A stretch of DNA of 64,000 bases, taken from assembly GCA_051294375.1 (NCBI GenBank), contig CM119264.1:5935621-5999620 (forward strand), in the 5' to 3' direction. The notes beneath the pieces were generated by a model. That model worked only from the letters and a program-made list of their open reading frames with translations. It did no database searches and was not told the origin of the DNA. Positions 1 to 64,000 of this stretch are shown here, in pieces. The DNA comes from Paraspadella gotoi (Eukaryota > Animalia > Chaetognatha). The position numbers and the translations under genes are program-made. Each line of letters opens with the position of its first letter. Position 1 is the first letter of the stretch.

Positions 1-2225
1 ATATTAGAGAATCTGCAATTGGTACCAACTGAAACTCAAAAAAAGTAAAAAAAATATTTAGTATTCCTACTCAGTGACTCAGTATGCCTCTATTAAATCT
101 TTTTTCATTTCTGAATTCATTTCAATATATTAATGTCAATTGCTGAGAAGTCCAAAGTTCTTGTTCAGGTCTATTATGACTTGATCAATGGTCATTTTAA
201 CGTCTGTGATGATGAAATTTCGTTTTCTTTTGTTCCTGGATACAAATTTTAAGGGTTTTACGAATTTTCTTCAATTTTAATGGTTCATCTAAGACTGGAC
301 AAAATGCCAAAAAGAAGAACCTGGATAAACTGCAAAGCATTTTCTAATTTACATAATTTAAATTAAGACCTAAAGATTCAACAAAAACGCGACAAAAAAA
401 ATTATTAAAAAAACATTTTATCGGTTAAAAAAACGCAGCGATACGATATAGAAAATTATTATCATTACGTTTTCATTTTGGTGAAAATTTTCACAGCTCC
501 GCAAAAATTCAGAAACTCATCTCCTAAAACGAGACAGTTCTATGCTCCGGCAACGGTTCAAGCACGACCAATTGTCAGAGATCAATGATCTCAAATGCAT
601 TTAAAACGAAAAAAGTTAATGCTTTTAACTCTGATATTAAATCATATCTGCATAGAAAATGAGTCAGGAGGAAATGATTATGAACGTGATGTCCTCTTCC
701 AATGATCTCGTCTTCATCTAAAACAAACGCGTTCTATTTTCGATAAAAAATATAACTTATTAAATCTAATATGTATAGAAAATAGATTTTTTGAAGTTAA
801 AAAAATAGAGAATTTCTCTAAAGGGGGTCTTGGCGTTTCGTCGTAACAAAATACTTGCTTACTGCTTAATAACGAAAAAGAAGAAATTTTTTTTTTATCC
901 AAGAATATATTGTTAAGAAATTCACTCTGAAAGGAATAAAGTATAAACGAACAAGACCGCCACAGGATTAAGAAAAACTGAGTATTTTTTTTACTTTTAG
1001 CACCAGTTCAACGCCAACAATCTACAGTAAATAGTGAACTATTTCTTTACAATAGATTTGTGAAAAAGTTAAACTATTTGCAGTATTCATCTTGGTTTCA
1101 TTTTTAGGCTTACAGTTGGTAAAACAAGCATTATCTGGGTAATCCTTTGTTAACTAATTAATTTTAAGCCCGTTCGTAAAATTAATCCCTCGCAGTGACT
1201 AAATTACTTAAATGTAGCGCTGGAAATAAAAATGAAATAAAATAAAATCTCGAAAGGCTTATTCTTATGTACTATACGTAGTCGCAATGATTGACAGCGA
1301 ATTGGTAAAGATGAATTGACAAAAGGACATTTAACTGCAACATCAATGGGCTAAAGCTAAATTTATTCCTCCTTCAAAATTTATCACTGTTTTCTGTCTA
1401 TCAAGGCCAGGCACGTCTTGCGTAGCTGATCCACTGGGCCTGCCACCAGGGTAAAACTTATAAGGCGAGAAAAGCGAATTTCAAAAACGCTGGCAAAATA
1501 AGTCAACAAAATCTAGACCAAAAGCCGCAAAACATTAATAAAGGCAGCTTAGAAATTAGTCCCAATAATAACCGATGGGAGAGTGGGGCGAATTCAGTGG
1601 AAAAGCATTTTTTATTCAAATATTAAAACAGGGCAGTTCCGTAAATCCAAAAGCCATTCTTTCAGAAATTAAGATAATTGTGATCTAATTTTCATATTTT
1701 AATTTACCGAATTTAATTTACAATATTACTGTGAAATAGTAAAAATTAAAAATGTTATTACGCCATTATTAAGTTGCAACAGCTAGACCTCTGGTGACAC
1801 ACGGTGAGAAATACAATACACTATAAGCACAATGCTTATAATATGTAAGGAGAGTAGAAGTTATGTAGGTTAATGATTAGCTCAAAAAAAATTCTTTTCC
1901 CAGAGGGTAATTGGTGAGGCGAGGAATTTCCCAAAAATCTTAAGATTGCCGGCGTTGCTTTCAGAAAAGACAAAAAACGGAGTCATTGAAAGAAGAAACC
2001 TCTTTTCTCACAATTGAAAAGAAAAATTATAGAATAAGGCCCGTTTATATTTCGTTAGTCAAAACATTCACAATTTTTTAACAATCACTCTCTCCTTAAA
2101 TTGTGATATAGGCGACAACAAAATGACAACTTTATGATCAGCCTTAATTTAAAACTACAAAGACTTACTTAATAATCCTTAAAATTTTACTATCTGCTTT
2201 GTAAATTTTACATAACTACAATTAT

Positions 2226-2269
<44 letters not shown>

Positions 2270-2627
2270 AACCAAAAACAAAAACGTTTAATAATAAAGT
2301 GATGAATTTTAAAAAAGGAAACGTTTTGTAACGACTTCATGAGACGCAAAGGACGTCACTGTTTCGAGAGAATTAACAAAACTGAATTCGAGTAACTAAA
2401 TACTACTATCTTGACTCGTCGAAAAAAAACCTATTGTAGCTAGAATACAATATCATCGACAAAAAGACGAGAAGCCACACACGTTGGTTTCTCTCCGCTC
2501 ATCATCACAAAAAAAGTTTCGGATTCTTTTAAACTTTAAACTACGACGACCGACGAAGCAGGATGATTTTTAATTGCGAGTTTTTAGTTTTGTTTTTGTT
2601 TTTTTTTTATGTCTTCATTTGGTAGAC

Positions 2628-5600
2628 TTAATCGCTTTCCGAATGTTCGTGAACCTTCAACACCTGAAACAGAATAGAAATCAGTCATTTTCGTACTAAC
2701 TGATATCTATTTCAACAATACGCCTTACCTTTCCCATGGCGATCGTCTTGCCTTCGTCCCTCAAAGTGAATCTCCCCATCTGCGGAAAATCCTTGAAGGC
2801 TTCGATGCAGATGACGCCGCCCGAGACTTCGAACTATAGGAGGAGATTTCAAAGGGTAAGTCCATCTTCTTGGAACACTGTCTCGGCAAGCTCATCTGAT
2901 CACACTGAAAAGTTTCACCTGTACATTGGCTACGCTGCCTTGCTTGATAAAGCGCGGACGAACTTTTCCTTTCTCCACTTTTTCGCCTTAGGGAAATAAG
3001 GGAAACAATTAAGGGTAAATATTAACATTAAAAGCCTGAGTACTAACGACTGGCTCACCCGTCTTGGGATCGATTGTTGAAACCAAGGCTCGAATCTCCA
3101 CCTCCTCCGCGGCCGCGTTGATGTGCATCACCGCCTTGAAACCCGAGCAGATGATCGACTTGTACTCAAGAATCCGAACCTGAAAATTCATTAATTCATT
3201 CAATGGAGTTGAAAATTTAGTAATAATAAATAAATGTAATGCTCTTCAAAAAGTAGTACAGGAAACTACAGAAACCAGAGCGTTAGTTTAAAATAAAATT
3301 ACTCACCTGCGCGACGAATCGATTGCCGACTTTACAGGGATCCTTCGGATCACAAAGAACGAATCCAGGTGACACATCTTCCTCTTCTATGTTCTTCAAT
3401 TTCAACTTGACGTTGTCGCCCGCTACAGCGCTGTCCGTCTGGAATCATATATTTAATCATTAAATTGATCCGTTAATAGTCAAAGCGAGAGTTGTCACAA
3501 TTAAAGCGACAGTTACCAAAAACTCACCTCCTCCTCATCAGACCAAATCTGCATGACTTCAACGCTGGCTTTGTTGGGCATCATGAGGATCGTTTGTCCC
3601 TTTTCCAAAGAACCAGATTCGATCTTCCCCATCACAATAGTCCCCATGTCCCGGTATCTACAACGAAACAAAATAAAAAAACTGGTTAGAGACAAATTAT
3701 GACAACTTTAGTTGGAAAAAAATTCAGGGATTATAAGAAAAAGGGGTAAAGTAGAAATTTTCCCTTAGATCACCTGTCGATAATGGGCATTCTCAGAGAC
3801 TTGTCCATCCCCATCCTTTCAACGGCGGGCAAGTTGTCCAAATACTCGAGGAGGCACGGGCCGGAATACCAGTTACAGAACTTAGGCCCAGGAGGTTCTT
3901 TGAGAAAGGCTCCCGTTAGACCTTGTGGAAAACGAAGAGAAACGAAAGAACGTAGAGAAACGAAAATAGTTTTCGGTAAAAAACATAGCCAAGACTTAAA
4001 AAGTAATAATCAAAACTCCGGCAACTAACAACTCACCAGAACAAGGGATGAATTGTACATCACGTTTCGGATTGAAGCCGCACTTTTTCAAAAACGGCGT
4101 AAGCTGATCTTTCACTTCATCATATCGGGACTAAAAGTCAGACATTCGAATTAATTGCACGGTAAAATTAATAACGTTAATAAAATAAACCGAATGCAAG
4201 AACGAAAAAAGAGTTGCGTTTTTTTTTTACCTGATCCCATTCCACAGTGGGGTCATCCATCTTGTTGATCAAAACGACCAGCTTGTTGACTCCCGCGGTT
4301 TTAGCAAGCATAGTGTGCTCCTTAGTTTGACCCCCGCGCTCAAAACCAGTTTCGAACTCGCCCCGCCTGTTCGAGAAGGTAAACAAAGAGCTTATTGCAG
4401 TTCTTGAAATAAGCGAGAAAAGATAACGGGTGTTTTCCCTCACCTGGCGGAAATGACGAGGACGGCGACGTCGGCCTGCGCCGTTCCCGCGATCATATTG
4501 GGGACGAAACTCTTGTGACCCGGAGCGTCGAGGATCGTGAAATGCTTCTTTTCCGTTTGGAAGAACGCGCGGCCGCACTCCACCTGGAGGTCGCGAAAGG
4601 GAACACGATAATGACGAAAGACGCAGTAGTAACTAAAAAGCTAATCCAATCAAGTTGACCAACCGTTTTCCCCTTGTCCCGTTCCTCTTGATTCGTGTCC
4701 AGCGCCCAGGACAAGTACCAAGTTTCTCGATTCTTCTCTTTGGCTTCACGTTCGTACTTTTCCAGCGTCCGTTTGTCCACCATTCCCGTGAGGAACATAA
4801 TGTGGCCGCCAATTGTAGATTTCCCTGAAAGAAGGTGGCAAGAGTTAGAAAAGAGTAGAATATAAGAAAATAGACGATCATCACTGACCAGCATCGACGT
4901 GACCGATGAAGATGACGTTGAGGTGATCCATCCTCGGTCCCTCCGACTTTTTCCTCTCCTTTTCCTTTTTTCTCTCCATCTTCACCTTCTTCGATGAGTC
5001 GTCCTCTTCGTCGTCCTGGCGAAGATAAGATTCGTTTGTACTACATTTTGAAATACTACACATATATTAGTTGTACCAATTTTATATGTTTATGCAATAA
5101 AACTACTCGACTAAAAAACCAAATTACTTTCGCTGATTTTATTCGCCTAAAAAACTGAAAAAAAAATACGAACAAAATTTCCCAACGAGTCGCCAACTGG
5201 AATAAAAAGAAACCCGGTTGCCAGTCGCTCACGCTCCCGGTCTCGAGCAAAAATGTTTTGGCTTTTTAATTAAGAAAAAAATAACCGGAAGCAAAAAATG
5301 ACCGAAAGGAAAATAAAAAGATCAATTGTGGAAAACAAACATTTTTTAAAACTTTTTATTAATTACTGCAACGAAGAGTAAAAGAAAAGTAAATTTGCAC
5401 TGATACACAAAAAATATGTACATATATGAATAAAAAAATGTTAAAAGCATAAGGATCGTCGCAATCGCATAAGAAAAATCTGGATTGACGACAAATTTTG
5501 ATACTAAAAAAATCAAATTTGAGAAAAAGAAAAAAAAATTATAAACAAAGAAAAATTATATTTTGCGATTTGAGAAAAAAAAATTTATAAACAGAAAGTA

Positions 5601-7453
5601 CCAAGAAAAATTAAAGTTACAGTTTCTGAAAACAAAAAAAAATTCATTGTCAAAAAGTAAACTGATCAGTAAACGCAGCCCCTGAAAAAAAAACGTAATA
5701 AAAACCCGATGTTGCGATACAAAATGATAACATGCATGAATGCGATGCCTAATTTTACGAGTTCAATCCTAATTCAATTTTTTTTTGTAATAAAAATGCA
5801 GAGAAAGAGAGAAAAAAAGAAAAATCAAAAGGCAGCAGCAGAAAAGATAAAAAAAGAAAGTGCCCCTGCAGAGCCAGCTGCAGAGAAAGAAATCAAAATG
5901 CAGCAGCAGAAGCAGCAGGAGAAAAGAAAGAAAAGAAAGTGCCCCTGCAGAGTCAGCTGGAGAGAAAGAAATCAAAATGCAGCAGCAGAAGCAGCAGGAG
6001 AAAAGAGATAAAAAGAATAAGCCCCTGCAGAGCCAACTGCAGACTCGTTTTTTTCCCTTTGTCTATGAATCAGTGACTAGGAAAAAGAGAGAGGGAGAGA
6101 GACATGTAATTAAAAGAGAAAAGAGAGAGAGAAAGAAATATAAATAAAAGAGAAAATTTGTTTGTTTTGATAAAACGTAAACAAAACATATTTAATAACT
6201 GTCCAGACTCAATTTTAAGCAAATCGATGATGAGAAGTTGTATATAAATTTTCAGCTTCATACACCAAATTTAATCATAAAAAAGGTGATCTATAATTTG
6301 GAACGCCGCCGCCGACAACGACGACGACAACGACGCCACTTATGCGCAAAAGCGTTACAATATCGTCGGAAACGCTAAGCGATTGCGACGATAAAAAGTA
6401 AAGAGTCGGGACACTGACTTGATTCTCAGAAACGGCGCCCGATCCGGCGCCAGAACCGGCGCCCTCCTCCTCCCAACTCTCCGGTGCGAGAGGCGTGGGG
6501 CGAGCGACGTCGCCCGTGGGTGAGACGGCGGAAGATGAGGAGGCGGAGGAGTCGGTGACGCAGACGGCGTCATCTGAGAAGCGGATGAAGGAGATGAATA
6601 AAGCGAAAGAGTAAAAAGTCAAAATCCGTCCAGGACCCACCGTTTCGGCTGACGTCGCCGTTGAGTTCGAAATTGTGGTCCGGTCGCGTCGTCGCCGGAG
6701 TTGGCTGAGACGCGTCGCCGCCGCTTGCCGTTGCTGCTGATGGAAGAAGAATTTAGGTACAACCTTTTTTTTTCTCAATTGTCTGATTATGTAGGCATTA
6801 AAGAAATTATCGAATCAAACATACTATACATTGTATATAGAGGATGTGCGGTTTACATATTATATAATATATACTATATATGTAAACTTACCCGCTCGGG
6901 TATTTTCTGACTGTAGAGTAGACGGTCCATTGTGAGCGGGAGAATTGGCGGTATCTCGAGACTCTGGATGACTTGGCGGGGACGACGACGACGACGAAGA
7001 AGACGGGGCTTGGCGGTTCGGAGAGGATCGAGGCGGGATCCCGGACATCAGATTTGGAGGAGGTTGATTAGGAGCAGGCGGTGGCATGTGATTCGGCCGA
7101 TGAACCGGCGAGATACCTTGAGAAAGCAGGATGTACTTAAAATGCGAGGAATGGGACGAAAATATCGCTACAAACAGAAAACAGACCTGGGGGTGTGTTG
7201 GCTGCAAACAAAGGCACGAACGCGGGAGCGTTTGCATTAAACGTGAAGGCAGGAGCGTTGGGGTTGAGGCCGCCGCCGCCGGCAGCCCTCGGTCCGCTGC
7301 TGCAAGGTGATGAGAAGAAAAATAAACCTTTTCTATATTTTACATTTCCGATGAATATTAACCTCACTATTCTTGTCGCCACCTGTGAAAGGGAGATGCC
7401 GTGCCGGAACCGGCGGAGCTGTCATCGTCCCAATTGTCGGGCGTGTGATTCAT
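2628..7453 (-). CDS. GSPT1: Eukaryotic peptide chain release factor 3 (eRF3/GSPT), multi-exon
   Basis: Spliced exons give [11 protein letters not shown]..., tandem PAM2-like [20 protein letters not shown]-domain [28 protein letters not shown], and C-terminal [15 protein letters not shown]|[14 protein letters not shown] at 7453, TAA at 2628-2630; GT-AG introns. Confidence 0.96.
5860..6045. repeat. Intronic tandem repeat of about 80 bp, purine/CAG-rich
   Basis: GCCCCTGCAGAG..AGCTG..GAGAAAGAAATCAAAATGCAGCAGCAGAAGCAGCAGGAGAAAAG occurs twice plus a partial third copy inside an eRF3 intron. CTGCAGAGC also occurs in the dispersed repeat at about 10875 and 51905. Confidence 0.8.
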
Positions 7454-7739
7454 CGTCGCTCGTTTGGAAGAATTTGTCTTTTTGCTGTGCGAAAACGCGA
7501 AGGCAAAGTCTCTGCCCCCAAAATCGGCTCCTCGAGTCGATTGCACGAAAAAAAAATCTCGAGGTGTAAACTCAGGAGCAGTTGGATCGCATTTAGCGGC
7601 GCGAATGATTCTAATTACGAATAGAAGCTGGATGGCTGGAAATGCATGGCAAAGACAACAACCAATTAAATATGTAAATGTTTGAAAACATTAAAAGCAA
7701 CGGTCTTGAGTAATACAAAATGAATTCAACCCCGGGTCT

Positions 7740-9559
7740 CTACGTAAGGACTTCGGCGACCGCGAAAGAATGACCAAAACCCGCGCCGATTTTGACCCAT
7801 CGAATTAATGAAGGTTTGATTGGCTTTCGTTCGTCACCTTCTCCGGCTTTATCTTCGACGTTAAACCAATTAACTCTACAGGGAGCGATGCGGTTCTCCT
7901 CGTCTCCGGCGCCGCACATTCCGTGCTCGTTCCAACCGAAGGAAAAGAGACTCCCTCGGGCCGTGAGGACCATCGAGTGTTCGGAGCCGCATTGAACTCG
8001 CGTCGCGAAGTCTCCGCCCGAATTCTCATCGCCGGGAAGCTGGACACGCGTCGGACGAGGATCGAAGTCGCCGGTGGAATTTCTCCCGAGTTGACCATAA
8101 CAGTTGCGACCCCAACTGATAATAAAGAAAGTGCTTTTTTCGAAATGAAAAAATGAAATCCAGGAATGAAAATAATCAACCTATAAATCTCCCCTTTGCT
8201 CGTCCTGAGCAAAAGGTGCGTCCAGCCCGACGAAACTTCCTCAACGTCGCCGAACGGGCAACCAGAGAGGATCGTTGGCTCCTCGGCTAACGCAGTGCGT
8301 CCAGGATCGAGCCCGAGTTGCCCGAATCTATTGCAGCCCCAAAGAACCACCAGCGCGCGTCGCCTGACTCCCGAGGCCGGCAAGAGCAGCCCAGAGTGAA
8401 AGCTTCCGGCAAAGAGTCGAGCCTCGGCCGAGACAGTCGCGGAAGAGTCTTCGGCGGCGAGGGCAGCGTCAACGACGTCCCGAACGCAACGAAACCCAAA
8501 GGCTTTTGCCGGCCGCCGCTCCGCCTCATCGGCGCCGCGTCCGAGTTGGCCGCGCCGACCGGCGCCGCACATCATAACGCAACCGGGACTGGTCACGACG
8601 AGAGAGTGGCGCAACCCAGCGGCGACGCTAACGACTTTTTCGATGGAACTCGATGTGCCAGAATGACGCTGGCATTGTGGAGTGACGTCGATCGGGCGAT
8701 CGGCCAATGAGATGCTGGAGGCGACGCCAAGTTGCCCAAAGGCGTTCGATCCGAAGGCGAATAACTTGCCGTCAACTGAAAATTTTTTCCCCTTCGTTAT
8801 GACCAATCAGTCAATTATTTTTTATCCTTGTTATGATTTCTTCCTTTACCCGAGACGGCAAGCGTGTGATCCCAACCGCAAGCGACGCTCACGATTTTCT
8901 GGCGGAAATTGGTTGTCGACAGCGAGAGGAAATTAGCGAGAGACTTCAAGGTCGTGGAATCCGACTCCACTGCCGCGACATATTCATCCGGCGTCTCTCG
9001 CTCCCCAGATTCTTCGGTTCGCGGAGTCGCCGCGTCTCCGGCAGAAGCGCCGGACTCAGAGGGAGTCGAACGCCTCCTCGACGATTCGCATCGGCTGCGT
9101 TGACGTTGTCTGGGCGATCAAGATCAAGTCGATCAGGCGGAGCGATGGTTACTTTAGGTACTACATGCTAGTCGATTCTAATATTTAGATTATAGTTCAA
9201 GCTTCTAACCATTTCAACTAAACTTGACGCGAACTCACCTTTTCTCGCTTTGACCCAATCCTAACTGGCCTCTGTCATTGAGACCGCACATCGCCAATGA
9301 GCCGTCGACGAGGATGACGAATGAGTGACCGCCTCCGCCACCAATCTCTGCCGCCGACGAGAGGCTACCGTTGGCGTCGTGCAGTCGGAACCGCTCCGGC
9401 GCCAGAACATCGTCGGTGTGAGCCTGGCCTAGTTGACCGTAACTGTTCGCCCCCTTGATTCGACGGGGATCACGTCAAGTCAAGAATTGGGCGAGCGCGC
9501 TTATGGAAGCGAATTCGAATCACACAACTCACCCAACTTAGGAAAATCTGTCCAGACAT
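7740..9559 (-). CDS. SERGEF: RCC1-repeat protein, secretion-regulating guanine nucleotide exchange factor (DelGEF)-like, multi-exon
   Basis: Exon 1 MSGQIFLSW spliced to GANSYGQLGQAHTDDVL (SERGEF-type N-terminus). Several RCC1 repeats follow (GGGGHSF, ACGWDHTL, AAGLRHSL, SSGWTHLL, GAGFGHSF). Stop at 7740-7742. Confidence 0.85.
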
Positions 9560-9834
9560 TTTTCTCTCCGTTTTTCTCCCCAGACTTGACCATAGCAAGA
9601 AAGTTTAATATTAAACTTATCCTAAATAAAAGCGAATAAAAAAGGACAAAAATAAAGCGGCGAAAAAAAAATAAAATCTTGACTATGATATGCAAAATGC
9701 TATATCGGTTTTAGGCGGGCAAGCCCCGAACTCCAAAAGCATAAATATTTTAAAGCAACTATTTAAGTGTAAGCACAAAATCGATATTATATTTTAGTAA
9801 TGCTTCAGAAACCTAGAATAAATTAAAAATCTTA

Positions 9835-11030
9835 AAAGTATCGTGATCTCGCCAGACGTTACTATCAAAGAAAATTAATGAAAACATCCGAAAAAAGACG
9901 AATGATTGATGAGATAACGAATTATAGATGTAATAGTAATTGATTGATTGATAAAATAGTAATTAATTGATGATATAATAGTAATTTAATTGATGTAATA
10001 ATAATTGATTAATTGATATAATAATAATTGAGTATAATAATAATTAATTGATATAATAATAATTTATTAATACAATGATAACCAATTATTGATGCAATGA
10101 TAACCAATTATTGATGCAATGATAACAAATGATTGATACAATGATACCATTAATGATACAATGATAATCATTCATTGATGCGATGATAGTCATTCATTGA
10201 TGCGATGATAGTCATTCATTGATGCGATGATAGTCATTCATTGATGCGATGATAATCATTATGATGCGATGATATCATTCATTGATGCGATGATAGTCAT
10301 TCATGATGCGATGATAGTCATTCATTGATGCGATGATAGTCATTCATTGATGCGATGATAGTCATTCATTGATGCGTATGTCATTATGATGCGATGATAG
10401 TCATTCATTGATGCGATGATAGTCATTCATGATGCGATGATAGTCATTCATGATGCGATGATAGTCATTCATTGATGCGATGATAATCATTCATTGATGC
10501 GATATATCATTCATTGACGCGATGATAGTCATTCATTGACGCGATGATATCATCATTGACGCGATGATAGTCATTCATTGACGCGATATGTCATCTTGAC
10601 GCGATGATAGTCATTAGCATATGTCATCATTGACGATGATAGTCATTCATTGACGCGATGATAGTCATTCATTGACGCGATGATATTCATTTATTGATGC
10701 GCGATAGTCATTCAGTTGCACGATAAGCATTCGTTGACACGATAAGCATTCGTTGACACGATAAGCATTCGTTGACGCGATGAGTCATTCATTGTAAATA
10801 AAATATGCGTGTATGAGTGAGAGAGAGAGGAAAATGAGAGAGAAAAAAAAGGAGAGAGAGAGAGAGAAGCTGGACAGCCGCTGCAGAGCTTATTAGAAGC
10901 TATATCTAAATTTTTAGCTTCCGATAGTTACACACTTTTACAATTTCCAGTGGTAAAAAAGCGTGACAACGATGATAACGGTCACAAAGAAGCAGAAACG
11001 ATCCAACATCACGCCATGACGGCCTTAGGC
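9835..11030. mobile_element. Dispersed modular repeat (DINE-1/Helentron-associated-like) containing a minisatellite
   Basis: Terminus AAGTAT..GTGATCTCGCCAGACGTTACTATCAAAGAAAATTAAT recurs at about 51095 and 59625. The module TTTAGCTTCC.AT.GTTACACACTTTTACAATTTCCA.TGGTAAAAAAGCGTGA recurs at about 52995, 60680 and 52110. Superfamily assignment is inference. Confidence 0.7.
10070..10795. repeat. 22-bp minisatellite array (ATAGTCATTCATTGATGCGATG)n
   Basis: Directly visible tandem units with sequence variants changing along the array. Confidence 0.95.
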
Positions 11031-11336
11031 GACTGTGAGATAAAAACATGGAACTCGTATGTTATTTGTAATGAATATTGAAACAAAGTATACTGCGGAT
11101 TAGTCTTAGTAATAAATTATTCCTTTCAACTAAAATAACGAAATTCAATGCCTTGAAATAAAAATAAAACTAATCAAAATTATTATGGTTTAGATTTAAG
11201 GAATGTTTTAATGGGCTTGTCCATGAAGTTGTTATCACTCAACATTTATTATGAACATAAAAATTCATATTAGGAACTCAATTTCGGAAACTTTTGCGGG
11301 GAAAAGTTCATTTAATTTTAGTCTTTTAATGACGGC

Positions 11337-13105
11337 TTATAACGCATATATGGCTTGAAAACTTCCCCATTCCGTTGATACCGTCTTCATCTCAACGTCA
11401 ACAAAGCCAGAATTTATCAACGCCTTTTGATAACGATCAGGGCTCGTTTGTGTTGTCGTGAGAAAGCCCTTTGAAATTGGTTCCTAATATCATGGAACAA
11501 ATTCAAAATGAACTCTTTTTTTACTGTACTTCTATTAAATTTCTACATGAGTATTTAACCATCAACCTAAAACTAATCTGATGCAACAAGAATAGGTTTT
11601 ACTACTCTGGATTGGCAACTGTATGATGCCCGGGGTGAGGCAACTCCCAACAGCTGGCGCTCAGTGCTTTGGACCTGCAGTGACCACCCAAGTGACTGGG
11701 GTGTTAATGCCGACATCATCACACTTAACCAGCGTGACCGTGAGGGTATTTAACCCAGAACTCACAGTTGGTGAACCAGTACTTAGCAGTCCAAGCCAAT
11801 GGGTTTCACCAAGCTCTACAGGAGGCAAATTTAGGATTCGCCACATCTAAAACCTAAAATTAATCTGATGCAACAAGACTAGGTTTTACAATTCTGGATT
11901 GACATAACTTTGTCCTAAAATTATAAAATAACAGAATACACCTCAGGACCAATACTAGACTGCAAATTTTTCATCTTTTTTACCGAGTTTAACACTATAG
12001 TACAAATTGTGCCCTACCAAGTGCTAATTTTTTGGTCACTTTTTGTTTCAAAATTCAACTATTAATTGCTAACAACTCTTAAAAAACTAAAAAATTGAGG
12101 TTTTTTAAGCTAAATGAAGTGAAATAGTAGACTCCCGGGATAGTAGCTCCACATCGGCCGACTGTCGGTTTTAAACCGCCTGGACGGTCCTCACGCGCGC
12201 ACACACTAACAAATGTAAACATAATTTTTGCTTTGAGTATTTATGGTTTTGATTCGTAGTACATGTTATTATGACTTTTTCTAATTAACTTATCGCTATA
12301 CAGCAAACCTTAAGCCCGTTCAAGTTGAGGGCGGCCAACATCAGGCCACCTGGCTTCAATATCCTGTTCATTTCCATTGCTCCATTCAAATACTAGGCCA
12401 AAAGTAGAAGCAATTCACATGAAATATTCGGTCAAATAAGTTGTCATGAAATTCGTTTTATCAACACTAAAAAGAATTACCGGCAAAGTGAGATATAGGT
12501 AGGAAGGAAATTGAGATGTATAAAGGAAACAATATCTCCTCGCGATAACGCTGGTAATTTGTATTACAGAAGGCAAAATTAAAATATTGTCATGCTGCTT
12601 TATTTTTAAAAAAGTTACAAGAATTTTAATTAATAAATTACTGATAAAATGTAGTATATAGATTATATATTTTGGCTACCTGTGATTTGAAATTTTTAAT
12701 CTTCCCTGTCTTAATTTCCGAAGAAACTAATTTGGAAGCGTCTTGGATCATTTTAGTCGAGACATCAATTCCATAAACTTCACCAGAGTCAACGAACTTA
12801 AATGACTCCTTTAGACCATGGCCGGGTCCAAATCCAACCTCTAAAACTCGGTGATGACCCTTGCAAGACCAAAAGGTTGTAGTTTCCAAAAAAACGTCTC
12901 CAAAAATTTATATGCTTGCTTGTTATTTCCTATTGTTATTATTACCTACCTCAATTCCTAATAATTCGACAGCGCTTATGGTCATTTTCCTATTTCTTTT
13001 TGATAAAATATGAGCAATCATCAACCCTAAAGGGGAGCGTGTTGGATGTCCTAAATTCTTTTGGACACTCTTTGCAAACACTTTTGGTATCCATGAGTAA
13101 GACAT
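11337..13105 (-). CDS. Class I SAM-dependent methyltransferase (type 11, YdaC-like); apparent frameshifts (pseudogene or assembly error)
   Basis: Exons MSYSWIPKVFAK..., VLEVGFGPG (motif I), YGIDVS, FDRIFHVNCFYFW, RILKPGG, and last exon PDRYQKALINSGFVDVEMK...FQAIYAL* (TAA 11337-11339). Continuity needs single-base corrections in homopolymers near 12450, 12390 and probably 12690. Confidence 0.75.
11615..11820 (-). mobile_element. tRNA-derived SINE-like element
   Basis: Minus strand has A-box-like TGGCTTGGACTGCTAAG, degenerate B-box GGTTAAATAC, and a 3' tail CACTGAG...GGGCATCA..GTTGCCA shared with elements at 22.0 and 34.0 kb. Confidence 0.55.
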
Positions 13106-14101
13106 AGTATTACCTAGATTTCTGGACTGTAAAGTTTCTAAAATAAAATTTTAAATTTAAAAATAAATTTGGGAAAAATAACAGGTTTATTAAGGATTAA
13201 ATTTGACGATCACCCAAGATTGTAAATCGCTTCAGCGATTTACTTTACCCTTGAATTTCGGTCATTTTTTTCCTTTTTTTTGTCCGCTATTTTTTTTCCA
13301 TTATTTCCTTTTTCTTACTGGGAGATTTTTTTTCATTTCTTACTAACTGCATTTTGGTTCAGATTCCTATTGATTTCTATAAAGATTTTCTATTTTGTCT
13401 GCACCCACCTATTTTTCACTTACATTGTTTAATACAAAATAGCACATTTGTATATTTTTTTTTTCCAGACGGCACAATAAACCAAAAATTTTTTTAGGAC
13501 AAAATAACACTTCTTTAAAGGTCCTGTTCTCTTTTATGAAACAAAACATTCAAATTAAGTTTTTTTTATATTTTAAGCTTTATTATGAAAGGGCTCCCCA
13601 AACCAAAAAATATTCAGTAAGACAAGATAACACTTTTGATTAAGTTTTCAAAATTATTTACCAGATATTTTATTCTTTTTTAAGAATCAAAGGATCATGC
13701 AAAATAAATTTGATCTGCACCTGCTAAATATTTTTTTGCACCTGCTTTTACACAAAATATTAATTTCTATTTAAATTTATATCATTCCAAATAATTTTAT
13801 AATTTTTTAATTAACATCATTTTTTAAACAAAAAATCTTTACACGTATGATTGAGTTAACAGAAAAAACCAATTCGGGAAACTATTTGGAACCATCAGGG
13901 GAGACCTTCGGACATGCCTGGAGCGGTTTAAATTTTTTCCAAAGCACGTTTTTTAAAAAATTTAATTTAAAAAAAAAATAATTTTTTAAAGAAAATTTAT
14001 TTAAAAAAAATTCATGTACAACTGTATTTAAAGCAAATAAGTAAAATTATATATTTATCCTAATGATTTTTTCATATATAATTAAATATTATATCCTATA
14101 C

Positions 14102-14822
14102 AGAAGGCTTCATATTATAAAATGTGGTACCCCTTTTTTGAGACCAGAACACGTTCCGAAAAAACTACTGGACCATATTTATTGAAATTTAGTATGAGCG
14201 ATCCCTATGTGAATATAAATAAAACTATCGAGGCAAATTTCAATATTTGACCCCTGAGCCGAGATATGGGTCCCTGGAGGGGTCACTCTTAGGGGCAATA
14301 AATGGTAAAAATTTTTTAAAAAATTTTTCATTATTTTTGTTTTATAACAGTTGCATAGACGTTTACTTTTCACAAAAACGTATTAATTACCACAGAAATA
14401 TTAGTTTACCTTAATTTTCAGTTTTCATGAACATCAGCAGTTCAAATCACTTTTGGAATAATTTAGGAAAATTGGAAGTAAAATGATGAACCACGCATCT
14501 TCAAACTATGCTTAATTATTGAAAATCTTTCAATTTTAGTTTTAAAATGTTTTTTTTATATGTTTAAAACGTCAATGCACCTGATGCCACTAAAAATTTT
14601 CAAAAAATAAAAAAAAAATTTTGTGTTTTTTGGCCCCCAGGGGTCAACCCCCAGGGCCCTGTATCTCATGTTAGGAGTTGAATATTAAAATTCGCCTCGA
14701 TAGTTCCATTTATATCGTCATTAAAACTAAATGTAAAATTTCATGAAATTCGATCAGGTAGTTTGGTAGGAACAGATTCTGGTCACAAAAAAGGGTACCA
14801 CATTTATAATATGAAGCCTTCT
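14102..14822. mobile_element. MITE/foldback element with long imperfect terminal inverted repeats
   Basis: AGAAGGCTTCATATTATAAAATGTGGTACCC...GACCAGAA at the left matches TTCTGGTC...GGGTACCACATTTATAATATGAAGCCTTCT at the right; similarity extends roughly 190 bp. TATA flanks; no ORF. Confidence 0.85.
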
Positions 14823-15397
14823 TTATATTTTATCTTAATTTTTTTTTCTTACCCATATTTTTTTTAAAAATTGATATAAGTTAAATAAAATAATGCAAGT
14901 TAATGGTGCAAATAAACAAAATGATGCAAGGTAAAAAATTTATATAAGTTTAAAAATTATACAAGTTGAAAATAAAAAAAGTTAAAAAATGATACAAATT
15001 TAAAAAAATATTATTAATACCGCAGTAACAGTTCAGTTTAAGCCCTTGAAAGCGATTTACATGTATTGGCGCAGCCACTGATTTACAAGTTTACTGGTGA
15101 AATAATGATATTTTTTTAAATAAAATTGGTCCATTGAAGCAAAAAAAAAAAAAAAAAAGATTCGCGATAGGTTAAATTTTGAAAGCTGAGTCGTATCGGT
15201 GTGAATAGCCCACAATCGATCCGCAAAAAAGTCAGTCTTGAGAGTCGAAGAGCAGTGACAATGTTCCTTGAGACTATTTGCAAAATTACCAATTCAGTGA
15301 GCAGTTAAACTTCGTACATTTTTTTCTTTGTCAAAAAAAGTATGAATTCGATTTTAATTATTGTAAAAAAGTCAAAAGCAATCACAATATTTTTTTT

Positions 15398-18300
15398 TTA
15401 AGATTTCTTCTCTACCGGCACAGGGGGATTGATTCCCAAAACCGAACAAAGTTTGTTTCGCAATGGTTTAACTTCTTTATTAACATCTTTAGAATCCCAC
15501 TGCGTCTCAGACAAAATGTTCATTGCAATGTCCAATTTCGAAGAGTCGTCGTCATCTTCATCCAAAACATCGTCAAAAGCGACGAGCGCCTCATACAACT
15601 TTTCCGCTGTTATTGTCCTCACTCTTGGAAATCGATGACACAAAAATACTGAGAGTTGAACGAGCGCTTTCCGTCTCGCCTCTCCGGAAAACTGCAGGCA
15701 TCCGCAGAGAACCAGCGTGGCCGCCATCAGCTTCTGTGGATTCCTGGAGAGCTTTACCTCTTGTCTTACTAAAGCAACGAGTCGTTGGCCGAAGTTCCGT
15801 CCGCGCTCCTCGGCGACGACCGACTCAAGGCAACCCGAGGCCAGAAGGTGATCCATCATCTTGAAGAAGGGGATGGCCACGCGCTCGTTTTTTGGATTCC
15901 TCTCTAAGACGTCGAGCAAAGCGCCGGATACGCGGCGAAACTCGTCCTCGTCATCGGCGTCGGCGACGCCGTGGAAAAAGGCGGTGAGGGCTTCACCGGC
16001 ATGAAGAACGAGGGATTCGGTGAGACCACCCACGGAGACGACGAAACCGAGGAGAACTGGATACGCAAACTCTTTCGTGCTCAAGAGTCGACCGAAGAGA
16101 GGAAACGTAGACGAAGGCGACGACCAAACAATCTCCGCGCATAGTTCTCTGGGAAAAACCGCGCGAAGATCCTCCAGCCGTGGAGCGTGCGGCACGGGCG
16201 GCTCGTGCCACAGCAGAGACGCGAATGTGCGACCGGCGACCGAGCGGGTGCGGTCGATCTTCTCGCAGGCCTGCTGTACGACTGATGCGAAGGCAGTTGC
16301 GGAGAGAGAAGGGGAGATAAAGGAAGGAGCCTTATCTGCAGCGAAGCAGAAGACAAGCTCCAGTGCGCTAAGACCGGCCTCTCTAACCAAGCTGCCGACA
16401 TCACCGCGACTGTCGAGAGTGTAGTCATCGAGGGATGTCATTATGATCGCAACAACGTCGTCGAAAAGAGCCTTGGGGAAGGATTTTTTCGAGGGTGACG
16501 GGTCTTCTTCCAAACCAACCGTAGTTACGAGTTTCGCCAGTGCGCTTACTGCATCACGACGAGCTTCAGCCCAAGACAGAGTTTCCGGAGTGACGGTGGC
16601 GGCAGCTCGAAGGGCGGTGACGACGACGGACAAGTGGCTCGTGAGCATGAAGGCGGGAAGATTTGCTAAGGCCCTTGCGTGTCCTTGACGTGATTTCTCG
16701 AGTGTGGCTGCGTAAATAGCTTCGGTGTAGCGGTTGACGATTTCGGAGCAGTCTGCTTCGAAGTTTTCCGACTCAGGGTTAAAATATGATTCGCAAACGT
16801 GAGGAAGAGCGTCGACACCAAGAGCGGCGACAGTTTGATCGCCGTGCGGCAAAACGTCGTCGATAACCTCGAGCCACGCCCTCTTTATCTGCACGCTCCC
16901 GAGGTCAGAGAGAGGCATCCGTGCTTCGGACAAACGATGGATCATATGACAGCAAGCTTTTTTCGTCCACTCACCGGCCAAACCTTTGAAGAGAGAAGCG
17001 GCTTTCAGCGTGGGCACAATACTGTTAGCCTCCACCCAAATCGGCGTCGTCATCACCTCGACTAGATGCTCCGGTTTCCAATTAGCCCCGATTGTTCGTC
17101 GCGAAAACTGTCCCAGCGCCAACATAACGTCCCCCAAAGCGTAAAGAGCGCCGTGACGCTCCTCTAACCTTAAAGAGGTACAGGCCCGCACGAGTCTAGG
17201 GAGGACGGCAGTAGCAACATATTCTGGAGCCACTTCCGTAATTGAGGCCAAGGCGGCGCCCGTCAATTCTCGTATGGCCGGATCCCAATGGGAAGTCTTC
17301 TTCTGCATAAGATGCTCCACAAGTGTCGTCGTGTATTCAGGAAACTGGGCGACAAATCGAGCGATGTTGACAAAAGAGTTCGTACGATTACCGACGGCAA
17401 AATAATCGGCCGCCGTTAAAATCTCAATGCCGTGGGGAAACTCCCCCTGCCGACCAACGTTTTCCTGGAAGGCGGCGGAGGCGGCCCGTCGGCAGTTGAC
17501 TTCGCGATCGAAGACGGTGGTCACCAGTAGCGCGCCGGCAATCTTCTCCACGTGCGGGCGAATCACTTCCGGATCATAGGCACGTGCGAAAGACCAGCAA
17601 ACATAGCACGCGGCGTCTCGGACGTGAGCTCCAACGGCATAGCTGCCTCGCAAGTCTTCATATGCGAGCGCCTCCGCGACCACTGGTACGACCTGCGGCA
17701 ATCGCGAGGGCAACAAAAGGCCTCGACGACCAAGCTCAGCGAGTGTGAGACAGGCGCCGTGCCAGGCGCCATCGCCCTCGAGTGGCGAAAACAGCTCCAG
17801 AACCGAGGCGACCACTTGATCTGCCAGTTCACGGGGAAGTCTGCCCGTGACACGGCCGACACCTTTGGCCGCCGACCAACGCACGATCGTCTCCCGATCC
17901 TTCAAAGCTTCGAGGAGAAAAGCTATTATCTCTTCCACTTCGTCGGCCACAAAGACGTTTTCCTCCTCGTCTTGTTCCGTCGTCATGGTAACGTTTCGAG
18001 CTTTGGTGTTCGTCTCCAGATTGTCCTTGAGCGATCTCGATCCGCGTGAGTAACGCCAAGAAGCCACTCGACTCTTGAGGAAAGTGAGTCCTATCCGATT
18101 AATGGTTTTGGTGACGAGACGCCGAACTGTCGAGACCGCAAACTCCCCGATCTCGCGATCCAGCAATCCGCGGATGACTCGCGGCGCCAGTGGAATCAGG
18201 TCTTCTCTTTGTCCGTGCTTGAAAAGCAACGCTAGCGCCGTGAGAGTGCCGTGCAAGGTCGCCAAAGCCGAAGTGGAGTCTTTGATCGTTTGAAAGTAGC

Positions 18301-18976
18301 CAGGTCCCGAGGGAAGCTTGAGCAAGAGCCAATCGACGAAACCATCGAGCTTCAGCCCCTTGACGTCGGGTCGTGTGAGAAAGTGAGCAAGGAGAAAGGC
18401 GGAGGCCTCGTGACTTTTATCGTGAGACTCCAAGAATCTCCGACCAACCTCCAACACCCTGTCAACCATTGGCGGTCGGCCGTCGACGCCGGCGTCGAAA
18501 CGTGAGAGTTGGAAAGGGATTTTGATCACCATAGACAACCAGAGGAGCAGCGAATAGCGCGTTTGCCACGTGTACGGGTCGTCGGGGTCCTGCGCCTCCA
18601 ACAGAACCAGTAATGGATCCAGATCAGAGACCTCGTGAGGCATGTAGCGGATCACGTTCTTGTATCCTCTCATCTTGACTAAGAGATAGAGATAAGTGAA
18701 GGCTTGGTTGGTGAGCGGTTGGGAAAGCGATGGGTCGCGACCTTTGGCCAATAATGACCCGACGAGACCTTCCAGGTGGGGGTCGATCACGTGAGGTTGC
18801 TCCTGGTATCGATCAACAATCTTGGAAAATTCTTGGAAACCGAGCTCACGATCGATTTCACTTTGGCAGGAGGCATCGGTGAGATCATCTATCAGAGCCG
18901 ACAATTGAGCACTTTCAGAAAATTCCAAAGGCTTAACCGAGAGGGCGTCGCCCTCCGTGTCTTCGGGAGGGTTCAT
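15398..18976 (-). CDS. TBCD: Tubulin-specific chaperone D, single exon, 1192 aa
   Basis: Continuous ORF with YQEQPHVIDPHL, VRWSAAKGVGR, WHGACLTLAELGRRGLL, VRDAACYVCWSFARAY, DREVNCRRAASAAFQENVGRQG, DSRGDVGSLVREA. Confidence 0.97.
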   Translation of the reverse strand: MNPPEDTEGDALSVKPLEFSESAQLSALIDDLTDASCQSEIDRELGFQEFSKIVDRYQEQPHVIDPHLEGLVGSLLAKGRDPSLSQPLTNQAFTYLYLLVKMRGYKNVIRYMPHEVSDLDPLLVLLEAQDPDDPYTWQTRYSLLLWLSMVIKIPFQLSRFDAGVDGRPPMVDRVLEVGRRFLESHDKSHEASAFLLAHFLTRPDVKGLKLDGFVDWLLLKLPSGPGYFQTIKDSTSALATLHGTLTALALLFKHGQREDLIPLAPRVIRGLLDREIGEFAVSTVRRLVTKTINRIGLTFLKSRVASWRYSRGSRSLKDNLETNTKARNVTMTTEQDEEENVFVADEVEEIIAFLLEALKDRETIVRWSAAKGVGRVTGRLPRELADQVVASVLELFSPLEGDGAWHGACLTLAELGRRGLLLPSRLPQVVPVVAEALAYEDLRGSYAVGAHVRDAACYVCWSFARAYDPEVIRPHVEKIAGALLVTTVFDREVNCRRAASAAFQENVGRQGEFPHGIEILTAADYFAVGNRTNSFVNIARFVAQFPEYTTTLVEHLMQKKTSHWDPAIRELTGAALASITEVAPEYVATAVLPRLVRACTSLRLEERHGALYALGDVMLALGQFSRRTIGANWKPEHLVEVMTTPIWVEANSIVPTLKAASLFKGLAGEWTKKACCHMIHRLSEARMPLSDLGSVQIKRAWLEVIDDVLPHGDQTVAALGVDALPHVCESYFNPESENFEADCSEIVNRYTEAIYAATLEKSRQGHARALANLPAFMLTSHLSVVVTALRAAATVTPETLSWAEARRDAVSALAKLVTTVGLEEDPSPSKKSFPKALFDDVVAIIMTSLDDYTLDSRGDVGSLVREAGLSALELVFCFAADKAPSFISPSLSATAFASVVQQACEKIDRTRSVAGRTFASLLWHEPPVPHAPRLEDLRAVFPRELCAEIVWSSPSSTFPLFGRLLSTKEFAYPVLLGFVVSVGGLTESLVLHAGEALTAFFHGVADADDEDEFRRVSGALLDVLERNPKNERVAIPFFKMMDHLLASGCLESVVAEERGRNFGQRLVALVRQEVKLSRNPQKLMAATLVLCGCLQFSGEARRKALVQLSVFLCHRFPRVRTITAEKLYEALVAFDDVLDEDDDDSSKLDIAMNILSETQWDSKDVNKEVKPLRNKLCSVLGINPPVPVEKKS

Positions 18977-19277
18977 TATCGTTGAAATCGGTATTGGGAT
19001 TAAGTCATTTTACCATGTTATTTTTTATAACAATTTTCTGAAACAAATTTTTATAATATTACTATTTTTTAAATTCTGAAAATCTTTCTAAGCAGTCTTT
19101 CGAACCTTTTTCTTCCATGAAAAAAAATCAAGGACTTCTTTACTTTAGATTCAAAACCAGACGCGAAACAACTTCGCAGCGAATTCATCGCGAGTCATTT
19201 GACGACTTCGGTTGCCAGGTTGAACCAAAACGGAAATTTATTTCAAAATTGTTAAACGATCAAGCGAAAAAAAAGTC

Positions 19278-19475
19278 TCATCCGGAATCCCTGGCTTCGG
19301 CAAGCTGCGACAAAACTGTCACGGCCGTGGCGACGTCGCCGTGAAATTCTTCGATGACCATCAAAACGGTGGCGCGGTCCAACTTTCCCTCGAAAGCGCG
19401 AATCGCATCGTCGATGTCCGGTTCGTCCGGCAGAGAAACGTCATTATTAGAATTCGAAGCCTCGTTGGAGGTCAT
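19278..19475 (-). CDS. 65-aa protein consisting of a CUE/UBA-like ubiquitin-binding domain
   Basis: AFEGKLDRATVLMVIEEFHGDVATAVTVLSQL fits the CUE pattern. Composition is GC-rich like neighbouring exons, and TTTTAG lies 12 nt upstream of the ATG. Confidence 0.6.
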   Translation of the reverse strand: MTSNEASNSNNDVSLPDEPDIDDAIRAFEGKLDRATVLMVIEEFHGDVATAVTVLSQLAEARDSG

Positions 19476-19696
19476 GACGCAGTTTTACTAAAATCTCTCA
19501 ATAGGAGTCTAGGCTGTCAACGCAAAAAGGCCGATTTGGAACATCGAGTAACCATTTCGGGCGAAAGAGGCCGCGAAAAACTCTCTCTCTCTCTCTCTGT
19601 CTCGGGAGAGATCGCTCGGAAAAGAAAAACATTTCAGTGGATGTCGCAAAAGGTTTTGTACAGTTTAGCGCGAGAGCAACCCGCTAGCGATTCTTT

Positions 19697-21143
19697 CTAT
19701 CCCGCGTCGCCGCTGCCGATTCGATTCGTCTCCAAGTCGTCATCGTCGTCTTCCACTTTTTCGTATTCGAACTAAACGACGGGTTTTTTTTTAAGCAAAA
19801 TTTCATTCAAATTTAAATTTCGATTACAATTTTAATGGGAAACTTAGTACCTGGACCAATCCACTGGCGACAGCATAAGCTGTAAAAGCCGCCAGGGCTA
19901 AGCCTCCAAAGATTAACTGAAAAGAAGAAAAGTCAGATTCATGAAATATAACTAATCTGACATCAAAAATTTTACCTCTTATTTATCTCTTACATATTTA
20001 CCTTGTCCCTTATTGGGTGGGAAAACTCTCCCGCCGGTTGAGCGGATGTATTAGCTGAACTTCGTTGATTTGAATTGTTTCTATTTGTCCCCTAAATAAA
20101 TTTTCAAAAATCAAATATATATATATATATTTTTTAGATAAATTTGACCAAACCTGTCCGGAGCATTCGGGAAAATATACGTTGAGAATCCGCTCCATAT
20201 AGTCGACGAGATTGGGACATTTGTTGACCAAGTGTTGGTGCAAGGGGGCGTTGGGGAAAGGGATTTTCGCCACGGTGGCCACGTAACCAAAGACGATGGC
20301 GTCGAGAGAAGTGGGTGAATTTCCCAGCAAATACTCGTTCTCGCCTTTCAAGGAAAAGATTTTGGGGGGGGGGGAAGGGAGGAAAAATGAATAGAGGGGC
20401 GTCCAACACATCCTTACTAATAGAGTTAACACGCAGTATTACCAAGTTTGTTGGAGAGAATGGTCAAGCCTTCTTTAGCGTTGGCATAGACTTTCTGTTC
20501 TAGCTCTTCCTCGGTGATGCGTTCCATGTCGAAGATAGAAAAGATTCTGCCTTGGGCTTTCCCCTGCATTCGAACTGGAACGAACCATCTGGACGGAAAA
20601 TGAAAATGAAAATTTCATCCGTTAACTAATTAAATATCACTCTCTTTACCTGTAGTAAAAGGGCAAAGATGAAGCGTACCAAGGCCTGGTGAAAGAATCA
20701 TAGTTCTTTTTGTCCACCCAAAAAGAGTAGAGAAGGCCGGGGAGGATCTTACGCTCGAGCATGTGGCCATAGGCAATGACGTCGGCGCACGAGGACGGAG
20801 TCAGATCGAAATCCGCCGTGATGTGGTTGGATCGCAAATACTGACAGGGAAGAGTATTTTTCTTCCCGAGTTCAAATTAACGGCGTCGCCCAAATCTAAC
20901 CTGGATGATGCATTGGGCGGAGCCCTTAACACGTTCCCCCGCCGGACCGGGAGCCACGTAGACGGGGAGATCGCTCTCGAGCAGCGAGTCGCGACTTTCG
21001 CACTGGGAAAACTCAATGGGCGCGCCCGTGAATCTCACGTAGGCCATCACGGTCAGGCATCGGAGGTCGATGGAAGGAAGGCCCCAATCTCCGGGCATCA
21101 CCATCAGCTCCCCGAAATGTTCACGGTTCGACAAAGCAGTCAT
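19697..21143 (-). CDS. MTX1: Metaxin (MTX1/3 type), multi-exon
   Basis: GDWGLPSIDLRCLTVMAY, LERKILPGLLYSFWVD, YLLGNSPTSLDAIVFGY, HLVNKCPNLVDYMERIL, C-terminal TM LIFGGLALAAFTAYAVASGLVQ, then an acidic tail ending at TAG 19697-19699. Confidence 0.92.
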
Positions 21144-21249
21144 TTTCTCTTTTTTTTTCGTCCCTTTTAAATGTTTTATAATAAAGCACTGAGAAATATA
21201 AATACATGACCTTTATAAGAAAAAAGTACCAAACAAAATATTAAATCAA

Positions 21250-23365
21250 TGTTTCCAGTTCATTGTAGTTTTCCGGTCTACGCAATCATTAACATTGGCA
21301 TTAACAAGGATGATCGTCAAAAAGTTCGCAAAGAATCCCTTCGTCGCTCGAGAAATCTTCGGACAAATTCTCTTGACGAAATATCCTGGACTTCGTGGGC
21401 GCCAGGTTGGGGGGGGGGCAAGGATAAGCAGAGATGGGCCACGCGACAAAAAATTATACCCAGAGTACTCAGGGATAACCCTAGCGAAATTTTGTTTGTT
21501 GCTCTAACTTGATATATTTATGACTAAGTATAATATACAATATCTTAATATGAAATGATTTGGCACGTGGCCCAATCGAAACCTTTATTTCTTCTGGTAA
21601 AGCGGAACTCTTCTGCGCCTTGCACAATCCTTCGAGCCAGTCGTCGGAACTCTGAGAAGACTTTACGTCGTTCGAAACTAATTCGTCGGTCGCCATCACC
21701 CCCCGGACTTGGATTGTCTCTTCTTCACTCAAACCGACTTTATCTTTTCTTTTTGCCAAGGAGACTTCTTCACTGTCGCCAGAACCGGATATAATATCTG
21801 CTGGTTTAAGCGAATTGATTCCCCAAATATCTTTTTCTTCATCTTCGTCCCAAATTTTGGACCAACTGACAGGTGACTCGCAAGTGGCAACCCCACCGAA
21901 ACTACTTTTTAAATCCTGGAGAGGTTTTTATGGATTTTAAGGCAATAACTCCCTAAGAAAAATTATTGGAGATAATATTCAATCTTCCGCGTCATAACGT
22001 TATTATATTTATCTATGTATGGCAACAGCCGGTTTGCCTGTGATGCCCATTGGGATGGGGCATCTCACTCTCAGTGACGCATCCAGACTCTGGCGTGGTT
22101 ACCCTAGGACGGTCTCGCTTTGCCAACGCAGAGGGAAGTCGTTAGGACTGTGTATGGAACACAACGCCTGGGATGGTGTGTTCCCCCTCTGAGCCAATGG
22201 TGTTGGCTGAACAATGGTGGATGTGAGGCGGCGTAAATATACCGCCACATACGCTTATATAAATTGTGGGTAACTTTACTATTCGACGTCCGCAACCAAC
22301 TTTAGCTACCACCGGTCGGTGGTTTGTTAATCCATTAAATTTTACTTTCGCCGACCGCGGTTTTTGAAAAACCACTTGAAAATAGTTATTTAAAAAAAAA
22401 AAATTTAAAAATAACCCTAAACGCATTTAACCCTCACCACCCCTAACCCTAAACCACCCCAAAACTACCCTTAACCCTAACCCTTAACCCAAATAATACT
22501 ACTACGAATGAAGATTGCTTACACTCTCACTATCCGTGATCCCAGTATGAGCGGTGAGGCTCGTGTTGCTGCAGCTGACGCTATCCGAGATTCCGGTATG
22601 GGTGACGAGACTTGTGTCGCTGCTGCTGATACTTTTGTTTCGGCAACGTGGGGGCCACCGAGAAAAGAGATTTAGAGGCGATTGGTTTATCCCAGAAGTG
22701 CCGACGTTGGAAACGTCTCCGGCGTCGACCGGTTCACTAGCAACACATCGCCACTTCGTATAGCACGCAGAAATGGAGAAAAAAATTGCATCGACAGTCC
22801 AAATACTCAAACAGTAAACACTGAAGAGTTATGAGAAAAAAATAATAATTAAAAAAAATTAATAAAAATTAATAAAGAATAATTACCAGCGCAAGTCTCC
22901 CGTTTTTCGCGTTGGTAAAATCTAATTAAAAATAACTAAAAAGCATAAAAGGACTGACGATGCAACTACTACTTATCTCTGGATGTCGAAACACTGTTCG
23001 CCCGCAAAAGTTTCCTCGGTTCGGTCACGGGGAGAAAAACGATTTCTTCGACATTCGCTTAAGTCGAAGTCATCCGAGTCTCCGTCGGAGAAGCCTGAGA
23101 GAATTGCTCAAGCTGCGATCTCAACTCAATAACGCTTCCATTGCCAAATAGCAAGAACCGATCAAATTTTGTGAAAATATTAAATTATGGACAATGATTT
23201 ATGGGCCTCATTCGACGACTGAAAACCTTCGAGAGGAGATATTTGTACGGCCAAACTAATCAGCTCTTCGTCGAGGTGACAATAATTATCTTCTTGGGAA
23301 TTAAAAGCCTTTACACGGACGGAAATCCCGGCTCGACTCGACGGGGAATAGGGAGACAATAACAT
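21250..23365 (-). CDS. Uncharacterised multi-exon gene (low-complexity, Ser/acidic); structure unresolved
   Basis: An open GC-enriched exon at about 21570-21915 is bounded by TCTCCAG and AAG|GTTTCG. Further candidate exons lie at about 22500-22770, 22960-23150 and 23200-23365. No recognisable domain. Confidence 0.4.
22015..22205 (-). mobile_element. tRNA-derived SINE-like element
   Basis: Minus strand has A-box TGGCTCAGAGG, B-box-like GTTCCATAC, and tail GTCACTGAG..GAGATGCCC..GGGCATCACAGGC..GTTGCCATAC. Confidence 0.55.
22405..22492. repeat. Degenerate (TAACCC)n telomere-like tract
   Basis: TAACCCTAAAC...TTAACCCTCACCACCCCTAACCCTAAACC...TTAACCCTAACCCTTAACCC. Confidence 0.65.
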
Positions 23366-23646
23366 TTTTTTGGTCGTTGTTGTCGTTTTCCCAGCCTTCC
23401 TCTTCGATCTCCCGACCTTTCTCATCCTCGTTTTTCTCAATTTAAATTTCTTTGGCCACAGAAAAGAAAATTATCATTTTTTTTGAGAATGGTCTAAATG
23501 AATTTTAATGGAGAACGAACCATTTCTTTTGAAGCGATAAAAACAAATACAAGCACGTGACAAAAGTAATGTAAGAACAAAGGGAATGAATATTACAAAA
23601 TAACAGACGACTGCTCCCGGCCGCCATTAATTATTTTTTTTCATTT

Positions 23647-23952
23647 TTATTGTCCGGCCTGCTTGCGCAACTGCGAGTATAGTTTCTCTTTGATCCATTC
23701 CTTGTCGTAAGGCGCGTAGGTTCCGGTGGCTTTCTGAAAGACGAGGCAGGAGAGATCCGCGAGCTGGTCGATGAATTCGAACAGCTGGGCGATGTCGTAA
23801 GTGATGGAGGGGCTGTTGGGGTTCATCCTCTTGAGGTGTTCCTCGAATATCTTGCAGACTCCCTCGGCACATTCGGAGACGGATTCGAAGTCCGAATAGG
23901 TTCGAGATTCGGGTTTCTTGCTGGGTTGAACCAGCAAAATTGTGTGAGCCAT
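23647..23952 (-). CDS. ERH: Enhancer of rudimentary homolog, single exon
   Basis: [10 protein letters not shown]...RTYSDFESV...[22 protein letters not shown]...WIKEKLY, 101 aa. Confidence 0.98.
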
Positions 23953-24141
23953 GGCTAACTCGCTTCAGATACTGAGTGGTCCCAACGGAAGAGGTTTTGT
24001 CTGGTACTTTTATTGGGCTCCTCTGTTGGAAAAATCAACGGTGGTTTAAAAAAAAAAAATATAGCAAGTACAATAAACGCAAAAGCAATAAATAACAATA
24101 ATCCTTTCCCAAGCCACTCCTCCAACAAGACCGGAAAATAG

Positions 24142-25850
24142 CTACGCCACCGCCGTCTTTGCTTCCTCCTCTTCATCCATTTCCTTCAACACGTCCCGAG
24201 TCTGAAGCTTTTCCAACTCTGCCGCGTGGATTTTTTCGACATCCGGAAGTCGGAAGGTCGGAATGACGGGCGGTTTGGAGTCGGCCCATTCGGGCTCGAT
24301 CTTTCCGTGCATGCGCCAGAGGCCGTAAGTGTCCGAGATGCGCTTCTCGAAAACGACGAACTCGAGAACGCTCCTCGGCGTCTCTAGGGATCCGTAGACG
24401 AGGCGGCCGAACCGGTCGTAGATGGCGATCGTCTGTTCCGAGTGAATGCGGATCGTAACTTGTGCGAAACTGTTGCCCTCGGGGCCGAATTCGAAGACGG
24501 CGGCGTGCACGAGACGAGCCGGTTCCACGTTGCGGAGGAAGCGCCATCTGTGGGAGTGAAAGAAAAAGGTAATTTGCAAAATGAAGAATATAAACGGAAT
24601 TTATACCAAAAATAAAATTCGTCACAATTGTGTAATCAATTGATACCCAAATAAATGCTTAATATTCATTCCTTTATGATATAATATTGATATATGATAT
24701 TTATTTTTTTTAAGGTATTTGTATGTTTTTACTGAATTGACGAGCAAATAGCTCGATTTTTTTATGCACTTATTCCATTACTCGCCTCAAAGTCTTGTAC
24801 TGCAACCCATCCGAGATCTTCTTGAAGCACTTGGACGTAACGAGCTCGTGAAGTCGCGTCCGATTGTTGGTCTCAAGAGCGTTATGGGCCTGGATATAAA
24901 TGTCTACTGCCTCCTCGCAAAAGTATTCCGGGGCGAAGCCGCCGATATCCTTCTCGATCTTGTTAATCTTTCTCACGGCTCGCTTACACTGGGTCCATTG
25001 TTTGGCTCGTTCACCGCGATCCTTCACGCCTGCAAAAGGGAGAATCGCCGAATGAAAAGGAAAACTCGTGTCGGGCGTATTTTCCATTCCAACGCCTCCA
25101 CTCAGGAAAACAATTTTGCGGGGCAAGAAAGGTATTTGACGAAACAAGCGCATTTTAACGGTTAATCGAGGAGGGAGGGAAACCAACCCTTTTTGGAAAG
25201 GAGCGACTTGGACCCATCGCCCTCCGGCGGAACGTAGGGGTCGGCAATAGCGAATGTCGAGGTGATATTGATAGGTCGCTCGCGAAAGCTTTGTGGCGGA
25301 AGCATCCCTTCTCGCTTGAGTTTCTCCAATCCGAGTCGAGCGTCGTCGCGTCGTACGTTTTCTCTCATCCTGTGAATTCGCCATGTTTTGTCTTTTCGTC
25401 TCATTCTTTTGAAAGACTTAAAAAGCGATATGCGTCGACTTACTGCCTGTAGTCGGGCAGGGGAAACGGAAATCGGCCCTCGAATTCCTCTAGGAGCTTC
25501 ATGCGTCTCATCTCGTTGAATTTGGGATTGACGTGCTTTCCCTGCATGAAGGATTTTTTAATCGTAAGTGCATTCAACTTAATTTCGAGGACTCGCAAAG
25601 AACTCTATTCATTTCACTTTTTAGCCGGTTAATCTGTCCAAATAATATATTTAAATTAGCAAAATTCATATATCTACAAAGTTGTCTGGACCTTGACCGG
25701 GCACGAATCATCTCACAGGTTGGTGTGAGAGGCTTCGGGCGCTGAGAAATAAGGCGGGCCAAAACTTAACATTTTTAGTTGCGCTGCGAGTACTCGCGGA
25801 ACAACTCCGTCACTTTTCGTTCGGAATGTGCCACTTGCGTTAAAAATGCT
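24142..25850 (-). CDS. MRPL45: Mitochondrial ribosomal protein L45 (Tim44-like domain), multi-exon; 5' end uncertain
   Basis: KHVNPKF...LPDYR, ERPINITSTFAIADPYVPPEGDG, IYIQAHNAL, FAQVTIRIHSEQTIAIYDRFGRLVYG, VLEFVVFEKRI...YGLWRMHGKI. Stop at 24142. Confidence 0.9.
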
Positions 25851-25915
25851 CATAACTCGCCTATAGTTAGTTGCTCATTTGTTAAGACAGGAAAAAACCT
25901 AAAATCTAAGTGACT

Positions 25916-25933
25916 GCTAGCGCCACCTGCAGG
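25916..25933 (-). promoter_or_regulatory. CTCF-like motif
   Basis: CCTGCAGGTGGCGCTAG on the minus strand resembles the CTCF core CCASYAGRKGGCRS. An E-box GTCACGTGAT lies at 26002-26011. Motif match only. Confidence 0.4.
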
Positions 25934-27544
25934 AAGTTCTAAAATTATAAAGAATAAAAGAAGGAATTCCAATTCGGTTCGATGCACCACGCAAAACTAC
26001 GGTCACGTGATCACAAATTAAATGCCGCATATTTCGTGTCATGTCTGGCTGTTTGAAATGAACTTTGCAGAGTAGTGATCAACCATAAGACTTTTGTTAT
26101 ACATAAAATTCCTAATCATGTGATAAACACGTGAAAAGAAAGTCTCTGCGGCGCAACATATTGGATGGGCCGATCTTGAATACAATATAAAACAGTCTGC
26201 AATAAATATCTTTTGTCCTTACTAAACTAAATTTATTTATGATGTTACATCAGCGCTGATGAAGACTTACAATCAAAGTCTAATAAAACATTTTTTAGTA
26301 AACAAAATACAAATTCTCTTCTCTCAAACAAATTTCCTAAACGCAACGAAAAAAAGATTTCACACAAAGATAAATCATAAAATATTTTTTATTTTCATAA
26401 TCTTTATTAAATATTATATTTCTCCTTACTTCCGCCTTACCTTTTACCACTGGTGCGGTTATGCTTGTACCATCTCGAGTTGAAAAGTGAGCCTTTGCCA
26501 CAATTACTACATTACTATTTATTTTCATCACCTTCATGGAACGATGAGGAATGAAGAATGGAACTTGCATCCGGGTGAAAATTAATGGCACGCTCCTTCT
26601 TGCTGTTAAAAGAATTTCCCTCGAAGCCATATTTTGTTTTTATGGAAACTGAGTAGAAACTAATGAAATATGAACGAGAAAGAAAATCGATGTGGATTAG
26701 AAGTCCGCTCCATAATAAAAACATGACAATTTGAAAAATCGAAGTTTAATACACGAATGATTGTAACTATCAGTAAAAATATTAATAGCCTTTTCTTTCC
26801 TCGTTTGAATTTAAAAAAAAATATTTTAAATATTTGACCATCAGAAAATTTGAAATTTCTTTCGCAACGTTCCCTGCTAGAAAAAATCTGTACAGAGTAC
26901 AAGGCACGCTCAAGGCAAGGATATTCACTGAAGGCTTAATTTCTAATTATGTTATTATCTTTGTATTTGGTTCCTTATGACTCTTTTTACAATAAAAACA
27001 AAAGCGTAGAAGTGAACAATAACCTATGTTCAATTTTGAATACATGCAAAACGTCCGTGCGATGGTATGCGAATTGGAGAAGAAATTGCCTTTCTCATAA
27101 CTCATAAGTCACTTAGAGTCTTAGACTCAAGAAAATCTTTCTACGGTGAGTTAGTGTGAAGAACATTCTACAATTGAGAAATTAAAGTTTAATTTTTAAA
27201 TTTAAGATTTTTAGATTTCATGTACAACCCAAATTTATTTCCCTTCAAAGTTAAACATTTTTTCCCAAAAATATGTAAATCTAATTGAGAGTAGGGGGAT
27301 TATTAATTGGCGAAAAAAAAAAAAATAAAATACAAAACTGCCGTTACTATCCAAACATACTAGCAAGATTTTTAGTTTGTTCTTTCGAGTTTAAGGTTGC
27401 ACATAAAATTACAGAAGTTAGCGAATACATCATACGAATTCAAAATTTAAAAATAGTATTTATTGGGAGTAAAATTGAGATCAAAAAATCTCAAAGAAAC
27501 CGCCCCATCGTAAATCCTTCCGAGCGTTCACAGTCCTTCTTTTC

Positions 27545-28297
27545 TCACGGCGCAACGGTAGGAGCGAATCGCGAGACAAGGGCGATGACTTTGTGGGACA
27601 ATCCCACCAAAAAACCCGGGCACGATGGGTGACGGCTAACTTGCTCCAAGGATAGTCTCAGCTCGAAGAAGACCGTGCGACAGTACGGATTCCTTCTCGA
27701 CGCGTACCTCAGAGTCAAGAATCGGTAATAAAAAAATGGGAGAACGAGACCTCCCTTGCCGGACATGGCCAAAAAAACGGCGGCGGGCAGGAGAAAGATC
27801 TCGGTGCAGGCGATAAAGCGGAGAATCTGACCCTGCTTCGACTTCAGCTTGAGGATGATGGTCCGCATAGAGGTGCCGATGCTGGGGCCGATGGCGTCGA
27901 GGGCACCCACCGTGAAGGTGGAGGCATGAAGAAGGGCGTAGAGGATGACGGGCATCACGGCCAAAGTCAGCGGCGTCGTGTGGTAAAACATGAGGCAGAA
28001 AAAGAGGTAATGACAAGAGTCCTCGAGTACGAGGGCGCCGAAAAACTCGCGCGTAAAGGTGACGGGCCGAGCGGCGCGCTGATGTAGACGCAGAGCACTG
28101 GTGGCGGCGCCGCCGAGAAAGATGCGCTGGTAGAGGGATTGGGGATCACCGCCAAACAGGGGTAGCACGAAGAGCACTCCGAAAAATACGGTGAGGACAC
28201 GCGTGAGCCACAGCGCAGTGTCCACTTTGTTGGCGAGGAGGTAGTGGACTAATCCCGTCGGTTGAGAGCTAGGTGGGGCGTCGTTGCGATCAGCCAT
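27545..28297 (-). CDS. TMEM33: Transmembrane protein 33 (Pom33/Krueppel homolog 2 family), single exon
   Basis: DTALWLTR, ATSALRLHQR, LVLEDSCHYLFF, ILRFIACTEIFLLP, FFYYRFLTLRYASRRNPYCRTVFFELR. Confidence 0.95.
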   Translation of the reverse strand: MADRNDAPPSSQPTGLVHYLLANKVDTALWLTRVLTVFFGVLFVLPLFGGDPQSLYQRIFLGGAATSALRLHQRAARPVTFTREFFGALVLEDSCHYLFFCLMFYHTTPLTLAVMPVILYALLHASTFTVGALDAIGPSIGTSMRTIILKLKSKQGQILRFIACTEIFLLPAAVFLAMSGKGGLVLPFFYYRFLTLRYASRRNPYCRTVFFELRLSLEQVSRHPSCPGFLVGLSHKVIALVSRFAPTVAP

Positions 28298-28508
28298 TTT
28301 TGTTTTGTTCTTTTTTTTATATTGCGATTTTCAGTTATGATTAGAAACACGCGTCCTGAAAACGGGAACGGTGACAAAAGAACGGAAATTATGTATATAA
28401 CGAAAACGAATAACAAGGAAAAAATAACAATTGTCCAAAGATTAATAAATAATATTTATAAAAAGTATAAAATAAATTATCGAATTAATTTCGACAATAA
28501 TTTTCGTT

Positions 28509-30176
28509 TTATCCCGACCGCCAGCCTTCCCTCAGCCGACGGGCCAACCTCTCTCGCACCGCGACGTATTTCCTTAACTCCGCCACGTTTTCATTTTCTC
28601 CCGGATCGAGTCGAAGATCATAGAGCTCGCGCGCCATCATCTTTGAAAAATCCCCAGTCATCGAAGTGACATTAAAGTCGATCCATTCGCCGTAGCGATA
28701 GTCGCGAGTGAGAATCGAATATCCCATAAGACGGACCTCATTTAGTCTGGGCTCGTCGCTGTTCGGAATGGCCGTGGGTCGCGGTCCCGGCCGGGGAAAT
28801 TGGGAGAAGACTCTATCCTTTCTCCTAGCTCTTTTTGAAGTAGAAAATTCGGAGAAGAAGCTCGTGCCCTCTGTGCACAGCTCGGGCGCTGAACCCTGCG
28901 GACAGATAGGAATCGTTTCCTTGACAGCCATCTCGACCAGGGTGGGCATTAAGTCGACTAATTCGACGAAACGATCGGTCACGTTGATCCGGTCGAGTCC
29001 TTTTTCTGCTTTGTCTCTCCTAAAGGGGTCTTGAAGGGAAAACTCTTGCAACCCATCCGCCCTCGGGGATTCGGGATCGAAAATGACGAGGGGGACTTGG
29101 ACTGCAGCTTCGAAGTTGCTGTACTTAGCCCATTCCCCGTGCTCTCCCAAACTCCAACCGTGATCGCCCGTGAAAAGGATGATCGTGTTTTTATGCAGGT
29201 TCGGCATTTCTTCAATCAAACCAAATAACAACCGCCCAAATAGATCGTCTACGTACGACACGGCGGCAAAGTAATGTTGCCTATTTATTCTTTGAAAGTC
29301 GTCGGGCAAGGGACCGAACGGAAATGGAGGGTGAATTGCGGTGACGTCATCGCGTCGCCGCAAATCGTTCCACGGATTCCATGCCACTTCCGGCATGCTG
29401 GAGGGGCGCGTCCTCGTCGATGGGAGGCGCAATGAATTTAATGGGTAAAGACTCAAATACCTTTTGGGAATTCTGAAAGGAATATGTGGCTTGTGGTAGC
29501 CGACGGCCAGAAAAAACGGACGGCTCGAGTTTTTGATTTTACGAACAAAGTTGAGCGCGGCGTCGTTGGTCTCCAAATCGGGCAGCGTTCCCATCGGTTG
29601 CGTTTCGACGTCGACGGCGCAGGCTACATTCTCGAACAGTTCGTCAACGCTCTGACCGACGGAGCGTAATCCAGGACAAGTTGCCGCGTTTTCGAAAGCC
29701 AGCGAGGCCGGATGGTAAGGATATTGCGACCAACTCCACGGAAAATCATCCGTAAAACCGGAAGCCCGGCCCGGATGAAATACCTTGCCGAAGGAGGCAG
29801 TTTCGTATCCCCTCTCTTTAAAAAACTGAGGGAGGGTGGTAAAGTTACCGATGGCACGACGCCAATAATGGCTATCCTGGTCGATCAGCTTGGTAGAGTC
29901 GGGCCTCCGACTCGTCAAGAAAGAGGTTCTACTGGGGCCGCACAAAGCTTGGTTGGCATATGCGCGTGAAAAGGTGAGCGAATGTTCGGAAAACGCTTCC
30001 AAGTTGGGAGTGACCATCCGCTCGCAATCAAGGCAGCGGTAAGTACTCAGTTGAGGGCGTAAATCGTCTGCGACGATGAAAACGACATTTTTAACGTGGG
30101 TCGAGGAAAGTGTGAAAGAAGAGCTTGACAAAAATAAAAGGTGGAACAGAGTCAGGAATATGTTCAAAGAACGCAT
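28509..30176 (-). CDS. IDS: Iduronate 2-sulfatase, single exon
   Basis: Signal peptide, NVVFIVADDLRP, sulfatase CGPSRTSFLTSRRPD, GKVFHPG, GYHKPHIPF, GDHGWSLGEHGEWAKYSNF. Confidence 0.94.
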   Translation of the reverse strand: MRSLNIFLTLFHLLFLSSSSFTLSSTHVKNVVFIVADDLRPQLSTYRCLDCERMVTPNLEAFSEHSLTFSRAYANQALCGPSRTSFLTSRRPDSTKLIDQDSHYWRRAIGNFTTLPQFFKERGYETASFGKVFHPGRASGFTDDFPWSWSQYPYHPASLAFENAATCPGLRSVGQSVDELFENVACAVDVETQPMGTLPDLETNDAALNFVRKIKNSSRPFFLAVGYHKPHIPFRIPKRYLSLYPLNSLRLPSTRTRPSSMPEVAWNPWNDLRRRDDVTAIHPPFPFGPLPDDFQRINRQHYFAAVSYVDDLFGRLLFGLIEEMPNLHKNTIILFTGDHGWSLGEHGEWAKYSNFEAAVQVPLVIFDPESPRADGLQEFSLQDPFRRDKAEKGLDRINVTDRFVELVDLMPTLVEMAVKETIPICPQGSAPELCTEGTSFFSEFSTSKRARRKDRVFSQFPRPGPRPTAIPNSDEPRLNEVRLMGYSILTRDYRYGEWIDFNVTSMTGDFSKMMARELYDLRLDPGENENVAELRKYVAVRERLARRLREGWRSG

Positions 30177-30885
30177 TTCTGAAACCTACAGAAAAAGCAA
30201 CAACACATTCATAACAGCTTGAAAATGTAGACTTTTTAAGCGAATAACAGTAAACTTACACAAACAATCTTTCACTTCAATAAAAAAAATATTACGTCTA
30301 CTCAGTTCGAGAAAAAACCCAAAAACCTTCATAAAAACAGGAAATGGCTTTTAACACAGAGGCTGATGTTACAATTAAAGTGGATTTAAACATTTAGGAC
30401 ATGAATTAAATAACATGTACGTTGTTGGCCTTATTACTTATTACTTAGTTGCCGCAAAAAATGTCGACCATTATTACTTGACTAGAATACGAGTAACAAA
30501 AAGGCCCGTAATTTAAACTGCTTTTCAAATACGCTAAAATGTTGACTTAGATGAGGCACGATTAATGATAACAGTTAAAGGCAATTAAGGTTGAATCTGG
30601 TAACCGTTTCTCTTTTATGTAAGTTATGAAAATGAGCGAGGATGAAAACGCTCCTGGTTAAAAAAACTATCAAGGAAGCAAACCTGACTGAAAACGCATC
30701 CAAACCGAAAATAAAAACGGAAGACAACAGGAGACAATGAACAATGAACAGCTCGGATTAACGATTGCGCGATTGACTCGATATCGGTGCTTACGCAACC
30801 CACCGAAAAAATTAACACACCAGAAAGCTCTCTAAATTAAATACTTCAGTCTTCAGTCTCTTCAGTCTTTTCAGTCTTTAAAACT

Positions 30886-32393
30886 TCAAGCATTTCGTTC
30901 TTCGGCATCGCGAAACTTCTTTGCGGCGCCCACGCCGTCCTCGTCACGGCTCCGGTGCCTCATTGGCGCCTCCGTGATCGAGATCACCGGCAAACACGAG
31001 GCAGTGTGGGCGACGCCGTCGAGGGCGGATGGTTCCTCTTTGATTTGTTTGACCCCAGAAGATCCGACGGCAACATCGCGGTCGTCGCATTCTCCGCTCG
31101 ACTGCAACGACAGGCTAGAAGAACCCCAGGGAAAGTAGGAGGACGAATCGAGGGGAGAGTCGTCGCCCATGGAATTTCCGAAGACGTTGTACAGGCCGGT
31201 GGAGGCGGCGGCGAAATTGGGCGGAGCCCCAGGATAGGAGGGCGTGGCCAGCGAAACCACGGGCGTGGTCAAGGGCAGGCCCGGGGATGCGCGCGGACGG
31301 AGAAGTGATGGAGACGAGCCATTAACAATGGAGCCACCGGAAAACGTTAAGGAACTGGGCGTGGGAAGTTAATGAGAGGTTAACAAAAATATACAGTTAA
31401 ACACAATGCGGAACTTTTCTCAGTGAAATGTATTTACCAAACAAAACAATTTTTCTCTTAAATCTACCTAATCTTTTCGACTTTCGGCCGTGCTTGGTTG
31501 CTGACGTGAGAATTCGGTGAGGGCGAAAGACGCCGCAACGACTGCGGTTCCTGTGGCTGCTGCGAATGAGAAGTCGAGATCAGAGAAAGGGCCTCATGCT
31601 TGGGCGTCTGCTGCTGCTCTCTCCGAAAATCCTCGCCGAGTGACCGTTTTGACGTCGACTGCCCATGGGAGGGAATGTCAACGCGCAATTTTGGGCGCGT
31701 CTGACTCACGGTGGGCGGAAGGTTGTGCCTGGAAGGTGGCCTCATCGGATCCGGGAGCGAAGAACGAGGAGGAGCTTCCACGTTCTTGACGGGACTTCCA
31801 CAAAACGCGGACGAAGAGGAATCAAACACGAATTCCACGCCGCTTCCTCGTCCGTCTACTAGACCGCTAGGACCGGCGACGGGAGAATCGTTCTCCGACT
31901 CGCGATCCACGACGACGGGAACAGAGACGGGCTGCGAAGTAGGGTAATCGCTGCCGCTGCCGCCTCCCATCGTTCCACCACGCCTTTTTTCCCGGTCAAT
32001 GAGCGACGCAAACTCAAGGTCAACCCGTTCCGCCGTCTTGACAGTGTTCGGCGTGAGTGCGCAAGATGGACCGGGGTCGTCCTCGTCAGGCTCGTCGGGA
32101 CTCTCGCAACCCGACTTTTCCCGTTTGGTCAGCGTGTCGGATATGTCAGAATTTGTGCGGGACTCGTGCGGCTCGTTGTACTCGGTGTACTTTAGCAGGA
32201 TCTTGTCCATATCGGAGGAGGCGTACTGGAACAGCTTGTTGCCAGAGTTGAAGATGATGAGGGCAATCTCGCAATCGCAAAGAACCGAGAGCTCGTAAGC
32301 CTTTTTCATGAGGCCGAATTTTCGCTTGGTGAAGGTGACTTGGCGATTCCGTTCGTCGCCGATGCGTGCGATAGAAATCTTTTTTCGTCCCAT
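30886..32393 (-). CDS. MEF2: Myocyte enhancer factor 2 (MADS + MEF2 domain), two exons
   Basis: [48 protein letters not shown]...[19 protein letters not shown]. An intron at about 31470-31370 is followed by [11 protein letters not shown] and IKEEP. Confidence 0.97.
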
Positions 32394-32774
32394 AATCCCT
32401 GGTTTGTGTTTTTATTTTAAAATCGATTAAGCCCAAATTTTTATTTATTTCGTACAAAACAACTGGATGACTATAATATTTATTAAATTATTATACTGTA
32501 AAATTGCCCGTTGATATAGCACCAATTCCGTTTTTCTTTCTTGATATATTTTTAATCTTGATCAGTACGTCAAAATACAATCGAATGCAGTTAAGGCCTA
32601 ATAAAAGAAAAAGTTAACAATAGGGAATCAACAAAAAGGGACGAAAAGTCATCGGCAGCAATGATAAAACTTATTTATTTGACCATCAAGAAAAAACGAT
32701 TCGATCAGAAGTGTGTCATCGCGAATTATAGATCCTAATCAAAAGACAACGACCAGGCTAGTCCCTACGCGCCA

Positions 32775-35012
32775 TCACGAATCCTCGACCAACGTCAAAA
32801 AACACGTTTCCTCCAAATATCCTAAGAATATTTTTTCCTCTTCCGTCTCGGGTCGAGCGGAAGACGTGACGCGGGGAAGTTTGTAAGGAATGTCCGAGTC
32901 TCCTCCGGGAATGGATCGTCCCGCTTCGTCGAGTCGCACGATGTCCCGGACGCTTTTGGCGTTCTCCAGCACTTCCTCGTCGGTCGAATCGTAGTCGTCG
33001 AAATCGTCTTCGTATTCTTCGTCCTTTTCCTCTTCCTCGTCTTCCTCGTAATCGTCCCCGTACTCTACCTCTTCCTCGCTTTCCTCTTCGAAATCCTCAT
33101 CGTAGCCTCGTTCCAACTTCTGCCAGCTTTCCGCGTTAACGACTTTCGAGCCTACGACGAGAAGATCCGCGCCGCCACGATCGACATTTTCAAAATTCTC
33201 GAGAGTTTCGACTAGACTTGACGAGAGTTTCGGTGGGGAGTCATTCTTCCCACCGCCGCTTCGAGTCAACTCCCTTTGCGTCTTTAAAATCTCCTTTTCG
33301 TCGATAAAGGCGTCCAATCGTTCAGCGACGACGGGGTCCCTGAGAAGTCGCTGCGCCGTGGGGCGTTCGACGGGGTCGGGGCGAAGTAAGGCGTCGACGA
33401 TCTCGTGGAGCGAAGAAGAATAACGCCGATCAACGTCGAAAGGGGCGAAGTCGGCGCGGGAGATTTTCGCGAAGAGGCTTAATAGGTTTTGGGCGTCGAA
33501 GGCGCGACGGAGCGCGACCAGTTCGTAGAGAAGGCAGCCCAGGCTCCACATGTCCGATTGGGTGGAATAAGGCACATCTATTGAAAAGAATTCCGAATTT
33601 AGTGAGAAGCTTTTGAAATATGCTCTCCGCCCTACCCAGTCGTTATTACCCTGCACAAGCTCGGGGCTGAGGTAGCAGGGGGTTCCTACGCAAGTGACGG
33701 CGACGTCGTCCGCCGCCAGGGTCTTCGCAATCCCGAAATCCCCGATCTTTACTGTCTTGCTTTTGACGAGGAAGACGTTGGCCGCTTTGAGGTCGCGATG
33801 AATCACCCGTTGCGAATTCTGGAAAGAAATCGGTTTCACCGTTACCTTCATTCAGAAAATAAAATAAATCCACAAATTGATTATGTAGTTACTAAAAATA
33901 TACCCTTTTACTTGTCTTACCAAGCAAGAAACTGTAGAAACTGGGTTTTAATTTAATTGTGGTATGGCAACGGGAGGATAGCCTGTGATACCCGGGGCGC
34001 GGGGTATCTCACCAACTGGCGTAGGGGCTGCGGACCCTCAGTGACCGCCTCCTGTCACTGGCATGTTTATACCGGCACCGTCACATTTAAGCCAGAACCG
34101 GGATACCCGGGGATTGAACCCGGGACGCACGGATGGAATGAGATGATTTAGCCTGCTCAGCCATTGAGACGAGGCTGAGGACGGACAGCAGTGAGGCAGC
34201 TTTAAGTCTTGCTGCCACAGTGGCACAATTAAATTAAAACCCAGTTTCTTTTCATAAAAATGCTCAAGGACAAATACGCGAGTATTTGTGTCATTGCTTG
34301 GTATGACAAGTAAAAGGGTATATTTTTAGTAACAACATAATCATCGAGTCTTATCGCTAACCGGTCCCCTCGACATACGTGGAGATAGTGGAGCGCGAGA
34401 AGAACTTGGATGAACCATTTCCAGATAAGAGTTTCGGGAATTAATGATTCGGATTCGGCAGCGGTGGCGATCTGATCGGCGAGGGTTCCTCCGTCGCAAT
34501 ATTCCTACAGGTTAGGGAAGAACTTCTCAAATTACTCAGACAATCACGAGGTTTTTTTTTTTCATATAAAATACCTGCACAATACACAAGAGATTCGGTT
34601 CGTGGAAGAAGTACTCGTCGAAGTGGACGATATGAGGATGAGACAAAGACGCGAGGATGCGGGCTTCACGCTCCACCGCCTCTTTTGTTCTCGTTTTTCG
34701 TCTATCGTCAAGCTCGACCTGTTTGATAGCCTAAAACAAAGGAGCATTACCGGGAAATCCGAAAAAAAGTATTACGAAACTAGGAAATATTAAGCATAAC
34801 CAATATAACCAGGAATTAAATTAAAACTTAAAAGTTTTTATAATATTTTTATAAAAAAATTGATATCCATCTTTAATCTTTATATCACTTAATGATTGCA
34901 CCTTAAATTCGCCGGATGATAAGTGATTGGCGAGAAAGACGACGCCCCCCGTCCCCTTCCCGATTTGGCTTAACAATCTGTAGCGGTCCATCGCGATCAC
35001 CTTCGCCTCCAT
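32775..35012 (-). CDS. NIMA-related (NEK family) Ser/Thr kinase with acidic C-terminal tail, multi-exon
   Basis: MDRYRLLSQIGKGTGG, AIKQV, EYCDGG, HRDLKAANVFL, KIGDFGIAK, GTPCYLSPE, SDMWSLGC. Alternative start at 34992. Confidence 0.92.
33878..34343. mobile_element. Composite foldback element: two nested inverted-repeat pairs enclosing a SINE-like core, in a NEK intron
   Basis: Outer arms TGATTATGTAGTTACTAAAAATATACCCTTTTACTTG / CAAGTAAAAGGGTATATTTTTAGTAACAACATAATCA. Inner arms GAAACTGGGTTTTAATTTAATTGTG / CACAATTAAATTAAAACCCAGTTTC. Confidence 0.85.
33962..34185 (-). mobile_element. tRNA-derived SINE-like element
   Basis: Minus strand has A-box TGGCTGAGCAGG, clear B-box GGTTCAATCCC, and tail GTCACTGAG...GAGATACCC...GGGTATCACAGGC...GTTGCCATAC. 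Confidence 0.7.
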
Positions 35013-35015
35013 AAC

Positions 35016-35878
35016 TCAAGCCACCGCTAAATACTTGCGGCAAATGTTCCACAGCAAGAATCCAGAAACGACAACGCTGACGGAAGTGTGAAGAATTTTT
35101 CGGGCGTAATCATTGCGTCTAACGAGTACGACCGGGTTAGGGCTCTGCAACAGGTGAAGGGGCAGTTGCGAGAGTTGGACGGCGTGGCGCGTCGGGGAAC
35201 AGGGCTGGAACTTGGAGGCGGGATCGAATTGCCAGGAGATGTTATAAAGGCCTGAAACCAGAGAATATATAGCGAGAGAAATATATGGATAGCAGATAGA
35301 TTAGTAGAATCAAATGTAAATCCCCAATTTTCCCGTCATTCTATTCCTAAAAATGTCAAAACTCACCAGTAGCGAGAGCGGAGGCGACGGCAAAGGGGGC
35401 GGCGACGTGAATCCTAGCGGGGAAAACGACGCAAGCGACGACACCGACGGTGCCAGAAACGACGGCCGCCTTGTGAACGAAATTGCCGACGGTGATCCAG
35501 CGGAGAACTTCGCTGCCAAGCGAATCTGGTTCAACGATGACGACGGTGCAGCGTGACTCCAGCGCCGTCTCCAGCTCTTCCTCGTATTCCTCTCGGTTGG
35601 ACTGCTCGCGGCGTCGAATGATGTAGAGGCGCTCCTGGGACTCGGCTAGATGGAGCCGAAAGTGAGAAGTTGTGAATGAAGAGAGATAAATTGAAATAAT
35701 TTTTAATTAAGAGGTAATTAATGTGTGAGAAATGAGCTTCGATCAGGGAAAAAGAATACTGTGATGAAAGTAAATAGATAAGATAAGATAAGCTGCACTT
35801 AAACTTACCTGTGGACGGCTTTAGAACAGTTTTCTTGGATTGTCGCGATTTTCTTAAATCATGATCATGATTGGCCAT
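35016..35878 (-). CDS. TMEM11: Transmembrane protein 11, mitochondrial, three exons (missed by the ORF track)
   Basis: Spliced product MANHDH...|ESQERLYIIRR...EEELETALESRCTVVIVEPDSLGSEVLRWITVGNFVHKAAV...|GLYNISWQFDPASKFQ...PVVLVRRNDYARKILH...KYLAVA*. TGA at 35016-35018. Confidence 0.93.
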
Positions 35879-36375
35879 AATGGCATCGCTAAACGAAAAA
35901 AAAAAGTTAAACGATTCTTCCAACTGGATGGTTGAAAGTATAGAATACGGGATACGCTCAATTACAAGTGAATTATAGAATATAAATACTTGTAGACGAT
36001 TGATTTTGATGCCTTGACCGAGAAATAACAATTGTAAAATCTTAGAAAAAAACTAATTCCAAAAAATTGACAGACAAAATCGAAATAGTTAAACCCCAGT
36101 TTTTCTTGATTCTAGTCAGCAAATACCAGCAGGGATCTAAAAAGGGATATTACTTCTAGTTGCACTACTATGTTTTATGATAGGATGAAAAACGGAATTA
36201 ACCAAACTTTCTATCGTGTCCCATTCGAAAAAAGCGAGAATTACATAAGAGCTACATTCAAACTATTAAAACCTCAAAAACCCCATTACCCGATCAACGG
36301 TAACAACTGCTGACTAAGATGAGAACTACGAAGAGATCAAACGAGTTTTAAAAAAACAAAAAAACTAATAGCGGA

Positions 36376-37850
36376 TAGTGTTCCGATAACCGTTAACAGT
36401 TAACGGTTATTAACGGTTAAAAATAATTTTAACTTAACCGTTAATATATTTATTTTAACGGTTAAATTCGGTTAATTTTCAAGTATGATTTTTGTTATGA
36501 AAACTTTGATTTTTTAAGAAAAAAAATTTTTTTCCTTATTCTCCTCTCCCTTTCTCACTATATTTTTCCCCCTCTCTCTGTTCTACATTTTCCCCTATTT
36601 TTTCTTTGTTATTTTCAACCCTTTTAATCTTTTTCTATTTTAATCTATTATCATTTTTTTTCTGCCCTTCCCATATTTTTTTTACTTACTTTCTCCCAAT
36701 TGTTTTCGTTTTTCCTTTCAGCTAATTAAGCATTTACAAAGAATATTTTGAAATATAATATGCATCTGCATATATTTTTTTGCAAATCAAATTTTTACAT
36801 GCAATAATATTCTATTTTGCTAATAAAAAATAAATAATCTTTCTTCTTTTACTTTTTTAGCTTTTTCTTTCAATTTTTAAAATGAACAAAGAAGTAAATA
36901 TAATAAAGCCGAATGAATGAAAAAATTTAAAAAAAAATAAAATAAAAAAATTATTAGAAAACATTTAAAAAATGAACAATAGAAGGAATGAATCTTTGAA
37001 AAGACATTAAGGCTAACTAAAACTATCCTTCAATGATGATATACTTTACTTTAATAAAATTACAAAAAATATTTATTAATTAATAACTTCTTTGATCAAT
37101 CGATCATTTAAAAATTTAATTAATAAATTGATATTCATAATTAAGAGAAAATAAAGTTTATTTGTTTACAAACAACCGGTTTTTATTTCAAAAAACGGAC
37201 ATGTTTCGACTCTAGTTTTTCCGAGTCTACATCAGCGCGTGAGAGTCGAAACATGTCCTTTTAAAAATAAAAACCTGTTGTTTGTAAACAAATAAACTTT
37301 GCTTTCACTTAACTATAAACGTAACGAAAAGAAAGTCTTAATACAATATTTATAATTATATTTATATTTATGGTCATGGTTTATGAAAGACTAACAACAG
37401 AAAACATGCTTTCAAGAAACTAACAACTATAAAAATAATGAGGAAGAGAAATAGAAAAGCAAAAGCAAAAACGAAAGAAAGAAAGAAAAAGAGAGAAAGA
37501 GAAAACAAAATATACAGAATTAAAATTACATGTGCTTTTTCTTTCATTGTCTTTTTTCATATTTTATTATGCTATGAGGCAAAAAAATTTATTATAATGC
37601 TGTTTTTTCAAACCAATTTCTCATTTATCAACATAATGTGTACCTCATCTATCTGAAATAAAAGATAAAGACTATTCAGTAGCCGGAGTTAGGAGAAACA
37701 CAATTAAATACTTTAGTTAGTTGCAAATATTAATATTTTAAATTTAAAGTTAAATTATAAAATTAACCGATTTTAACGGTTAACCGTTAAAAACGTTAGT
37801 TTTAACGGTTAAGCGAAGTTCCTCAAAAATTAACGGTTAACGGAACCCTA
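36376..37850. mobile_element. Non-autonomous hAT-type DNA transposon, 1475 bp
   Basis: TIRs TAGTGTTCCG / CGGAACCCTA, an exact 8-bp TSD ATAGCGGA (36368-36375 and 37851-37858), and subterminal repeated AACGGTT/AACCGTT motifs. No transposase ORF. Confidence 0.9.
37145..37305. repeat. Short foldback (about 65-bp arms) nested inside the hAT element
   Basis: AAAGTTTATTTGTTTACAAACAAC...GGACATGTTTCGACTCT pairs with AGAGTCGAAACATGTCC...GTTGTTTGTAAACAAATAAACTTT. Confidence 0.85.
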
Positions 37851-37894
37851 ATAGCGGACGTGAAACCGGAGGAGGGAGGACGCGAAGCGTTTCT

Positions 37895-39535
37895 TTAGAG
37901 AATGTCCGACGGGAGGAGGCCGTCGACGGAGGCCTTGTCAACGACGTTGCAGAACAAAGGCGACTCGACCCCCATGATGTATTCGCAGATCTCGGGTTCG
38001 AGGAGATAGATGGAGACGCTATGAGGGTCGCCGTCCGCCTTACATTTGAGCTTGACTTCGACGCGGCGTGGTCGGGAGGTCTCGTCGCAATGGTCGCCCT
38101 TGGAGTAAAGATTGGAGACGGAGAGGGCGCGTTTCGCTTTGTTTGGGTGATTCCTAGCCCATTTCCTGTGCTCTTCCTCGTCCCACTGACCCAGGGTTAT
38201 CGTGATGCGGGTTCCGTCGCGTTCTGAAAAGACGAAAAGTTGTTGAAGAAAAAAAAAACCCGGCGTAGACCGCTACACTTATCAACTCAAACTCGCCTCG
38301 GTGAAACTGTCTCGCGTATTTGTGGTAACAGAGTTCGTGCTTCCAATATCCCGTTCCCCCCGTGACGCAGTGATCCCCCGTGAAAAATCCATGGATCCAC
38401 TGTCGGTCCGTGATTTGACCGATGGAGCTTTGACTCTTCAACTGCGACGTCATCGTCACCGGCGTCGTTTCCTCCGTCTTCGAAGCAGTTTCTTGCGTCG
38501 CCGGTTCCGGTTCCTCCGATGATCTCTGCGGCGCCGACTTACCCTCGGGTTCGCCGACGGCGGCGCCCGACAGTAGCGCCTCCCATTCGGCGGCTCTGGC
38601 GCGCTCTTGGAGCTCGAGCTTTCGCGGCTTGACGCCGGCGCGGCCATAGCATTGGATGGAGTGAACGGGCGGTTCGTCGAGAAGATAGTAGGGGTGGGAG
38701 CAGAGAATGGAAGTGCGGACGATGATAGTGTACTCGCAGGTGGAAGTCTCCTCCAGGTGCTCGATCTCGTTGCGACTTCCCTGGCTGCATACGTAGAGGA
38801 CGATGGATCGTCGAGGGGTACCGGAGTTGAGATCGCAAGGCGTCCCGTCCGACATGACCACCTCGAAGTAAGGAAGAATCTCGTCGCCAACCTTCTTCGC
38901 GGGAATTTTGGGAGATTTTCCCGAGGCGATGGGAACGTCCTTTTGCAACGAGCTAGAGTAGCGACCGAGGTAATACTCTTGGAGGTTGGTCCGCTTTCCA
39001 GTGTCTTTGCTTTCGTGGAACTAAAGAAAAAGTGAAAGTTTCTCCAAGACCTGTTACCTCGACTTATTAGATTACGTATTATGGCAGAGGAAACCGTTAA
39101 GTGTCTCGTCAATTTGACTTAAAGGATCACCTGTCTTAAAAAGTTTCCGTGACAAAGCTCGTAAGTCCAAAAACTCTCGATTCGATAGCTGCACGTCTTC
39201 TTTTCGAACAGCTCGTTCAAGATGGCTAGAGGCGATGGGCCCGAGTAGTCTACATTCTTCTGTCTCCCATCAGAATGAATTTTGGGAATGGCGCACTTGT
39301 AGAATTCCGATTCGTGGGTTTTCAAACTCAACCAATGATCTTCACTGTCGGCCGAAGACTCGAGGGCCGCATCCTGCTCCCAGTTAAGAAAGTCCCCTTC
39401 GTTCCAGCGGACCTGAAAGAAGGCGTCGCCCTCCTCCATCATTTTCCCCTGAAATCCCTGGGATTTCCAGCATCGACCGGTGATGGCCAACAGCACCATC
39501 AGTTTAAATGTCGAGCTAGACGACATTGTTCGCAT
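37895..39535 (-). CDS. ERLEC1: Endoplasmic reticulum lectin 1 (XTP3-B), two MRH domains, multi-exon
   Basis: Signal peptide, CSYRIESFWTYELCHG, GTPCDLNSGTPRRSIVLYVC, CVTGGTGYWKHELCYHK, VEVKLKC...YLLEPEICEYIMGVESPLFC. TAA at 37895-37897. Confidence 0.94.
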
Positions 39536-41368
39536 ATTGATTTATCTTATAGCGCGCCGAGAAAACGAGAGTGGCGAGCGAATGCTGGTTAAGCATTTCT
39601 CGGAATAGAAGAACTGAAAAAAAGGCGAAATATCAATAGAAAAAGGAAGGAAATGAGAAATTAAACTTTTATACCAAAACTTGACGCGGAAAATGCACTT
39701 AGAAATAAAACAAAGAAACAAAAACTAAAAAAAACAAAAAACGGCTACTTCTACTTATTTTTTTTGTAGATCCAGTGAGGTAGGTCAGTCCAGCGCACGG
39801 GATAACGACTCAACTCCCATCGTGACCACTAACCTCTCAGCCATATAGGCCGCAATTCATCGAGTTCGAAACACTAGGCTGATGTTAAAGGCGATGCCGC
39901 GTAAGCATAACCCCGCACCGACGTTAATCGAAAGTCATACACGAATGGAGAGTAAGTGCTCTATTCCTACTCGTTTATGAAGCTTTACTTGACGATCTCA
40001 ATACTTCATTTTTCGATTTTTTTTGTGCTTCTCAATCCTCAGGCAATGCTGATCCGTACATTAAACCCAACATCTCCCTGTTGAGTTCCTTGTGCGTTTC
40101 ACGATTTCACAGAAATCTTACAAGTCATAATTATCGCGAAAATATTTTTGTTGTTGTCAGCACAAACTTGCCATTTTAGGATCCATTTCAGGTCGTAAAT
40201 GATAATAATAATTTGCCGTGACATCAAGATCACAGTCTTTAAGATTATTGTAAAAATTAATCATTGCTAATTCTAAGTAAATATTTTTTCATTTATAAAT
40301 TTTTAACAGTACCATTAAATTTTTTTTCCCAGTGGCAGTGGCGTTAAATCTTGAGAGTATTATAGTCAAGAGCTTTGTTTTTTCTTACTTTCGAGATTTT
40401 ACGTAAGTTATTTAAACCAATGTACTGACAAAATCAATCCAACTGGGTATAAACTTCTGAAACAGTTCATGGTTTCTTTTAAAACATTTAAATGACAATG
40501 TAATGTCACAATCACGAAATTTTTATATAATGCAGTTAATAAAAGTAAAAGGCAATGAGAGTCAAAAGATTGCACAAATCTATAACTGGACGGTCAGAGT
40601 CCAAAAAATACGGAAGGGGAAATATTAACGATCTAGTTAGTTTGTAGATATATAGAGAAGATGAAAACAAAAATAACAATGATACGCATCAAGAAATTAA
40701 AGCAGAAAATATGATTTAAAATTTTTTCGTAATATCATTTGTGCATGAAACCAAAAATTAAATATATTGTTTCATTTATATTTCGATCTATACAAATTAT
40801 ATTTCCTGTTATAATCTTGAAAGTGAAAGTTGACTGAAATAAACTTCTTCGGCTTGAAAATAATAATAACAGCAATCATTAAAACTTAAGGAAATGGCGC
40901 AGAGTGTTTTATAAAGTGTAGATTAGTAGAAAAATAATATAAAAAATAAATCTTTCAATAGAAAAAAGCTGATACCTCATTTATTCTAAATTTTTTCTAT
41001 ACCGTTATTACAGCGATTTTGAGAACACAACAGCAGATTTCGAAGTCACAGACTGCATGTAAAAATATAACAAAGCTATGAAACAATGAAATCTTTATCA
41101 TTATTTAACGCATATGAGTTAAGATGGAACAAAAAATTTGCTCTTGGGGGAAAAAAATTGAGAAAATCAAAAGTAGTGGAATTCTAAAAATTTTGCAACT
41201 AAGTTTTTGTGCAGTTTCTGGTTAAGATAAAACTTGATCCAATATATATCTATTTAGCACAAGCATTCTAAACTTCAAAAAAGCCTTGGCGTGAAGAATT
41301 TTGCTCTTTAATTTCTGTTTGTCACCGAATGCCAGCCTCTATCGATTTTGACGGTCTCCATGCTATAT

Positions 41369-43021
41369 TCACTCAGGCTGATCATTTGTTTTCGATTCGT
41401 TAGCGGCGTCATCGACGATCACATCGAGTTCGACGTCGCCAGAGACGCTGTCGACACGTTGCTTGCTAGTGGACGGAGTTAGAATTCCAGCGCTAGAGCT
41501 CCATCGATTGTTGCGGTGGAGACGGCGCCACTCGCTTTGAAGCATGAGATATTCCAAGACCTCCTCCTCTTCTTCGGCCTCCCGAATGATATCGCGCGCA
41601 CCCCGCTTGGTTACCCGGCCGCGCTGCTGCGGAAAGTTGTTGGGTAGATCTTCGTGGGCGCGGGCGAGTCGACGCTCCGCGTTGCTACCGCAGCAAGTGT
41701 CCCGCGCGCACTTGGGAGAGGCGCACTCGTAAAGACAGTCTGTGCTCAACACGGTCTCGGAGCGAGCCATTCCGTTCGTCGGAGCGCCAAGGGAAGCCGC
41801 CCCTTCGCCGGCCGGCCGGCGGGTGGGCGACTTAAATTCCGGTTGAAATGTGAGCGAGTGAATGTCCCACTTGTGAAAGTAGGCTTTGATCTTTTTCGAG
41901 ACCTTTGTGTAATGCTGCTCGTTTTTAATTCCTTCGAAAACGACGTGAATGGTGGCCATAATTTTCTTCCCCTCCAAGCGCCAAACATGGATGTCGTGAA
42001 TCTGCACGATCTGAGGAATATCTTTCATCAACTGTTTCTGAAGGGCAACGACGTCGATGTTTTCCGGGATGTGTTGAATGAGAGTAAGGGCGCTTTGCAC
42101 CATGAGCGGGGTCACGTTGGCGACGACGATGCCGATGATGATGAGACCGAGAAGAGGATCAATGTAGTTCGCCCAATCGTCGTTGACGAAGAAAAAGACG
42201 AGGCCGTCGAGCACGATCATGATCGAGGCCAGAAGTCCAATCCCCATGTGGAGAAGCATCGCCCAATAATCCACCAGAGATCTTTGAGCCCGGGATACCG
42301 ACTGAGCTTTTGCCTTCACTCGGTACTTGGACACTGAACTGACCATCGCGCCTTCTTTAACGGTCAATCCGTTGTCCGAGGCGGAGGACGCGGCCTGCGG
42401 CCCACCGGCCATGCGGCAGCATTGATGTAGAAACGGAAGACAGAAGGCGTTGAAGCCCGAGGAGGGAATGGGGGCGTGGCTGCTAAAAGCGTCCCATTTG
42501 GAGAGAGTCGTGCTCGTCGGAGATACGACGCCCTCCACGGTCTGATGGGAAAGCGCACGGCACACCTTGGTTGGACTCTCGTTCCTCGAACAGCATCGGA
42601 TCAACAGAGAATAAAAGATCACAGATAAATGCACGAATAAGCCCAAGCCGCCCATGGCGACCACGGTAAGTTTATGCGCTTGAAGGCCTTCCTCCGGCGA
42701 GATGATGTATTGGAGGGAGTCGACGACGCTGCTGAAGCACAACGAAATGATGACAACGTGGCTGATGAGAGAGCCGACGAGCTCGATGCGAACCCAGCCG
42801 TACGTGTTAGTAAAGTAAGAATTGTCCGGGGTGCTGTTGTGTTTCAAGAAAGACAGGAGACCGACAAAGAGCGAGAGTGCATCGGAAAGGACGTGATACG
42901 AGTAGGACTTGAGCGCCAAGCATCCTGAGACGTTACTCATTAAAAATTGAGCTGCGAAAAAAGCGAAAGACCAAAAGACGAGGAGAACCAACCAAAATTT
43001 TGGCCCGACGCAGCCGCACAT
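41369..43021 (-). CDS. SLC30A1: Cation diffusion facilitator, ZnT1/SLC30A1-like but divergent, single exon
   Basis: First ATG at 43021 (MCGCVGPKF; the track's 43036 start is a TTG). YHVLSD, TYGWVRIE, YIDPLL, VQIHDIHVWRL, FHKWDIHSLTFQPEF, and Cys cluster CLYECASPKCARDTCCG as in ZnT1. Confidence 0.85.
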   Translation of the reverse strand: MCGCVGPKFWLVLLVFWSFAFFAAQFLMSNVSGCLALKSYSYHVLSDALSLFVGLLSFLKHNSTPDNSYFTNTYGWVRIELVGSLISHVVIISLCFSSVVDSLQYIISPEEGLQAHKLTVVAMGGLGLFVHLSVIFYSLLIRCCSRNESPTKVCRALSHQTVEGVVSPTSTTLSKWDAFSSHAPIPSSGFNAFCLPFLHQCCRMAGGPQAASSASDNGLTVKEGAMVSSVSKYRVKAKAQSVSRAQRSLVDYWAMLLHMGIGLLASIMIVLDGLVFFFVNDDWANYIDPLLGLIIIGIVVANVTPLMVQSALTLIQHIPENIDVVALQKQLMKDIPQIVQIHDIHVWRLEGKKIMATIHVVFEGIKNEQHYTKVSKKIKAYFHKWDIHSLTFQPEFKSPTRRPAGEGAASLGAPTNGMARSETVLSTDCLYECASPKCARDTCCGSNAERRLARAHEDLPNNFPQQRGRVTKRGARDIIREAEEEEEVLEYLMLQSEWRRLHRNNRWSSSAGILTPSTSKQRVDSVSGDVELDVIVDDAANESKTNDQPE

Positions 43022-44372
43022 TCTCGTTTCGCTCAAAACTATGCGCGGTTACGCTGGTCGTGATGAAGGATCCAAAGTATGGAGCTATCAACCGATCCGA
43101 TTTAGTTTTTTCACTCGCACGTTAAACGCGTTGCAGACATAAAAAGTCATGGTTCAGTTTTTATTAAGCTTTAAAACTTATATATTTGCTTTCAGTGTTA
43201 CTCCATATTGGGCTTTAATCATGAACTATTTTTTTAAATTATTTTAGTTTTTGATGTCACGGAACCGGTCCCGGAAGGCCAGAAATATTGATGAGGATGC
43301 TGACAAAAAGAGGAGACAAGTGAGCATCATTTACAATAAAGATAAAGCCAATCGTAAAAAAAATTTAGTCCAGTCATAAAAGTTATTTGAAAATGAAATG
43401 ATAAAAGTTTGTCAGGAAAATTTTGTGAAGATTCATCATCAAACTTATTTATATAAAGGTCGATAAGGTTCGATAAATGAATGGGAAAAAAATTATGAAT
43501 AAGAAATATCTTTAAAACTAAATAGTGCTTAGGATAAAATAAATATGAAATAGATGATGATCAAACCCTTAACAAATTTAAGACACGTTTCAGCAACACA
43601 TCAATACGGCTCTCAATACGTTTATATTCGGATGCTCAAAAAAAAAAATTCACTGTTGTAAAAACAAAAAATTATGATGGAACAGACAAAAGTCGTAGGA
43701 AACGATCGAATAAGGTATAAATTCTCAACTGAGAAAGGGTAGTAATAATATAGTAATATTTTAACGAGCAAAAACTAAAAACGAAAATGGATTCGTTACA
43801 AACTAAGAGTTAACTGCAATGAAGATGATAAAATAATTTCATAAACATGATATGATGAAATCGGAAGAAGGGCAACCTTTAAGCGACGGGTTTCTTTTTA
43901 AAAAAGTCTTGTTTAAGCGAGGCTACTAGTAGCTCAAAATAGTTGGTTGAAACGAAGCCAATACATGAACGACACAATAAAAAGGTTACCCATTAAAGCT
44001 AAGCTAAAAGCTGTTACGGAGTCAAACTTTTTGCTTCAAAATATTTAACGATCAACATGTCCAGTTTGTCCACTGTGCTGTACTATAGTTCATAAAATAC
44101 AGCCTACATAAAAGCAAGACTGGAAAAAAAATTAGGAACATCTAGTGTTCTGAGGGAGTTTTCACCAATATTTTGATTAATTGAAATTCAGGTACATATA
44201 AATAATTCGCCATTGTTTGTATACAGAGGGTATTGCTAGATATCTTAGCGCGTTTATTTGTCGCAAGGAGGGTAGGGAAAACTAATGATGGTACTTTCGC
44301 TAAAGCTAAAGGTAACGAAAGGATCACGCAATAGACAAGACGCGGCCAATTGCGAGAGACGGTTTCTCCGGT

Positions 44373-45589
44373 TTAACGAGGATACGCGGGGTTGAACGGC
44401 GGGTTGACGACGTCATTGTACGTCGGCGGGCAGTAGTTTTCAGCTCCGGCGAGGGATCCGTTATAGGAAGGGGGGAAACTGTCGTCCGGTCCGCAACCGG
44501 GGTACGTGCCGGGGGTAAACTGGGGAAAGGGATTTGGCGGCGGCGGAGGGGGAGGAAGTGGTCGGTGCGCCATCGGATGGGATGCGTTGGGAAACGCATT
44601 GGAGGGCGTATCGGGTGTGCCCGGCCGCGCGGCAGAGTGAACGGAAGCCGGCGTCGTACATCTCGGCGTCTGAGCGCGTGATCCGCCGGGCGCGGGCGGA
44701 ACGCTTGACGCGGCGATAGCGGCGTGAAGCGGCGCGCCGGAGCACGAGGAGGTCATCGCGGAAGCGGGCGCCGGAACGCCCGGCGGCGGGCGAGACCCGG
44801 AGAACGAGCCTTGCTGTTGCCTAGGATGGGCATCGCGTGGAAGGGACGACGGATTTCGTCGATCCCCCGACGACGGATGGAATTTTTTCGAATGACGGTG
44901 GCGACTTTGACGCCATACGTGGCATTTACGACAGACGCAGAGGCAACAGACGATTAGAGTGAGACCCACGACGGAGAAGAAGATGGCGCCTAAAATTCCG
45001 CCGAGAAGAGCGATAGAATCCTTGAAGTCCTGGTACTTGTCGTCGTATTCGTCCTCTTCCTCATCGTCCCCGCTTTTCCCTTTCTCGCTAGTCTCATCCT
45101 CTGGAGGGACGTAGCGATCTCGTCGGTTCTCCTCCAAAATTGGGTTCTCGTCGCCAAAGGGTCCCGAATAGTCGCAGTATTTCTCGTCCTCGGCGACTCG
45201 AGAGAGATCGCGCGTGGTCAGGCATTGATTCACGCCATCGCACCATTGATAGAGTTCCATGCCGAACACGCAGCCGTGAATGTTCGCCGTTTCCCAACAC
45301 TCGAAGCGTTTACGACCCATAAACGTGCAGCTGAAAAACGTACAATTGAATAAAAGAAAGGACGTCGATCCTCGTACAATTTTTTTTAGTTTGAACACAA
45401 CAGTTACACTTACATATGTTCGCAAAGGTAGGGATTTTCATCACTGTTGTCCCCGCAACTGTTGGTTTTGTCGCAAACGTGACCCATGGATACGTGAAGG
45501 CCATTACGACAGCGGAAGCCGCGCCCCGAGGCGCTCCAACAGGGACATGTCAAAGCAAGGACAAAGAGAACGTAGGCGGCTCGAGGCAT
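44373..45589 (-). CDS. Single-pass membrane protein with two LDL-receptor class A-like repeats and cytoplasmic PPxY motifs (LDLRAD-like), two exons
   Basis: Exon 1 has a signal peptide plus FRCRNG...CDKTNSCGDNSDE. Exon 2 has C...FEC...WCDGVNQC...DE..C, TM IALLGGILGAIFFSVVGLTLIVCCLC, and a Pro-rich tail with PPSY and PPTY. Confidence 0.8.
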
Positions 45590-46015
45590 AATGAGAAAGG
45601 ACGTTCCCGAAACTAAGAATAAGCACGAGGAATCTCCTTTCGCTTTTTATCTACATGGCTATCTTTGGACGTTTGTACAGATTCGCGAGATTCGAAAATC
45701 GTTGAGTATTGAGTTAATAAATGCGGAAAAAAAAAGTGTGGATGGAAGGTTAGGTTATCATAGTTTTCAAACAGTACGAAGATTGAAACGAATGAGATTC
45801 TTTTGTTATTTTATGTAATCTCGAGAGGAGGAATGTTAAATATGGCCGGAATAAATAAAGTCGTGTGGCGTGGAGGGAAAGTTGATAATACTCGTGAAAC
45901 TGAAATTAAAAAAGTATATAAAAAAGTCAACGAATGTAAACAACTCAAAAAAAGGGGGCAAAAGAAGGTGGCCCCTTGAAAGTGAGAATAAGAAGCTTTT
46001 CCTCCATCGCCGGAA

Positions 46016-47723
46016 TCAAAAGTCGTCGTCCATCATGTTCATATCGAAACCGGTTTCGAGGAATTCTTTGTAGGTGGCCATGAATTTGGCGACGAAGGCT
46101 TCTAAATGGTAGATGGGCTTCGAGCCCTGATTCATCCGGTGCTCGAAGGCGGCCGCGTCGCGCGTCACGGCCGCCCGGAGTTGACCATCGCAATTGCGCA
46201 CCAACTCCTTCAAAAGGCCACGAAAAATTACGGTTGCGGGAATGCAGTGGCAAAGGAGTTCGTAAAGACGACTTCGGACGTCGAGGAGTCTCTTGGGGCT
46301 TTGTTCGCCTACGATCATCGTTGCGGTCTCGCGGAGGTAAACCTTTTGATAAAGGGAATATAAAACCGATTCACAGCAATGGAAAAGAGAAGTTTCTGTT
46401 AGTATTTGAAAGTTTCTTTACCTCCCAGTCGGGTTCCATGACATCTTGAGTCTGTGAAAAAGGATATTGTTGGACTCGAGCGGCTTCTGCATATAAAATC
46501 GCCCGCCGGAGGTTTCGACCACTTTTTTCTGCCACCTAATAAAATTAAAAGTTGTATTTCAAAGCCGAAAAAAAATAATGAAAAAAACGAACCTTCTGAG
46601 CAAATTCCGTGGGCATGACGAGTCCCTCCTTTTTGCAAACGAACTGCAAAATGGAGATGATGACGTCGACGGAGGGAGCGGCGACGCGGACTCCCAAGCA
46701 ACGCGACCGGATAGCCGGGATGACCTTGGATGTGGAGTTAGTGCAGAGGATCAAACGGCACGTCGATGCGTACTTTTCCATGGTTCGTCGAAGGGCGTGT
46801 TGGGCGTCTTTGGTCAGACTGGCACAAAACGGAAAAGGATAAGAAAAAATAATAAGGCAGTAAACGATAATCATTATTTGATATTTTTAAGCCTTTGATA
46901 TAACCTGTCCACTTCGTTGATGACGACCACCTTGAATTCGCGCTGGGCCGAGGTTTCCAGCTGTTGCGCGGAGGCGACTGTCTTGATCAACTCCTGAATT
47001 ACTACGCGATCGTAGATCCCCACGTCCGACGGATTTACCTTGAGAATATGGAGGGGGAATGTTATTTGATCAAGGGAATCAAAAGAGAAAAAGGGGCGAA
47101 GGAAGAAAGGAAACCAAATTTGCTTGCCTCTATATGAAAATTTGATGCGACGGTTGTGATCTCAACTTTCTTCTTGGAAGGCGTAGTAAAGTTGTGATGT
47201 TCGAGTCTTAGACGCTCAGACCCGGAACCGTAAAGTTCACGAAGCACACATCCTATTCTAGTTTTCTTTCCCGCACCTTGAAGTTAAAATTGTTCCTTAC
47301 TTTTTAATGTAAAAATTATAAAATTAATAGAGGAGGATTTAGCTTGCCGTCCCATTCTCCTCTTCCTCTTTCCTCCTCCTCCTGCCCCTCGGTAGATTTT
47401 GTCAAGCGATACATTCTCCAGTTTCTACTCTTCGCGAAATATATGATTTTTACTATTATGTTAATAAAACTTTGCCGTTGCCAAAATAAACAAAATTTAT
47501 TACCTTAATTTTAAATTTAATAAAATTTTATTTTCCCCTTTTTCGTTTTCTTGTAAAACCGTAGTATATATGCAGATAAAGTTGTCTCACCAGAAGGGCC
47601 GTAGACCAAAAGGTGGGGAAAATCTCCATCCTGGACGAGCTTCTGAAGCTGCGAGGCTTGCAATTTGTGATAATCTAATCTCGAAAGTGAATTTGGTCGA
47701 TATTTATCAACCCACAGAGACAT
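46016..47723 (-). CDS. RFC3: Replication factor C subunit 3, multi-exon
   Basis: [78 protein letters not shown]. Confidence 0.97.
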
Positions 47724-48082
47724 TTTCTTTACCTAGAGATATAATGAATTACGATAAATATCGTACATGCTTTGTCAACTAAAGTAGCTTAAAAAAAAAA
47801 ATAAAATGAATTTGACAACTGAATCAACATAAAAAGTGTGAGAATTAAATCCTCAAAAAAGACAATCGAGAATTGAATATACATTGGTTATTTAAGAAAT
47901 TTGCAGGAAAAATACGAACCTAACATAATCATAAAAAATTATCAATGCATCGGAGTAGTAATGTATCATGATTTTGAAAATATTTAATAATAATAATTCA
48001 AAAAACAATGGCATTTAATTTTTTTTGTTAAAGGAGACGAATAAAATTAAAAATATAGTGCCTCTGAATTTTAAGTTGACTG

Positions 48083-51000
48083 TTAAGATTTGTTTGTCAT
48101 ATGCGGGGGCGGCGTCCCCGACGCCGGAGTCCCACTCTGCATGGCGGCCATGATCGCTGGATTCTGCTGGGCTACCGAAGTAGCGGAAATGTTTTGGCCC
48201 GTATTGGAAGCAGCGCCAGGAACCGCGGCACTTCCTGGGACCCAACCTCCTGGAGGTCCCTGTGGTCGCGCGGGGAAAGGTTGGCCCGGAGAACCTTGGG
48301 CGCCGGTTGTATTGGGATGAGTCGGAGGCGCGTTTCCGGTTTGCTGATTCGGGACGCCACTGGGAATGTTCCCTCCGGGCGCAGCGGCGTTCGAGGCAGA
48401 TCCTTGAGCGGAAGTTGAGGCACCCGCCCCAGAAGCGCCGCCAGGTTGAGCGGCGGGAGGGGCTCCTGGGAACAGTTCAAAAAAGATGAAAAACGAAATA
48501 TACAATTCTAAGCCTTTTGTAGCAGTATAAGTTTAGCGTGGGGGCGGGTTGACCCACAGAATCAAAACCTTGCGTCTGTGGAGCCAGGTTCTGCATTGCC
48601 GCTTGCCGTGCTCTGAATTCGGCGGCTCTCAGCTGCTCCATGTGAAAGTGTTGACGTTCGCGCATGAGCTCTAATCGCTGGTATTCGAGGGCCTCGCGTT
48701 CGCGGTCCATGATGGCCTCGAGTTCCTCAAAGTGACGCAGTTTGATCTCCAACTTTTTCATCTGCGTTTCGACCAAAAGCGCGACCAAAGATTTGATCTT
48801 TCGCTCCTCCATGGCCGCCAAGTGCTTCGCCTACGAGAAGTGACGTCACGAATTCGTTCGAGAAAAAATAAATAATTATCAAATACAATATTAGATTAAG
48901 TATAAACTCTTGCGATGGATATATTCTCTAAGGTAATTTGGCCCGACCTTAACAGCAGCCGCGGCTAGGGCGGCGGCGGCAGCAGCGGCTATTCCGCCCT
49001 CCTTTACATCGTCGGCAGACTTTTCCTTCTCCTCGGGCTTTTTCTCCGTCTCTTCTCCCGTGGCCTCGGTTGTTTTGTCCTCAGCCTTGTCCTTGTCCTT
49101 TGCGCCTTCAGGATCCGGCTCCGTGCCGGCAATGCCGCTGCTGGACAGACCGTAGGCGGGGTCGTATTTTCCGCCGGGATTTTCCGCCGCCGCGGTTTCC
49201 ACGTTTTTCACGTGGGCTTCAAGTAGAGCGTTGGGAACCTGGAAGCGGGGATGAGATGGTCGACAAACGTCACAACTGATAAACCAACCACGGGACACAA
49301 ATTTCTTATCAAACCTCGTCCTTCATCTGACAAAACTCCTCGAGAGCTGACTTGGCGGCGGCAGAGGCGATTCGAGGATCCACGACCGAAGCCAGAAAAG
49401 CCACCGTAGACATGACGGGGTTGCCTGCGGAGTGTCAAACATCAAGAATCAAACACAACCCAAATCCAAAGTAAAAGCGCCAATTAGAAAATTAAGTGGG
49501 TACCTTGTTTGGAGAATGGCAAGGGTTGATAACTGAGTGGACCGAGACCTCCGGCGCCCGAATTGGAACTGGATTCCCCGACGCCGTCCCACTCTAAATA
49601 GGGATCCTCGATAGGCAGTCGCAGAAAATGGAGAATGCATTCGTCTTGAGTTCGCGACCCGACGTGCTCGCAGACTTTGTTCCAGTCGTCCTTGAACAGT
49701 TCCAATCCCTCCATGAGCAAAAGGGTCTCTTGGTCAGTCCACTCTCTGGTTTCAGGGAAAAATATTTCAGAGTAGCGACAGGAAACGTAACTTGAGAAGA
49801 GAAAAAGGTGGCGAACCTGGAACTGACGGATTCCTTGCTCTTTAGATCCGCATATTTCTTGTTGTACTCGTCAGCCTTCAGCCCGAAGTTGTCCAAAGCT
49901 TTCGAAGCGGCAACTTCTTTACTCTCCTTCTCCTCGGCCTCTTTTTCTTTGTCAGCCTTGTCCATGTCTAAAACCTTCTTCGCAGCCGAAGGCTGAAAGA
50001 AATAAGTTGTATATAAATAAGTTTGAGCAAACAATGTCGGATCTGCCCATGATAATTTAGCTAAAAAATTATCCATGTTACATTACATGTTTATTGAGCC
50101 CTTGCCTAAGATTTTTATAGATTAGGAATAATTGATGATGATGATTATGATGATGATAATGATTTCAGAAGAGAATATACAAATAATGATTGTGAAGAAA
50201 ATTTCCTTTCATGGACGCTCATTAAGTTTACCTTCTGGAAAAAGTGAAACTCTACAAATTTAGTATGCTATGATTCAGCATATGTTAGATGCATATAGTA
50301 CATTTTACTACTAAAACTATTTTTAAACTGACTGCAGCTCGTAAGTAGGGGTAGCCGCACTCAATGGGGTGAGTCAAAAATTTTAGAGCGAGTACAAGCT
50401 CAAACGAAAATTTATACATTTTTAAGTATACTTTCAATGGACAAAAAATTTCTTATATGGCTCTATAGTATAGTGCTCAATGACACACTTTCCTACCAAC
50501 ACACAAAATTTCATCTCAATCTATCCATCCAATGATGAGTAATTAAAGTTTAATGCTAAGGTGGGACGGACGGACAGACATTTTTTTGCATCAAGTTTAT
50601 ATTCTGACATGAACCAATTGAGTGACCGACAAGATTGTGGGGGTGGACCGACGGACGGACAAAGTGGATTATAAGAGACGAAATCTGCTGATAAGCAGAT
50701 CTGACTAAAATTAAGGCGCGATTCAAAAATCCAACCGATGAGTTAAAAAATGGAACAGGAAAAAAAGTAAAATGAAAAAAAAAACCCGAAACATGCCTGC
50801 GCGGTTTTAGCTGGGGCCAGGGGCTGCAATCCAGAGGGTGTATCGGCGAGGACGTGGAAATGAGAAGTCGGCGGCGGCCCCATCGGTGTGGGGCGGCTGT
50901 CTGGGTCAACTTGATAGTTGATGAGGCCCCACTGCTCCAGAAAAGCGTGGACTCTCATAATGGCGCAAACGTCGCCGGCCAAATTACGTCGACATGCCGT

Positions 51001-54000
51001 GACCGTGAGATACTCGCCAGGGTTGAGCCTGATGAAATTAAAATCGTCCGAAATGGGAATTTATAAAGACTTCATTCTTCCAATACCGATTTAAAGTAAA
51101 AATAAAGTGAAATTATAAATGATAAATATAAAAATTAAATAAAAAAATCTTAAAGTATATAGTGATCTCGCCAGACGTTACTATCAAAGAAAATTAATAA
51201 AAAAATAAAAAAAACAAAAAAACAAATGATTGATGCGATAACAAATTATTGGTAATTAATTAATTCAAATTAATAAATTAATTAATTAGGCAATTCATTA
51301 ATTAATTTGATCCAAAATATTTGTTTTGATGGATTGATTGACTGATTAATTGATTAATTAACTGATTAATTATTTGATTAATTAATACATCTTGCATTTA
51401 CATTTAATATAAAATGAAAAAGATGCATAATCAATTAGTGAAACAGGTTTTTTTTTGGTTTTTTCCATTTAAACTCATTTCCACTCGCACGATTCCATCG
51501 AAACTTCATATCCAGCTCAATCCCACACTTCCCTACCCACACACAAAATTTCATTCCATTCCATCCATCTAATCACGAGCAATTGGAGTTTTCTGCTAAG
51601 GTGGGACGGACGGACAGAAAGACGGACGAACGGATAGATGGACATCGTTTTTTTTTGCATAACTTATCAAAATTCGATGTTCTGACATGATATAAGTGAA
51701 TGCCCGACAAGATTGAAGGGGAGGACCGACGGACCGACAAAGTGAATTATAGAGTCGAGATCTGCTGATAAGCAGATCCGACAAAAAATTAATAATAATT
51801 AATTAATTAATTATCTGATCAGCTGCTTACCGCTAATGAACGTGGGCAGATCCGGCATTGTTTGCTCAAACTTATTAATAAATAAAATCAGAGAAAGAGA
51901 GAAGTCCAGCCGCTGCAGAGCTCAACTCCTTTTTGAGAGCAACATATAATTAAAAGAAATAAAAAAAAAAATTATATAATACATGCTAATTTGCATATTG
52001 TAGTTAGTCATAATGTGAAGAAAATTCATCAAAAAATACTTGAATCCATATGAAACATGTCATTTTAAAAGATATTAACGATGAAGAGCGATATCTAAAT
52101 TTTGAGCTTACTACAAATACACACTTTTACAATTTCAAATTGTAAACAATTGTAAAAAGTGTGATAACGACGACGACGTCATTAAACTATTATCTTACCA
52201 AAGACGGGCCTAGGACCGTCTGGCGAGGTAAAAACTTCATACATCTATATTTTTTGGGAAAAAAATAGGCAGAAATTTTGCATTTTATCGCAGAATACCT
52301 GTAAGTATCGATCATGAAATTTCTATATGCCATATATATTTCCGGGTTCTTAGATTTGTTCTTCATGTTAAAAAACTCGGGCAGCCCTCGTTTTTCGATG
52401 CAGTGGATGGCGTTGTAATCGAACCAGGAAGCGTAGGAGGGGATGATGATGTGGTGCGTCTGCTCAGTCACGTTATCTTCGCCTTTAACAGGGGGACGGA
52501 AACATTATAAAAACTCAAACCGAAATCATAAAAGCCCCAGTGGGCTTTTTAGGTCCTGTCATCGCCACAACCCTTGTTCCCCCCCCCTCCTCCACCGAAA
52601 AACCTTCTTTCTTCTCTTCCTTTTTCTCGGCGCCGTGAGTGCTGCCCTCTCCGTCCAACTCGCCGTCGGCGTCGGAGCTGCCGTCGACGTTGCCGTCCTC
52701 GGCATCGAGGTCGGTCATCGACGCCCCCTTGAGAGGATGAAACTCGGAATCCAAGACGCGCCCTTTCGAACCTGCGCGAAAAACAGAGGTAAAGTATCGA
52801 TTTAATCATAGTGCCGATCGAGCGTTTCCAACCTAAAAATTATACAAGATATTTAATTCCATGCATTCATTATTATTTTAATGAAATAAAATCTAAAGAA
52901 TTTGATGATGATAACCATTTTTTGGTACAGTTTCATCTTCTTTGTCGCAAATGGCGATTTTTGAAACAAAAGGTGCTATTAAAATGGCGCAATTTTAGCT
53001 TCCTATGGTTACACACTTTTACAATTTCCAATGGTAAAAAAGCGTGATGACGATGACGACGGCGACGGTCACAAAGAAGCAGAAGCGAATCAACATCACG
53101 CCAAGTCGGGCGGGATAAAAATGGTCATCACCGATTCACCATCTAATTTTTCAGACCATATTACAGTAAAATAATTATGAATGGAATTTAATATCTTTTT
53201 TTGTTATCTTTGAAGGCTCTAATACCCAATGGGCCGGGCTTCGGCATCGGGACTTCAGTGATGTTAGGCTCTGGGGTCGGATCGTCCATTCCCGCCGTCG
53301 CGTCTTCGTCTTCTGCATCCTTCAATTTTTTTTTCTTTTCTAAAACGTAATAATAATAATAATAATTTTAAAAAAGATTATAAATTACGTATGTCAAATT
53401 ATTTGTGTGTACTCGAGGCAATGCGGTATTTTCTGACCTTTAACTGCCGGAGTGACAGACTTAGTTTTATCCTCTTTGCCCTTCTTTTGGTTTTTGTTCT
53501 TCCTGTCGGGCGAAGGCGAACGCGATCTCTTTCGCTTCTTGACGGACTTGTCGGGCTTCGATTCGCTTCCGTCGTGGCTCAGTTCGTTGTCGCTCATGTA
53601 TAAATCCTCGGACGCGTATACGGATCTAAACCGACGATTATTCTGCTTTCGAGCACTTTCTTTTTTTTTTTTAAATTTTCTCTCCCTCTTTTTTTACCTC
53701 CTCCTCTTCCTCTTTCCTCCCGAATCCTCATCGTCGACCTCGTAATCCTCCTCGTTGACCCACTCGTTGAACTTATCCGTGTCGGAGGCCCATTCCGCGT
53801 AGACTTCCCAGGGTCCGTCTCGGGAGGGCGGCATCTCGGGATCGACCATGCCGGCCACGCCCCCGGCCGGGGACACCCATGTATCGTAGCTGTCGGGCCA
53901 GCCTACCCAGTGGAGGAGGGCTCCGGCTCCGTTTTCCCGCTTCATCACGGGTCGGACGAGATCTTCCTCCCAGGACGTTTTTCGCGTACCGTGGATCACG

Positions 54001-54788
54001 TGCGTCGCTTCCGATTCGTTTGAAGCGAAGTTACCTTTTTCATTTCAAGGAAGTGGGCATGGTTTTGCGAAATAAAATTAATATTTTTTTTATAGAATTG
54101 TGAAATACAAAAAATAACTAAAACCTTGGTGTCGTTTGACAATGTCTTTCAACTTTTCGCGCAATACTTTATCCAATTCTTGACGAATGAATACCGTGGG
54201 CAACACGTAAAATTTGTTCTGAGAAATGAAGGAAGGGGAAAAGGGAAGGTAAACGACAGCTCCTTTCATTTCCGTCTGCCCTTCTTCCAAGAAGTTTACC
54301 GTGGTGAGAGCCTTTTCGATTTCGATAAAGATTGACACGTTTCTATCCATTCGACTCGGGTTTTGAAAGTCGAAGCGACGCCAACCCTGCTCGCTCTTGA
54401 ACTTGAAAGCGGTGGCCAGGATGTGGCAGAGAGCCCCGTTAGTTTTGAAATCCATGAAGAACCTCATTGGGAGACGGGTCAGCGCGGGCTTGGAAACCTT
54501 TGAGATTTGAGGGAGAAACATAAAGTAACTTACTTTTTACTTAATTACTGTCATCCGGTCAGTGAATAATTAAATCTCGCTCACCCCTTTGCCAAAGTTA
54601 TCCTCTTGAAACTGAACGAGTTGATCGACCAAGACGGAGAGACTTTTGTTGGTCGGAGGATCGGCCTGGACATGCTTCTTGCAATTTTTCTGCAGCCAGA
54701 GTCGGATCGGTTCGAACTGGGCCACCGTTTCCGGTGACTCGAAGAATTTGTGGTTTGGACCGCCATCTTTCTTTCGAACAATCGACAT
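48083..54788 (-). CDS. SMARCC2: SWI/SNF core subunit SMARCC1/2 (BAF155/170, moira), multi-exon
   Basis: [12 protein letters not shown], chromo-like [70 protein letters not shown], coiled coil [27 protein letters not shown]. Confidence 0.97.
50480..50710. repeat. Dispersed repeat module with (GGAC)n microsatellite, copy 1
   Basis: ACACTTCCTACC.ACACACAAAATTTCAT...GCTAAGGTGGGACGGACGGACAGA...GATCTGCTGATAAGCAGATC, also at 51470-51785 and 55860-56150. Confidence 0.85.
51095..52190. mobile_element. Dispersed modular DINE-1/Helentron-like repeat in a SMARCC intron
   Basis: Starts with the same GTGATCTCGCCAGACGTTACTATC terminus as 9835, followed by ATTA-rich units, the GGAC microsatellite module, CAGCCGCTGCAGAGCT and the ACACACTTTTACAATTTC module. 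Confidence 0.7.
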
Positions 54789-55859
54789 TTTTTTATGTTT
54801 TACAAAATCGGGCTCGATCGCATAAGCAACAAAAAACTCCTGGTACACAGTTCACTACAGGATTCCTGCTAGCTAATAAAAACAAACTAAGGGAAAAAAA
54901 ATGAACCAGAAAAACTACAAGATGCGTCTATTACAAACTTCAGTTTTTCAAAGTTATCGAAAAAGACCCAGGCAGATTAAACAATCAGTTATTTAAATAA
55001 ACAATGTTTTAAAGGCCAATCGACCCTAAATTAAGAAGATTTTAATTAGGGTGACCATCGGAGTGCAGTTTAAACACTTGATAGCTGTCCAATGGTGGAG
55101 CTTCGATGTAAGGGCGCCCAGTTTTTTTGCGAACCTTCATTAAAGAACAAGAAATTTTCGCCTTTTTTTCTTAGTTAAGATAAAAACGAAAAGTATAGCA
55201 AAATAAAAGGAGATTAATGGATACCTGTTGCATTTTCCAAACGCGTAAAATTGATTTTGTTCTGTATTTACACTCGTAATAATCATCGAAGTATTCCTGG
55301 CAAAAGTACCTTCCCTTTACGGTTCCGGAGGCGCTAAGACCTTAGAAGAAACTCGACCAGTTCGAAGTTATCGTAATTAACCTTGAAAAGGTTGCCATAA
55401 GAACTCACATTTCATCCACCGATAATAGAATCTGACGCATTCATTATAATACTCGCTTCGACAGCCCTCCAAGAAGTCTCCGGACGTCTGGAGTAGGGTT
55501 TCGCCCTGCGACATTTTTTACTTCGAAACTTTCATCTAACTAAAATAAAGACACATGATGCACGACGATGATATGGATCAAGCGATTAATTTCATTTTGA
55601 AATAAAATAAAAAACGTATACGACAATGAAAAATGGCGTGGCGTAACAGTCATAATAAAAATTCACTGTTCGATATTATCATATTTGATTGGATTTTGTA
55701 AAACGTTTTATTTTTATATACCTATATAAAAAATATAAATGCAAAATCTTATTTTGTTTTTAGATATGATTAATTATTAATTTTACTAATTTTACCCATT
55801 AATTTAATGAGTAATTGGCGTTCAAAATCAAATAGTGAAATAGAATTTTTTGTTTTTTT

Positions 55860-56150
55860 CCTCATTCGCTCGCCACGATTCCATCGAAACTTCATATCCA
55901 GCTCACACACACACTTCCCTACCCACACACAAAATTTTATTCCTATCCATCCATCCAATCAGAATTGGATTTGCGTATGACGGGACGACGGACGGATATT
56001 ATTTTTTTGCATAATTTCATAATTCGATGTTCTGACATGATATAAGTGAATGCCCGACAAGATTGACGGGGGACCGACCCGACCGACAACCGACCGACCG
56101 ACCGACCGACCGACCGACCGACCAAATGAATTATAGAGTCGGGATCTGCT
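55860..56150. repeat. Dispersed repeat module with expanded (CCGA)n microsatellite
   Basis: Homologous to 51470-51785; contains a CCGACCGACCGA array at about 56075-56122. Confidence 0.85.
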
Positions 56151-56991
56151 GTTAATTATGTAAAGTTTTCAAAAATACCTCTAAAATACTAGATAATTAG
56201 ACAACGGGAGTAAGCAGAGAAAACTTTCTATTCATAAAAAAAAATTGAAAATAAATTTGTCATTGTTATTCAGATTAATTGACAAATTACAAGCTAATAA
56301 TTCATGTAAATTGAGAAAACTATGGGTAAAAAATATTCATCTTGGCCTCGGTTAACTATTAAGTTATAGTAATAGTTTCGTTTTAATAATATTAATACTC
56401 CTTTTTCATTTATAAAAGCAATGGTCTGAAATTTTGTAAGCGTTTCTAGCTATATTAGTACTAAAGAGGCGTTCTGATTGGGGCACGAGAAAATTACGTT
56501 CATTGTTTTCTAAATGTTCACTAACGACGCTTGGTCGCGTGGTTTTTCAACAGATCGGCGGTTAACAAAGAGAAATGTCGTATTTATTACAAACGGGCCG
56601 ATGGATGATGATAAAAACGCCGGCAGACTCGTTTCGGTTTTCTTCGAGATGCTGGACCAACATCACAGGTCGCTCGAGGTTCAGACTGGAGTCCCATTCT
56701 GAGATTATGATATATTAAGCGCGTAACTGTCGATAAAGAAAAAATATCGAAAAACGTTTTATTTAAATGACTTGATTATAACTTCGGTTGATTTCTATAC
56801 ATGATTCAAAGTAAAATTTGTAAACGCGAAGAAAACAGATATAAATTCAAGTTGTTTTATAAATTCAAGGGATCGATGATGTATTAAAAGACTAGAGAAA
56901 AAAAAACGTTCGGAATTAGGAAAACTAGACATGACAACTGTCTTATCGTTTGAATATTTACAATTTAGTCTTGACAGTTCAATTCTAATGT

Positions 56992-59900
56992 TCAAGATCT
57001 CTGATCTTCTGGACAGTCGGGTTGTGCCCGAGGATGAGCTTTCTTGAAAGCCTCCAGCTCTTCGCAGGCCGAGTTGACTTTCATCAGAGTCGGGAACGAA
57101 GACAAGTCGACGTTGAACCGCCTCGCGTTGTAAATCTAGTTGGAATACCAGAGTATTTGTAAGAGATGATTATTTAATATGATCTTAAATGAGATTGAAT
57201 CTCTCAATCTCATTTACATTCCATTTACATTCCAACATTCCATCAAGTAAGATATTAATGAACACTGAACCTCTTGGTACCTACTTATATGCTGATCTTA
57301 TCTCAGGCATACATACCCTCGTATATATTCAGTAGAGCGTTCAAAGATAACAAAATATAAGATATTTAATTTCATTCATTATTGTTTTAATGTAATAAGG
57401 TCTGAAGAATTCGATGATGATAACCATTTTTTGGTATAGTTTTATCTTCCTTGTCGCCAATGACGATTTTTGAGGCATATAAGGTGCTATTAAAATGGCG
57501 CAACCACTGTAGAGTATGAGAAACTAAAATTATTAAAATTTTATAAAAGTTATTATTAGCTTATATAATATGAAAATAAGACCCATAAAAATATTCGGTA
57601 AGTTTATTTACAAATTTTATATTTTATTAACAGCTTGTTAGCTATATTTATTAATAATTAGTAATTAAAAATAAGCTAAAGTGAAAAAATAAATATTTTG
57701 AAATTTTAAAACCGGATTTGAATTCCTTGCAAAAAGTTGATATAAGAAAGTATAATCTATTTTAACAAATTCTTTCATTAAGTTGGTTAAAAATATTAAA
57801 AACTATGATATTTGTTTAATTTTACCATTTTTGGCTTAAAATTATAGGTTTTCTAAATTTTGACTAACTTAATGACATAATTTTTTAATAAAAATTATAT
57901 TTTCTTATATCAACTTTTTGCAAGGAATGCGAATCCGGGATAACAAATTTTAAATTATTATTTTTTAACTTTAACCTAATTTTTATTTATAATTATTAAT
58001 AAATATAGCTAACTAACTTTTAATAAAACATAAAATTGAGAAATATTTTTACCAAAATATTTTTATAGGTCTTTATTTTTATATTTCAAAAGCTCATGTA
58101 AATTTTAAAAAATTAATAATTTGAATTATCATATCTATAATGTTTGCCCTATTTATTAGCATTTTATATACATTAAAAATCGTTATTTCCGACAAGAAAG
58201 ATGAAATTATACAAAAAATTGGTCATCACCATCGAATTCTTCAGACCTTATTACAGTAAAATAACTATGAATGGAATTTAATTGCTTATATTTTGTTATA
58301 TTTGAATGCTCTAATATTCAGGTATGATGCTGATCTTATCTCAGGCATACATACCCTCGTATATATTCAGGTATATGTATTATGTAATATAATGATTAAT
58401 GAATTTATATCCCTGAAGTTGTACGTCTATTTATTTGGCTTTGTCATGTCATGTCACTGGCGTATATTTTATTTTTCAATTTTAGCATTAGCCCATATTT
58501 ATATAGTACTCAACATAGAAAATGTCAAAATTTTAAAATGGTTTTTTCTTATTTTTGAAAAGCAGATTCGAATTCCTCATGAAAAGTTAATAAAAAGAAA
58601 AATAACTCTTTTTAGAAAATTTTTTTCATTAAGTGGGTCAAGAAAATAAAAAACTGTTATAGCTAACCTAAAATTAAATTTTAGTATAAATAAAAAATAT
58701 ATTTTTTAAATTTTTTAGCTAACTTAATGAAATAATTTTTTCTTAAGACTTATATTTTCTTTTATCAACTTTTTATGAGGAATTCGAATCTGCTTTTAAA
58801 CTAAGAAAAAACTATTTTAAAATTTTAACTTTTTTATGGTAAGTACTATGAGCTAATGCAAAAATTGAGAAATTAAAAAACTATTCGAATTTTGATCTGC
58901 AACTTTCACTACGCCTCAATCCTCATAGAACTCCAAAAATACGTGATTTATAAACTAATTAACGTAATGTCCAACTACAGTCTGACAGACACACAAACTG
59001 AAAAGTCTGATGTAGCGTCACTCAAAACCATTGTTCGAACGCCTTTTCCCAAACACCTGTGGGATCAAGCAGAGATCAGCGATGGTGACTTCGTCTCCGA
59101 CGCAAAACTTTCCCGCTGTTCCAAGGACCATCTCTTCAACTGCACGGAGGCCGGCGTCGATGACGTCATGAGCGAACGCCATCTTCTTCTCGTCGCCGAT
59201 TCGCTGCAACACCGACAGGTTTTGCAAAGGTTGGATTCCGGAGGCGATGGTCTCGGCGATAGAGCGCGCGCGGGCCTTCGCTACAGGATCGGCCGGAAGC
59301 AGCGAGGGCTTGGGGTGAGAATCTTCCAAAAATTCGATGATGGCCAAGGATTGAGTCAGAGTCACCCCATCATAGACGAGGACCGGAACCTGAGAGAAGA
59401 AGAGGTTATGGAATAAGTGCGTCCAACAACACATAAATCGTTATTAAAAGCCATAAACCGAAAAACGTAAAATAACTACGTCACACCTGTTTCATTGGAT
59501 TTAGAGATTTGAATTCTTCATTGTGTTGCTGCCCACCTTCTTTGACAAGATGTACGGCTTCGGTGTCGTAGTCAATACCTTTGAGAGACAACGCAATGCG
59601 AACTCGCCAACTAAATAACGGGGAAGTATAGTGATCTCGCCACAAGTTACTATCAAAGAAAATTAATAAAAAAATCCGGAAAAAAAAACCCGAATGATTG
59701 ATCCGATAACGAATTATTGATGTAATAGTAATTGATTGATATAATAATAATTGATTATTGATGCAATTGGAGACAATGATAACCAAATATTGATGCGATG
59801 ATAACCAAATATTAATGCGATGAAAACAAAAAATTGATGCGATGAGTCATTCATCGTAAATAAAACAAATGCGTGTATGAGTGAGAGAGAAAAAGAGATA

Positions 59901-60841
59901 TATAATTAGGGACCAACTCCGGAGATAATAGACTATTAGCAAATTTTTTTTAATTGTCTTGACTAAATATTTAAGCAATCATTTTCAAAAAAAATTTACA
60001 TTATACGTCTTGATTAATACATTAAATATTATTCGTCTTTTTTCTCATAAGATTTTTTTTTTAAATCTTAAAATTTTTTAATGGATTCTGATAGGGCATT
60101 AAAAGTTAAACAAGATATATAATTATAGCTTTTAAAAATCCCTACGTTTTCCAAGTGAAAATATAAAAAAATTAAAATCATTAAAAGATGATGATTGTGA
60201 CAACTTTCTACGGTTTTTCTTATTTTTGACTCACTTATAAAATTTTTTTTTTAAATTATACTTGGTGTAGACAAATTTTCATGAGCTATCTGAATTTGGT
60301 CTTAAAATCTAAAAATTCTAAAAAAAATTTTTTGCTTTTCTATCTATAAATAAATATTAAAAAATTAATTATTTGGGTATAGAGCCATATGAGAAATGTT
60401 TTGTCCATTGAAAGTTTTTTTAAAAATGTATAAATTTTCGTATGTAATCATTCTAAATTTTGGACTCAATTGTGCGTATGGAAGAATTAATTTGAGGGGT
60501 AAGATTCAAGTCTGAACTCTGTATAGTACTATAAACTAATTTACATATAGCAGTAGGTACAATATCTAATTTGCATATTGCAGTAAATCATAATGAAAAT
60601 GAAATTCAAACAAAAAATACTTGAATCGATATGATGTGATTTTAAAATATCTTGATATTGAGAAGCTATATCGAAATTTTTAGCTTCCTATGGTTATAAA
60701 TTTTTATAATTTCCAATGGCAAAAAAAGCGTGACGACGACAATGGCACAAAGAAGCAAATCTAAAATCTTGAGAAAAAAAAACTTGCACACCTGCAGCTG
60801 CTCCTCCAGTAGGAGTAAAGCTTGGGTTTGATCTTCGACAT
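56992..60841 (-). CDS. GSTZ1: Glutathione S-transferase zeta / maleylacetoacetate isomerase, four exons
   Basis: [16 protein letters not shown]|[15 protein letters not shown]...LNPMKQ|VPVL...SGIQPLQNL...[10 protein letters not shown]|[15 protein letters not shown]...[15 protein letters not shown]. Confidence 0.96.
57333..58313. mobile_element. Non-autonomous hAT-type element in a GSTZ1 intron, with an internal foldback
   Basis: TAGAGC...GCTCTA termini, imperfect TIRs of about 90 bp, and an 8-bp TSD ATATTCAG (57325-57332 and 58314-58321). A related shorter copy lies at about 52810-53221. Confidence 0.85.
58555..58800. repeat. AT-rich foldback related to the internal part of 57333-58313
   Basis: AGCAGATTCGAATTCCTCATGAAAAGTT.ATAAA pairs with TTTATCAACTTTTTATGAGGAATTCGAATCTGCT. 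Confidence 0.7.
59622..59900. mobile_element. Short copy of the 9835 modular repeat with few minisatellite units
   Basis: Same terminus, the same GATGCGATGATAACCAAATATT-type units, and the same end GCGATGAGTCATTCAT.GTAAATAAAA..TGCGTGTATGAGTGAGAGAG. Confidence 0.8.
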
Positions 60842-61207
60842 GGCGTGGTCGTGCAAAATGCAACTAAATAACTGAGCTTGTGATTGAAAAGAAATCGAAA
60901 TAACGTTAATTAAAATGTTAAAAGTTGATCGGTGATCGAACATAAAAGACTTTTTTTAACACGATGAAAAATAAATAACTGTATCTAGTTGTTCAGGATA
61001 CTGAAGAGTAGAGAGCTGAAATTTCTAGGATACTGTTTAAAAACGAAACTAATTTAAAAAAAAGTTTTTTTTAATCTTGGTTGGAAGGCAACTTTTGGAA
61101 AGACTAGCAGGAAGTAGAAAGGGAAATATTCTGAAAAAAATATTGGCGCGATGAAGTGAATGACGAGAAAGCGAGGATCGTGAGGTTCGAGATGAAAAAA
61201 ATAATTG

Positions 61208-61853
61208 TCAAAAGCAAATGGTGTCGTCGTTGTCGTACTTCCGATTCGCCTTACGAATTCTCTTTCCCTGGGACTCGGCCTTAGGCGGCGACAATGATGG
61301 ACCGGAATCGGTAATTCCGCCGCCGAAAAAACGCTTTTTGACGCTCTTAGGCAGCGAGGCGTTCGGAAGATAAAGGGCGCGCCTCGTGGTCGTCTCGCGG
61401 GCGCCATCGGCGAGGGAAGCTACTTCGACCTCTTCGGTTTGTATCTTTCCGAGATATCGACCCACGTAGTTGCTTCCGTCGTCCCACTTGACGAAAACTA
61501 AAAAATGAACGAGATTTCAATTATGATAATTATTATCCCAATTTTTTTGGAAAAAAAAAGGGACCTGCCTTTGGCGTTGACAGGAGGATCGTAGTCCGGA
61601 CCGCAGGGAAAGTTTTGAATGTCGGAAGGGTAAACGTCTCGACTAAGTGTGCCGTCTTCGAAGTAGATCTTATAAAAGAAGGTGGGTCGAAAAGAAACGA
61701 TTCTCGCTAAGAAATACTTGTTTCCTTTGAAGGGCGCTACGACGGTTTGGCCGACGAAGACGTCTTCAGCCGTAGGTCGGCCTGCTTCGTCCGCCTCGTC
61801 GTCAACGTCAATATCTTTCAGCGTTTCTTCTGAAGTCGAGTTGAAGTCGCGCT
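61208..61853 (-). CDS. KDM4: 3' exons of a KDM4/JMJD2 histone demethylase (hybrid double Tudor domain); remainder lies upstream
   Basis: VGQTVVAPFKGNKYF...FYKIYFEDGTLSRDVYPSDI...|VFVKWDDG...Y.G.Y...LPKSVKKRF matches the KDM4 double-Tudor layout. Catalytic exons not seen. Confidence 0.8.
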
Positions 61854-64000
61854 GAATTAGGGAAAATTTCAAATAGTTTTGTGGAAAAACAACAACCACC
61901 CTCGGTAAAAACTGACCTTGCTCACCTTACCATCGTTAAAATCATCATAATCTCCCTCAATTATTATTATCTCCGCGTTTATTTGTGTAAAATAAAACTA
62001 CTATAAATTATCCGTAATAAACCACGCCTAGTTTCTTCGTTGTGGTGACAGGAATGGATTAGACTCACCACACCAAAATTACGCTACCCTTCATCAAAAA
62101 TTACGCTACCATTTATCATAGACTACGTCATCACCTCTAAATTGGATTTCTTCATTCCCGAATGAACATTTCTACATACCGATTAATAATAATAATAATA
62201 ATTCAGGGCCCCTTTAAATCTACATTACCATCACGATGCTACTATGAATATACTGGGACTTATTTACTTCCCCCCCAAGCTGAAATTTTTATTTTTAACA
62301 GATTTTAAAGGGAAAACGTAATGATTATTATCAAGTATTATTTATATTATAATTTTTTTTTAAATAATCTGGTTTATGATACATATGACACAATGAAAAA
62401 TAACGTGGCGTTACTGTTCCGTGCATAAAAAAAATTCACTGTTCAATATTATTATATTTCTTTTTATTTTTTGAAACATTATAGTTTCATATGTCGATAT
62501 CCAAAATATCAATGCAAAATCTTTTTTTGTTTTTTAGATATGACCGAATATAGGGTGAAAGATGATAATTTTTTTAAAAAAGTTACTTATTCATATTTAT
62601 TCTTAGAATTGTAATAGAAAAAAATAAAAAAAAATAATAGTACCAATAGTTAGTGTTATGTCTCAAATAGATGGAAAAAAAACCTCATTTAAAAATTTGA
62701 TCGGGAAGTGGGTAACTAAGGCTTACCAATGGCATCCTCCACGCCGATTGTTCTCACAAATAATTTTTTTTATTTAATACATTTGAAAGGGAAAAAAAGA
62801 AAATTCAGAATGCAGGTTGTATAAAGGGTACAGATAATCTGGACTTACTGACATGATAACCATGACCTTTTATATCTTGTGAAATGGGGCAGTAAAGATA
62901 TCTAAAAAATTAGATCATTAAGTCAGTCAATGAACCCTTTCTAATGGGCTATTATGAGAAATATTTTTATTAATTAAAATGGATAATAAATAATAGAATT
63001 AAATTCCTTGCTATATTTAAAAAAAAATTATCAATACAATTTAACATAATGATGTCTTGCTTTGTCAAATATATTGCCAGTTATATAATTTTTAAAACTT
63101 TATTATGATAAACAAGCTGTGTGTCAAGCTTTTAGTTTGCAGTTAAAGATAATAAAAAATACCAATTTTTTTTTCACAGAAAAGAAGGTAGATGTCCAGA
63201 CTGTTTATATCAAGCTGAAAAACATTTTTGTATTTATCATTTTTGATATTTAAAAAGACATTTTGTCAAGCTACAACATAAATTTTTGCTTGTTTTTTAC
63301 TTTAACTTAAAAATATAAGCAGTTTTATGGAATAAAAAAAAATTAATAATAATCAAAATGTAATTCAGTCTTTCCTTTTTCAAATTACAAAAGAAAAATA
63401 AAAAAATTCATATGCCTTCATTGAAATTTTTAAAGCAAAAAACTGTTATACTTTTAACTCTGATTTAAACAAAAGCTGTGTAAATATTTATGGATTTAAT
63501 TTAATAAAACTTTTTTAGAAAGGTGTCCCATGATTAGGGCTTTAATTTGATACCACACCCATCTTGCTAGCTCTTTTCTTTCAAAAGTTATTTAAAAAAA
63601 AAATTTTTTTCAAACTACGCAGTACAAATCTTAAATAAAAATTTTGGCAAAGCAGGAGTATCTCACTTATTTCTATTGATACAATACTTAAATTTTAAAA
63701 TAAAACTTGAAGAAAATTTTTTTGTCATTTAGAGACGTATCACTTTCAGATGTACCCATCGTATAATAATTGATTTATTTATTTCCCCAAAAAAACCTAA
63801 CTAAAAAAGTTGAAATTTTTTTAAATTGTTGAAAAAAAATTTCCTCCGACCTATGCTCATTGAGAATAATGGTTTTGCATAGAAAATCAAAATATCAAAA
63901 AAATAAAAAAATCAGCCTCTAGAAAAATCGAAAGGCTAGAGGCTGATTTTTTTAGAATTGCAAAATTTTTTTCCTAACTCGAAATCCATTATTCTCAAGT

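Follow-up and report, generated by a model that had tools for sequence, protein, structure and literature searches.

The window analysed here is a 64,000-nucleotide stretch of the genome of the chaetognath Paraspadella gotoi, in which 21 genes were recognised by Pfam searches, a structure match and an open reading frame (ORF) of a relative. All 21 lie on the minus strand, between positions 2628 and 61851. Pfam matches support 19 of them; the other two are a KDM4-type double Tudor end, identified by structure match, and a CUE-like ORF, recognised from the ORF of a relative. The limits of the run in the preliminary description (2628-61853) were accurate, as the eRF3 stop codon ends at 2628 and the Tudor exon starts at 61851. 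That description also placed all recognisable genes on one strand and saw no convincing gene on the other, and both statements were borne out: among the 150 longest stop-to-stop ORFs of the plus strand (66 aa or more) no credible Pfam match was found, the lone marginal one being to DUF3899 (E=0.0076). In addition, the gene-model score of the minus strand was 1.3-2.6 times that of the plus strand in every scoreable Pfam-supported region, while it was near zero on either strand in the AT-rich methyltransferase and NDUFS5 regions and 0 on each strand in all of the long gaps. No tRNA genes were found in the window, and Rfam gave no match at gathering score. The genes are functionally unrelated, as had been proposed, and the Pfam family differs from gene to gene; thus, a tandem paralogue array is ruled out.

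In the direction of transcription, the run begins with the 3' end of a KDM4-like gene (61208..61851), in which two exons encode a hybrid double Tudor domain matching the KDM4C, KDM4B and KDM4A Tudor structures (best match KDM4C chain 2xdp_A, E=6e-16), with no Pfam match; the remainder of this gene is either upstream of 61.9 kb or beyond the window. It is followed by GSTZ1, a maleylacetoacetate isomerase-type glutathione S-transferase of four exons (56992..60841; GST_N families and gene model), whose introns of 1.2 and 1.9 kb contain repeats, and by a gene for an NDUFS5-like small mitochondrial protein (55042..55514; Pfam Ndufs5, E=7.7e-5, which passes the curated cut-off). A SMARCC gene of the SWI/SNF BAF155/170 type, with many short introns (48083..54788; SWIRM, SWIRM-assoc_1/2/3 and Myb domains), ends 359 nt before an RFC3-type replication factor C subunit (46016..47723; RFC_C, E=3.5e-23), and the RFC3 stop is 426 nt before a proline-rich single-pass membrane protein with an LDL-receptor class A domain (44373..45589; Ldl_recept_a, E=6.9e-5). 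Two further genes follow, a single-exon zinc transporter of the cation efflux family (ZnT, 41369..43021; Cation_efflux and ZT_dimer) after a gap of 1351 nt, and an OS9/PRKCSH-like ER lectin (37895..39535; PRKCSH, E=1.4e-18) after a gap of 1833 nt.

After a further 2016 nt, TMEM11, encoding a mitochondrial morphogenesis regulator (35016..35878; Mito_morph_reg, E=1e-36), is separated from a NEK12-like protein kinase (32775..35012; Pkinase, E=2.7e-62, full profile) by 3 nt (35013..35015), as read directly from the sequence (TGA gtt ATG). Both ends of this junction agree with homology: position 1 of the Pkinase profile aligns at residue 11 of the kinase, and the C-terminus of TMEM11 agrees with those of its relatives. 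The kinase stop lies 381 nt before the MADS-box transcription factor MEF2 (two exons, 30886..32393; SRF-TF, E=7e-24), and the MEF2 stop 709 nt before a single-exon sulfatase (28509..30176; Sulfatase, E=1e-37), which looks like an iduronate-2-sulfatase from motifs judged by eye. Single-exon TMEM33 (27545..28297; TMEM33_Pom33, E=3e-84) follows the sulfatase stop by 211 nt. A gap of about 2 kb precedes a Tim44-like/MRPL45 gene (24142..25547; Tim44, E=2e-15), the true start of which may be further upstream, and its stop is 189 nt before ERH, enhancer of rudimentary (23647..23952; ER, E=3e-44).

Downstream of ERH, a moderately GC-rich stretch (21317..23627) carries ORFs on both strands and no recognisable gene; its gene-model score was 93 on the minus strand versus 80 on the plus strand, no Pfam match was found on either strand, and 1.84 billion representatives yielded a single weak low-complexity match. 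Metaxin (six exons, 19697..21143; Tom37 / GST_C_6) is followed after 221 nt by the CUE-like ORF of 65 aa (19278..19475), the stop of which is 301 nt ahead of the ATG of TBCD, tubulin-specific chaperone D (15398..18976), a single exon of 1192 aa supported by three TBCD Pfam families and by homologues. The run closes with an AT-rich class I SAM methyltransferase represented by core exons only (12309..12907; Methyltransf_25/11/31, E about 1e-6), an RCC1-repeat protein (7740..9593; RCC1 and WD40_RLD) and, 286 nt after the RCC1-like stop, an eRF3/GSPT-type translation termination GTPase of about 17 exons (2628..7453; GTP_EFTU, D2, D3 and GTP-eEF1A_C), with a putative PAM2-like motif in its N-terminus. 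The genes of the window have GT-AG introns of the usual kind, about 80 nt long. The same-strand run may extend past either end of the window.

The stop-to-ATG distances at the 17 measurable junctions are bimodal: 11 range from 3 to 426 nt (3, 189, 211, 221, 253, 286, 301, 359, 366, 381 and 426 nt), and six range from 0.7 to 2.0 kb (709, 1351, 1477, 1833, 1997 and 2016 nt). The six long gaps are AT-rich, with repeats in places; the gap at 9.6-15.4 kb and the long introns contain repeats. The published definition of chaetognath operons requires gene models to be separated by less than about 250 bp (PMC12460157); the 3-nt TMEM11/kinase junction is clearly below this limit. All distances given here run from stop to ATG, not between UTR ends. 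AATAAA and ATTAAA are missing from several short gaps. The 100 nt upstream of the ATGs are enriched in acceptor-like sites (median score 5.1 versus 3.6, p=0.002), which introns in 5'UTRs could also explain. A motif search found no shared promoter motif in the long spacers. In the central parts of all seven long spacers, the minus strand carries a weak excess of T over A (pooled +0.054, z=4.2), with the same sign as in introns (+0.15), and in two spacers the skew switches internally.

The closest relatives of the window are plankton transcripts and metagenome contigs, with identities of 63-75% for TMEM11 and 60-69% for the NEK12-like kinase. A single cDNA contig without introns carries both TMEM11 and the kinase in each of three relatives (L041/L042 and L046/L047, found in Tara metatranscriptome samples, and L045, found in the Logan-assembled run SRR17229686). 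The kinase ORF runs uninterrupted across the GEFK|A junction in L041 and L046, and this junction holds an intron both in the window and in the metagenomic contig L050, indicating that the L041 and L046 RNAs were cis-spliced. The two genes are also adjacent in genomic DNA (L050-L053, with a 145-nt spacer), and the length of their spacer differs between species, from 3 to 381 nt. Co-transcription of TMEM11 and the kinase was observed in the contigs of relatives only. Downstream of the kinase, no further ORF was found within 0.46 kb in L041 or 1.2 kb in L046. A similar pair was found in another relative, in which an ORF 42% identical to the CUE-like ORF (L001:120-320) lies 120 nt upstream of TBCD on one contig, with no AATAAA in the spacer. 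The TBCD of the window is 56% identical to its nearest relative, and the window falls inside the protostomes in the TBCD tree.

Compared with the chaetognath spliced leader (SL) sequences (Table 3, PMC2481426), the TMEM11 transcript L054, whose protein is 74% identical to that of the window, begins with ACATGG, which resembles an adaptor, and continues with the complete 33-nt SL1 without mismatch; L041 starts with the 3'-terminal 11 nt of SL1 and L045 with the 3'-terminal 9 nt of SL2. These leaders agree with the chaetognath origin of the window. From these TMEM11 mRNAs of the closest relatives, we infer that SL trans-splicing would extend to the species of the window. None of the relatives' kinase contigs showed an SL-kinase junction; L048 and L049 have a leader of 219 nt that lacks the SL, and all other contigs with the kinase are dicistronic. 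As no SL was seen before a downstream gene, resolution by trans-splicing is presumed here on the basis of the phylum, and the downstream genes of the window would presumably receive a leader in the same way.

Taken together, these observations support the operon-like organisation proposed earlier, in particular the 11 of 17 gaps of 3-426 nt and the dicistronic TMEM11-kinase contigs of three relatives, and the 21 or 22 co-oriented genes are probably organised in about eight transcription units, of which five are operon-like. The operon-like clusters, each of two to about six genes, would be KDM4-like>GSTZ; NDUFS5>SMARCC>RFC3>LDLa; TMEM11>NEK12-like>MEF2, possibly continuing to sulfatase>TMEM33; MRPL45>ERH ... 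metaxin>CUE-like>TBCD; and RCC1-like>eRF3, while ZnT, the OS9-like gene and the methyltransferase would be single-gene units. Each cluster is predicted to be co-transcribed as one RNA polymerase II precursor from a promoter upstream of its first gene, and the precursor would be converted into mRNAs through 3' end formation coupled to SL trans-splicing, with some precursors remaining dicistronic. The AT-rich spacers of 0.7-2 kb would divide the units and most likely hold their promoters, and the shared direction of the units may be due partly to the co-orientation that operons force on their genes and partly to chance. The preliminary description had suggested an array unusually long for an animal; however, the six long gaps divide it into about eight units, none exceeding about six genes, fewer than the nine of the longest published chaetognath operon.

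An alternative hypothesis is that one or two very long polycistrons extend from upstream of the KDM4-like gene through all 22 genes, spacers included, every mRNA being released by trans-splicing and polyadenylation. The unbroken run across all spacers, which may continue beyond both window ends, the T excess retained in seven long spacers and the lack of a shared promoter motif would all suit such a unit. If true, a single unit of more than 20 genes including MEF2 would exceed twice the length of any animal operon reported, and chaetognaths would hold kinetoplastid-style directional clusters missed by an annotation limited to gaps under 250 bp. However, bimodal gaps are expected if only some junctions fall within units, the skew of the spacers, at one third of that in introns, could be caused by T-rich UTRs, and the internal switch of skew in two spacers would fit a promoter. 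The contigs in which no ORF follows the kinase, and the published operons of at most nine genes joined by gaps under 250 bp, also argue against it. The earlier estimate of a 2-in-a-million chance assumed 20 independent genes, a null that does not fit P. gotoi; with about eight independent units, the chance of co-orientation is about 1 in 130 (about 0.8%) per window, and over roughly 950 windows several such windows are expected per genome. The run is far beyond chance if the genes are independent, and not rare with about eight units. We consider these very long polycistrons highly improbable.

The same computation bears on the opposite hypothesis, that the genome is simply compact and without operons, each gene having its own promoter in the 200-400 nt spacer or in the upstream gene, and that co-orientation reflects chance or another constraint, such as avoidance of transcriptional collision or replication direction. 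With independent orientation, only about 0.005 runs of at least 22 genes are expected per genome. The short gaps other than that of 3 nt could hold a minimal promoter, the SL was seen on no downstream gene, and the 219-nt kinase leader of L048/L049 could mark an internal start; however, 3 nt are too few for a terminator and a promoter, and dicistronic intron-free cDNAs occur in three species, two of them with a 5' SL. As operon use in chaetognaths is documented as well (PMC12460157, PMC2481426), this explanation appears quite unlikely. Somewhat less unlikely is a variant of the operon explanation confined to two pairs, TMEM11 with the kinase and the CUE-like ORF with TBCD, in which the mRNAs are truly dicistronic and ribosomes reach the second ORF by termination-reinitiation or leaky scanning, with no release by trans-splicing. 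The UGA-guu-AUG of the window, the cis-spliced contigs with an SL-capped first cistron (L041, L045), their recovery from both metatranscriptomes and a Logan-assembled run, the 120-nt AATAAA-free spacer of L001 and the missing SL-kinase junction are consistent with it. Nevertheless, reinitiation past an ORF of 190-205 codons is normally inefficient, de novo assembly often joins operon neighbours through rare precursor reads, and a spacer of 3 to 381 nt between species means that no fixed stop-start geometry is conserved.

The arrangement preferred here, about eight units of which five are operon-like, is best read as a further case of the SL-resolved operons previously documented in chaetognaths. 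Trans-splicing affects about half of the genes of P. gotoi, and 18% of its genes are in operons, of which 1,470 were validated, the longest having nine genes; chaetognaths lack an operon-specific leader of the kind of C. elegans SL2 (PMC12460157). The window resembles these operons in its unrelated same-strand genes, the predominance of housekeeping genes and spacers down to 3 nt; in RPS14-PCNA of Spadella cephaloptera, 3 nt separate the poly(A) site from the acceptor (PMC2481426). It differs in its run of 21-22 genes, which exceeds the nine of the longest annotated operon but is broken by spacers of 0.7-2 kb, and in the presence of MEF2, a developmental factor, 381 nt behind the kinase. For the co-transcription of MEF2 suggested earlier, the only evidence is that gap; the readable transcripts of relatives stop before MEF2, and such co-transcription is disfavoured by the depletion of developmental genes in published chaetognath operons (PMC12460157).

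Operons of two to eight unrelated genes are likewise found in Caenorhabditis elegans, with which the window may share a further feature: as in SL1-type operons without intercistronic space, the kinase acceptor would have to fall at or inside the 3' end of TMEM11. Operons in C. elegans typically have short stop-to-ATG distances; they differ in their SL2-type leader, and the two systems are probably of independent origin. In the tunicates Ciona and Oikopleura, too, the genome is compact, intercistronic sequence is short or missing and SL trans-splicing occurs, but they belong to another phylum and use another leader, and their intercistronic gaps are a few tens of nt, whereas most gaps within the clusters described here are 190-430 nt. 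Kinetoplastid directional gene clusters, like the window, bring many unrelated genes onto one strand. Those clusters, however, have short spacers of uniform length, lack gene-specific promoters and contain hardly any introns, whereas the window has GT-AG introns and bimodal spacing, with six gaps of 0.7-2 kb.

All recognisable genes of the window lie on the minus strand, as the preliminary description had stated, and the Pfam searches, the scan of plus-strand ORFs and the gene-model scores agree on this. By Pfam matches, 19 distinct gene families are recognisable among the minus-strand ORFs. In the order of transcription (from high to low coordinate), the first half comprises GSTZ, an NDUFS5-like protein, SMARCC, RFC3, an LDLa membrane protein, a ZnT zinc transporter, an OS9/PRKCSH-like protein, TMEM11, a NEK-type kinase and MEF2; these are followed by a sulfatase, TMEM33, a Tim44-like/MRPL45 protein, ERH, metaxin, TBCD, a SAM methyltransferase, an RCC1-repeat protein and an eRF3-type GTPase. 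The most upstream ORFs, also on the minus strand, encode a KDM4-type double Tudor domain that matches KDM4C chain 2xdp_A (E=6e-16). The limits initially assigned to the run fit gene ends, as the stop codon of eRF3 ends at 2628 and the Tudor exon starts at 61851. Likewise, the initial impression that there is no convincing plus-strand gene was borne out by a Pfam scan of the 150 longest stop-to-stop ORFs of that strand (at least 66 aa), which returned one marginal match only (E=0.0076). Neither a tRNA scan of the window nor an Rfam search, at the gathering score and at E values up to 0.1, yielded a credible match.

Along the window, GC-rich blocks (45-57% G + C) alternate with AT-rich spacers (24-35%). 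A gene finder combining a 3-periodic Markov model with splice-site matrices, its score trained on seven confirmed ORFs, was used only for exon boundaries and for the comparison of the minus with the plus strand, as it fused adjoining genes and gave high antisense scores, because exons and spacers differ mainly in their G + C content. In every Pfam-supported gene region that could be scored, the minus strand exceeded the plus strand by 1.3-2.6 fold, and every long spacer scored 0 on both strands alike. Scores close to zero on either strand were obtained for the AT-rich regions of the methyltransferase and NDUFS5; thus, AT-rich genes can escape this score. The exception to the clear strand calls is the region at 21.3-23.6 kb (93 on the minus strand versus 80 on the plus strand), which has no Pfam match and whose largest minus-strand ORF, compared with 1.84 billion representative proteins, yielded a single match, weak and of low complexity.

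How improbable such a run is depends on what is counted. The value of 2 in a million proposed in the preliminary description is arithmetically correct, but it takes genes as the independent unit; collapsing the window to approximately eight transcription units gives 2 x 0.5^8 = 0.8% per window, and several such windows are therefore expected per genome. Runs of at least 22 genes are expected approximately 0.005 times per genome if genes are independent, approximately 0.07 times at a co-orientation fraction of 0.57, as derived from the operon counts of P. gotoi, and several to dozens of times at a fraction of at least 0.7, as in an operon-rich region. In genomes with operons, strand-run statistics belong on transcription units rather than on genes.

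With starts and stops fixed by locating the terminal peptides, the stop-to-ATG gaps in the window fall into two groups: short gaps of 3, 189, 211, 221, 253, 286, 301, 359, 366, 381 and 426 nt, and long gaps of 709, 1351, 1477, 1833, 1997 and 2016 nt. The shortest of all is at the junction between TMEM11 (35016-35878, minus strand) and the NEK12-like kinase (32775-35012, minus strand), which reads TGA gtt ATG and thus leaves only 3 nt. Both ends of this junction are secure, since the domain alignment of the kinase starts at position 1 of the Pfam profile at residue 11, and the C-terminus of TMEM11 matches the C-termini of its relatives. MEF2 follows 381 nt behind this pair. The 100 nt that precede the ATGs in the window show a modest enrichment of acceptor-like sites (p=0.002), which is consistent with widespread trans-splicing but does not separate a model of one transcription unit from a model of several.

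The relatives of TMEM11 were informative about the phylum. Just six were detectable, all of them proteins (63-75% identity) from JGI, ENA and Logan assemblies, and for the most part their contigs derive from plankton sampled by Tara Oceans for metatranscriptomes and metagenomes. One of them, contig L054 (protein 74% identical), begins with ACATGG followed by GGAAGCTAAAATTCTTTTATTTGCTTAATTAAA, 33 nt that are exactly the published spliced leader SL1 of Spadella cephaloptera and Flaccisagitta enflata (PMC2481426, Table 3). The sequence of L041 starts with the final 11 nt of SL1, that of L045 with the final 9 nt of the chaetognath leader SL2. These relatives are therefore chaetognaths, and the window very probably belongs to the same phylum. 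TBCD shows approximately 45% identity to spiralian, deuterostome and cnidarian proteins alike, with none close among the annotated genomes; its best match is one Logan contig with 56% identity, and a neighbour-joining tree placed the window and this contig inside the protostomes with weak support. A metagenome scan with TBCD returned distant relatives only (33-60% identity over segments). A glass sponge (Hexactinellida) had been considered as the source, given the compact genomes, numerous single-exon genes and known SL of that group, but was rejected on the basis of the TBCD tree and of the chaetognath leaders on the transcripts of the relatives.

A single RNA-derived contig carries both TMEM11 and the NEK12-like kinase in three of the relatives, with a spacer of 145 nt (L041/L042), 237 nt (L045) or 381 nt (L046/L047). 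An intron at the GEFK/A junction of the kinase is present in the window and in L050, a Tara metagenomic contig of genomic DNA, while the full-length kinase ORFs of L041 and L046 are continuous across this junction, and thus those RNAs had been cis-spliced. Two of the dicistronic RNAs carry a 5' SL on the first cistron. Together with contigs L050-L053, in which the two genes are adjacent in the genomic DNA of another species, these contigs indicate that the pair is conserved in at least four chaetognath species. No SL directly before a downstream gene was found in the contigs of the relatives; the kinase contigs L048 and L049 have a 219-nt leader without an SL, and a 16-nt motif that the leader of L048 shares with the spacer of L046 does not occur in the window. 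At the 3' end of L041 (2588-2606), 464 nt past the kinase stop, the contig ends with 18 nt that match the 3' part of SL2 exactly and in the sense direction; a chimeric assembly with the trans-spliced mRNA that comes next may account for this.

A second pair involves a CUE-like ORF of 65 aa (65-66 aa including its relative), located directly upstream of TBCD on the minus strand (19278-19475) and belonging to no Pfam family. It shares 42% identity with the ORF of a relative (L001:120-320), on whose contig the CUE-like ORF and TBCD occur together with a spacer of 120 nt. L001 is probably cDNA, judging from its run (ERR6349783), which is numbered close to ERR6349624/5, the runs whose kinase contigs are intron-free. 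This ORF could encode a small protein that has escaped annotation, or it could be a conserved cistron preceding TBCD.

Taken together, the results support the proposal that the run is operonic as far as the short-gap clusters are concerned, and strongly so for TMEM11 and the kinase, but nothing requires its extension to a unit longer than those already known. A single long transcription unit would have to read through the long spacers, and two observations lean that way: all seven long spacers show a weak excess of T over A on the minus strand after 350 nt were trimmed from each end (pooled +0.054, z=4.2), and an 8-mer search for a shared promoter motif in these spacers gave no more than the shuffled controls. 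However, this skew is small, compared with +0.15 in the short introns, may stem from UTRs, and reverses inside two of the long spacers. The bimodal gap lengths also argue against a single unit, as do the kinase contigs L041 and L046, which contain no further ORF within 0.46 kb and 1.2 kb, respectively, after the kinase. Moreover, published chaetognath operons, defined by gaps below 250 bp, contain at most nine genes and are depleted in developmental genes (PMC12460157). As for the skew reversals, the T>A excess of the gene strand in the spacers 35879-37894 and 39536-41368 gives way in the third quarter to an excess of A over T (-0.28 and -0.12, respectively) and returns to +0.24 directly upstream of the next gene; such a profile might be the signature of a promoter or of a region free of nucleosomes.

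As SL-resolved operons are established in chaetognaths, the general phenomenon is not new. The TMEM11/kinase pair, being conserved, separated by 3 nt here and recoverable as a spliced dicistronic RNA, is therefore a clean test case for expression of a downstream cistron, with trans-splicing inside the upstream ORF and reinitiation as the alternatives. The position of MEF2 makes it possible to test directly whether operons can include a developmental regulator in a phylum where they are reported to exclude such genes.

The introns are of the GT-AG type, mostly 55-130 nt long, with the consensus CAG/GTAAGT ... TTTCAG/G, and their density is highly uneven between the genes. TBCD (1192 aa, 15398-18976), the sulfatase (28509-30176), ZnT (41369-43021) and TMEM33 (27545-28297) have none, and eRF3 (2628-7453) and SMARCC (48083-54788) have approximately 17-20 short introns each. 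Within the eRF3 gene, a unit of 79-80 nt is present in three tandem copies (5832-6043) between the exons for the N-terminus and those for the GTPase, and a plus-strand A44 tract (T44 on the gene strand) lies at 2227-2270, approximately 360 nt beyond the stop codon of eRF3 in the downstream direction.

The longest introns (GSTZ and SMARCC) and the gap at 9.6-15.4 kb harbour dispersed and inverted repeats as well as a satellite of 22 nt, which suggests transposon insertions rather than genes. An 83-nt dispersed repeat occurs four times in one orientation (10898-10980, 52087-52169, 52979-53061 and 60664-60746); read on the minus strand, GGAAGCTAAAA(A)TT, which corresponds to the first 13 nt of SL1, is present in three of the four copies, preceded by approximately 50 conserved nt. 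A search of the window for SL RNA genes gave this 13-nt match only, and since it is followed by neither a conserved splice donor nor a conserved downstream part, the repeat is not an obvious SL RNA gene; it may derive from an SL gene or match by chance. A 76-nt element is present in three copies with 78-83% identity (within 9821-10780, 51140-51215 and 59609-59870), located in one long spacer and in long introns of SMARCC and GSTZ; two of the three are followed by arrays of the 22-nt satellite (CGATGATAGTCATTCATTGATG-like), and the element looks like a transposon or MITE end. The 1.9-kb intron of GSTZ additionally holds nested long inverted repeats (57333-58818), with arms of 110-226 nt that are 74-84% complementary, which look like a foldback or MITE element.

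Follow-up and report, generated by a model that had tools for sequence, protein, structure and literature searches.

A stretch of 64,000 nucleotides of the Paraspadella gotoi genome (contig CM119264.1, positions 5,935,621 to 5,999,620; hereafter the window) carries on its minus strand the gene of a mitochondrial membrane protein, TMEM11, and, immediately downstream, an unrelated gene for a NEK12-like protein kinase. The predicted TMEM11 protein matches Pfam family PF14972 (Mito_morph_reg) with E = 3.4e-44 and 150.8 bits (cut-off 27) over profile positions 12-158 of 159, and the kinase has a full Pkinase domain (residues 11-270; 209.6 bits, E = 7e-62; Pfam). The best named matches of the kinase are members of the NEK family, annotated as Nek1/4/5/6-like or as 'NIMA-related kinase 12' (E = 1e-63 to 1e-88), and the subfamily label NEK12-like is taken from the names of these matches. 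The two genes and the features that flank them are:

35900..37890, minus strand: AT-rich gap of 2 kb, GC 0.26-0.30, between a PRKCSH/OS9-like gene (upstream) and TMEM11 (composition profile, ORF and Pfam map)
35889..35910, minus strand: strong acceptor TTAACTTTTTTTTTTCGTTTAG, 10 nt upstream of the TMEM11 ATG, 17 of 20 bases pyrimidines; candidate spliced-leader (SL) trans-splice site of the first cistron
35016..35878, minus strand: TMEM11 (Mito_morph_reg) gene, coding exons 35878-35809, 35645-35367 and 35251-35016, 194 aa (spliced model)
35252..35366, minus strand: TMEM11 intron 2, AT-rich, with ATTGG at 35328-35324 and TATATA at 35271-35266 (motif scan)
32775..35012, minus strand: NEK12-like kinase gene, coding exons 35012-34902, 34730-34575, 34504-34379, 33818-33650 and 33577-32775, 454 aa, all introns GT-AG
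32674..32679, minus strand: canonical AATAAA of the kinase gene, 96 nt past the kinase stop

The AT-rich gap is likely the promoter region of the TMEM11-NEK unit. At the other end, the AATAAA of the kinase gene is followed by a strong acceptor (CTTTTTCTTTTATTAG/GCC, at about 32600) and then by the MEF2 ATG at 32393, and this kinase/MEF2 boundary, with AATAAA and then an acceptor, has the normal junction layout in this genome.

The stop/start junction

The boundary between TMEM11 and the kinase is much tighter. On the minus strand it reads AAG TAT TTA GCG GTG GCT TGA GTT ATG GAG GCG AAG GTG ATC GCG ATG GAC CGC TAC, and its parts are:

35016..35018, minus strand: TMEM11 stop codon TGA (read from the sequence)
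35013..35015, minus strand: GTT, all that separates the TMEM11 stop codon from the first in-frame ATG
35010..35012, minus strand: first in-frame ATG (MEAKVIA...), with G at -3 and G at +4
34989..34991, minus strand: conserved kinase start, the ATG of MDRYRLLSQIGKG (alignment of relatives, L010, L014)

An earlier note on this DNA had described the TMEM11 TGA as followed by one codon and then by the kinase ATG in the same frame, with the Met of MDRY 24 nt away. Both statements hold: the first in-frame ATG lies 3 nt and the conserved MDRY ATG 24 nt past the TMEM11 stop, and the TGA and the two ATGs share a single frame with no intervening stop between the open reading frames. Both candidate AUGs of the kinase have G at -3 and +4. 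In the alignment the N-termini of related kinases are of the form MDSY/MDDY/MMESY/MNSY...LLSEIGKG, and the seven-residue extension MEAKVIA that the first ATG would add is without counterpart in them. The TMEM11 protein ends in CRKYLAVA, and its relatives in a chaetognath alignment end in CRKYLGVTST, CRKYVA and similar sequences; the TGA is the natural TMEM11 stop, because the C-terminus ends where those of the relatives do. Genes on the same strand less than 250 bp apart fall under the operon definition used for P. gotoi, and at 3 nt (24 nt to the conserved Met) TMEM11 and NEK are well inside it.

Processing signals around the junction

Three further features bear on how RNAs could be separated here:

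35027..35033, minus strand: TATTTAG, a 3' splice acceptor of consensus-like YAG form and the closest such site 5' of the kinase start; candidate for SL trans-splicing, with the cut between 35027 and 35026 (acceptor survey)
35027..35113, minus strand: 28-codon out-of-frame ORF opened by the sole ATG in TMEM11 exon 3 and closed by the TAG of TATTTAG
34872..34884, minus strand: TATAAAGATTAAA in kinase intron 1 (TATAAA/ATTAAA), then CA and a T-run; candidate TMEM11 3' end (motif scan)

The 28-codon ORF would be an upstream ORF if the kinase mRNA began further upstream.

TATTTAG, which the earlier note had picked out as an acceptor-like site within the final TMEM11 codons, does lie there, its cut falling 11 nt short of where the TMEM11 stop codon ends, and no other YAG acceptor occurs in the 50 nt that precede the kinase ATG. 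A purine occupies position -3 of the AGs at 35015, 35007 and 35001, and the further YAGs of TMEM11 exon 3 are at 35205, 35145, 35119 and 35077. The acceptor upstream of TMEM11 has the form TTTAG/CG, the same as in TATTTAG/CGG. The pyrimidine tract of TATTTAG is modest, with 11 of the 20 upstream bases, compared with 12-17 for the real acceptors checked. In six coding stretches sampled from the window, 8% of the Leu codons are TTA, the codon found within TAT TTA, and at the same Leu position the relatives use CTC, ATC, GTC or ATA; the rare codon is a weak hint in favor of an acceptor role.

A cut nearer to the kinase would be UGAG/UU, where the last base of the stop codon, A, and the G after it serve as the acceptor AG (35016-35015), the TMEM11 RNA ends in ...UGAG and the kinase RNA starts with UUAUGG. 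This is reminiscent of Ciona, where the upstream mRNA ends exactly at the downstream acceptor AG and most such operons are without intercistronic DNA (PMC1488885), and since this AG takes in the final base of the stop codon, neither product would be truncated. However, such a GAG acceptor would have a purine at -3, unlike all seven acceptors checked, pyrimidines make up 9 of the 20 upstream bases, and the TMEM11 3' UTR would be 1 nt long; we consider this cut very unlikely.

The earlier note's remark that there is no room for a poly(A) signal is borne out by the motif scan, with no AATAAA from 35400 to 34850 and neither AATAAA nor a variant hexamer in the stretch from the TMEM11 stop codon to the kinase start. 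Downstream of that stop, the first poly(A)-signal variants are met in kinase intron 1, as TATAAA/ATTAAA. The upstream cistron has no 3'-end signal of its own before the downstream acceptor, and in this the junction departs from the standard SL-operon layout. The candidate poly(A) site of TMEM11 has variant hexamers, while the kinase gene uses AATAAA.

RNA structure and leader genes gave no further signals. A junction segment of 161 nt folds no better than its shuffles (z = +0.70), the chaetognath SL1 and the 3' part of SL2 have no match in the window with up to three mismatches, so that no SL gene lies there, and an Rfam scan of the window returned no RNA family, SL RNA included.

The gene pair in other chaetognaths

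The closest relatives of both proteins are chaetognath proteins, because the RNA contigs that encode them carry the published SL1 or SL2 (reference sequences from PMC2481426, Table 3). TMEM11 is 62-74% identical to these marine relatives compared with 47% to the best named animal, and the kinase 50-69% compared with at most 52% (mostly 35-50%) to named animals; a collection of 5.8 billion proteins contained none more than 74% identical. Together with the shared synteny, the 62-74% identity makes the window almost certainly chaetognath DNA on sequence grounds too. SL trans-splicing is seen in the TMEM11 RNAs of the closest relatives, with SL1 or SL2 at their 5' ends: contig L008 has the full 33-nt chaetognath SL1 immediately 5' of the TMEM11 5' UTR, and at the 5' ends of L001 and L014 stand the final 11 nt of SL1 and the final 9 nt of SL2.0, respectively.

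TMEM11 and the NEK12-like kinase are found together on intron-free RNA contigs from three other chaetognath species, with spacers of 145 nt (L001/L002, in JGI and Logan assemblies of Tara samples), 381 nt (L004/L005) and 237 nt (L014). Genomic contigs of a fourth species from a Tara metagenome (L010-L013) have the same gene order, a spacer of 145 nt and the same kinase exon-1 boundary, GEFK/GT. The spacer is transcribed in the relatives, and this is what the 'bicistronic' contigs prove, rather than single molecules spanning both genes, as short-read assembly can merge overlapping transcripts. In Lingula, the gene upstream of the NEK orthologue is without a TMEM11 domain.

Conservation in relatives was a check suggested in the earlier note, and its outcome is divided: the TMEM11-NEK adjacency is kept, and the tight spacing and the frame are not. 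The adjacency is conserved among chaetognaths, and the pair has been kept in at least five divergent lineages while the spacer sequence varies freely; in the alignment of the spacers across relatives the sole conserved element is AAAGCTCYTCTGTGAT, which L004 and L006, themselves closely related, have in common. Two of the four relatives, L001 and L010, have the kinase ORF in a different frame from TMEM11: counted from the first stop-codon base, the ATG is 148 nt away, a distance that three does not divide.

Readthrough of the UGA, giving a membrane-anchored TMEM11-NEK fusion, is suggested by the single sense codon between ORFs that are in frame, but the in-frame state is a 1-in-3 chance event that L001 and L010 do not share, the spacers of all relatives are long, no structure lies downstream of the stop (z = +0.70), and the TMEM11 C-terminus ends where those of the relatives do. 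UGA-G (here UGA-GUU) is not known as a readthrough context, and with neither frame nor spacing conserved and no structure, such a fusion is scarcely credible. Loss of a spacer during genome assembly could be suspected because the ORFs are 145 nt or more apart in all relatives examined, but both coding ends are intact, with a natural TMEM11 C-terminus and kinase N-terminus and no repeat or low complexity at the junction, and we judge an assembly artefact highly unlikely.

A single mature bicistronic mRNA from which both ORFs are translated, with ribosomes restarting 3 (or 24) nt past the UGA, would fit the stop and start codons 3 nt apart and the two AUGs with G at -3 and +4, and the relatives L001 and L014 are fully spliced contigs with a leader remnant and both ORFs. 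Reinitiation after an ORF of 194 codons is, however, normally very inefficient without a dedicated RNA element, and the junction has no detectable structure; the spacers of 145-381 nt in the relatives indicate that close coupling is not conserved, and the phylum has a known way of separating cistrons. We therefore regard reinitiation as quite improbable. Stop and start codons within a few nucleotides of each other on one RNA are found in calicivirus subgenomic RNAs, which use termination-reinitiation, and in the dicistronic Drosophila stoned gene; unlike these coupled bicistronic mRNAs, the TMEM11-NEK junction gives no sign of a ribosome-tethering RNA element, and its tight spacing is not kept in relatives.

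A more serious alternative is that kinase transcription starts within TMEM11, with intron 2 as the most plausible site of the promoter, such that the two genes are overlapping independent units, the kinase 5' UTR is TMEM11 exon 3, and the TMEM11 3' UTR overlaps kinase exon 1. The ATTGG (35328) and TATATA (35271) of intron 2 are about 55 nt apart and just upstream of exon 3, and the spacers of L001, L004, L006 and L014 have one CCAAT/ATTGG each. Two kinase-only contigs from separate runs (L006 and L007) start, without a leader, within 13 nt of each other in the region homologous to the L004 spacer, and these 5' ends could be an independent start; the merged contigs could likewise stem from overlapping independent transcripts. 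On the other hand, CCAAT and TATA matches are to be expected by chance in AT-rich DNA (an estimated ~0.3-0.75 CCAAT/ATTGG per spacer), a start at exon 3 puts the 28-codon upstream ORF before the kinase ATG, and deeply diverged species keep the adjacency but nothing of the spacer sequence, a pattern that fits an operon better than a conserved promoter. Tight same-strand pairs in the phylum are, moreover, mostly leader-validated operons (1,470 of 2,151 candidates; PMC12460157). An embedded promoter is thus an unlikely explanation, albeit one to be reckoned with.

Searches for an SL joined to the kinase found no such contig. A profile search with the kinase N-terminus for leader-joined 5' fragments gave four matches, none of them chaetognath-like (L015 belongs to another group), and two scans of JGI metagenome contigs, with the kinase N-terminus and TMEM11 alignments, gave no confirmed relative, the Tara metatranscriptome contigs apparently being outside that collection.

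A probable SL-resolved operon without a spacer

The conserved adjacency, on spliced RNA and on genomic contigs, argues that TMEM11 and the NEK12-like kinase form a conserved two-gene operon-type unit whose spacer would have been lost in this species. We think it probable that one transcript is made from a promoter upstream of TMEM11, and that the kinase mRNA arises when an SL is trans-spliced to an acceptor within the final codons of TMEM11. Among the four options that the earlier note had left unranked, trans-splicing inside TMEM11 is the best supported, and the UGA readthrough fusion is disfavored.

In such an operon, one primary transcript through both genes would start from a promoter in the 2 kb of AT-rich DNA that precede TMEM11, co-transcription in P. 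gotoi being an extrapolation from the relatives. For the TMEM11 5' end, the leader would be added at the T-rich acceptor that lies 10 nt ahead of the ATG. With the 145-381 nt spacer lost, the kinase acceptor would have to fall inside the last TMEM11 exon, and the kinase mRNA would be freed by SL trans-splicing there; at the nearest consensus-like site, TATTTAG/CGG, the leader would be joined at 35026 to give SL-CGGTGGCTTGAGTTATGG. The TMEM11 mRNA would end further downstream, because its stop codon must be kept, and its 3' end would form most likely at the TATAAA/ATTAAA of kinase intron 1, near 34860. A given primary transcript could then be turned into only one of the two mRNAs, that of TMEM11 or that of the kinase. 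We infer both this mutual exclusivity and the particular acceptor and poly(A) site named here.

More tentatively, and with some doubt, we propose that the junction as a whole is an either/or switch, with the kinase acceptor in the TMEM11 coding sequence, the TMEM11 poly(A) site in kinase intron 1 and one mRNA per transcript, which would have evolved from an ordinary spacer of 145-381 nt within one phylum. If so, the TMEM11:NEK ratio would be set by competition among trans-splicing, cis-splicing of kinase intron 1 and intronic polyadenylation, at an operon boundary whose processing signals all reside in coding sequence.

Operons resolved by SL trans-splicing are expected in chaetognaths (PMC2481426, PMC12460157), and about 48% of P. 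gotoi genes are trans-spliced and 18% are in operons (Piovani et al. 2025, PMC12460157); what is unusual at TMEM11-NEK is the collapsed spacer alone. The pair resembles chaetognath SL operons in having same-strand neighbors at an extremely short distance, and in the SL1 or SL2 on the TMEM11 RNAs of relatives. In the RPS14-PCNA operon of Spadella cephaloptera the poly(A) site and the acceptor are only 3 nt apart (Marlétaz et al. 2008, PMC2481426), but there the 3 nt separate mRNA ends and both UTRs exist, whereas at TMEM11-NEK it is the coding sequences that are 3 nt apart (24 nt when counted to the conserved Met); the TMEM11 3' UTR and the kinase 5' processing site would therefore overlap the coding sequence of the neighbor.

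The operons of Ciona intestinalis that are without intercistronic DNA use the same leader for monocistronic and operon genes (Satou et al. 2006, PMC1488885), mostly have no canonical AATAAA upstream, and have been proposed, not demonstrated, to give upstream and downstream mRNAs that are mutually exclusive. TMEM11-NEK is like them in the absence of intercistronic DNA and of an upstream AATAAA, but it belongs to another phylum, in which trans-splicing is thought to have arisen independently, and the Ciona boundary is between UTRs and not at a stop codon. In the SL1-type operons of C. elegans, to the extent that these are cited in PMC1488885, poly(A) and trans-splice sites are adjacent or overlapping, so that the two processes compete, and mutual exclusivity has been proposed there too; these differ from TMEM11-NEK in the nematode-specific division of labor between SL1 and SL2 and, as far as that account goes, in an AATAAA in the upstream cistron, of which there is none near the TMEM11-NEK junction. 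The operon literature consulted (PMC2481426, PMC12460157, PMC1488885) makes no mention of a TMEM11-NEK pair, and among the rows examined of the P. gotoi gene table, from part of chr1, there is none for Mito_morph_reg, Tmm11, Mef2 or Tmm33.

The TMEM11-NEK12 pair would make a handy marker operon for the phylum Chaetognatha, with P. gotoi as an end-point of spacer loss at which the signals for 3'-end formation and trans-splicing must sit in coding sequence. If confirmed, the junction would offer a clean natural test of whether spacer-less boundaries force mutually exclusive mRNAs. It also carries a warning for annotation, as automated pipelines are likely to fuse TMEM11 and the kinase, or to truncate one of them.

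The TMEM11 and kinase genes

Read on the minus strand, the junction is AAG TAT TTA GCG GTG GCT TGA GTT ATG GAG GCG AAG GTG ATC GCG ATG GAC CGC TAC; the observation is real, and the earlier note that described this stop-start arrangement had both its coordinates and its wording right. The features, from the window sequence, are:

35878-35809, 35645-35367 and 35251-35016, minus strand: TMEM11, three exons, 194-aa product
35018-35016, minus strand: TMEM11 stop TGA
35015-35013, minus strand: GTT, the sole codon between stop and first ATG
35012-35010, minus strand: first kinase ATG, G at -3 and +4
34991-34989, minus strand: ATG of MDRY, 24 nt past the TMEM11 stop
35012-34902, 34730-34575, 34504-34379, 33818-33650 and 33577-32775, minus strand: NEK12-like kinase, five exons, GT-AG introns

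The TMEM11 product matches the Pfam profile Mito_morph_reg nearly end to end (E = 3.4e-44, profile 12-158/159), with 47% identity to the closest named organism and 62-74% to unnamed marine-sample contigs. It ends in CRKYLAVA-stop where relatives have CRKYLGVTST-stop, CRKYVA-stop or CRKYINS-stop, and this match identifies the stop as the natural one. Intron positions vary by species: in L010, a Tara metagenome locus (226-675, compared with window 35645-35016), a single exon from SVLIIEP to the stop spans the site of window intron 2, and an intron lies at a point within the window's continuous exon 2.

The kinase product (454 aa) contains an entire kinase domain that starts at residue 11. Among named proteins its best matches are kinases of the NEK family, many of them labelled 'NIMA-related kinase 12'; identity is at most 52% (mostly 35-50%) to named organisms and 50-69% to unnamed marine-sample contigs. 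Orthologues begin MDSY-, MDDY-, MMESY- or MNSY-LLSEIGKG, so the conserved start is MDRY, and the seven residues MEAKVIA are possibly a species-specific N-terminal extension. Kinase intron 3 carries a MITE-like insertion (33878-34343) with 50-nt terminal inverted repeats that are 96% complementary and a nested perfect 26-nt inverted repeat (33936-33961 / 34224-34249); a window-wide repeat scan reported no second copy.

Adjacency in other chaetognaths

Spacers between TMEM11 stop and kinase ATG
L001/L002, JGI and Logan assemblies of Tara samples, spliced RNA: 145 nt
L004/L005, JGI and Logan, spliced RNA: 381 nt
L014, Logan, spliced RNA: 237 nt, with AATAAA ~32 nt after the stop
L010-L013, Tara metagenome, genomic DNA: 145 nt
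Window, genomic DNA: 3 nt (24 nt to MDRY)

Both ORFs are uninterrupted in the RNA contigs whereas the window has introns, and these contigs are thus spliced RNA rather than genomic DNA; in the genomic L010-L013, kinase exon 1 ends GEFK|GT, identically to the window. Three further TMEM11 contigs (L003, L008, L009) extend 177-198 nt beyond the stop and do not reach the kinase, either because their spacers are longer or because the contigs stop short of it. In Lingula, the NEK orthologue has a different gene, not TMEM11, as its upstream neighbour.

Published chaetognath spliced leaders (SLs; Table 3 of Marlétaz et al. 2008, PMC2481426) are present at the 5' ends of three contigs, which shows that these relatives are chaetognaths and that TMEM11 is trans-spliced in them. 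L008 has the complete 33-nt SL1, GGAAGCTAAAATTCTTTTATTTGCTTAATTAAA, immediately before the TMEM11 5' UTR, L001 opens with the final 11 nt of SL1, and L014 with the final 9 nt of SL2.0. The window itself is very probably chaetognath DNA too, given its identity levels to these relatives and the gene order and exon boundary that it shares with them. We note that the final 18 nt of L001 (2588-2605), which lie beyond the kinase 3' UTR and are immediately preceded by an acceptor-like GTTTTCAG, match the 3' part of SL2.0 (AGTTTCAATTTGTTTAAA), and that L002 stops short of them; they may come from a join made in assembly through leader k-mers, from a genomic copy resembling an SL, or from chance.

The relatives' spacers cannot be aligned to each other, and in L001 and L010 the two ORFs are in different frames. 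With adjacency kept and spacers unalignable, the pair is conserved within chaetognaths with a free-running spacer, which the window species has cut to nothing; of the conservation that the earlier note proposed to examine, the adjacency holds, and the 3-nt spacing and shared frame do not. Loss of a spacer in assembly is very improbable, and the sequence gives no hint of it. Readthrough of the UGA into a TMEM11-NEK fusion, offered by the earlier note, is disfavoured because neither frame nor spacing is conserved, the stop context is UGA-G, and the junction RNA is without structure. Reinitiation on one mRNA after the 194-codon TMEM11 ORF would require a special element, and is improbable given that the RNA around the junction lacks structure (z = +0.70) and that relatives do not keep the tight spacing.

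Processing at the junction

SL trans-splicing and an RPS14-PCNA operon have been demonstrated in Spadella, where the upstream poly(A) site and the downstream acceptor are just three bases apart (PMC2481426). In Paraspadella gotoi about half of genes are trans-spliced and 18% are in operons, defined as same-strand genes <250 bp apart, with no operon-specific leader (Piovani et al. 2025, PMC12460157). Tight same-strand pairs are therefore normal in the phylum and are usually explained by polycistronic transcription resolved by trans-splicing; the TMEM11-NEK locus is probably a new, phylum-conserved example of this known system, the chaetognath SL-type operon, with an unusually extreme boundary. 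A gap of 3 nt cannot hold both a TMEM11 3' UTR and a kinase 5' processing site.

Of all AGs upstream of the kinase start, the ones at 35015, 35007 and 35001 follow weak pyrimidine tracts and carry a purine at -3. The closest predicted acceptor of consensus-like form is TATTTAG|CGG (35027|35026), in agreement with the earlier note, and TMEM11 exon 3 has other YAG sites upstream of this one (35077, 35119, 35145, 35205). A candidate acceptor upstream of TMEM11, T10CGTTTAG|CG (35889|35888), shares the TTTAG|CG form. The sole ATG in exon 3 opens a 28-codon out-of-frame ORF (35027-35113, minus strand) whose TAG is that of TATTTAG, 15 nt before the first kinase ATG.

Trans-splicing at 35026 would yield a kinase mRNA SL-CGGUGGCUUGAGUUAUGG, with its first AUG at 35012 (G at -3 and +4). 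The TMEM11 mRNA needs its stop, and its 3' end must lie somewhere beyond it. No AATAAA occurs from 35400 to 34850. The closest poly(A)-type signals, TATAAA (34884) and ATTAAA (34877), lie within kinase intron 1 ahead of a CA and a run of T, and their use would give a ~155-nt 3' UTR overlapping kinase exon 1. All of these processing sites are candidates read from sequence. Each primary transcript would then produce either the TMEM11 or the kinase mRNA, an outcome also proposed for Ciona's intercistron-less operons and for C. elegans SL1-type operons (PMC1488885). A Ciona-like single cut at UGAG|UU would leave both products neatly complete, and is highly improbable, its acceptor being GAG.

A promoter in TMEM11 intron 2 driving the kinase is a less likely alternative; that intron holds ATTGG (35328) and TATATA (35271), and overlapping independent transcripts can be merged by short-read assemblies. 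The kinase-only contigs L006 and L007 start leaderless within the region homologous to the L004 spacer, and may mark a start of this kind in a relative. The earlier note's options, among which it made no choice, included the right class of answer, trans-splicing within TMEM11 being the best supported. The locus offers a natural test of whether processing is mutually exclusive at operon boundaries that lack a spacer, and is a hazard for annotation.

Neighbouring genes and repeats

The next junction downstream, kinase-MEF2 (32393-32777, minus strand), has an ordinary layout within 381 nt:

32679, minus strand: AATAAA of the kinase, 96 nt after its stop
~80 nt beyond the AATAAA, minus strand: strong predicted acceptor CTTTTTCTTTTATTAG|GCC, preceding the MEF2 ATG (32393)

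The unit may include MEF2 as a third cistron, although chaetognath operons are reportedly depleted of developmental regulators (PMC12460157). All recognisable genes in window 4000-62000 are on the minus strand, at least 12 sharing one orientation over 58 kb: an EF-Tu-type GTPase, RCC1-like, TBCD (one 1,203-aa exon), ERH, TMEM33, sulfatase, MEF2, NEK and TMEM11, then PRKCSH/OS9-like, a cation-efflux transporter, SMARCC-like (SWIRM, SANT, SWIRM-assoc) and others. The sulfatase stop (~28509) and TMEM33 ATG (~28297) are ~211 nt apart on the same strand (28295-28511, minus), a further candidate operon pair under the <250-bp criterion.

The AT-rich gaps contain several interspersed repeat families (D4, D5, D7, D11). 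In addition, a degenerate 22-nt tandem repeat (CGATGATAGTCATTCATTGATG) of ~30 units plus flanking sequence occupies 9890-10720, and reappears in shorter form 49 kb away at 59680-59890.
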